From: Saccostrea echinata
Lineage: Eukaryota
Direction of reading: 5' to 3'
NCBI RefSeq assembly: GCF_033153115.1
Contig: NW_026889774.1
Coordinates: 23,126,001 to 23,190,000, forward strand
DNA: 64,000 nt
Numbering within the stretch: the first letter of the stretch is position 1; every line of letters begins with the position of its first letter. A model generated the notes under the pieces. The model was not told the origin of the DNA and searched no databases. It saw nothing but the letters and a program-made list of their open reading frames with translations. The translations under genes and the position numbers were made by a program. Positions 1 to 64,000 of the stretch are shown here, piece after piece.

Positions 1-132
1 CATTTTAAACAATTGAATTACCATAACTGAAAGAGACTTATAAGTTTACATCATAATAGGCAAGATTTCGGAATACATAACATCAGGATTAGACAAGTTT
101 CACTGTATTACTGGATGTGAATATTTCCATAC

Positions 133-196
133 CTGAGTATGACTTCTGTTTTGGTTTGTCAGGGGCTGAGCTGCTCTCATTGAAGATAGATTCCAT
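133..196 (-). CDS. First coding exon of an unidentified gene continuing off the left edge (MESIFNESSSAPDKPKQKSYS+G)
   Basis: Acceptor ttctctacAG at 228-229, good Kozak context GCCATGG (ATG at 196), open frame to a G|GTATGG donor at 131-132. Product not recognised. Confidence 0.5.
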
Positions 197-314
197 GGCT
201 CACAGGAAAATATAAATCAGCTACAAACTGTAGAGAATGTTTCATGCATATATAAATTGCTAAAAGTATAGAAATTAAAAACATTTTTATTTTTCCATCT
301 CAGTGATTTGTAAG

Positions 315-628
315 TGCAACAGGAAGAGAGAAAGTGATGGACCAGACCAGAATTTAAATTCAAGCTCTCTAAACTCTAGGTTGGTGCTCTATCAACTGAG
401 CTGTTTGGCCACCGGTGAACAAACCTGCCGGAGTGACCATCACATTCCTCCCTCCTTGAATGTCTTCACCCACAAAGACACACAACCCAGGTTTTTTTTT
501 TTGCCCCCTGGAAATACTTTCAGCTGCATGTCCAGGGTGGTATCAAATGTAGCAAGAAGAGAGAAAATGTAAGGGACCAGACCAGGATTTGAACCTGGGC
601 CCCCTGAACTCTAGACATGTGCTCTACA
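315..628 (-). mobile_element. Miniature non-autonomous LTR element (TRIM) with tRNA-derived LTRs, minus-strand copy
   Basis: Partial LTR 628-548 ending ...CTACA, degenerate PBS TTTGATACC, ~100-bp internal region, PPT AAGGAGGGAGGAA (457-445), full LTR 444-315 (TG...CA) with tRNA A/B-box-like segments. Confidence 0.7.
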
Positions 629-1021
629 AATCTTGCACATGAACCTTCCAATTGCCACAGAAGTCAGTAGTCCAAGCTAGAGAACCTGCTGGATAGACTT
701 CACCTACAGTTAAGTGTGCTGCAAAATTGACAGATCCAAGGAAATTAATCAGAGTTGTGTCCTAGAATCTATCTGAGCACCACAGTGATAAGGTGTATCC
801 AAGAGAACAAAAATTATGACCTTAGAACAAGAGACCCACAATGCTTGCCAAATATTACTAGTACATGGTCATTTTCTTTGAGCATTTCAGTAAATCGCAA
901 CAGGTTTAATCAATGATTACGGAAACTAATTAATACAAGTTTCAAAAGGGTTGGTGGACACTGACTAATACGGGGTAGTGGGGAAAGTATTTATTGTGGT
1001 GGTCAAGCAGATTATTTGCCC

Positions 1022-1301
1022 AGGTTAGAATCCCAGTCCGTCACAATTTTCTCCTCTCCCGTTACATTTGGTGCCATGCCTTACCCTGGAAATGACAGGT
1101 GAAAGACCTGCCAGGGAAGAGCCTGGATGTGTGTCTTTTGGGGCCGAAGACCTTTAAGGAGGGAGGAATGAGGCAGTCACATGGGTTCGATCGCCTGTGG
1201 CCAGATAGCTCATTGGTAGAGCAACTGACTTGAGATTCAAGGGGCCAGGGTTCGAATCCAGGTCTGATCCGTCGCAATTTTCTCCTCTTTCGATCTTTAC
1301 A
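1022..1301 (+). mobile_element. Miniature non-autonomous LTR element (TRIM) with tRNA-derived LTRs, plus-strand copy
   Basis: LTR 3' end ...GTTACA (1066), PBS TTTGGTGCC (1067-1075), PPT AAGGAGGGAGGAA (1156-1168), LTR 1169-1301 (TG...CA) containing GGCCAGATAGCTCATTGGTAGAGC...GGTTCGAATCC. Confidence 0.75.
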
Positions 1302-1560
1302 TAAGTTTGAAGAGGCGGATCAAAGTTTAAAGCGTAAGCCATATAAAGATTTTTTTATGGTATACATCTGCGCTCGCCCAAAGGTGGCACCGTAAAACAT
1401 ATTAAAAAATTTCAGATAAAAGGCCATTTTTGTCAAAATTTTGCCACGCTGGATATGCTGAAATTGTGTGCAATTTAATAATAAATTAGATTTCATTTAG
1501 AAAATCATTGGTGATAAAGCAAAATTTAATAGTAGACAAAGGGATGATCGATGAACTTGA

Positions 1561-1651
1561 CATCCTCACAACGTCAGGGGTCCTGATTCAACACGTTGCC
1601 GTTGGTCCAACGGCAACGTGTTGACTCATGACCCCTGACGTTGTGAGGATG
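1561..1651. mobile_element. 91-bp foldback MITE with 9-bp TSD (Mutator-like)
   Basis: Near-perfect palindrome CATCCTCACAACGTCAGGGGTC...GACCCCTGACGTTGTGAGGATG flanked by TGAACTTGA (1552-1560 and 1652-1660). Confidence 0.85.
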
Positions 1652-1703
1652 TGAACTTGAAAGCGAGAGGGATTTGGCAGTTAAGCAGGTGCAATCATGC
1701 AAT

Positions 1704-1795
1704 CACCTGTGGTCAGATTGCTCAGTTGGTAGAGCACCTGAGTTGAAGAAGGGGGGATCGAATCTTGGTTCGTCGCATTTCCTCCCTTCCTTGTA
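1704..1795 (+). mobile_element. Degenerate solo LTR of the tRNA-LTR element
   Basis: CCTGTGGTCAGATTGCTCAGTTGGTAGAGCAC...GGATCGAATC...CGTCGCATTTCCTCCC matches the LTR at 1169-1301. Confidence 0.6.
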
Positions 1796-2703
1796 ATCCC
1801 CCAATGAAATGGATCCCTTCTTCAGACTCAAGTTCCTACCTGTACCTAGATAGAACGTACCGAGAAGTCTAACATTATTAAATTTAATAATGCGTTGATT
1901 CTTCATGTAAACAGCTAGTTTACTTACATTACCAACAACAAACAAGTAACTTTCAAATGATAAAAATCCTTTTGACTTTCAGAAATGTTCTCGAAGCACA
2001 ATACACATTTTGTACCGAATTTCCTCTTGATGGTGTTTCTTGTTCTCATTGAAGACAAATGCCACAATGCTTGAAGACTGTTTTCAAAGCTCAACTCCGA
2101 TTCTACTAATTCTCATAAACTTGATTATCAATGACACATCACCTGTCAGTGTCACTGCCTTTTAAAAAATAAAAAAGTTAGGAAACATTTTGGAAACCGG
2201 CATGACCCAAATTTTTGTCAACTCGTACATTGAAATATTCGATCTACCTACACAAGCAAGCAGATCCATGCCCGTTTGTTTTATAGATCTTTGTTTAGGC
2301 TAGCATATAAAACTGAGTAAAGTATACAACAAACATAAATTATGTAGTTTCTTCCTGAAATTTGGTTAATTTCTTGTCAACTTCATTACAAACAACTCTA
2401 TGCAATCCAAATATTTCCCATTTAAAATTTAGCAGCAGAAAGCTGTCATCAAAAATCACCTGGCTCTCTTAGCACCAAGACCTTAAAACACTTCCATAAC
2501 AATGGTTCCTTAATGTTTAAATTAATTTAGCTTACTCATTATAAACACTATCCAACAAAGAAGAGGACAATGTTTTCCACACTCATAAAAAGATTCCCTT
2601 TCATTCATCAAGTGAAGCACTTAATAAGTGCGATGTTCTTTCAATTTTTTCTACAGTTCTAGATATAAAAGTATGACTTGAACACTTCTTTTTAATTTTT
2701 TTT

Positions 2704-2709
2704 TTTATT
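2704..2709 (-). terminator. RPL28: RPL28 polyadenylation signal AATAAA
   Basis: TTTATT on the plus strand, 18 nt after the TAG stop. Confidence 0.75.
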
Positions 2710-2727
2710 TGTTGCTGTATGACACAT

Positions 2728-5700
2728 CTACTTTGACTTTAGTCCACTTTTCTTGACAACAACTGGTTTCTGGCTCCTCAGCAGGGCACTGGCTCTCCTG
2801 ACAGCAGCCTGTAAATGTCATACATGAAACTATAGAAACCACCCAAAAATATGTGATCTTTCACCCACAGAAATTCTTCCTAAGTTCCATGCAGAGAATA
2901 AATATGCAAAATTCTACAAGGTATTTTACTGAACATGATGAAATTTCAATGAGTAAAGGGTAGATGTTCAACTTTTTTCCTTCAAAAATTTTTGTAGTTA
3001 TTAATTTCCCTGTAACTGCTTTACAATTGTCCAGATAGCACTTCACACTGCAATATTCCAAATTTCTCACCATTTTCAGATCCTTCCTGTAACGGTTGTT
3101 ACGGAGAGTTTTCTTGATGGTGCTGAAGGTTTTTCGTGATCCTCTTTTCAGCTCAACTCTGTTGAAGCTTTTCCCAGGGCGTTTGCCAGCTGCAAAAAAT
3201 TTTATACAATATTTACATTTTCAGTACAGGTATGTTCTTTCTCAGTCAGATTAAAATCAAACCTTCACTAGCTCCTTTTTATTTTGTCACTTCAATATTC
3301 ATGCAACAACCAAAATAAAAAGGAGCTAGTGAAGGTTCGGTTTTAATCAGACTGGTTCTTTCTACAAAGCTTTCCTAAATAAATACTGGTACAAAAACTA
3401 AAATTATCTTCTCACTACCTCTTAAATTGTTATGAAGGTTATTCAACCTGCACTATACTCAATTTCCTCATTTCAAATGTCTGACATGTAAATTTAAAGG
3501 AAACTTCAATTGAAGTCAATTGGGGCATCAATTGAAAACCATGTCATGAATTTCCAATGTACTACTAACTTAAATTATTATGTATTAATTTAAGTGTTTA
3601 CTAATTCAATTATTAGGATCTTTTTGTTCCTCACCTATAATCTAGTGACACTGAAATCAATTGAAGTCTGAGCTCTGCACCTTGAAAATATAATACATTC
3701 CTAAAGTAGCAGTTTGAGCTATTCCAGGAAAAAATTACAAGAGGATGGATGCCATTTGTTTTCAGAACTCTAACCTTTAGAGTAAAATCTTGGGGGGGGG
3801 GGGGAGACAAGAAAATAATTTTATTTGCTAGTCTCCAACCAAAGAATACAACAAATCTTCTGCAATACTACAGTTTTTTCAGAGAATTATTTAATAACGG
3901 TAGTTCATCCTTAACAGTTTTTCTCCCTGTATGAAATAAATTTGCCCTCACTGGTTTTAAATGAATTCTCAAAATTACTGTTCTGGTAGATAAAAAAATG
4001 TTCTTTTTGATTCAATGTTTGGCTAATCTTTAACCATAGATATAAATCAATTTATTTAGAAATTACCACCTTTATAGCTCAGATTTTCTTTGGTTCAACT
4101 TCAATTTGAAGGGGAAAAAAAATCAATATTGAGAAATTCCAAACACAGTCATTTGGACCACTGCTAACAAGAAATCTTCCCTGCCATGATGTTGCAGAAT
4201 GGAAAGCTTTCAGGATATATGCCTATTCATTTCCAGAAGATAATAATAGCATTTAATCAAAAGAGAATAAAATGTAAAATAAAAATCCAAAATAATTTGG
4301 GGTTTTTTTCCCACTCATTTGGAAAATAAATTTCTTCGTACTGTTTATAACTTTTTTTTTTTTTGCTCAAAACTGGATTGAAGACCAAGTCTTCGAGAAC
4401 AGCAATTAATCATCTACCCACACACACTCTTGAATTTAAAAAAAAAAATGAAACCCTTAATTTATACAAAAAATCACTCTGCATAATTAGTGTGCAGAAC
4501 AAAATATATCATACCTCTGGCCTTCTTAGTTACGAGGACAACCCCCTTTCCATCCTTGGCTGGGACAACACCAACTGTTTTGGGATGAATCAATCCATTG
4601 TAACGGAATGAGTTCACAGACTTCAAGTTGTTTGGCTCCTACAATAATAACTGCATTTATCTTTACTGATTTAAATCACCTGCCCTAAGGCATGCAATTC
4701 CTAAACAACTTGTCTTGGATTATATCTCAAGATTCCAGGGTTTCAGATTGCCATTGGCCATTTGCCGATGAAAATTCAAAATGGCACAAGAAAATAAAAT
4801 TAGACAAAATGGTCAGTAAGTTTAACACTAAGCAGACGTAATGGCTGATTTAATTCTGTTTGTAATGGCATGTCATCATCTTTTTTCTTTTCAAATCCAA
4901 TTAATTTGTTTTTACTACTTTCTGTGACTGCAGATTTCACCAGCCAGTGACATTCATATATTATATCTTGATCCCCAGATCACTTAATTTATCCAATATA
5001 ATTTCTAGATGATATGCTTTCCCTACCAGTTTTAACATGAAGTAAATGATAAGCATATGCTGCCAAGAATAATCTCATCGTCAAATATATATTTACAAGA
5101 TGTATTGGGTAGTGAACTCTTCAGTTAAGAAACTAGAACTCATAAGAATGATGGCAATGAAACTGAAGAATCAGAAAAAAACAGAAAATCACACAGAAAA
5201 TGACACAACAATTTCATAGTACATATGGCTTAACATAAAACTGTGCTATGACTATATGAGAATCTGTGAGAAATATTTGATATCTCTTTAAATTTGAAGT
5301 AAACAGAATATTCTGACCAACAGGAGTTACAGTACTAATATAATACTATATATATATATCTACAGTCAAACCTCGTTATCTCGAACTCAATGGGACCAAG
5401 AAAAAACTTCAAGATATCTGAGGATTCGAGATATCCGGGTTAAAATACTTATAGAATAATCGGTTGGAACTTTCAAATCACTTCAAAATATCATGGTATT
5501 TGAGATATCAGTGTTCGGAGTACAGATGTTCAACTGTATATTATATAGAATAAGATTATTTGAAAACAATAAAATGTTTTCTTTGGTTGTTAGTACAGGA
5601 ATTAACATTGCAGCTGTTGCAGAAAAAATAATTTTATGCAATAGCTGCTACGTTAATTCCCATACTAACAACCAAAGAAAGACATTTTATTGTTTATATC

Positions 5701-6035
5701 TGTATAAATAATCATTTACAGTAGGATTAAAAGGATTAATTATTGTATTATTGATATGTACGTCATAGTACATTTCAATGATGGAACAGCCACTGATCAA
5801 GAAATCTGTACAGGTGATATATGCCTAAGTGTTGTTCATGAACTGATAAACGACAATGGTTTTCTTTAGAAATAAAGGAGAAAATATTCAGTGGATGTAA
5901 ATACATAGATATTAAATGTGGAGCCCTTGCTTAAAATTTTCATTCAATTACCCTGCTGTATGTTTGTTTATTTCCTTTCAAAAGAAAACTTGAGTTATTC
6001 CTGATGATCAACCACTGCAAGTCCGTGGAAGCCAT
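2728..6035 (-). CDS. RPL28: 60S ribosomal protein L28 (eL28), 135 aa; coding exons 6035-5952, 4638-4515, 3189-3071, 2808-2728
   Basis: Spliced translation [28 protein letters not shown]|[41 protein letters not shown]|[40 protein letters not shown]|[26 protein letters not shown]. All introns GT-AG with consistent phases; recognisable eL28 sequence. Confidence 0.97.
3244..3354. mobile_element. Short foldback MITE in an RPL28 intron
   Basis: AGTCAGATTAAAATCAAACCTTCACTAGCTCCTTTTTATTTTG is inverted as CAAAATAAAAAGGAGCTAGTGAAGGTTCGGTTTTAATCAGACT. Confidence 0.75.
5363..5536. mobile_element. Tc1/mariner (pogo/Tigger-like) MITE
   Basis: TA|CAGTCAAACCTCGTTATCTCGAAC ... GATGTTCAACTG|TA ends with TA TSD. 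Confidence 0.7.
5555..5900 (+). repeat. Interspersed repeat, second copy at ~20930-21315
   Basis: AAACAATAAAATG(T/C)TTTCTTTGGTTGTTAGTAC...GATGGAACAGCCACTGATC...AGAAATAAAGGAGAAAATATTCA shared by both loci; internal inverted repeat. Confidence 0.8.
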
Positions 6036-6422
6036 TCTGGGAGCTTGTCTGTAAAGAAACAACATAACTTACTTATACTTGAAGCACTTAACAATCATTG
6101 AAATCAATATTAAATGGGTAGTTCAAACATCTTTCTTTACCCAAAAGCAACTGAATTATAAAATTTATTACATTTTACATGCAACACATAAGAACCAAAC
6201 ATACGAAAGAAAATGTTGGGAACCCATTTGCAATACCACCCCCCTCCTTCTTTCCATTAGGTTAGCAGAACCTTCATATGACGTCCAAAGATACCAAAAA
6301 TTAAGATTTGATTAAAGAAAATAAAAGTTATTTCACAAAAAACTCAATAGAAAGCAATTTTTATTTTTAATCGGGAGAAAAATTTAGTTTATAGCTGTGT
6401 TTTATCGAAAAGCCATGCTCAC

Positions 6423-6457
6423 TTCACTTATAACTTGAAAAAGAGGCCGACTTCCGG
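6423..6457 (-). promoter_or_regulatory. RPL28: RPL28 non-coding exon 1 with TCT/5'TOP initiator and ETS/GABP-type site
   Basis: Minus strand reads CCGGAAGT (6457-6450), CGG, CCTCTTTTTC (6446-6437), then ...GTGAA|GTGAGC donor at 6421-6422; exon 2 acceptor at 6049-6050. Typical ribosomal-protein promoter layout. Confidence 0.8.
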
Positions 6458-8637
6458 TTTTAACTTATTAACTCTTTCAATGAATTAGTCTGATGAAACA
6501 GTTTCTCTACGTTTTCCCACTAACTGTATAAAATCACCGAATGTTTAACATGCCTCTCTTCGATCTATATACAAGTACATGTATTTTTTAAAGACCAAGA
6601 TCCGGTACTATATCCGTTAAAAATGTATAAATCAGCATGTATTTGCAGCGACTGTCTAGGTTTTGGAGTTTATATATAACGTTAAACAGTGCGACATTTA
6701 ACTCCGGACACGACATTTGTCCGGACTTTCGCCAACCACTTTTCCAAAGATATGTGGAAACCATTTATGTCATCTGATGGGATTTTTTAAAACTTAACAC
6801 ATGAACCAAAATTTACACCTGATTATCTTCTAGGTAAAAAGATATTACACCTGAAACCAAGAAATCCCATGGGATAATGGTGGGATTTTTTCTCCTAACC
6901 AATATCCCACCATTATTCTGTGGGAGAAAAAGGTATTCTGTGGGATTTTTTCTCCCATAGAAGTTTGAAAATCCCATGAATGCTTTATAATGGGACAAAA
7001 TCTCCCATATACTTGTATATAGAAGATAATCTCCCATCTCTTTATAAATGTGGGATTTATCCCATATTCATTACAAAATAGAAAAAAATTCTCCCATGGG
7101 ATAAAGAAACAACAGTTTTAAACCAAATAAAGAAACTATTGAACAGTTTAACTACTATTAATTATTTATTTTCATTTAAGTTATGTGTTTCCTAAACCAT
7201 TTTTTTTAATTTCTTAAAATTAACCAATTTTGGGGTAATGTTTAATTTTTTCAATGATTAAAGATCAAAAAATCAAAAGTGGTTTTATCTCTATAACTTT
7301 CAGTTTTTTTTTTTTTGTTTTTTTTTTAAGTAAAAAGGCAATTTCCCTTGTATGTAGATTACCTTCTTTTATTCCTTGTATGTAAATTTTGAATGGGAAA
7401 AATAAAAAATGCAATTAAGGAAGAACAAATCTTTTTATGTTTATTTTCCTCCTAATCATTTAGGTTAATTTATTGCATAAGTGCCATTTGTCAAGCTTTA
7501 CAACATGATCAGATCCATGCACGTTGTTAGATCTTTGCCTGTTTGCTGCACTAAACTGATAGGTTTCCAATTAAAAAATCACATGAAATTGGGTCGTATC
7601 AGTCACTCTGAGATTCTTAAGAGAGTTTTAAAACTTATTTAGATGCACAAACTGTAATAATTTACCTAATTTTTACTTTTAATTTTCTTTGTATGATCCT
7701 GATCATGCCTTGTTTTGTTCCAATGACAGCTGGAAATTATTTTACTCATAACGAACCCGATCTGACAAATAAACAGAAAATAATGTTGAAAAAAATTCAA
7801 CCATCTTCATTATGCACATTTACTGGTAGTTTGCATTAAAAATATTTAACAACCTTTTCACTAATTTCAAAACTTTCTACCTACACCTACTAAACATATC
7901 AAGAATTTTTGACAGTTCATTGAACCCGTTCAAAAATAAACATGATGAAAGGGCATGGATCCAGAAATATTTGCGGTGGTACTCTACTCATTGTTTCATA
8001 TCATCCAGTAGAAAACAATTAAGTTTTCCTTAGTTCTGTTACTTCTTTAATAAAAGCACTCTGCTGATCTTTTACTTGTTATTTTTTGGTACATATAATA
8101 ACCATGCACCATTGACATGTATTCAACTGATAATAGCCAAGTCACCTTAGGCCATTGCAAGTTTCTTCTTTGTTAAACGTCAGCATGCACCTTGTTTTGG
8201 ACACCCCATAACACATAAAATAAGAGGTCCAGGCCACAGTTAGTTAATGCTCACTGTTAATACCCACGCGGATGCAAATATAGCAGAATGATATTGGGTA
8301 CATGTATTAAACTTTTACCTCAGCAATCTACGTGTAATTTAAATAAGATGTTAGATCCGCACGCATACTCGCTAAACTGACTGTAGTGACTATGTGAGCG
8401 GATCTAACATCTAATTTTAACTAGATTGGTACTTAAGTGGCTTAAATTTATTCAACTTCTTTCAGGAAGATTTTCAATTTTCTTGTCATAAATGCATATT
8501 GTCAATTATTATGCTTCCTGTCAGTTTGTCTCTACATAACCCATACCCTACTATTCTTGCATAGTGTTCTAAGGATTTAAATAGCATAAGCATACTATGC
8601 CGAAATAGTGCACGACTTCATTTTCTGAAGAAAAACT

Positions 8638-8716
8638 GACTGCGCCCACGCCTGGGAGCGAACTCACAACCCCGAGATTGTCATTCCGACGCGCTACCGA
8701 TTACAACACAGACGCC
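8638..8716 (-). mobile_element. tRNA-derived SINE head / tRNA pseudogene
   Basis: GGCGTCTGTGTTGTAATCGGTAGCGCG...GTGAGTTCGCTCCCAGGC: degenerate A/B boxes, imperfect stems. Confidence 0.5.
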
Positions 8717-8777
8717 GTTATAAATATCAATGTACTATAATATATATAAACTTAGTTTCAAATATTTTACACTTAAG

Positions 8778-9308
8778 TAGCTGCAGAACTGTAGCTCTCA
8801 GAAAAAATATATGTTGACAGACCAGAGAGCTACAGTGCCACCCATTGAAAAAACTGTATATTTATTGCGCACAAAAAAGTGCGCTCGGTTCTGAATTAAT
8901 TCTTCGAAATTCTTACCTCAATTGAAAAAAAAGCTACATTTCAAAAAAGTCCTTACTCCTCTATAACTTTCGTAGTTTACACTTGTACTAAGTGCGTTGG
9001 ACCGAATTCTCGTGAAGACCAAAATGGCAGTATAAATAGGCAAAATTTTCAATGATTTCAATTTCAGGGCCAGGAGGGCTGTTAAAAACAATTATAAGGA
9101 ATGTTTTATTGTGGAAACAGTGAAAGAATATGTTAGAAACACACGTTTAGTAATATTTTGAGATGACAGTTTTAAAAACACTGAGAAATAAATCGAGAAA
9201 CAGTGCACAAAAAGTGCACAATAAATATACAGTTTTTTCTATGGGTGGCACTGTAGCTCTCCCGTCTGTCAATATATATTTTTTCAGAGAGCTACAGTTC
9301 TGCAGCTA
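8778..9308. mobile_element. MITE with ~110-bp TIRs and 9-bp TSD (Mutator-like), nested in the large element
   Basis: TAGCTGCAGAACTGTAGCTCTC... / ...GAGAGCTACAGTTCTGCAGCTA; TSD ACACTTAAG at 8769-8777 and 9309-9317. Confidence 0.9.
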
Positions 9309-9563
9309 ACACTTAAGATGAAAAATAAACAAAATAATTCTTCTAAAATAGTTTCTTGCAATTGACCCCATCACTCAACTACTATTCTCTAAAACTATCT
9401 GTACATTATACCTAAAGCCTCCGGCTTGTGCACCATGTGTCAAACCCTGACTTCTTTTTAAGAATAGTGCATGCAAAATACAACACTATTATATAAATAT
9501 GCACACTTCATGAGTTCCCTAGTTCATTGAATAAAGGTACACATACCTTCATTTTACATTTAA

Positions 9564-9906
9564 GGACATACGCAAGATACCTTACCTACTGATAATTTTT
9601 CAAGATATTCTAAATTTAAACTTATAATACATGTACCATATAACATATTTTTAAACAAAAAATCAGCATGCATTTCCAGGGATTTTGAAAAGATATTAAA
9701 GTTTGAAAAATTTTGCATTATTCAAAGAAAAATGTACAAAAATTACAAAACATAAATTCCAGATTTTTTTTATCAAAATTGTTTTAGAAGAGATTTACAA
9801 ATCCATATATAGACAATAAAAATATTGCACACAGGTCCTTCATTTAGTGGAACTCTTCAACTCCAGGGAAGAACCCAATAAAGTGCAAACTACGTTGCGT
9901 ATGACC
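9564..9906. mobile_element. TTAA-flanked MITE (Kolobok-like)
   Basis: TTAA|GGACATACGCAA ... TTGCGTATGACC|TTAA. Confidence 0.7.
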
Positions 9907-10379
9907 TTAAATGCCCGTTTATATAAGAGAAAAATAAATTAAAGAACTTGTTCTAATTAAAATAATGAAAAAAAAATCCTTATTTAAGCCTTTAAGTTTA
10001 ATTTTTAATTAAGAAATTTGACAGATGAATAAGAAGAGTAATATACAATATAATACTTCTTAAATTAATTCTCTTGCTTCCATTCATTAGATATTCAATA
10101 TTCGAGTCAACACTCTATACATGAATGAATTATCAAAAGTTTTGTCCTTAAAGTTTTCAATGGATCCACAGATCATGAGGTGATGTCTCCTTTTATGTGT
10201 ATGTATCTGTGTACACTGAAAAAAAAAAGAAAGTCGCTGTGTGATGAAAAGGATAAACCAGAAGTCTCTGATGAGACTGTAGCTCTCCTGGTCTATATGT
10301 ATAACAAAGAAAAAGTAACACTTGGATTTGAAACTTTGCAACAGACAGCAATAAATAGAATTATGTATCTAAGTGTAGT

Positions 10380-10706
10380 CTACTTGTGTGCCACATTATA
10401 TTGAAATCATACCAAAATTGTAGGTGGAGTAGCGTTTTAAAGGAATTTTACAGAAATTTCTATTTTTAGTAACCATGGCAGCACCGTTCATTGAAATGTA
10501 CCTTAGTGCAGTCTAAGTTATATTGAAATCAGAATAAAATTGTAGGAGGAGTAGTGTTTTGAAAAATTACAAACAGATGGACAGCTAGACAGACAGACAA
10601 CTAGACACCATGGACAGACAGACAGACGGACAGCTAGACGGATGGACGAGGGACACCTTCCTATCCCATAAGCTCTTCTGGTCTCTGACCAGTAGAGCTA
10701 AAAAAA
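10380..10706 (+). mobile_element. 3' part of a Helentron/HINE-type element
   Basis: Two tandem repeat units, (GACA/GACG)n microsatellite 10575-10650, terminal hairpin AGCTCTTCTGGTC-TCT-GACCAGTAGAGCT followed by an A-run. Confidence 0.7.
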
Positions 10707-13700
10707 ATATCAAATTTGATTTTTTTTCAATGTTAAAGAAATAAAACTGCAAAATTAAATTGTAAATGGTTGGTTGCGTACTAATTATTCAAAGTAGTTT
10801 TTGTTGTATGGTTTGAAAAATTTTATTATTCATTCTCTCTATTTTCACAAAGAATTACCTTTGCATTTCTTGTATCTACAAGGGGGACAAATCTTCAAGT
10901 GGTACATGTACACTATATGTCAGCTACTATACCTTCATTTTCTGTTAAAGAAAAAAAATAGAATAAATCATACAATACCAATTACATGTATAATAACAAA
11001 GCATGGATTAAATTTTTCACTAAAATTAGAAAATGGATTGAATATCGATCACTGAAATTTCTCGATCCAGCCAAAATGACTGACGCTAAAATTTACCCCT
11101 ACTGAGGTCGAAGTATAAAAGTATAAATTATTTTTATCTATCAATATACCATAAATGAAACTTTGTGCATGTTCTGCATTCATTTACCGGTATCTGTATA
11201 TAGTAGTTTTATGCCCTTGAGAATTTTTCATGATGTCATGCCATAATATTTCCATGTCTGTTTTTTTTTTCTCTGTGGTAACTCTTTGAAAGTTAGCGGA
11301 ATTGATTTCTTGATAATTCTATCGGAATGTAAATTAGGCAGGTCGATAGGTCAGGAGCTAAGAAGGCCTAATATGCATGAAAATCTCGTGCACACCTGTC
11401 TCTGTGTCTGACGCTAAGGAGGCTAAATATGCATGTAAATCTCGTGCGACTACCTTTGTGTTTGACTTCAGTGGGTGAGGACTATTGAAATTGGCATGGG
11501 AATCCTTGTGTAATTTAAATCTATGTCTACATTAACATTGCAGGTTATCCTGCAACATGCACGAGAATGCAGTCTTTATTTCTTAAACATCCAATATCCT
11601 ATCAATTCTAATAAAAAATCATATTATTAGTAATAAAGCTAGAACTTTTTTTTATTTCATTTCCAATTAATAGAAAAAATATTTTTACAAATAAATATGT
11701 AAAATAAAAAAGTCCTAGCATTTTTGTCTTTTATAATTTACTTACACATAAGCATCTACATGATGTATATTTTTTCCCCTCAAAAGAACATGAACATAAC
11801 TTAATAATGATATTCCTAAGTATGTATTCATGGTATAAAAAATGAGCTTAGCAGTATAAAGATTGATTTTTCACTCAAAGTTTTAAGACTGTTTTTCAGA
11901 GATTAAAAAAAAAAACATTGATTATATCAATAATCATGTGGGTACATGTCCTATGTAAACTTCAGAGGATCAACCAATTTTCTAACAGAGAATTAGTAAT
12001 TTGATATTTGGATACTTCCAAACAATATAAGTAGGAGTTTTGGGGGTTATTAATTATGTCCATCATGACATGTACTATAAGCACTGACCCCCCATATCTC
12101 AAAATTTATCTTGACACCAAAAAAAAAAAAAAATAGTACTTGCAACACATGCAATGTTTGTTAATCCCTAGTACACTACAGTAGTAGGATACTTTTAACC
12201 ATGTCTGAGAGAAGATAATTAATTTTCTAATCAGTACTGCTGATGACTGTGATCAAGATACTTATAAATTGTAACTTGCAAATTACAGACAAATTTAGAC
12301 ATGACAGTATAATTTTTTAAGTACAATCATCAGCTAGTGTACACATTGAGAATATTCGAACGAACGAATACTAGCCTACAACGTTGTCATTGAGGAAATT
12401 CGAACGAAAGAATAATATTCCGATGTGTATAATTTTCTGACGATTATTTACTTTGTTAACTTGTATAATGTACTACTGAATAACCCCATCGACTGCTAGC
12501 TCTGCAAACACTTTAAAGTGACAGAAATTCATAAGATTGTTTCATCAGTTAACGAGGAATCAGGATGATCTATAGATCTTTAGACTTCAAAAAAAAAAAA
12601 AGAATCTATGAGCCATGTATTAACATGCTTTAAATGAAATAAATAACAAATTCAATAATTCTAGATCTACTTACAAAAATAGAGCAGGTCTTCGTCATAA
12701 TTTTGTTTACAAACATCATGTGGAAATTCCAATATCCTCATAATCTTGTCGCCGTTTTTTTTTCTTTGGTTGGTATTGGGTAATTCTAGGAATATAATGC
12801 ATCCGTCTGCACAGAATTTTTAAGAAGTGAATCCATAGATAGAATATTACTGCTTCTTTTTATTTATTGGTTTATCTTTTTTTAATTTAAACAATGCATA
12901 GTTCACGAGAAAACAAAGAAATGAAATAAATTATCAGGCCTATTTTTTTCAGATTTTTTTTGTTGTTGTTGTAAATACTGCCATGGGTAATAATGGTAAT
13001 TAAAATGCCCAATACCAAAAATATTAACATTTTATTTAAATGGGACATCATCATGATCATTGAGAACATGATAAGAAGGAGGAGGGGTAGTGGACGGGTG
13101 GGTAGTCTCTCTGTATCTCTAAAATAAAAATTAATGTTTCCCTTGAAAAGTCAAGAAAATTTTATTTGCATGGTCAGTGGGATATTCAGTACAAGTTTAA
13201 AAGTCCAGTCAGTACATAGCCTCAATAAAGCCCCTTCTTCTTCTTTTAATTCACGACATTTTGATATATTGTTAACTTTCTATGATGTTCAAAATTGTAT
13301 CATTCACCAACCATCCTTCATGTGATAATCAATAGTAACCTATAAATTTTTGTCACTTCAAATCCCATTTTTGTGAAACGTAGAATGAAAAATCAAAAGC
13401 TATACGAGCATTCATTTTACTTTCATAAACATGATTCAAGTTTATATTTTCGAATTTTTTGACAAACGTTTGTTTGTATCATCTGTCCTTAAGGGGGGGG
13501 GGGTGCAATTTTATATTAATTGTTTGCTATCAATTATGAACGATGTAAAATTGTTTGGATTTAATTTTTAAATTGAAAATGAAAAAAAAAATTATGACTT
13601 AATCCAAAGGTTTAGTAAAAGCATGGAGTTTGTTTTTCATGAATTTCTATTGTAGATTCATTTGTTAAATCGACTTGCTGTGTGTTAATATCCCTTGTGT

Positions 13701-16364
13701 ATGTTTTGTTAGTTCCAAGCAAATTGTGACAGTTTTGCTACCTGGGGAAAACAAAAGAGTTAGACTCTTAAATGCCTCTAGGTATATACATACATGTATC
13801 ATACCCTATGGAGATCTGGGGTGAAGATATTGGTTTCTTGGAAGTTAGCAAGGGGAGGGGGGGGGGGTAGGTTTAACAGCAGACTTAAGTTGCTTTATTA
13901 GTATTCAAACATTTACTGCAAGATTAAGAAAAACAGGTAATACAACAGAAGTTGATTATTTTTCTGTGAAATCAAACTCAGATGACAAATATCAAAAAAA
14001 AAAAAAAAAAAAAAAAAATCAGATTGAGCTTAACTTGGGATCGACACCCCCGTCCAAAAATATAGTCCCGTCCAAAGCTAAAGCGTTTAGAAGTCAGCAG
14101 AGTCAATATCTCGAAGTGGGTCTTGTGACGCATTTATGAATATGTCCTATTATTGTTTTTTATCGATAAAATAAAAATAAATCATTTATAAAATTATAGC
14201 TTTAACTCTAGCTTAAAGAATATCTATGTCCGATCTAGGACACTATAGCATAATACGATACTCTTTACAGAGTTATGTCCCTTTCTAGAATGTAAGTTAT
14301 AGATTTTAAATACTTATGGTCTTTACGTTTACGTGATTTATTTTTTTCATCTAAACAATAATAGCCAATGTAACTTTTATTTTAAGAAACTTTGGACGAA
14401 AAGGAATTTTTTTAAAAGTTTAGTAGAAAAAAATGACAATTTATAGATCCTTGATTTAAATTATAGTAAATAATCAAAGCGGTCCCCTTAGGACTGTTGG
14501 TATATAAAGAAGATAATATGTCATTCTACTATATAACTTCGATCACCTTGTTTTAATGTTATCCTGTAGATCACATTCGCATTTAAAAATATCTTTCGTG
14601 GAAAACCAAACTGATTAAATTGTAAATAGTAAAAATGAATAAAAATATATAATTTGCTATTTGAAAGTTAATGATGTACCAAATGTAAATTCCGTGTGAA
14701 AAGTATACACATATACTTAACTTTCCTATCAATAATCTTGTATTCAAAGTGTACAAACAGTACATTTCAGATACTAGATGCAGGACTTGTGAAATAAAAC
14801 AAAGGGCTAATTGCAGCCATATGTCTGCCGATAAGGCCACTGTTGTTTAATTTCAAGTCTATTTCAGGTTTTTTTTTATATACATGTATTGAAATCTTAC
14901 GAGATTGTACAAACTTAGCACTGCACATCAACACCAAATACAGAGTAAGAGTGGAAAGCTAACGATTCACACATTTTATCGTTATTCAGTAAAACAAAAA
15001 ATAAAATTAAAACAATTTTAAAAAATCAAGCAGAAGAAATGTTGCCCCCATATGCAGACGTCTCTTTTACGCTACGAATATTATGCAACAAAATTATAAA
15101 AGTTGTATGCTTCTATAAATTCTTCATCAGTTGAGCCCACCTCCTTACATGTACCCCACCCCATCTCAAAAGAGTACTGAAATTGCTTCCAAAGGCTTGA
15201 TTGTATTTCAGTATCTTTGATTTGCTGAAGAATTTTCAAGAGATCTAGAGTAATTTATTGATTCTGGAAAATCTTATAATAATGTTGTAAAAGAGTGATC
15301 AGATTGAAATCATTGAATGGATTCCAATTTCACACCTTTGAAAATATATTGTAAAATTTAGCCTGAAGGGAATATTCTCACACCTTTTCTTTCCCAGAAC
15401 TTCAATGTAAACAGTGATATACACATATATTCAACAATTCATCTCCACACCGACTGATGATGACTCGAGCCATTTCCTGTTTATTATCAATTTGTGTATA
15501 TACTTTGTTTTGGAGTACCTACTCTAAAAATTATTTTAAAACATTTTCCAAGAAAAAACAACAACATTTTAAAGTGTTGATTAATGGACATACAAAAATA
15601 TGTATAGTTATTAATAGTTTTTTTTACTGCAAAACAATGAAGATGACAATGGCTAATAATTAGTAAATATAGTTAACCTTGTTAATTAAGTTTAGGTAAC
15701 AACATGTTGGACTAATTATGTTGTTAGTGCTATTATCACATGAAAACAGTTATTGGTATCTGTTTCAAAAAAAAAAAAAAAAAAAAAAAAATTCAAAATA
15801 CATGTATTTGAATGTACACATGAGGCTTCATGGTTTGCTCATTCAAAGATCTGTTGCAACTCATTTTCATAATTAAAAACCATCATTTATTCAACATTTT
15901 ATTTTTTTCTTATTTAACAGATTAAAAATATATATTCATAAAATATACTTTTCCAACATTTCAATTTAATTTTACCAATTTATACATATGCATACATATA
16001 ATATGACCTTTCCTATTACAATGCATTCAGTACTGTCTTTTATGGTGCAGATTACAATCACTTACAGAATTTAGACTCAATTTACCAGAAATTGTATCTT
16101 TCATTTCATAACTAATTGTTTGGGAAATTTAATGATAATAATAAGTGTATAAATTAAATGAAGAATATCTAACTGTGCCATATTTCATCGTAAGTTTTTG
16201 TATGAAGAAAAACTATATAGGTATACATCTCAGCTCTTAATTTGATTCATTCCTTGAAAAAATTATCAATATAATTACAATCCTTTAAATTTAAAAATGA
16301 CCCAAAATTTAAAGTTATACTGATATAGAAAAGAGTAGAAATTCTGATATTGTAAAAATTAAGA

Positions 16365-17900
16365 CTTCAATTTTCATAGGGAACATTTGCCATGTTAATT
16401 AAACTCACCTAATCATACTGGTGTGTTCTCTTAAATGGCTATATATAACTTTTTTTATTTCTCAATGAAATTTTGCCAATTTGATATTATTTTGCTTGCA
16501 ATAGCATGTACTTTCTAAATGATAAATTGTAAAAGGACTGAAATTTTCATAGGGAGAATCCATCATCATATTATACTCTGTCAATCGTACTGGTGTGTTC
16601 TCTTGAATGGCCATAACTTTTTTATTTCTGAATGAAATTTTGCCAGTTTGATATTATTTTGCTTGCAATAGCATGTACTTTCTAAATGTCAAATGATAAA
16701 TTGTAAGAGGACTGAAATTTTCATAGGGAGAATCCATCATCATATTATACTCTGTCAATCGTACTGGTGTGTTCTCTTGAATGGCCATAACTTTTTTATT
16801 TCTCAATGAAATTTTGCCAATTTGATATTATTTTGCTTGCAATAGCATGTACTTTCTAAATGTCAAATGATAAATTGTAAAAGGACTGAAATTTTCATAG
16901 GGAGAATCCATCATCATATTATACTTTGTCAATCGTACTGGTGTGTTCTCTTGAATGGCCATAACTTTTTTATTTCTGAATGAAATTTTGCCAATTTGAT
17001 ATTATTTTGCTTGCAATAGCATGTACTTTCTAAATGTCAAATGATAAATTGTAAGAGGACTAAAATTTTCATAGGGAGAATCCATCATCATATTATACTC
17101 TGTCAATCGTACTGGTGTGTTCTCTTGAATGGCCATAACTTTTTTTATTTCTGAATGAAATTTTGCCAATTTGATATTATTTTGCTTGCAATAGCATGTA
17201 CTTTCTAAATGTCAATTGATAAATTGTAAGAGGACTGAAATTTTCATAGGGAGAATTCATCATCATGTCATATTACTCCGTTAATCGTACTAGTCTGGTG
17301 TGTTCTAATGAATGGCCATAACTTTTTTATTTCTCAATGAAATTTTGCCAATTTGGAATTATTTTGCTTTCAATAGCATGTACTTTCTACATGTAAAGTG
17401 ATAAATTATAAGAGGACTAAAATTTTCATATGGAGAATCCATCATCATGTCATATATTACTCGTTAATCATACTAGTCTGGTGTGTTCTCTTGAATGGCC
17501 ATAACTTTTTTATTTCTGAATGAAATTTTGCCAGTTTGATATTATTTTGCTTGCAATAGCATGTACTTTCTAAATGTCAAATGATAAATTGTAAAAGGAC
17601 TGAAATTTTCATAGGGAGAATCCATCATCATATTATACTCTGTCAATCGTACTGGTGTGTTCTCTTGAATGGCCATAACTTTTTTATTTCTGAATGAAAT
17701 TTTGCCAGTTTGATATTATTTTGCTTGCAATAGCATGTACTTTCTAAATGTCAATTGATAAATTGTAAAAGGACTGAAATTTTCATAGGGAGAATCCATC
17801 ATCATGGTATACTCCATCGATAGGAATTGGTGTGTTCACTTAATTAAATTACCATAACTTTTTGTACTTTTCAATGAAATTTAGCCAGTTTGGAATAGAT
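16365..17900. repeat. Satellite array, ~174-bp monomer x ~9
   Basis: AAATTTTCATAGGGAGAATCCATCATCA...GGACTG recurs at ~16541, 16715, 16889, 17064, 17239, 17420, 17603 and 17777; edge copies are more diverged. Confidence 0.95.
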
Positions 17901-20900
17901 TTTTTTGTCATAGCATTCACTTAGTAAATCAAACCTAATAAATGAATTTGTGTATATTTTTTGAAACATTAAGAAAATGACCAATGGGAGACTTTTTTTC
18001 TACTCAAGACCAGGTTTTAAAATTTAAATAAATTATTTGAAAAGGGAGAGCTTTATCTGCCTTATAAATACAGTCATAATTACTATTCAAAAATAGAAAT
18101 TAAGTTTTTAAAGTCAGATACCTGCATGCATATAACATATGAATTTATTTGACCCCTAAATTCATCTGTGAAACCTGAGTGGACTACAATTTTTTCTCCT
18201 TTTATTTCATGCAAATTCACTTGGCTGAGTACTTTTATTTGATAACGCTCTCCGAGTGAAAACGCTACCATGATTAAAAATAATTCAACATTCATTTAAA
18301 GTAGAAAAATATAGTCGTTATAGAACAATTGAATACTTTATTTAGAATGAAACGAAACGCCCGGAGTGAATCCAAATAGTCGCGACGAATCCACCCAATA
18401 CCGATCAAGATCTCCACTGCGCTTTGTATTCGTAGTAAAATTACACATTCTGTAAATGCATTGTTGCAACTGTGATGCAAGAACAGGGAAAGATGCAGTC
18501 TGCTGAAAGGATTAATTCACGTACTTTTAAATCAATTTAGTCTCATTTATATTCATTTTATTGAGCTATTGGTTTAATACGTAATGCTTGAATTAGTCCA
18601 CAATCACCTCAGCGCAATTAATAAGTCAAAAAGAAAGGTGCTTTAGTTCAGTTCAGTTATGGAATTCCCTCCTATGTATAAGGAGCACCCGAGAAGGTGG
18701 TTTCATAAAATACATTTAAAGGTCGGAAGTATTTCAGCACTTATAATTATAACCCATTACAAACCTATTTCAATGATATTTACAAAAATATTTTAGTTAC
18801 CATTCATTATGAAATCATTTCAAGATAGATCCATGCAGAAGTCTATTTAAGGTTTATGATAAACACTGATAAAAGTAAAGAATAACAATTTTATATCTAG
18901 ACCACAGCATGTATATAATATGACAGTAAAGTTTTTTTTATAGTGATATAAAGCTAGAGTAGAAATATTAAAGTAATGATTTTAAAATGTTAAGTTTGCA
19001 ATGAATTATATGGCAAAAAGCTTTCAAAAATAATTTTGACCCTTGACTGTATTAGATTAAAAGAAGATGGACTGTTTTTCCCTGTACATTAAAGAGATAA
19101 AAACAATTTCCATTCTCCTGTAGGATAAAATATTCTATAAATCATTTTGTTAGAGAACTTTTAATCCTATTAGTGACAATTATAGAACTTCTTGTCCTAT
19201 TTCACAAATTATGGGATAAAAAATCCCATGTAAGGTTAAAAATGGGAGTTTTGCTTCTATAGGAGAAAAAATCCCACAGAACTCATTTTTCTCCCACAGA
19301 ATAATGGTGGGATATTAGTTAGGAGAGAAAATCCCACCATAATCCCATGGGATTTCTTGATTGCAGGTGTAATATCTTTTAATCTAGAAGATATTCAGGT
19401 GTAAAGGTTAGTCCATGTTGTGCGATTAAAAAAATCCCACCAGATGACATAAATGGTTTCCATGTATCTTTGGAAAAGTGGTTGGCGAAAGTCCGGACAA
19501 ATGTCGTGTCCGGAGTTAAATGTCGCACTGTTGTTAAACATGCGGCATACACTGGAAACGTATTAATTAATACTGTTTCCCGATACAAATGATATGCAGC
19601 TAATAGAATGGGGGAAACAGAGAGAAAAGATAAGAAAAGAGAGGGTATATAAAATTCATAAATTCAATACTGGCCACAAACCAAATATTTGCACAATGGC
19701 TATAAATTAATTTTTTTTAACATTTATTCTTAAAACAGCTTTAGAGATGGTGACAACAAGAATACAGATTCGAAATTTACAATCTTCAAAATTTTCGGAA
19801 CAATTTCGTAACTTACATATTTCAAGAGCATTTCATACCAATATATCTATTCTTAAAACATGTTTAGAAACTTCTTTTCCCTGAAAATGATAACTACAAT
19901 TTTCTGGCGTGTTCGATTGTCATGCATTCTTACAGTTTCCTGAATAATGATTTATCCTTAAGGTAGTCCAATTCGAGGTTCTGAAAATTAGCAGTTAAGT
20001 AATTGAAAATGCTCACAAAAATGTCTCTGAATTCACAAAATAATGAGTATTTACCAATGTTATTTCTTCAAAGTTCATTATTATAGTTTTAGTTTTCAAA
20101 TTATATAGGGGAAATTATTCAATCTCAAATACATGTTCATTTTCGGGAATCACAAATGAAAGCACCAGTTTTACATTTTCTTTTTAAAAATTGATCATAA
20201 ATTTAAGTATATTTTGGGATATAAAACAAAAACTTAAGGTATCCATGCAGGCATTCGGAGAAAATGCATGTTTTTCATACATAAACTGTTTTATGACTTC
20301 TATCAACTTCAATTGTTATATATAATTTTCATAGTGTAAAAAGCTCGAGTTATCATTTCGAAACACATAGCAGATCACTTCCAATTTCATATCATGCTAA
20401 TAAGCGTTGGTATCTTCTTAAAACAAGATGACAGGAAATTTGATTCTTCTAAAATATATTTATTTTTGTACTTTTATGGGGATGCAAATATCAATTTTTT
20501 TACAAGACCGTTCTAAGACTACAAAAAAACCTTGAATCATATTGAGATACATGAAATGAAAATTGTCGCAGGAAAAGATCTCAATATCGAGCTTCGTTTT
20601 GAGACTTAATCAATTTAAACATGATTTTAAGAGTTGTTGATCCTGACTGAGCGGATATCTTTAATAAGGTAATTTGAGGTGTAATGATTAAAGATATCAA
20701 AGCAAAAATCAAATGAAGTCAAAAAAATGTGAGAAAGCAAAACCAGCACACCACTTTTGTCGGTTTGTGGTCAGTGATATGAGCAATGTCACCAAATCGA
20801 ACACACGCACCGGGTAAAACGTAAACATTATATTAATACCAGAGATCATGTCAATGTTCACAGGTTGTGAAGAATCCTGTTGTCATCGAGTATTTAAGAA

Positions 20901-20929
20901 AATGTAAGCTCGTCATTAAACTGAAACTA

Positions 20930-21315
20930 TTTAAACAATAAAATGCTTTCTTTGGTTGTTAGTACGGGAATTAATGCTGCAGCTATTGCAGAAAAAAATA
21001 CATTACCCACGTAAGTGGGTTATGTAATTTTTTTTCTGCAATAGCTGCGACGTTACTTCCCGTACTAACAACCAAAGAAAGACATTTTATTGTTTATATT
21101 CATATCTGTATAAATAATCATTTAAAGTAGGATTAAAGAGATTAAATATTGTATTATTGATATGTACGTCATAGTATGTTTCATTGATGGAACAGCCACT
21201 GATCTAGAAATCTGTACAGGTGATATGCCTACTGGGCCATAGTGTTGTTCACGAACTGATAAATGGCAATGGTTTTCTTTAGAAATAAAGGAGAAAATAT
21301 TCAATCGATGTAAAT
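20930..21315 (+). repeat. Interspersed repeat homologous to 5555-5900
   Basis: Direct sequence similarity to the RPL28 intronic copy. Confidence 0.8.
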
Positions 21316-23617
21316 ATTTTCAAATAAAAATAGAAATTCTAAATAAAACAGCAATGCAAGTGTTTTCTATGCCTCTTTAATGGTAGATCTTTCCAAATAT
21401 TTACACCTGAACATTTAGGAGATTTTTTGAATAGAATTATACGAAGTTTTGTTAATCATGGATTTTAATTTGATATTTTTTTAACTCATGGCAAAAAGAC
21501 GCCCAGTATGAACTGCAAAAGTGCATTATCAAAGGTGGCTTCCTGGACACAGCGGATTGGGCATGCAGAATAATGATGTTTTTGTACTTCCTCTTTCTAA
21601 AGGAGCATTTGACGAGATTGTTATTAATTTTTGATAGTTCGCATAACAATTTCAACCTCAGAAGTAATTCATGATATCAAGAGAAGGAAATTATTATTTA
21701 TAAACCCAATGCCGTTTTCCTCTCAGACACGGAAGAGCAAGTCTATAAGACATTGATTCGAAGAAGAAAACCCCCCCAACAAATTTATTCTTTTGCACGG
21801 CTTTACCACATTTTATAAAGAAAAGACTTCCATATCTCAAAAGTAAAATTTTATTCCTATCAAAATAGAAAAAAATGGAGCGATAATTAATAATTACAAT
21901 TTGGTATTATTGATAAATATTCACACACACACACACACAACACAAATTACAATTTTGTATTATTGATAAATATTCACACACACACACACAAAGGGAAAAA
22001 GATTTGTCATTACATCAATTATAATACCAAAGACATCCCCCCCCCCCTTTTCCGTGCTTCTGTTTGTTTGAATTTCATTTCCAATGCATCAAATTCATTT
22101 GAAATAATATATTTAGACAGAAAATGACTTAATGTTGATTTACTGGGTCGAGTGAAATGCATGAAACCTGCAGAACACCATAATCAATAGACAAAAGTAA
22201 CACTCTCTAAAATTATTTATGTACAAATTATTTAAAAATTTAGAAAAAAAAACCGCTCTTTAAAAGAGCAAATCAGGACAAGGCCAATGATCTTATACAT
22301 GTATCTACACAATTTTTCTGACCATGCCAAGAAATCCCGTCCATTTTTCCACAGCGATGGAGTCAATAAAAGTGTAATTGATGCAAATCACCCATATTCC
22401 CCTAACGCTGGCGAGACAATTAACGGCAGCAGATTTGAGGGGATGGATCCTAAGTTTTCCGTTTTCTTAGTCAAAGAAAAATAAACTTCTACCCCAGGAA
22501 GTAGCCTCCTATGCCCTGAAAAAAATAGTTCCTGTCAAAAACCTTTATTTATTTACAAAATATGTAAAATGCACTAGACACAGGTACCAAAATTGTAAAA
22601 ATAGACTGGAAGGAAATTAAAAAAAAATTCAAAAGGAAAAAATAATAATTTTATATGTATGGAACTACAATTGATAAGTTCATTTTCATTGGTCAATTAC
22701 CGCTATGATACCTTAATAAGGCGCGAGACTTCCACAACAACCAAGTTCATCGTGCCCGATGTTAATTTATACTAGGAAAAAAATATTTTGATATATAAAC
22801 ACTGAAAAATTTGAAAGGCGTCTAATTTTTACTGAACAATTAATTAGTTCACTACAATTTATTTCATTCTTTTTCATTTTTTTTTTTTTTTTTACTTTTT
22901 TAACCGCATATGATTTGCATGGAAAATCGCCCCCCCCCCCTAAAAAAACCAACAGGAAAAAAGGTGCAAAGGCTTCTAAATAGTTAGTATTCTAGCTTTA
23001 ATTTCAAACCAGTAAAACTTAAGATCCTTCCCTCAAAACTGCTGACATTAATTGCCTCGCACACATCTCCCTGGGGAAAAATCACAGATTAACGCTAATT
23101 CCGCTTTTATTGAGTTCGCTCTAAAACTAGAATGCGTACCTTTTCTTGGCATGAACAGAATTGCATTTGGAGTATATACATGTACCACTTTTACAATTCT
23201 ATAAAATATCAGACCAATATTAATCTGATGAATAGCAATCAGTTACGTGATAAAAGGTAAAATCTTCGATCGAATTTCCTGGACTTGCAGGTTGTTACTA
23301 TTTGTACGTGTTAAAATTCCTGCTTGTTTCTTTTCCCACAACCACAATCGGTTAAAAATGGTTAAAGACAACCATTAAATTTGATGAAAAGGACGACCTT
23401 TAGCACGCAGCTCCAGTAATTGGGATCTCAAAGATTTCACAAGAATTACACATATGTATTTTACATAATAATCTTGTACTTTTTTGTGCATTCAAATCAA
23501 TTTATGCAAACCATTGTCAATCTTTTAAAAAAAATCCACTCTCGATCCAATCGGTGCTTTATCCTGAAAGGAGAGGAATCATGTGTTGTTGCCAAACATC
23601 CGCATTAACCAAATCAA

Positions 23618-26394
23618 TCATTTCTGCTTTGAATGTTTCTTGCTCTTCCTCTTTACTTTTCTGTTTCTTCTTCTTTCTTTCTTTTTCTTCTTTTCTGGAA
23701 AAAAAGTTTGATTTTACAACAACAAAATATTTAAAGATAATTTTTATTTTCCTGCAAGAATAAAACAAAATAGCAATACAGAAAGATCCATGTAACATGC
23801 AACTATATCTGTATTGTAATTCCTTCTTTGTCATTAATAAATACCATACATTTTGTGTCATGTATGTCGTCCACGTTACCTTTTTCATCGTAAATATGAA
23901 ATGAAATTAACAGTGAGACATAGAATAGATATCATGGTTATGGGAAAATATGAATTAAATTCTCCCAAAACTTAGTTTTTTGGGGAAAAAATTATTGCAA
24001 CTGAGTTTCCGAGTCTTTTTGAGATAGATTTATATTATGCGGTAAAAGAATCTTTGAAAGCATTATTTAAAAGTATAATAAAATTATTTCTGCATTAGTG
24101 TTTTTTTTTTTTTAAATAAAAACGAATCCTTATTACTTTACTTATATGTTGCTTTAAATCAAAATTAGCGCTAGATAACTTTTTTGACTGTGTGCTATTT
24201 CAAATTCCCGAAATTGTGATTAAACAATTTACTTTTCGAAATATAAATCATCGGATCCAGGAAAGGGTTTTTAAAATTAATTTTTTTTTCAAAACGAAAA
24301 TTTTTAAAATTACAAATACAAATGCACATAATATGGATTTTTGAAAGATTCTAGAATTATGGTTGCAAATATATTTCTACGAATTTTTTTTTTTCTTTAA
24401 AGAAAAAAAATGAGCTAACCTTTCTTCTCAGAATTTAAGGTTACATCGTCCACCACTTCATCACAGATAGGATACCTCTGCTGGTCCCTGCTTAAGACTA
24501 TAGGAATAAAATCGTCATTGACATCAAATTCTTTCTTCGTAGACTATTAGTATACTTATTATTATAACTCTTTTTATTGAATGAAGCCATAATATTGTCT
24601 AAATGAAATCATCTTCTTAAATGCACCGTTCATATTCTATCATTCGAAAACGTTCATTATTTCTTTTACCATGATATAGAATAAATACAAAGGTTTCGAA
24701 GAGAGCTTACATTTCATACAAATAAGAAAACCCTTTTCCACAGAAGTCTCACAAGTTTTAAGAGGCATATAATCTGTTTTGAACTTCAGTTTAACATCCT
24801 TTAATTCGGTAATATTAATTTCTAGATAGCCAGATCCCCTTGATATCTGTTTTAAAACGTTTCCGTGCTGAAGGAAAAGTTCGTCATGTTTTTCGTTGAT
24901 TTCAGACCAGAGAACCCGCAGTGCCACTTTCATTTCAAGATGTTTCCGCTCAGTTTTAAAATTTAAAGAATGAATAGAGTTAGTATAACAATACTTGTAA
25001 TTCCAAGGGAAATTCTGATGACTTCGAACAATTATTGTCTGATCTCCCAGTTCTCGAATCATGACGTCACTGGGGGACCTTTCTAATGTTTCATTTGAAA
25101 TCAAATCGTAGATTTTGGTCTCTACAAAAGAGAAAACAAATATGAATTACAGAAAGTAACAGAAAAGAATTCTAAGCCACATAATTATGGATAATTAAAC
25201 AGATGTAATGTTTCCCTCAATATCATATTAAAGTTTTAATCAAAGAGCGAAATAAGATATGTAAATAATTCAATACAAAGTTCCACTCGTACTTGCCTAT
25301 CCGTTTTACTTTTCAAAAACAGGTAGAACTGACAGAACCAAAAGAATGAATAAAAAACTTTTGACTAGAAAGGTATTAAATAATATTTTATTTTTACTTG
25401 GATTTCTTGAAGACTTTCAACTTGAAACCGATTGTTTGCTTTCAACTAGCGAGAATACACTTAATAATAAGTGCAAAATTCTTATTAATGGCGCATTTTA
25501 AAATTCCGTATATATTCTGTATATATAGCAACAATGTTAGATGTCTGTTAACAAATAACAGAACTTCTCCATGCAAGATCACCGTAGCAGGTGACTGAAT
25601 TGTCTTGCTGCATTTAAGGAGATGTGGAGATCGTGAGAATAAAAAAAACGAAGCAATTAAATCGTGCATAAAGACAGACAAACATGCATAAAAACACAAA
25701 ACTGGTCTTTCAAAAAAAAAAATTACTTTCGTACATTCCCGGAATTAGGATTTTTTTTTTACATGCCATGGTATATATATTCTAAAATCTCAATATAACA
25801 ATGAAAATTTGCTACGATGCATAACCTTTTTTTAAACATCTCATGTTTTTCTCAAACCATTTTTCTTTCCTTTTTCTCCCCTTTCTCGTCTTGATAATGC
25901 AGCTCTTTTCCCACATACAATGGATCGGCGAGTTCCTCAGATCTTCCCTCAGGGCTCTGTAATTGTCTGTGTTAAAATATTTTTGGGTATATCCAGATAC
26001 TTGCATCAGCTGACTCTCGTTTGTACACTTGACATGTAATTCTTTAAAACGTTGTTTCATCCTCACTTTGCCTACAATTTTCAATTCAGGTTTTTTAATT
26101 ATTCTTTTTTATATCAAGGATATTATTGCATGCTGTTTTCTTGTGCATATGTATGTGTTGATTTCTAATATGCCACACAATCTTACTTTTGAATGAGAAC
26201 AATTGAAGGACAACGATGTCTCTTCATTTACCATTGATTATGCTATTAATTAATGTGAATTATATTCAATAACTCTAGAAAACATTATATTTGTGAAGAT
26301 GTACATAGAAAACATCACAATACTCACCTATCATGACAAACAGACAGACTGTCAGTACTTTGAGATTTGCTGCTGAGTACAAAGTAAAGGACAT
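23618..26394 (-). CDS. Gene A: secreted SUEL-like/CUB-like protein with polybasic tail, 292 aa; exons 26394-26328, 26071-25826, 25121-24711, 24497-24420, 23694-23618
   Basis: All four introns phase-1 GT-AG with an open frame: MSFTLYSAANLKVLTVCLFVMI|GKVRMKQ...HCMWEKSC...RCLKK|ETKIYDLIS...RSHQNFPWNY...KGFLICMK|FLSRDQQRYPICDEVVDDVTLNSEKK|EKKKKKERRRNRKVKRKSKKHSKQK*. TATA-like CTTATATAAA ~120 bp upstream of the ATG. Confidence 0.85.
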
Positions 26395-29300
26395 TTCTCT
26401 TGAAGCTAATACTACAGATTCTCTAACAGTATCGTGTTTTGAAATAATCAGAACTGAATTCCTTCTCACATTTTTGTCTGCAAATTTTCCTGAAGGATTT
26501 TCGGATATAAATACTTTATATAAGTTCCGTCAATTGTATACCAATTTAGATAGGCGAATATTTCCGTTCTTGTCTAATCGGGAATTTGTTAAATTTAATA
26601 CAGTTTCCTTTAACTTCCTAACAATGGAAATATGTCTGCCTTTTGTAATGGCACAGTGCTGGCACCGTTCTGATTATGATCTTAAATTTAAGGACAATCA
26701 ATGAAAATGGTATAATTCAATTGCAGAATTATGAAATTCATTGAGATAGATGACATTTGTAACCTATCATTGTTGAATCGGGCGGATGCAAGGAGCACAA
26801 CATGGGGTCTAACCTATCTGTGTTAATTTCCTCAACCAATTCAGCAAAACTTTACTACAAATATTTCAAATGGTAAAACCAATATGTACACTCTATGCTA
26901 ATCAAAAAAATACCCAGAAATATTTTGCAAGACACTTCTGTGATTACAGAGAGCATTTGCAACTGTGTTTTTTCGAGTTGCAGTATTGAATTTTGCAACT
27001 GTGTTTTTTTTTCACCTATGAGTTGCAGTATTTAATGCTGTTTTCTTTGTTTATAAGTGATCTTTTCGTAATGCATCTTGTTTTAGTTCTATATAAGCAA
27101 AACCCATTAACTTCGCAATTCAAAATACCATGTACTAGTATTTGATGATAAGAAGTACATCTGAATACATTTAAATGAGTGAATGCCCTGCGTTAATAAC
27201 TCAATTGCAGTATATCAGAATAATTATGATTAGGATTTAATATTATCATTATAATCAAAATTAATTAAAATTAATGATATATTGGTATTTTTAAAAAGTT
27301 ACATAAAATTTGCATTGCAAGGACACATTGAAAGGTAAAGCTACTACGAATCACCGCATACATAAAATACACTAGTAACTGTTGCACATCACTGTCGAGA
27401 ATATTAAGATAAAGAGAAATACCAGTCTTCAGATTTCTTGCTATTTTTTCATGGCATTTATTAAGTGTTACTTGTGCCTAAACCTTTATGAAGTATAGTT
27501 TACAATGTGCACGTATTCTTTGTGTTGCTTTGACTGTACTTTATAGCATATTTGACTATGCATTACATACATGAATATAAGGGTTCTAATACACTGAATG
27601 ATCGCCGAAGAACCATGCAGCTGTAAATCCTTTACTCATGACAGCGACGGGATTAATCAAAATAAAACCAAAATTAACACATTAAAACCAGGGCGGGGGG
27701 GGGGGGGGGGGGTTAGAACAAAGTCAAAAATTTTAGACATGAAGTATGCAAAAGATGGAATGATGTGATGGAAAACATGGCGATGTCTGAACGAGCATGT
27801 GAATAGAAATGAGTAAAATAAAAGAGAATCATTAATGCAGTTTGTGTTTTACGGGTCAATTAAAGTAAGTGGTGTCCGAAATCGTCCAGAAAAGCAGATG
27901 AAGCAAAATGGTCAAGTTAGCCTCCAACTTTGCTAGCCTAGGGGACGACTCCCCTTCTTTTCACAATTTAAGAGAAATTAAAAGTGGAGAGAGGCGGATC
28001 GTCATCAATATCTAGCGAAGATGGTTGAAACCACTTAAAGAAATTTAAAAATCAATCTGTAGCAATTTATTAATCATTATGCCATAATGTTACATAATTA
28101 ATACTTTTTTAAATTTTACCTTATTTCATCTTATTTGTAATTTATTTTTGACTGTACATTTAAAGAATACTAGTATTCAACTAATAAGTAAAATATAAAA
28201 CATATTTTATATTAATTTATATAAATAAAATATATTATATCAATTTTTTTGTTAAGCATTAGATGTGGGAATTATTAGACTGTAAAAATATATTAAGCAA
28301 AATGAATTTGAATTATGGGTCATTCTGGAGATATAGTTATATTACAATTAAATTATTTGAAAGAAATTTCTAAATTACTCTTAATTCAAAATTGTTATTT
28401 ATTACTCTCAATCATAATATTTTTTTCCATTTCCTTACTACTAGTCATATTGATTTTATGGTTTATGGCAATGCATGGTCACCAACCCCTTAATTAAGCA
28501 GCAGTGCATAGACATTGTTAAGAAAAATTGACAGTACATGTATATTAAAATTATATCATAATTTCTTTTTCTAATATCTGAAATATCTAGCGGGAAATAC
28601 GCACCTCATCCCCTTATTCGAATCCATGTATAATTGTAATTAGGAATGATATCTGATTGATAAATTTTAAATCTATTCACTATAACTCTTCTTGACCGTT
28701 GGCGAGTAAACAATCCATTACTAAATCAATAAATATTGCGAGAATAAAGGAAACAAGCTAATTCAGTCATGAAAAATGTACCATTATTTAAAACAATTCG
28801 TGAAAACGTGATTGATTCAGTTTCAGCACCAGCAGGTTACGATTTCTCTCTTAGAAATGAAATAAGTATATAATTTCGTCCACTTCTGCAGACGACAGTC
28901 TACTGCAGAGTTTGTTTATAAGACCAACAACAGCAAAATTCGGAAATTATTTTTCTTTTTTTTTTTAATCAAAGCTTTAAAAACATAAGGTATATAATAA
29001 AGTTCAAGAATTCTTACAAAATGTTCCATGTATAATGGGTACTAGTGCATTGTAATAACTTCAATTAAAGTTCATGCAATACACGAGTAATAGTTTGAAT
29101 ATTGTAATTGTTTAATTTTTGCTATAACCGTAGACATGTACGACATGGCTAGACAAATTAAACACTTAGGTCTATTAAATTCCTCATATTTTCCTTAACA
29201 TTGAATAGAGACAAACTTTACAATATCTAACGTTTGAAGTTTGTAAATAATACTATGAACAGTTCCGTAAACTCGACAGCTACGAGTATGGTAGTCCGAA

Positions 29301-29519
29301 AGCATCAATCCAACGAAAAAATTAAACATTCAAGATCTTAGTTCAAAACGAAGAAAAAAAAGTAATATATTACGACCACGGCTATTGCATTTTATATCAC
29401 TCTTTGGATATGCGTTTAATACTATTACTATTTAATCAAAAAACAAATTGAATCCCTGCAAGTTTTTTAACCAATTAAAAAAAATTAAAGATGACAGCCG
29501 ATTTAAGGCTACTCATAAT

Positions 29520-31106
29520 GGTGTAATCTTGACTGTGATATGAAAGAGACGAGTGGAATATTCAACCTTTCCATGTATAAACGACATTCATTCATCATCA
29601 TTCATATTTATTTTAGAGTACACAGCATTTGTTCAACACATTGATGACTTTGAAATTCACACCTGGTATCCTCGGACACCGTAATTGAACTTAAGTGTAA
29701 TTAGTAAACTATGTCATGACACCAAAAGTAGGAGAGTCATTCAGAATCTCAGGTGAAAAAACAAAATTTTTTTTAGTAAATTTATTACAAGAATCAACAA
29801 ATAAAAATGAAACAAATAGCAAGAAATGCGTTCGTCTACGAATCGCTTTGCACTAGCTGTTCCTTCCACGACAATGTCGGCTCTCTTTGTGCCAAAAATA
29901 TACATAAGGTAAAAAAAAAATTAAAAAAATCTACACGTCATCAATAACTAAAACAAACCTGAATTAGGGGAGGTAATGTAATTACAATAAAACAATTTTA
30001 TTTTTTCCTGAAAAAAGTTCCTGATGTTTTCGAACTGAAATTATCCTTTTATGGTTCTATTGTTTTAACTGCATTGTGTATTCCTTAGGAGAAGTGCATT
30101 ATTCCTTTGACAATGATTATAAAACTGGTAGAAAGGTCTCAGTGAGAGCTACATTTCATACAAACAAGTAAACGCCTTTCTGCATGGTCGTCAGAGGTTT
30201 TTCAAAGAAAATAATCTTTTTTGAACTTAAGTTTTTATGCCCGTTAATAATCAACAGATGCATGTAACGTAGAGAAAATACTAGTGCTTTGAAGGAAACT
30301 GACAAAAACTATATGCACATAATATGGATTTTTGAAAGAAATTAGTATAAGGGTTGCATATAATACTACGAATAAGATCTTTTTAAATTAAGAAATTTAG
30401 CTAAACTTTTCCGCAGAAATACCATTACGTTGTTCATCACCTCGTCACAGATAGAGTACCTTTGCTGGTCCCAAACTATATATATAAAATAATCATTGAC
30501 ATTCAAATGCTTTCTTCGTGGACTCTCGATATACTAATTAGATTTTTATTGGTTATTGAAATCAGAATCCAATAATTGTCAAAATGAAAATTATTCTTTT
30601 ATCGTTCGTTTGTTTTAAATGCACTGTGTATTCCCTTTAAAAAGTTCATTATTTCTTTGACAATGATGAAAAGCGATAAAAAGATCTGGCGGAGAGATCT
30701 CATTTCAGACAAAAAAAACTCTTTATACAGAAGTCTCGCAGGTTTACTAGAAATATAATCTGTTTTGAACGTAAGTTTTACGTCCTTTAATTCGGTAACA
30801 ATAATTTCTAGATACCCATGTCCTCTATATGTTTCAAGACATTTCCGTGCTGAACTAAAAGTTCGTCATGTTTTCGTTGATTTCAGACCATAAAACCTGT
30901 AACACTACATTTATTTCAAGATGTTTAAGCTCATGCAGTTTTAAAATTTAAGGAATAAATAAGGTTAGCATAACAGTATTTGTAATTCCGAGGTAATTAC
31001 TGATGACTTCAAAAAATAATTGTCTCATTGATCTTATTCTCGAATGGTGACAACATTGGGGATTTTTCTAATACTTCCTTTGAAATCAAATCGTATATTG
31101 CCGTCT
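29520..31106 (-). pseudogene. Mosaic pseudogene B of the same family
   Basis: 31106-30702 is an A-like CUB exon with in-frame stops (TIIF*SHQ*LPRNYKYCY) and a mutated donor. 30475-30405 is the linker exon (WDQQRYSICDEVM). ~30250-30070 is a second CUB-exon end. ~29970-29520 matches the last exon and 3' flank of gene D. No signal-peptide or SUEL exons found. Confidence 0.85.
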
Positions 31107-33740
31107 CTATAAAAGAAAAGAGAATGATCATGAATAATTATAAATTACCCCAAACATAACTTAAATGGATTAGTGCATCCTAGACCAAACAAATATTGGT
31201 AATTCAACAGTTGTAATTGCTTTTCTCTCAAATGAATATTAGTTTTAGTTAAAGAGTACAATACATAAATGCAAGGAACGTAACATGGTGTCTAACCAAA
31301 GTATATTCATTTCCCCGAATAATTCAGAAAAACTTCAAATATTTCAAATGTCTAAGATCCTGTATGTTCACGTATACTCAATGCTTTATATCATGGTAGT
31401 GATATAGACAAACATTCGAAATCAATGTTTTGCATGACACTGCAGTGATTAGAAATAACATTTGCATCTGTTTTTCTTCTACGTTTGAGTTAGTTATTCG
31501 ATTTGAATATCGACCTACATGTACTTATTTATTCAAAGTGCAAGCAATTCAAGATCTTCAAAAGTATCTCACCCAAATGGCAATTTAAGAGCCCATTAAA
31601 ATAAGAAGTACATTTGAATACATCTTAATGAATGCAAACTCTTACTCAATCAGCAAGGTATTTAGATTTTTTTGGTCATTTTTGATCATATGCAACATCA
31701 TAAATGATTATGATTTAGAATTATCATAATCATGATATTACGATGACCGATATATTCATTATTGCTATCTCAGAATATTTACTCAGTTTACATTACAAGC
31801 CAAAGTGATAAGTAAAACTTTACAACCTTTATCAATTAAAGTATATATTTAACATTAAACAAGAATATTAAGAATAATAAAGAAAAGATAACGTGTCAAT
31901 CAACAGATGTCGTGTTATTCTATTCATTGCCATTCAGCGTATCTTGTGTCGTCATACGAAACGGCTTACTGATCTATTTTTCTTCAGCAATGTTGCTTTT
32001 ATAATGCTTTCAAAACTGAGGCAAAGCATTTCGTTTTATGAATGTAGAATTCTATTTATCAAATCCATAAATCCTTTAATATATGAATGCATATATTTTT
32101 TTATTGCACTTGAAATTTGTAAAATTAAATATTAATACTTTGTAGTATATAATAAAATCAATAAATGGGAATTATTGGCTTCTATGGAGAGTATTTTGTT
32201 GAATAAAAATTAAATTAATAAAATAAAACTTAAATAAGAGATTACTATTAATTACTTTTAAATTGTAATAAATTATACTCGATCATAATTATTTATATAT
32301 ATATATTTATATAATTTTATTTTGCAATTACAACATCCCATATACCGATGCTTATCTTTTAATACATAGAGGATGTTCTATGTTTTGTAGTTGAATGTGG
32401 AATTTGTTTCACGAGTGGGGCTGGAAATTTTTTTTTTTTTTTTTTTTTTTTAAATATCAAAAATTCTGTCTCACGTGTATTTATCATTTTGATAATTTTT
32501 CACCCTATGAAAAACATCACTTTTATTCAATAAATAATTACATTATTTCACCTTTGAAAAAATAATAGAACGTTTTATTCTCGTGTGAACTTGTCCAGAC
32601 AAATGCATCACATCATTCGGATATTGATTGACCCGATCAAATTGATTTTAATATTTATGACAAGGCATGGTGGTCACCACTATTCCTTTAAGAAAGCATG
32701 GGTACCTGAAAATTGCAAAGAAAATTTACAGCATGTGAAATTTATCAATTCTTTTTTTAGTGTCAGAAATTTAGCCGGAAATACCCACCTCAACCCCTTC
32801 TGTAAATCCATGTAATTAGGAAGGACAACCTAAATCAAAATTGCATCTGTTCAACGTCCTTCTATCTGACGGATCATCGAATAAATACTATCAAAATTCA
32901 TACTGTGTATCTAATTCAATTTCTATCTATCTGTCATTATTCAATCGTTAAATATTACAAATGAAACATGAAATTAAAGCACTGAAAAAGTTTTTAAAAA
33001 AACTTACTTTGATATCTTTTCAGCGCCAGCAGAATTATCACTGAGGTTAGGACTAATAAGAAATGAATGCATACTTGGTCAACTTCTACTGACGTACTAC
33101 AGCAAAGTTTGTTTTCAACAAACTAGTAAAGCAAAGTTCTAAAATTTGATTTTCAATTTTTTTTTTTTAAACCAAAGCTTCCGACACAAACGTTTAAAAA
33201 AAGAATTTTGTGAATACTTGGGAAACTTGCTATCCATATTATTGAATAACTTAACTCAAGTAAGTGCAATGTGTTAGTTAAAGCGGATAATTATGCGATC
33301 CTTCGTCAGGAATGTAGACATGTACAAAACGGTTAGAAAAATTAACCCCTTATTCCAAATAAATTGTTTGATAAGCCCAAGCATCACGTACTTGGACATG
33401 AGAAGAATTTATCAATATATATAAATATTTTTTTTCTCACTCTCTCCCTCTCTCTCTCCCTCTCTATATAGATATCCATTTTCAAAGAAAATCTCTCTCT
33501 CTCTCTCTCAATTTATGGATCAAGGAAGAGGTACTGGTTGTTGCTTTGAATTTTAACATGTACTACTATACATGTTCAATATATTCCATAAAAAATGCTA
33601 TTGCTTATTAAAGTTATATTTTATTTGGATTACGAAAAACAATAATAAAATATACATATTTACACAAGGGTAAAGAACTATTTGAACTTAAGAAAACACT
33701 ATGCAAAATTAACTTCTTCTCATATGTATGTACATGTATG

Positions 33741-34020
33741 AAAAATATTATAATAGTGGACAGTGATCAATCTCATAAATCTCGGGCTGCAAAAGATACT
33801 TATCGTGAACAGGGTAAAAGACAGAATCCTGGAAACACAAGTAGTGGAATCAGGTGTCTAGCAGGAGTAAGCATCCCCTGTGACCGTCATATCCCCTGTG
33901 ACCGTCACACCCGCCTTGAGCCTTCTGTATTGATGAATCAACGGAGTAATTGGTATGAAATGATGGCCTAACAATTTTGTTATGTCACAGATCAGTCAAA
34001 TACAATGTCTGTATTTGCAA
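33741..34020 (-). mobile_element. 3' end of a Penelope-like retroelement
   Basis: GTGGAATCAGGTGTCTAGCAGGAGTAAGCATCCCCTGTGACCG motif shared with the RT-bearing copies at ~45.7 kb and ~60 kb. Confidence 0.65.
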
Positions 34021-34038
34021 TGAAGGTCATGTTACAGC

Positions 34039-35172
34039 TATTCTACAAAAACATGACCAATTAAGAATTTTTTATATCGCTTACAAATTTACCGTTGTAA
34101 TATCTTAACTATAGATTTAAAGGTCGATTTCAACTCTAAGACTTAACATACACACATGGTTTTGTAATAATTTACCGATATATATGCAGTTAAAGTTTTG
34201 ATATGAACATACTGTAATGTTGAAAAACGTATTCCACTGCATACACTGCATACGCTTCATACATTTACAAATTTCAAGATGAAATTTTCAGCCGTAAAAG
34301 CGTTCCGAATAGATTGCAATGAATGTTAAAAAAGTTTTTTATTCAATTTTAAAAAGAGAACAAAGCACTTCTCGCAAAGAAATGCATGGATCTTCTTTCA
34401 TGTGAAATCATAGCATGTCGCTAAAAATCGATTAACTTCCGTAACGATTTTGCTTTAAATTTCACGCACAGAATGCAGATTTCAAAAAGAACTGAAACCT
34501 ATCTGAAAGTGACCACGGAACCTAATGCCATCGATTCTAGTTGCGAGTCAGCTTTTATAGACGATTACATTTTCGACATAACACAATTAATTAGACAAAA
34601 ACAGTTGTCTCTCCTAAAAATTTAACTTCCGTAACGGTAATTCAGGAAAGTTTTTGCATTAAAGGTATAAACTTTTATTTATTATTTTGGGAGCGAAATG
34701 CTTCATACTTTTGTTTTATATCCTAAAACAAACTTTAATTTTAACTGTTGCCGAGAATTTTAACTTTTATAGCTTGGAATTAACTTCCGTAACGATTTAC
34801 TTCCGTAACGATATTTTTCCCGAAATTTTTACTTAATTTCGGATTCATGCGAGACTTCATGAATCATACTTAAGCGTTCTATACTGAACATCAGAAACTA
34901 AAAAATGTTCAAATTCAGCTTTATTTAAAAATAATAAGACTTTGATCAGCATTAACTTCCGCAACATTACATTAAAATCAATGGTATATTGAAATTGTTG
35001 TAAAAAGTTAACGATACCAGATTTGTGGACAATTCTTTTTTTTTTTTTTCTTTTTTTTTTTTTGGTAAGTTCACTGATTTGTCATTTAGTGAGTTATGAT
35101 GTTCACTTAGCTATTTGAAACAATTATTTTTTCATGTTTTATACCCTGAATTGGTCCATTTATCGTAGAATG
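34039..35172. mobile_element. Non-autonomous TIR element with repeated TTAACTTCCGTAACG motifs
   Basis: TTCTACAAAAACATGACCAATT ... AATTGGTCCATTTATCGTAGAA imperfect TIRs; internal motif at ~34432, 34622, 34780, 34797 and 34952. Confidence 0.55.
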
Positions 35173-35933
35173 AAGGTATAACGTTCATCGAATTTGCAAA
35201 ATTCTGACTTCATAAGAGATTTATAACAGGCTAACAGCCATGTAACAAAATTTTACAGAGGAAAAAATCCAGTGTAAGCCATGTGCGACATTCAGAAAAA
35301 ATATGTACAGAAAATGTATTTATATTCTAATACAACACATGACATAATATGATATCTTATTCAACGAATCCATGACTCCAACATTTAAATGTAGAAAACC
35401 ATTAATCAGCTTTTAAATCTAAACGCTAGCCTACTTGATAAAGGGTGTCTTGTTCGTTTTTGGATATAATCGAATTTTGAATTGTATGGATCCATAGATT
35501 AAACCGCACTGACTTTTCAGTGGCGAAAAAATTTTGCAGCCCGAATTATTTATGAGTTTTTGATAAGCTGTTTTAAGTTAAAAAATTGATTTCTTTATTT
35601 TCTGTTAACTTGGAAAAGGTACATGAACATTAGATATTATTTACTGTCTCGTAATATACTGAACTGAAACAAGTGAAAGCAATCTTGTAGCAAACAGATC
35701 TACAACTGGTAAAATAAGAACACCGCATTAGAATATCTTTCTACCGATTATATATTACTATATTTTTTGGATAAAGTTGGCTTTCCGTTATTTAAAGAAA
35801 TTACGAAACAAAAACTTGTGTTTCTAACATTGAATGTCAAACTACAAAACGTAACATAGAACAAATTAAAACTCTTCTCTTATTTTACAAGTTTCTATTT
35901 TTACAGTAAATAGGAGAAAACATTTAAAAGATT

Positions 35934-38900
35934 TTAGCGACACGATCTATTTCTTTTTTCGCTCTTTTTATTTCTTTTTCCTTTCTTTCTTCTTCTATTT
36001 CTTTTCCTCCTTTTCTTACCTGCAATTAATAAGTTTAATAATTAAAGTTGAGTAAATCCAAAGTTATGACGTTAGAGAATAACAAAATAGCTCAGAATGG
36101 TCTCAACCAACCATCACTGCCAATTACTACCTTTTCAATTTACAATACAGGGCGATGCTTTTATATGTTTGCATCACAATATTTAAGACACCTATATTGA
36201 TATGACTTTGTTATTCTAGTAAAGTTATCATGTTATTTTAGAAAGCGGTTGTTAATATGACACAATGGCTGAAATAAATTTTATTTGTTCTTTTCTGAGA
36301 ATCAGCAGACACCTAATAACTTTTTGACTTGAAATCCTCAAAGTATATATACATGTATATCAATATAATAAAAACAATTTCAAGTCTACGAAAATAAAGT
36401 ACTTGTTCATAAATAAAATATATTATATTGAATAAATTAAAGCATTAGAATGTTAGCTGGGACATCAAAATGAAATGATTCTTTATCTGTCCTAAAATAA
36501 AAATCATGTAAAGAAATCTAACCTCTTTTATTTTGTTTGATGAACGTTTGAGCGCTTACTTTGTCCATCACTTCATCACATATCGAATTGTTCTGCATAC
36601 TGCTTACAACTAAAATTTAAACAAATCACCCCGATCTCACAATATTTTTTTTCATGCGTTATGAACATAAAACCACTTAAGGATGACATTTACTCAGACA
36701 AAAAACTCCACCGATAAGAGCGAAAAACCATCTAAGGTACATTGTACATCTATAATTGTAGTATTATTATTGACTTTCAAATAACTAGGCCAATGACCTA
36801 TTTTTCATGCTTGTAGCCCCTGAGTATTTCTCGGAAAATACCTCAGTTTTTTACACTAATATTTCTTTTACTCAAAGAATATTACAAGCAACAAAACTCT
36901 TCTAGATAAAAGGTTGTATTTGTTGTATTTGTTGACAAGGTCATTGTATGGACCATAAAACTTGCGAAATGATGACTTCAAACAAAACTGTTGATATCCT
37001 TGTTTCATCAACTTGTTTGTCAGTAGCTTGCTTCGTTTAAGAAATTGTTCGTATGTAGAGCATGCTCATGTGCATCGTATCAACTGGGAGACAAAAAACC
37101 CCATATGCAGGTGATAAGGGTACTGTATATTGCTACATAAGTAAGGGAAGTTGTCGATTTAAAAATTGAAGTCATCCCGTTTATCATGAAGCTTTGTTAG
37201 TAGGTTACCATTAAAGTCTTTTTCTAGTAAAATATCCAAATATGAAATAGATGTGTCAGACTTTTGGGATCTTTTATTTCAAGCTCACTGAGATATATCG
37301 AGTGGACATGTGAATGGAAGTAACTATTGTTAATTGATAATACGTCACCGATATATCTTAATGTCGAGTTAAAGGACACAGCAAGTGTCTTCTTCTCGTT
37401 TAGAAGTTTTTGAATAAATTCTGCTTTATATAAATACAAAAATAGGTCTGCTAACAAGGGGGCGCAATATTACTCATGGGAATTCCAACAGATTGTTGGA
37501 CACGTTATTTCTGGTGACGTAAATATAGTTAATAATGAGTACCTTAAATCACTTATTTTAAAGGGGCTAAACTTTAGGGAACCCCGGTCTATTAACTGGA
37601 ATCATAATTTCATAAATATTTTGAAATAAATTCTGTGGAATATTACGCCAGGCGATGGACCAGACATGAAAAAGAAGCAGTGACACTTAAATTGTCAGAA
37701 TGGATTAAATGTATCAGTTATATGTTAAAATCTTGCATTAAAGGGTTTTTATCACGTATCTATATTTCTTAAAAATAAAGCACTATTATATTCTTGAAAC
37801 ATATAATTATCGTTTAATTATGAAATAATGTTGAAAACAGCCGAAATTAGACGATAAAACGCCCGTAATATAAGGTCCTCGAAGTAAAAATCTCCAACAA
37901 TTAGATAGGGGTCACGTGGTACTGAAACGTCATAGGTGTCAATAGAACTCGTAAAGCTTATCGTAAGAAAAATTATTTTGAATAGATTTTTACGCTAAAT
38001 AAATAGAATACACAATATGGCCGGTTGAAATTTTGACATCGACTATATTCCTTTGGTTATGGACGGTCAATCTTTTATGTATGAACGTCTAGCAAAGAGA
38101 AATAACCAGAAAATATGCCGAGAAGTCACCGAAGACGAAGCTGTTGATTACTCGGGACTTCGACTAAAGAGAATGAATTACTGAAGTTTAACTTCGTAAA
38201 CATTTATAAATATGGGGATTTTAAATTCTCCTTTATTATTATTTTTAATTAATTATACATAAATAAATCCAGTATATCTTCTATCTGTTCCAGCAGTGAA
38301 TATCATGTAATAGAAATGACACTCTTCAATGGCGCCGTACGCCATTACGAAGTTAACAACATTCCTACTAGATTCTGTGCGATTTTTTAAAATGCGTGTT
38401 TGTCATTTATCATTTTTTTTTATAGGTATCTTTCCTTAAAATATTTTATAGGACAGAAAAAAAAATTGTGATCGATCGAACATAAACGATTGTTTTGAAT
38501 GGAGATAAACGCCATCGCATTTGCAGAAAAAGGCCCCCTTTCATCTTTCGACCAAGTCTAGGAAATGTGGGAAAAAAATTCCTAAGACCTTTCTTGTGCA
38601 CATTTGTGCATCCTAAGGTCATAAATTATACCTTACTAGCTGTCAATTATCCATTTATCAGTTAATTATTTTATAACAGGTTTAACAGACACAACAAATG
38701 AGCCCTTTTTTATACACAATAAGTACTTCGCTTGACCAGAATTGACACCTATGACGTCAGAGCAATGGCGCGTAACATCGGCGATCAAAATATGCATATT
38801 GAGAAATTCTTTGAATCGCTGAAACATCAAAAATATTAATTTTCTAGCAAAGATTTTTAAATATATGATTTTAATTGCATGTGAACTTTGTCATATCAAA

Positions 38901-51470: not shown

Positions 51471-54393
51471 CACGTGGGTGAATTAAAAAATAATGACTAG
51501 CTATAGCAAATTGAATTTTTTTGAAAAAATTCAACTTGCCATAACATACAATATATTTTTCAATTATAACATCATTTTGATTAAACATTCTAGTGAAAAT
51601 TTCTGAAGTTAAAAAAAAATTGACAAATGCATAAAAAAAGTTTCAGAACGTCATTTGAAAAAAAGAAAATATGACTACATTCTAAAAGATTTTCTGAAAT
51701 ACATAATCAAAAGAAATTGTAGCTTTTTTTTTTAATCTTTCAGACCTGTTTCAGGGATATAAATGATTAAATCTAAACCTTGATTAGGTTTCTCCTCTCG
51801 TATATGTGAAAAAAATTGGCTTTTAATTTGCTTTTTAACATTGTCTCTATTATAGTCTAAAAAGTTTTGATATGAAAAAATAATGATGTAATAAATTCTC
51901 CAAAAATTTACTTTTTTGACAATTTAGTCAATTCTTCAAATCTAAGCCAATACCGAAGCCTGATATAGTAAGTTTTCATATAAAAAAAAAGACTAGATTT
52001 TAAAGTGATCCTATTTGACCTTATTTTGTTGCACTCCTGACATCTGGTATGTTTTTTTTAACAACCATAGTTTAAAAATTTTTAACATGCAGCATCTCAT
52101 TCTAATTATGTAAGGCAGTTCGTTTTTGATATTTTATATCACTAATTTCCTAACTTAATTATCCAAAATGTATGTCATGAATTTACATGTATGCAACTTA
52201 ACGCGTGGATAGCATGATTATTTGAATTCGAAACCTAATTTTCCAAAATGTATGATTTCCCCGTCAATAGATAAATCGGTCTGTACATGCAGCCAGTTTT
52301 TATTTTAGTAAGAAAAGAAAAAAAATGCCAAGAAATATTTTTTAAAGCTCATTATGAAATAAATTGGGGGGGGGGGGATTAATCTCACACTATCCACACG
52401 TCAAGCGCCTGTGAAACTGTTAAACAGTTAGATACTGCTTATTCGATTATTGTTTGCTCTGGCTATCCTTAAAAGTTTAAAATGTAAGCGAATTGTGTTA
52501 CTAATTATCGAAGTGTCAGAACAATTGTCACAGTTATGGTTTCTTCCAGGCGTTTGAGCAATCTTAAAATAACAAAAAATAATTTGTACATGGTACAAGG
52601 TCAAGTCCAATTAATAATTTTACAAACAAAGCCTAGTGAATTGGTGAGTAATTAAGTACAAAAACAACACGGACAGTTACTGATAAATAATTCCCGCAGT
52701 ACGCGGCAGTAGTGAAGCACTTATAAATACTGTACTAACTTTTTATATGTACATGGAAAATCAACCGTGTTTTGTTGAGGAAAATTATCTTATTGACTAT
52801 CTCTGAGGAAAGAAGGTTTCTCAATTTTGTGATGAGAATTCCATCACTCTTTTATTGCATTTATTTAATTGTGATAATATTCGAATGTCGTTTCATTATT
52901 CGATCGTCGGTCCATTCAACTGATAGTCGAATAGTCGACTATTCGTTGACATCCCTACTTAAAATATATTACAATGTAGGAAGAGGAAAATACATTTTTA
53001 GGACATTTTATTTCATGGGACACTGGTAGCAATTGAGGTCAACCAGAAACATTCTACTCATCAATTTTTGTCTATATTTATTCAAATGTAATCACTGATA
53101 ATTCTAACATTTTTGTTGCACTCCTGACCAAGAGCACGTGAGACTTAAAGTAGAATTGTGAAGCATAAATTGCATCAGATCATGGTTCCATTATTTCAGT
53201 TTAGACTTGGTGCAGTTATCTGAATTTTATCACAATTTCTCAGTGTTGTTTATAAAATTTCTTTAAAAATTAAAAGAAAAGATAAAAACACATCTGCATT
53301 GATAAAAATGAAAATGGGACAGATTTCTATCATAAAACTAATTAATTTAGTACTAAATTATTAAAATGGATGCCAATTGATCAAATTATATTTAGTGGTA
53401 TGAAAAGGAGTCTGTTCATCATTGAACTTAAATCTTTATAAAAATGCGTTGCACTCCTGACCGTGAAAATATGAATCTGAAACACAGACATATCCTGTAA
53501 ATGATTGATTTATTTGATAAGAATGTTCCTTTTGTCTTTATTTTCCAAAAAAACCAAAGCAATACATTATACACTGATTAAAGTTTTTCCAAGTTGGACA
53601 GCAAAACATCAGATGTTGCACTCCTAACATAAATGGGCATCCACATATATTTGACTCTCATTAATGCTGCTTGTGATTCATATAACATTTTAAGCCTTTA
53701 AATGGTCTATCGATTATTATTTTCAAAATTTCTTTTTTGACTTAACTGTCTTGCAGATTTTTAAATTCAGTATGTTTTGGCATCGTTACATTTTATCTGG
53801 TGCACTCCTGACATGGTATAACAATTTTTTCAGCATCAGTCGTGATCATAACTTGGTCAAGCAAAAGTTAATACAGTCTAAATTTAAAGCTCAATATATT
53901 AAATTTTATCAGGAAACTTTTTATTTCCAAGATAAACCATTATTATAAACCTTTATTTATTTAGCAAAATCTTCAAAAAATATGGAATTTTTAAGATGTC
54001 ACAAGAAGGTATTGCACTCCTGACATTTTTAGCACATTTTTTGGGCATAATTTTTTGTTTCTTAAGATATTAATGAGATATTTTGCAGGTATTTACTGTA
54101 TACATGGTTATTTTCGCCCCGTGTTATTTTCGCTCTTTCACACTTGTAAACAATTTTGCCCCGTTTTAGATTCGCCCAGTTACACTTCTGTATAAGAAAT
54201 TATACTGTGTTCTTTGAATTTGCCCCGTTTTAAATTCGCCCACCTGTGATAAAACGGGGACGAAATTTTCCCTGTATATAGTAGTCTGTAACAAAGGACA
54301 CATGCTGATCTATAGAAATTTATTCATCTAACCTGAATTTTTTGTGCAGGTTGATAATTATGTGTCTAGTCATTTTTTTAATTCACCCATGTG
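51471..54393. mobile_element. 2.9-kb non-autonomous TIR DNA transposon with repeated TGCACTCCTGAC motifs
   Basis: CACGTGGGTGAATTAAAAAATAATGACTAG ... CTAGTCATTTTTTTAATTCACCCATGTG; motif at ~52030, 53117, 53450, 53617, 53801 and 54013. Confidence 0.75.
54094..54284. mobile_element. Small Tc1/mariner-type MITE nested in the 2.9-kb element
   Basis: TACTGTATACATGGTTATTTTCGCCCCG ... CGGGGACGAAATTTTCCCTGTATATAGTA. Confidence 0.65.
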
Positions 54394-54627
54394 TATACAC
54401 CATACTAAAGGGCAAAAAGTAACTGTGCAAATATTCAACTAATGAACTTCCAACAAATACAGTCAAGATTATTATGTATCTTTGATAATGCCTGTATATT
54501 TGAAACCTATGTCTACCACTTAGAATGCATGTCTATAACATTTTGATTTGAGAACAGTAGAGAACAGAGGTGCCTTTGACTTAAGAAGATTTACAAAGTC
54601 TATGACGGATGTGATCGATGTATTACT

Positions 54628-55130
54628 AGAGGAAAAGGATGAAGATAATGAACAGTGATTAATTTCATAAATCTGTATACCAATCCTGAACAGGGCAAAA
54701 AACACAGATCCACCGGAAACACAAGAAATGGAATCATGTGCCTAGAAGGAGTAAGCATCCCCTATAGATCGGTCACACTTCCAGTGAGCCCTCTGTATTG
54801 ATAAGGTTCTCCATAGTCAAAATAAGCCTTAAAACAATGGCCTAACATTTGGTATGGAACATGTCAGTCCAAATACGACTCACGGATAGATTATATTTGC
54901 TAACAAGGTTATTATTTTGACCATAGAATTTGCGATATGTCGACTTTCATCGAGATTTAGAAAGCCCTATAATTTATTTTTCATTAGCTTGCCTCGATTT
55001 AAAAAATAGAACTTGCTCTTGCTTAAGAATACAAAAAATGTAATACATATAAATGGGTTGGCTAATAAAGGGATTTTAATGCAAATCGATATTCTAACAG
55101 ATTGTTGGAAGACTGGTCTCTAAAAGTTAG
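54628..55130 (-). mobile_element. Penelope-like retroelement 3' fragment
   Basis: GGAATCATGTGCCTAGAAGGAGTAAGCATCCCCT motif plus decayed RT C-terminal sequence. Confidence 0.6.
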
Positions 55131-55669
55131 CATATATCAAGGCATTGATGTCTAAGGAGTTCATACAAGAAAACACGTGCAATATGTGGTCTTCCGTCGT
55201 CTTGATGAAATGTGGTTTGTTGTCAATCAATGACGACTTTCGATGAGGATAAAGGGATGTTGTTGAACAATTTCGTTCCTGTACCAGATTCAACCTAGAT
55301 TTCCATTATCATCAAATATGATTTGTGTGTACAGTAAAGCCTTTCAGAACTTAAATCAAAAGACTGACGTGGTAAAAGCAGACTTTTTTTTTAAGTTTTC
55401 TCCAACTCTACAGTACAGACTTTAAACGGTTGCCTCTGCTCTTAGATAGAAATGCTATTCATTGATGAATTTTGGTTTAATCTTGCATTGGAAAAAGCAA
55501 AGGATGCCTACCCTGCGCCTTGCCCGCCTTGATCACACTCTCTGCATCAGCACGGGCGAGTCGCTGGGCACTGCGGGCTGAAGTCCCCGTAATCTGTACC
55601 TAACGGTTCTGGAATTTTTTACTTTCAGTCCAAGGATTTTTGAATGCACTTTTACGTCTCTTGCAAAAT

Positions 55670-55935
55670 TAATTCACTCATATAAGATGTCACCAGATAC
55701 CGATGAAGGGCCTAAATTTGAATCTTTACTAGACACTCATGGTCAATGACCAGTGAGAGTTCTTTAGTGTGCACACGACTGTCGTAACACGGGTCCTTGG
55801 TTTTTAAGGTCTCATCCGAATGACCCGCAACTTTAAAGTGCCGAGCACTAGACCAAGGAACAGTTCCTACCTATTTTATTTTAATTAAGATTCGTCGCGG
55901 CCATGACTTGAACCCACGACTCTTGAGAGCTCTAA
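55670..55935 (-). mobile_element. Second copy of the Nin/Deu-like SINE
   Basis: ACACGGGTCCTTGGTTTTTAAGGTCTCATCCGAA...CTTGAACCCACGAC is the reverse complement of the 50.7-kb SINE core and head. Confidence 0.75.
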
Positions 55936-56407
55936 ATGACCTTCCGTTACATAGGTAATAATAGGTATCCTGGAATGTGATACTGTTCAACTTGAAGACT
56001 GACATTCAATATGGTGTGAAGTCATTAGGACCGCATCTCCAGAGAGATTGTATAGTATTCCAATGCACTCCAAGACCGAGCATCTTCATTCAGACGAGAA
56101 AACTTATTTAGTGAATAATTAATCAAGTATTCCTCATGCAATTTCATCGAGTAGCATTCAAAATTTATACACCACTGAAAAAAATATGTTGTTTCCAAAA
56201 ATTTGAATTCATCGTTTCAAATTGACATCTATCTTTAAAATGTGTTGCACAATTCATTTTTTCCTATGAGTTTTGGTGCTTTCTTATTAATTTGAGAAGT
56301 TTAATATATTACAAGAGAATTCAGGGAAAAAGTTATGTTATTTAATGATGAAAGAAAAACAATCTACACATTGAAATGTTGTCACTAAATGGCTTTTGTT
56401 CAGACAA

Positions 56408-56686
56408 AACAAGATGTGTTTGTGAAACACTATGCACCCGGCGGCAACAAAGTTCGAAAAAGCTATTTTTAGCATATAGATCACAGTCTAGGTCACAAGG
56501 TCATTAACCTTGGTGTCATTTGAAAGAACTTAATTAGTTGAGTTTGCATACCAAATATGAAGTCTCTATCTCTCATGGTTCAAAAGTTGTGGTGAAGGTT
56601 AAAGTTGACAACAGACACACAAACAGACAGACAGACAGGACAAAAACAATATGCGCCCCCGATCTATCGATCCGGGCGCATAAAAA
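56408..56686 (+). mobile_element. Complete short Helentron/HINE element
   Basis: Starts AACAAGATGTGTTTGTGAAACAC, (GACA)n microsatellite, terminal hairpin ATGCGCCC...GGGCGCAT, ends in an A-run. Confidence 0.8.
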
Positions 56687-58086
56687 TGCTTGCAAAAACA
56701 TTTTCACTTTTTATAATTTCAGAAAATGTTAACAGGTAGAAAACTTTCAATGATTTTAATTTCAATTTTTAACTCTCTTTTTTTTTCTAAACAGGAAATT
56801 CTTCTTTCTGTGAATGTGGAACGGTAGAAGAGGAGTTTTGGAATATGAATTAGTCTTCGAATAATTAGATGGTAATCGGAAATAAATGTGATAATTTACA
56901 TTTATATAATTCTTTTCACTTGGGAATTCAAAACATTATCTTCCGGCACGAGAGCAACATAAAAATATACTTCTGGAACATCGTGACCAAAGGTCGCGGC
57001 CTTTTAGTATATATGGAAATTCCAGTATAAAATGTAAACAAAAGTTAATATAAAATTTCCTTGATAAACAAAAACAGGTCCTCGGCTTAGTCATATATGA
57101 ATGATATTTGTCGACGACAGCTGCTATTTTGCTCATTGACTATCGCAAATTTTACCTATGACTGCTCACTACATGCGGACATACATGTGTATATCCATTT
57201 TTGACGAAGTTGATTAGAGTCCAATTTTCCCCTAGTGGTTATAAAACCTAAACTGCATCAAGATAGATGTGTTAATTAAGAACCATTTTCATATTTTCTT
57301 TTGTGAATCAAAAATTATTTAAAATTTTATGACTTTACATTAGCTAAGGTAAAATAACAATTATCACTAATTTAAAAGCAAAACAAAACAAAACTTTTTT
57401 TTAAATGTCTGTTTGTGTTTTATTATTATTTTTGTCCATTTTTATTGTAAACCATAATTATTATGAATTACGTAATGTAGATATGGTATCTGTTATCAAT
57501 TCTAAGGGGAAAATAAACAACTTGTAATATGCATTTTGTACAACTTCAAGCTTAAAATTCTTAAACTCTAAATGGCTCATATAAAAGTTACGCGGTAGGA
57601 CTAGTATTGAAATGTCAAATGCGCAAAAAAAAAAGAAGTCAAAGACAACTTAAACAGTTTGAATTAAACAACAGTAATACATGTATACATAAATTACTAT
57701 AATTTTCAATCCTTTTTAATTCATTGTCATAAATGCATATACTGAACAAGTTGTGTTTTAACACCTATCATGTTTTCTCGTTTAAATTAAATCCATATTA
57801 GTTAAAAATACAGAAGCCATTATCATTTAACCGCTACTAGAACGGATCAACTTTTTAGTTGAATTAAGCTGTTTTGTGTTTTCTTTAAGAATCAATACTC
57901 GAAAACCATCGAAAGATTGCAGGGAGACTCGGGTACTCCTTATGCGCGTAAACTTTTCTTTGCAATGGCAACTTTCTTTTTGTTTTTCAGGAATGTATTT
58001 CTAGAATTTACACTAATCTAGCAATCAAAACTTTACCTTACTTCACTCAGTTTTAATAAATATCTTGATTAGGAGGTTGTTTTTTT

Positions 58087-58464
58087 CCCTAACAAAAAAA
58101 CTATAGTTAACTATAGTTTACTATAGTATCAACGTTTTTACTGTAGTAAATCAAAGATTTTACTATAGTAAATCAAAGGCTTAACTATAGTAAATCAAAG
58201 TTTTTACTATGGATTTCAGATTGTTTATGTTATGTTCTCTTATTTTACATGCATATTTTTATATTAAGTAAAAAAAAAAATTACTTGCATATTAAAATAC
58301 TATTTTCATATTTTACATCATTGGTATTGAATTTAAGAGATATGACGCTTCAAAATCTTTTAAAAAGTTCTACAATAAAGTTTCATAGTAAATCAACGTT
58401 TCAAAGTATTTACTATAATTAACTATAGTAAACTATAGTTAACTGTAGTATTTTTTTGTTATGG
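58087..58464. mobile_element. MITE with ACTATAGT subterminal repeats
   Basis: TAACAAAAAAACTATAGTTAACTATAGTTTACTATAG ... CTATAGTAAACTATAGTTAACTGTAGTATTTTTTTGTTA. Confidence 0.7.
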
Positions 58465-58591
58465 TCTGTATATGAAAATAAAAAAAGTTAGGAATGCATT
58501 TTATAAGTGACTAGTAATCAATGACTCGTATTTACACCTTTTAAGTAAATTATTTTGTGCGCTACAATTACTTGGGAAAAAATATGAAGTT

Positions 58592-61500
58592 CTAATGTCT
58601 GTAAATCTTAGCACACATGCTCATTTCCTCTGGTGAATGGGGTAACCTTGTTTTCACGTCTGAAATTAAAAATAGGTATATAATAGAAAACTTCAATAAA
58701 AATACCTTCTAACCAACAAAATGCCTAGTGTATTTATTTTAAAGTAAATAGTATCTTTCCTTTATTTTAAAAAATACTGTAGTCTCGCAACCTAGTTCGT
58801 GAATATGATTGCCACCTTTAATATCAAATTTATGAATGTTTTACTCTGGGAGATTTTTAAAATATCTAATTGATTTGAGATACATATAATTTAATGTGTC
58901 AAGCTTTAAAATTATTCATCATTACTTTTTTTTATTTTTAACAGGTTATCAGGAAATTACTTTTGTAAGATATGATGAATCCCCTGCCAGATTTTGACCT
59001 GTCTCTGACTGTGAACAAAATAGTCAATTGTCCACCATAGAGCCAAACGCCTTTTTCTGCAGAAGACTGTCTTAAGGTGCACGTGACGTTGCCCCGCACA
59101 TGCGTGATGCTAAATTTATCATGTGAGAAATCTACATCAAGGTCATGAATACGGAGGTACAGGCTCCCTTCTCGATGAATCTGATTCATATATCAAAATA
59201 CATTTATAAAAGCAACAAATTGTATATTCATGATACATTTTTAGCCATATGTGTTCTAATTTCTATAAACTGCCGAGATACTTGTGATTGTCAATCAATA
59301 AACTTCAAATTTGTTAAGCATGATTGTCAATTCCAAATTCGCATGACAAATTGTTATGCTTAGACTCAAAAGAAGCCAATTTAGTTTTTAATTATTCTTA
59401 TCTGATTAAAACGTCAACAGATGAGTATTCCTCCCTAGACTGCATCTTTAGGACTGTTAATTCAAGAATAAACTAGAAGAAAAAAAACTCTGTAACAGTA
59501 GTTCTCTGTAAGCACATACCTTGATGAGCGTTTTACAGGTCTGTTGTTTGGGTCTATAATTCCAGGGATAATCGTCATGACTTCTAAGAATACCATTTCT
59601 GCCATTTACTTCACGTTTGCCACAAATATCATGGATTTTCTCTAAAAGTTGTGAAGTAATTAGTAACTTCTTTCAAAATTTTATGTTAATTTGAAATGGA
59701 AAAATAAACAGTTTTTGGATTGCATTACATCATGCAACTAGTGCTTCTAAGTAGCATTTAGCTTGTTTCATTTATTGTTACATCCATTATGTTTTATATT
59801 CTCATAATCAACCTGTATATTGTATTAGAAATTCATAATTTTTAAATACTAACAGTGTCTAGTTGAACGTTGGATAACCTTGGTATTCCAGAAAATCAAG
59901 TACATGTAACATGAAAAGGTATGAGTTATCTTTCTAAACGAAATATGAAGAAAACGAAAAGTAATCAAGCTCAAAGTTCCAGTGGAACAATACAATTTTG
60001 GAGCAGAGCAAACACGGATCTCTAAAAATATAGAGGTGGGATCAGGTACCATGGAGGAGTAAGCATCCCCTGTCGACCGGTCACAACCGCCCTGTGCTCT
60101 TGCCATGATCGGACAAACGGACATAACCGTTGACTATTCAGTATGAAAATAATGGCATAACAATTAGTATGAAAAACGTCAGTCAACACTCAAGTAAATG
60201 ATAGACTGCATTTGCAAATATGTAACATGCATGCTGGTCATTGTATAGACCATCGAATTTGCGAAATGTTGACTTAAAACGGGGTTTTTGATATCCTTGT
60301 ATCATCAATTTATTTTTTAGTAGCTTGTCTCGTTTTAGAAATCGTTCGTAAGTAGAGCATGCTCTTGCGTATCGAATCAACTGGGAGGCATAAACTCCAT
60401 ATGCAAGTGATAATGGTGTATTGCTACATAAATAAGGGTAATTGATAATAGAAAAGTTGAAGTCATTACGCTTAACATAAAGATTGTTGGAAGATTGATC
60501 TCCAAAAACTACATAGATATTGTCAATTAGAAACTCAAGCATCTTATTATCATCAACCCCGGAGTACTTGTGTGTACAATCGGAATGTTTTAACAAAATA
60601 ATTTTGCAAATGAACAATGACAAGGTATGCAAATTTACGATTTCCATTTTGATTGAAAAAGCAACTGTGTTGCTGTCTATGTTGTTAAAAAGCCTGTAGC
60701 CCTTTTCACAAAAAAAAAATCTTACAATTAATTTTCATCGTAAGAGATATTTTACGATTTTATTCCTTTTCTCAAAAATTCTTACGAGATTCTTAAGTGT
60801 AAAAATTTGTCGTAACTTTACGAGAGCTCTAACCCTCTCGTTATATCTTAGGGCCAATTTTAATTTAAAAATATACTAGTAACAGATAAAACCCATATAA
60901 ACGTTTAAAGAGCTGTCTTACGCATCCTTTAATAGCATTTTATATTATTTCACAATTATTGCCGAAAAATTAAATGAAATACACTGCAAAATATTTACGA
61001 TAGCAGTTTCTCTTAAAATTTTCATATGACCAACTTCTACGTCAGACTTTCGATTGTGAAGTCAGATTTCAAACTTCCTTGCTTCACAATCCATTGCACT
61101 CGATTTTTGTTAAGCATTATGTTTGGTTCACTTACAAGTTGGGAAAACTTTGCTTCATTTTTATTCTCATCCACTTTTTTTAAGGATCATAAAGCACATT
61201 GAGATCCTTGTTAGGGGAGAAGTCTGTCGTAAGTAAAATCTTAAGTTCAATCTGCTACGAATGCGTTCGTGAAAAGCACCTTAGATTTATCGTAAGAGAT
61301 TTTTTCACTTAAAATCTTACGCAAAAACTTTTTTTTGAAAAGGGCTACTGGACTTTAATTTATCGTGGGGAAAGGTATATAAAGTGTTGAAAAGTTGAAT
61401 CTGTTTACCTACTTTTCGGAATACACTCGTGTCCCTTTGTAATAAAAAGTGGTGCTTGTTTTCCTGTACATCCTACGCCATTGGAAATAGCAAATATTTG

Positions 61501-61712
61501 GGGTGCATCCCAGCTGACAGTGCAGGACCTCTTCCAGAAACAGTTATTCTTTTGCACCAACAGTTGTGGGGAGATTCCTTTGCATAATCGAGTCGACCTT
61601 TTTGACAGTCGAAGGTTAGACATATGGATGTCAAGAGAATAAATAAGAGAATTCTTTGGACAAGAAAAACGGTAGATTTTTTTCTGCCATCCAACACGAT
61701 CTCGGACTATTC
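58592..61712 (-). CDS. Gene F: SUEL-like/CUB-like paralog, 5'-partial; exons 61712-61413, 59641-59520, 59180-58961, 58659-58592
   Basis: IVRDRVGWQKKIYRFSCPKNSLIYSLDIHM...LCKGISPQLL..NNCFWKRSC...GC...HECIPK|KKIHDICGKR...GILRSHDDYPWNYRPKQQTCKTLIK|IHREGSLYLRIHDLDVD...RGFIISYK|NVKTRLPHSPEEMSMCAKIYRH*. Signal-peptide exon not found in the window. Confidence 0.82.
59937..60650 (-). mobile_element. Penelope-like retroelement relic in a gene F intron
   Basis: MLEFLIDNIYVVFG..., KRNDFNFSIINYPYLCSNTPLSLAYGVYASQLIRYARACS...QGY; internally deleted RT plus 3' motif. Confidence 0.85.
60693..61351. mobile_element. TIR MITE with CTTACGA subterminal repeats
   Basis: CCTGTAGCCCTTTTCACAAAAAAA ... TTTTTTTGAAAAGGGCTACTGG. 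Confidence 0.7.
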
Positions 61713-61888
61713 CTGTAGCCAGAAAAAGATATGTATTACTGACCGTAAAAGGATATCTTCTAACGCCACTTCAAATAATCCTTGAAAAAACTGAGTGACC
61801 ATCAATGAATGACTATTTTATCATTCATTCACTGAAATCGACTATTTTAAAATTTTGTGTTCATTGTGTTCAGTTTTGTTAAAAAGTT

Positions 61889-63637
61889 AACAAGAGGCCT
61901 TAACGGGTCACCTGAGTATAATACAACCCTGTAAAGGATTCATAGAATGGTAAATAATTGTATAATAACAGAAAATAAACTAAAACTCAAAAACAAGAAA
62001 AATAATTTTGATCACAGATCAACAAAATAATTAGTCTGGTAATCAGCAACACCTATGAAAAATGCCTGTATATGCCAGTGCTATCTACAATCCGTCGTTA
62101 TCACCAAACATAACAAGACAGTACAGTAATTGCTTTAGCATGAGAGCAAGAGAGCACCCAGCCTAATTCTCTTACTATAATGGCCTCTTATGATCTTTGA
62201 ATAATTAATGTACATATACATGTATAGGTATTTTGTCTCATTTTCAATCATCTATTATTTACAACTCTACCTGACTAATAAAAACTTTAGTTCTTTTTAT
62301 ACTTTATATTTAAAAAAAAATCTTTCTAATTCTTTTTTTTCAATTTACCTATCACTTAAATCATTTACACTAATCAATTATCATAAGTGGATAACAAATA
62401 GGAATAACTTCTCTTAAAGCAGTGAAAATATTCCCATACATGATCATAATAGAGCCCCACCCTAGCTCCGGAAACACTGTCTCAGGGGTCATGAATTTCC
62501 TTATTTTGGAAGAAGCATTTTACCTCATCAAAACAATGCACTTAGTTTCTCTTCTGAATACTAAAGAGCAAAAAGGAAGGTTTTTGAAGAATTAATGCAT
62601 TTTCACTATATGATAAAAAGTCCCGTCCTAAATCCAAAATCCCTGTGGGAGGGGCCATGAATTTCACAATTTTGGAATAGATACCCTTGCTTAACATAAT
62701 CATGCAATGAGTTTGTCTGCTAAATGCCCAAAACACAGATTTTCAAAGAATTAATGCATTCTCACCATATGATCAATAGAGCCCCGCCCCAACTCCAGAA
62801 CCCCTGTCATAGGGAACATTCATTTCACAATTATGGAAAAGGCATTTTTGCTTATCATAATGCACTTAGTATGTCTACTAAATACCCGGTAGCAGAGAAG
62901 AATATTTTCAAAGAGTTAATGCGCTTAAAAAAATGATCAATAGAGGCCCTGACCAAGGGGCCACGAATTTCAAAAAAATTGGAACTAGCACTCTTGCTCT
63001 TCATAACCATGCACTTGGTTTGTATTGGAATACTCGGGGGCAGACGAGAAGATCTCCGAATAATTATTGTATGTTCACTATATGACCAATAGAGTCCCGC
63101 CTTAACACCAGAACCCCTGACCCAGGGGCTCCTTATTTCACGATTTCTGAAGAGGCACTCTTGTTCATCATATATATGCATTTAGTTTGTCTGCCAAGTA
63201 TACAGCTGCAGGAGGGAAGAGAAGCTTTTTAAAGAATTTTAATGCATTTTCACTATATTATGTATATAGCGCCGACCTAAAACCGAAACCCCTGACCCTG
63301 AGGCCATGAATTTCACAATTTTATTAGAGGGCTCAATACTTATTCCAATAATAACAACTCTTTGACTGCTTAATGTCCAGGAGGGAAGTTATTTTATGAT
63401 TGCATTATTTTTATGGTTTTTGGATCACCCCTCAGATCCCAGGGGGCAGGGACCATAAAATTCACAATTTCCTCCCTTCTCCCATAGATGCACAATGTCA
63501 AAATTGGTTGAAACTGGTTTAGCAGTTCTATAGAAGAAGCTGAAAATGTTCGAATGTTAACTGACGTCGAACGATGCACGACGACGGACGAAAATAGATA
63601 GCAATAGGTCACCTAAGTTGATCTAAAAGTGGCTAAA
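61889..63637 (+). mobile_element. Helentron/HINE element carrying ~165-bp satellite-like repeats (~62430-63400)
   Basis: AACAAGAGGCC...GGTCACCTGAGT start; ~6 diverged units (ATAGAGCCCC...AACCCCTG...CATGAATTTCACAATTTT); GACGACGGACG and ATAGCAATAGGTCACCT near the 3' end. Confidence 0.75.
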
Positions 63638-64000
63638 TTTTGTTTGAATATTTAAATATATAATTAAATTCAAGTCAGTTAGGAACAAACATCATAACAA
63701 AGTGTGTATCAAATTGAGATTTTAAAAACTTTCAAACTTTGGGATAGAATTTCATAATTTGGGGAGATACTAGTAGATATCTTAAATACAACATTATTTT
63801 AACCACCCCCTCCCCCCCCCCCTTCCCCTCTAAGAATCAACAGTGTGTTGTTTTAATCAAATTGCTGATGATAAAAAAAGTTAATCGTTGTATGGATCCA
63901 AACAGGTATTTTCTCATTTGAACTTTGGATGTTGTGGTAGCGAAGATTTTACACTTTAAGAATGAGGGGTCATCAGTTCAAAATTTAACCGAAATATGAA

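What the first reader, a model, noticed from the sequence alone, without database searches (positions are those of the whole stretch)
23618..61712. Tandem cluster of an unrecognised secreted cationic family: signal peptide, degenerate SUEL-like lectin domain, CUB-like domain, polybasic tract
Seen in sequence: five spliceable paralogs (A, C, D, E, F) and one pseudogene over ~38 kb share C-x-W-[KRE]-x-x-C, I-[YH]-D or VRD at the domain junction, RSHxx[FYT]PW[ND]Y (RSQRNFPWNY in C), GF-x-x-[CS]-x-[KR] and a C-x-x-[VI] linker. A, C, D and E have hydrophobic N-terminal exons, and no transmembrane segment is visible. Established: the Cys spacing in E (LSCxxGxxI...YxG..C..C...C.xK..C.I...C...C) resembles SUEL/rhamnose-binding lectin domains, and GIIRSH..PW.Y...C...L...F.T...GF.I.Y parallels the CUB consensus. 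Inference: a rapidly diverging, birth-and-death family of soluble surface-binding proteins; gamete recognition (spermadhesins are CUB proteins, SUEL is an egg lectin), larval cement/shell matrix, or mucosal defence are all plausible. I do not recognise it as a characterised family.
Basis: partly seen in the sequence, partly recalled or inferred. Interest (0 to 1): 0.9.

Follow-up and report, generated by a model that had tools for sequence, protein, structure and literature searches.

The report
Oyster SUEL-like/CUB cationic secreted gene cluster
This stretch of the rock-oyster (Saccostrea echinata) genome holds five intact copies and one broken copy of an unstudied mollusc-only gene family encoding secreted, strongly positively charged proteins built from a degenerate sugar-lectin-like module and a CUB module. 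The gene anatomy is now clear, but what the proteins do is still unknown.

Summary
A family profile hits the 923-Mb genome only in this cluster. NCBI already annotates A, C and E as "uncharacterized protein" of Saccostrea echinata.

Both domain guesses survive testing, although Pfam recognises neither domain.
- Domain 2 is a CUB domain. An AlphaFold model matches solved CUB domains at Z 10-10.8, and profile-profile comparison with the genome's own canonical CUBs gives P 2.5e-7.
- Domain 1 is a degenerate SUEL/rhamnose-lectin-like module. Four weak but concordant tests all rank SUEL first. The eight cysteines are in register, but the YGR, DPC and KYL sugar motifs are missing.

The proteins have N-terminal signal-type exons, no membrane segment and a median pI of 9.4, and most end in a polybasic tail. 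The family occurs across bivalves and gastropods and is unnamed everywhere.

- The paralogs are old and under purifying selection (dN/dS 0.16-0.33), not rapidly diverging.
- F continues about 8 kb beyond the window and carries a second SUEL-like domain.

Verdict: a real, undescribed family made of known folds. Moderate interest.

The parts
26328..26394 (-). Gene A (NCBI LOC133192974), exon 1: start codon and hydrophobic signal-type segment, ending in a phase-1 GT donor.
   Evidence: tblastn of P0062 residues 1-24; donor read in the sequence.
25826..26071 (-). Gene A, exon 2: shortened SUEL-like domain 1. It keeps 4 of the 8 family cysteines, includes CMWEKSC and has an internal basic loop.
   Evidence: (profile E 0.0011).
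24711..25121 (-). Gene A, exon 3: CUB domain, running from the IYD junction through RSHQNFPWNY to GFLICMK. A phase-1 donor follows directly.
   Evidence: (E 1.7e-12).
24420..24497 (-). Gene A, exon 4: linker with the C-D-E-V motif. The NCBI model reads through the GT at 24419-24418 to a stop two codons later.
23618..23694 (-). Gene A, probable exon 5: polybasic tail (15 K/R in 20 residues) plus stop codon. It is in frame through the phase-1 donor of exon 4 and matches the tail of the S. cucullata ortholog P0063.
   Evidence: (P0063 residues 269-291, 61% identity). The splice itself is not confirmed by reads.
30094..31256 (-). Pseudogene B: remnant of an A-type CUB exon with a frameshift near 30826, a linker remnant at 30381-30518 and a partial duplicate at 30094-30234. 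Signal and domain-1 exons are deleted.
41875..41935 (-). Gene C (NCBI LOC133192729), signal-type exon. The NCBI S. echinata model omits it, but the S. cucullata ortholog P0064 has it.
41239..41475 (-). Gene C: shortened SUEL-like domain-1 exon (CMWKKKC; 4 of 8 cysteines).
   Evidence: (E 7.7e-4).
40270..40671 (-). Gene C: CUB exon (RSQRNFPWNY to GFLICMK).
   Evidence: (E 8.1e-11).
36523..36609 (-). Gene C: linker exon (C-D-E-V).
35934..36019 (-). Gene C: polybasic tail exon plus stop codon.
   Evidence: 100% identity to the P0065 C-terminus.
48351..48408 (-). Gene D, signal-type exon. Its start codon lies 381 bp from E's, head to head.
   Evidence: No database protein was recovered for D, so it was analysed exon by exon.
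47900..48175 (-). Gene D: SUEL-like domain-1 exon with the full cysteine set (CSWRKRC).
   Evidence: (E 5.2e-12).
46773..47159 (-). Gene D: CUB exon (RSHQNFPWNY to GFVLCLK). Both cysteines of the first CUB disulfide are lost.
   Evidence: (E 3.3e-13).
46355..46462 (-). Gene D: linker exon (C-E-D-V), ending in a phase-1 GT donor. The following tail exon was not identified.
   Evidence: (E 0.029).
48789..48843 (+). Gene E (NCBI LOC133192207, protein P0001, 348 aa), signal-type exon.
49242..49964 (+). Gene E: a single exon holding both the SUEL-like domain 1 (8 cysteines, CYWKQNC) and the CUB domain (GIIRSHSQTPWDY to GFVICYR). The inter-domain intron seen in A, C, D and F is absent.
   Evidence: E 1.9e-70; structure models.
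50059..50268 (+). Gene E: exon with the polybasic tract (23 K/R in 40 residues), followed by the C-R-S-V linker motif.
56795..56853 (+). Gene E: last exon, an acidic Cys-containing C-terminus plus stop codon, 6.5 kb downstream of the previous exon.
61413..61712 (-). Gene F: second SUEL-like domain exon (CFWKRSC). The gene's 5' exons lie beyond the window end.
   Evidence: E 6.4e-20; 62-64% identity to P0038. Upstream exons at L071 613-894 and 7643-7909.
59520..59641 (-). Gene F: first half of the CUB domain (IHDIC, RSHDDYPWNY), ending in a phase-0 donor.
   Evidence: (E 1.4e-12).
58961..59180 (-). Gene F: second half of the CUB domain (to GFIISYK), with a phase-1 donor after it. No polybasic exon was found.
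   Evidence: (E 4.1e-8).

Best explanation
The region is the only locus in Saccostrea echinata for a mollusc-restricted, uncharacterised family of secreted, highly basic glycoproteins.

Shown or directly supported:
- Each gene encodes a signal-type N-terminal exon.
- Next comes a roughly 100-residue disulfide-rich module with the SUEL/rhamnose-binding-lectin fold. It has lost the canonical sugar-binding motifs.
- A divergent CUB domain follows immediately.
- After that come a short Cys-containing linker and, in A, C, E and most relatives, a lysine/arginine-rich tail.
- The cluster holds three old lineages. F-type has two SUEL-like domains and no tail. E-type is conserved to Ostrea. The A/C/D type is so far seen only in Saccostrea, has lost two or more disulfides, and includes one dead copy, B.

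Inferred, not shown:
- After secretion the polybasic tail, helped by basic loops inside the domains, holds the protein electrostatically on polyanionic material such as sulfated mucus or matrix glycans, acidic matrix proteins or microbial envelopes.
- The rigid SUEL-like/CUB pair then serves as a recognition module for proteins rather than for sugars.

I put about 0.9 on the identity and anatomy and about 0.35 on this mechanism.
For: Family and anatomy:
- The motifs occur only at the five loci.
- The family profile hits the 923-Mb genome only in this cluster.
- NCBI models for A, C and E, with S. cucullata and Ostrea orthologs, were returned.
- A phmmer scan of 1.8 billion representatives found 43 clusters at E<=0.001. 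Every named one is a bivalve or a gastropod.

CUB domain:
- The AF2 model has pLDDT 78 and pTM 0.74.
- Foldseek's top hits are dominated by CUB proteins at probability 1.0.
- VIA-align gives Z 10-10.8, rmsd 2.2-2.8 A over about 105 residues, to the CUBs of Kremen, neuropilin, MASP, C1s and TSG-6.
- The family profile finds PCPE-1 CUB1 in the PDB at E 0.021.
- hhalign against the genome's own canonical CUB exons gives probability 93%, P 2.5e-7, over 97 columns.

SUEL-like domain:
- The domain-only model has pLDDT 81.
- Foldseek's top hits are almost all SUEL lectin domains, 13 of the first 14 ranks.
- Six of VIA-align's top eight are SUEL domains, at Z 4.8-5.5.
- hhalign against 26 canonical SUEL domains of this genome gives P 0.0019 over 77 columns, with the cysteines in register. 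Cross-controls give P 0.087 and 0.39.
- 25 of the 30 nearest named ESM-Atlas clusters are SUEL_Lectin.

Secreted and cationic:
- Hydrophobic N-termini, no later hydrophobic segment in 49 of 50 members, median pI 9.4, and at least 18 K/R in a 40-residue window in 24 of 50.

Gene structure and selection:
- All inter-module introns are phase 1, the pattern typical of shuffled extracellular modules.
- dN/dS is 0.16-0.33.
Against:
- Neither domain reaches its Pfam threshold.
- The SUEL evidence is individually weak: Z about 5, Foldseek E 0.03-0.3 and hhalign probability 14%.
- Signal peptides were judged by hydrophobicity only, not by a dedicated predictor.
- The tethering mechanism is pure inference from charge. 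F and its relative P0038 lack the tail, D's tail was not found, and NCBI's model of A stops before the tail.
Confidence: 0.7

Rival explanations
1. Humoral immune effectors. The SUEL-like/CUB pair recognises microbes, and the polybasic tail is itself membrane-active or is released by furin-type cleavage as cationic antimicrobial peptides.
For: Tails and internal loops carry R-x-[KR]-R sites: 3 in E and 3 in C, and up to 6 in relatives. A review read here states that a bivalve SUEL-type lectin agglutinates Gram-negative bacteria through LPS (PMC8878817). Tandem expansion with a dead copy is common for immune genes.
Against: The canonical sugar-binding motifs are missing. dN/dS is well below 1, with no sign of arms-race evolution. 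There are no expression or challenge data.
Confidence: 0.2
2. Gamete-recognition or reproductive-tract proteins, by analogy with spermadhesins (CUB) and the sea-urchin egg lectin (SUEL).
For: Spermadhesin structures are among the fold hits: 1sfp and 1spp, Z 8.9. The A/C lineage evolves about three times faster than E on the CUB tree.
Against: The fold hits are no better to spermadhesins than to any other CUB. Purifying selection and conservation of lineages across bivalves and gastropods are unlike typical fast-evolving gamete proteins. There are no tissue data.
Confidence: 0.08
3. Structural components of shell matrix, larval cement or periostracum, where cationic tails pair with acidic matrix proteins or mineral.
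For: The proteins are strongly basic and secreted. Basic, lysine-rich proteins and CUB-containing proteins are discussed in the mollusc shell and adhesive literature (paper lists).
Against: None of the twelve family accessions tried appears in the searchable literature. The family has globular recognition-type domains rather than repetitive low-complexity matrix sequence.
Confidence: 0.12
4. Domain 1 is not related to SUEL lectins. It is an independent small disulfide-rich alpha/beta module that resembles them only by convergence.
For: Pfam's SUEL model finds 43 canonical domains in this genome but none in the window. The best Z is only 5.5, below the 7-8 that unrelated models often reach. The YGR, DPC and KYL motifs are absent.
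Against: Four different methods rank SUEL first. All conserved cysteines align in order with SUEL's. The negative-control profile comparisons are far weaker. A and C lack cysteines 3, 4 and 7 and, as far as the exons show, cysteine 1. These are exactly two SUEL-type disulfide pairs, taking the pairing 1-3, 2-8, 4-7, 5-6 from my recollection of the literature.
Confidence: 0.15

Closest known systems
SUEL / rhamnose-binding lectin domain (Pfam PF02140: sea-urchin egg lectin, fish egg RBLs such as CSL3, SUL-I, the latrophilin/ADGRL and LAT-1 Lec domains)
   Same: About 100 residues. The order of secondary-structure elements is the same. Eight cysteines sit in the same order with similar spacing, including the C-x5-C pair. 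These domains give the best structural matches and a full-length profile alignment.
   Different: It falls below the Pfam threshold. The YGR, DPC and KYL motifs that build the sugar site are absent. There is a longer, often basic, insert between cysteines 6 and 7. A and C retain only four cysteines. It is therefore probably not a conventional galactose/rhamnose binder.
CUB domain (Pfam PF00431: PCPE-1, C1r/C1s/MASP, neuropilin, TSG-6, Kremen, spermadhesins)
   Same: The same beta-sandwich fold at Z 10-10.8. The profile alignment covers 97 columns, from the G-x-I-x-S ... P-x-x-Y start to the terminal GF motif. The first disulfide is present in E, F and most relatives.
   Different: It falls below the Pfam threshold. 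The second disulfide is missing throughout. A, C and D have also lost the first. Only one of the three acidic Ca2+-site positions aligns clearly. The signature here is RSHxxPWxY rather than SPxYPxxY.
Secreted proteins held on glycosaminoglycans by C-terminal basic tails (class 3 semaphorins, heparin-binding VEGF isoforms); comparison from general knowledge
   Same: A globular recognition domain followed by a K/R-rich tail containing furin-type sites.
   Different: No sequence or domain relationship. This is an analogy of mechanism only and was not tested.

Membership tests
SUEL_Lectin (PF02140) | Scores above the Pfam gathering threshold. | tested here: not met
   No hit for any window exon or for 29 family members. 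A genome-wide PF02140 scan finds 43 domains, none in this window.
SUEL_Lectin (PF02140) | Characteristic alpha/beta fold of about 100 residues. | tested here: met
   Domain-only AF2 model with pLDDT 81. SUEL domains take 13 of Foldseek's first 14 ranks (prob 0.33-0.99, mostly 0.8 or more, TM up to 0.55) and six of VIA's top eight (Z 4.8-5.5). Atlas TM is 0.53-0.59. Each score is weak on its own.
SUEL_Lectin (PF02140) | Eight half-cystines in conserved order. | tested here: met
   Present in E, in D and in the family consensus and aligned in register by hhalign. A and C keep only four.
SUEL_Lectin (PF02140) | YGR, DPC and KYL motifs forming the galactose/rhamnose site. | tested here: not met
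   In the hhalign alignment these template positions face non-conserved family columns. Canonical copies from the same genome keep all three motifs.
SUEL_Lectin (PF02140) | Binds L-rhamnose or D-galactosides. | not testable with these tools
   Needs glycan-array or haemagglutination assays.
CUB (PF00431) | Scores above the Pfam gathering threshold. | tested here: not met
   No hit. The best is P0038 (F-like) at 13.8 bits against a cut-off of 21.4.
CUB (PF00431) | Remote sequence homology by profile methods. | tested here: met
   hhalign probability 93%, P 2.5e-7, 97 columns, against nine canonical CUB exons of this genome. The family HMM's top PDB hit is PCPE-1 CUB1 at E 0.021.
CUB (PF00431) | CUB beta-sandwich fold. 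| tested here: met
   The top-ranked VIA hits are almost all CUB domains, Z 8.3-10.8, rmsd 2.2-3.4 A over about 105 residues. Foldseek gives probability 1.0.
CUB (PF00431) | Four cysteines forming two disulfides. | tested here: not met
   Only the first pair (D-I-C ... x-C) is present in E, F and most relatives. The second pair is absent family-wide. In A, C and D the junction cysteine is replaced, and D has neither.
CUB (PF00431) | Acidic Glu/Asp/Asp Ca2+ site (the Ca2+-binding CUB subset). | tested here: inconclusive
   The Asp of the 'yD' motif aligns with a conserved family Asp, but the other two positions do not align cleanly. E itself has Asn there.
Spermadhesins | A single free CUB domain of about 110 residues from mammalian seminal plasma. 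| tested here: not met
   The proteins here are multi-domain mollusc proteins. Spermadhesin structures match no better than other CUBs (Z 8.9).

The most novel reading that the evidence does not exclude
The family could be a mollusc-specific class of 'charge-anchored' recognition proteins or pro-proteins. A sugar-blind SUEL-like/CUB head would bind a protein partner. The polybasic tail would either dock the complex onto sulfated mucus, matrix or microbial surfaces, or be cut at its many dibasic sites to release cationic host-defence peptides. The second case would make it a previously unrecognised precursor type for antimicrobial peptides in bivalves and gastropods.
Probability: 0.12. Interest if true: 0.65.

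Novelty: new variant of a known kind. Interest (0 to 1): 0.4.

Why it matters
Molluscs carry many lineage-specific secreted gene families whose roles in mucosal immunity, adhesion and shell formation are unknown. This work turns one anonymous set of "uncharacterized LOC" genes into a defined family. It now has a fixed architecture (signal, SUEL-like, CUB, linker, polybasic tail), a phylogenetic range (bivalves and gastropods), three old sub-lineages and a single compact locus in an aquaculture oyster. That makes it easy to probe by RNA-seq, in-situ hybridisation, recombinant binding assays and knock-down. It is also a clean example of a lectin fold that has lost its sugar site yet stays under selection. 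Finally, it shows that two domains invisible to Pfam can be recovered by structure prediction plus within-genome profile comparison.

Tried and rejected
Searches that found nothing useful:
- Pfam scans of all window exons, 29 family members and the NCBI models gave nothing above threshold.
- A word-indexed homolog search with the family alignment returned only seven proteins and added little.
- Literature searches returned nothing on this family. They used twelve LOC/UniProt identifiers and keyword combinations such as CUB, oyster, lysine-rich, SUEL and mollusc. The two papers opened were irrelevant to it.
- Earlier-findings look-ups were empty.

Ideas rejected:
- 'Rapid divergence or positive selection' is rejected for the A/C/D pairs (dN/dS 0.16-0.33). 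More distant pairs are saturated and uninformative.
- 'A, C and D are decaying copies' is rejected. They have intact frames, canonical splice sites, purifying selection and S. cucullata orthologs.

Not resolved or not done:
- A polybasic exon for D and a terminal exon for F were sought and not found.
- The profile found no further family member in the 10 kb on either side of the window, apart from F's own 5' exons.
D and F were analysed exon by exon by reference, and the full-length sequences used are database proteins returned by the tools.

Full report
**What the window is.** The window is eukaryotic DNA with about 31% G+C and no gaps. The exact-match protein for the long plus-strand frame at 49.2-50.0 kb is NCBI 'uncharacterized protein LOC133192207 [Saccostrea echinata]' (P0001, 348 aa). 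Its orthologs are 87% identical in S. cucullata and 57% in Ostrea edulis. The window is G000:C25:23126001-23190000 of a 923-Mb assembly.

**Check of the observation.**
- A six-frame regular-expression scan found the three diagnostic motifs exactly five times each. All hits were at the five claimed loci and none elsewhere.
- A profile built from 29 family members (A1) gave significant hits only at those loci. Scored against the window's stop-to-stop frames, E-values ranged from 1e-70 for E to about 1e-3 for the shortened domain 1 of A and C.
- Searched over the whole genome, the same profile hit only this cluster.
- tblastn and blastn with A's exons revealed the sixth copy, B, at 30094-31256. 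It is 72% identical to A in DNA across the CUB exon and flanking intron. It has a frameshift near 30826, a linker remnant and a small internal duplication. A deletion has removed the signal and domain-1 exons.

**Gene models.** Database proteins returned by the tools fix the models of A, C and E.
- A is LOC133192974 (P0062) and C is LOC133192729 (P0065). S. cucullata orthologs are P0063 for A and P0064 for C.
- D and F were read exon by exon from the sequence.
- Every junction between modules is a canonical GT-AG intron in phase 1: signal to domain 1, domain 1 to CUB, CUB to linker, and linker to tail. The donor sits one base after the GFxxCxK codons in all five genes.
- There are two exceptions to this exon pattern. 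E has lost the intron between domain 1 and the CUB domain. F has an extra phase-0 intron inside its CUB domain.
- NCBI's model of A stops two codons into the intron after the linker exon. Using that conserved phase-1 donor instead joins in frame to a 25-codon polybasic exon ending at 23618.
- C's signal exon at 41875-41935 is missing from the NCBI S. echinata model but present in the S. cucullata ortholog.
- D and E are head to head, with start codons 381 bp apart.
- F continues outside the window. Residues 27-112 of the F-like protein P0038 match 64% at L071 7643-7909, which is window-equivalent 71643-71909. These residues form a further SUEL-like domain. A basic linker maps at L071 613-894.

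**Domain 2 is a CUB domain.**
- Pfam does not call it. The best score is 13.8 bits, against a cut-off of 21.4, for P0038.
- The family HMM's best hit among PDB sequences is the CUB1 domain of PCPE-1, aligned end to end at E 0.021.
- The AlphaFold2 model of E, built on the 29-sequence alignment, has pLDDT 78 and pTM 0.74.
- Foldseek against the PDB returns mostly CUB proteins at probability 1.0.
- The Foldseek-independent VIA-align scan puts CUB domains almost exclusively in the top-ranked rows. Z is 10-10.8 and rmsd 2.2-2.8 A over about 105 residues for Kremen, neuropilin-2, MASP-1, C1s, TSG-6 and PCPE-1.
- As a sequence-level test I took nine full-length canonical CUB exons from the same genome. 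Profile-profile comparison with the family's domain-2 columns gave probability 93%, P 2.5e-7, over 97 aligned columns.
- The domain is divergent. Only the first CUB disulfide is present, and A, C and D have lost even that. Only one of the three acidic Ca2+-site positions aligns clearly.

**Domain 1 is a degenerate SUEL-like module.**
- To test it alone, I placed the exon-internal stretch of E (window 49247-49588) first in an alignment with family proteins. The resulting model has pLDDT 81.
- Of Foldseek's first 14 ranks, 13 are SUEL/Gal_lectin domains: the LAT-1 and latrophilin Lec domains, SUL-I, the C-terminal domain of rice beta-galactosidase, and CSL3. E-values are 0.03-0.6, probabilities mostly 0.8-0.99, and TM reaches 0.55.
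- VIA-align independently ranks the same families first, at Z 4.8-5.5 over 83-90 residues.
- Pfam's SUEL model finds 43 canonical domains elsewhere in this genome. A profile of 26 of them aligns to the family's domain-1 profile over 77 columns with the cysteines in register, at P 0.0019. The crossed controls give P 0.087 (domain 1 against CUB) and 0.39 (domain 2 against SUEL).
- In the ESM Atlas, 25 of the 30 nearest named clusters to residues 22-130 are SUEL_Lectin. The top score is 0.90 with 191 shared features, and structural TM is 0.53-0.59.
- Each line is weak, but they agree. I rate the fold and remote-homology claim at about 0.8.
The YGR, DPC and KYL motifs that the genome's canonical copies all keep are absent.
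- A and C retain only four of the eight cysteines. By my recollection of the SUEL disulfide map (1-3, 2-8, 4-7, 5-6; not verified here), the missing cysteines would be two complete pairs.

**Secreted and cationic.**
- A, C, D and E have N-terminal exons with a hydrophobic core.
- Among 50 family proteins, only one has a hydrophobic 19-residue window above 1.6 beyond residue 35.
- Median pI is 9.4 and the window's proteins are at 9.4-10.1. Half of the family has at least 18 K/R within 40 residues, nearly always at the C-terminus.
- N-glycosylation sequons and R-x-[KR]-R sites are common.
- In E the basic tract lies between the CUB domain and the linker. In A, C and most relatives it lies after the linker.
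- No dedicated signal-peptide predictor was available.

**Distribution and history.**
- phmmer over 1.8 billion representatives found 43 clusters at E<=0.001.
- Every named member is a mollusc. The bivalves are oysters, Mytilus, scallops, Mercenaria, Ruditapes, Mactra, Mya, Dreissena and the unionid Sinanodonta. The gastropods are Haliotis, Patella, Littorina, Babylonia and Gigantopelta.
- All are 'uncharacterized' or 'hypothetical'. Five carry UniProt's automatic name 'CUB domain-containing protein'.
- Several unnamed members sit complete on 1.0-2.4-kb Logan contigs. These contigs are too short to hold introns like those seen here. I infer that relatives are transcribed and spliced.
- A maximum-likelihood tree of the CUB domain splits the family into two clades, with support 97/94. 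One is an F-like clade of two-unit proteins that includes the gastropods. The other is a single-unit clade.
- Within the single-unit clade, the E lineage (S. echinata, S. cucullata, Ostrea) and a (D,(A,C)) lineage (support 98/92) are separate.
- A and C each pair with an S. cucullata ortholog, so their duplication predates that speciation.
- Nei-Gojobori estimates give dN/dS of 0.16 for A-C domain 1, 0.29 for A-C CUB, and 0.18-0.33 for pairs involving D. dS is about 1 or higher.
- The cluster therefore records old duplications, one gene death (B), one intron loss (E) and disulfide loss (A, C, D), all under continuing purifying selection. It does not show rapid divergence.

**Function.**
- Nothing measured here bears on function, and the RNA-read route was closed.
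- My best mechanistic inference comes from the anatomy. A sugar-blind SUEL-like/CUB pair would act as a protein-recognition head, since CUB domains are typically protein-binding modules (general knowledge). The polybasic tail and basic loops would hold it on polyanionic extracellular material.
- I give this about 0.35.
- Rivals are immune effector or antimicrobial precursor (0.2), matrix or cement component (0.12) and gamete recognition (0.08).

**Verdict.** This is a real, intact and previously undescribed mollusc family made of two known folds in a new arrangement. The evolutionary tempo was over-stated, and the biological role remains open. Interest is moderate (0.4): useful for mollusc biology, but not surprising in kind.

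Noticed in passing
window 45876-46223 (-), 60183-60647 (-), 37224-37457 (-): Three frames look like fragments of one repeated element. The first two share a '...QGYQ..R.KS.FRK..G.Y.D...' stretch. The third has an 'RYIGDVLSINN' stretch that I recall as reverse-transcriptase-like. One fragment lies in F's intron between domain 1 and the CUB domain, and one lies downstream of D. Pfam found nothing.
   Followed up: partly
G000:C12:10668993-10669247 (locus L002): The only family-like match outside the cluster. It is 36% identical to E's CUB region at E 0.003, with three in-frame stops, so it may be an old dispersed pseudogene fragment.
   Followed up: no
window 48409-48788: The start codons of D (minus strand) and E (plus strand) are only 381 bp apart. 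This suggests a shared bidirectional promoter for two paralogs of different sub-lineages.
   Followed up: no
window 24415-24420 and 23618-23694: NCBI's model of gene A ends at a stop just inside the intron. The conserved phase-1 donor used by C, by D and by the S. cucullata ortholog would instead add a polybasic exon. This is either a likely mis-annotation or an alternative tail-less isoform.
   Followed up: partly
window 1-23000: No open frame of 90 codons or more on either strand in the 23 kb upstream of the cluster, and no family hits there.
   Followed up: partly
L071 613-894 (-), outside the window: Between F's two SUEL-like domains lies a short 'ICRSDNGAVWITNFGRL' stretch followed by a basic run. 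It looks like the start of a truncated CUB domain. F may therefore derive from a duplicated SUEL-like/CUB unit, like the 520-640-residue two-unit relatives in scallops, clams and abalone.
   Followed up: partly
genome-wide: The genome carries at least 43 canonical SUEL lectin domains, several of them in tandem arrays (for example C51 at 4.14-4.38 Mb and C22 at 1.86-1.93 Mb). It also has a long array of CUB exons on C14 at 14.40-14.45 Mb, probably a cubilin-like gene.
   Followed up: no
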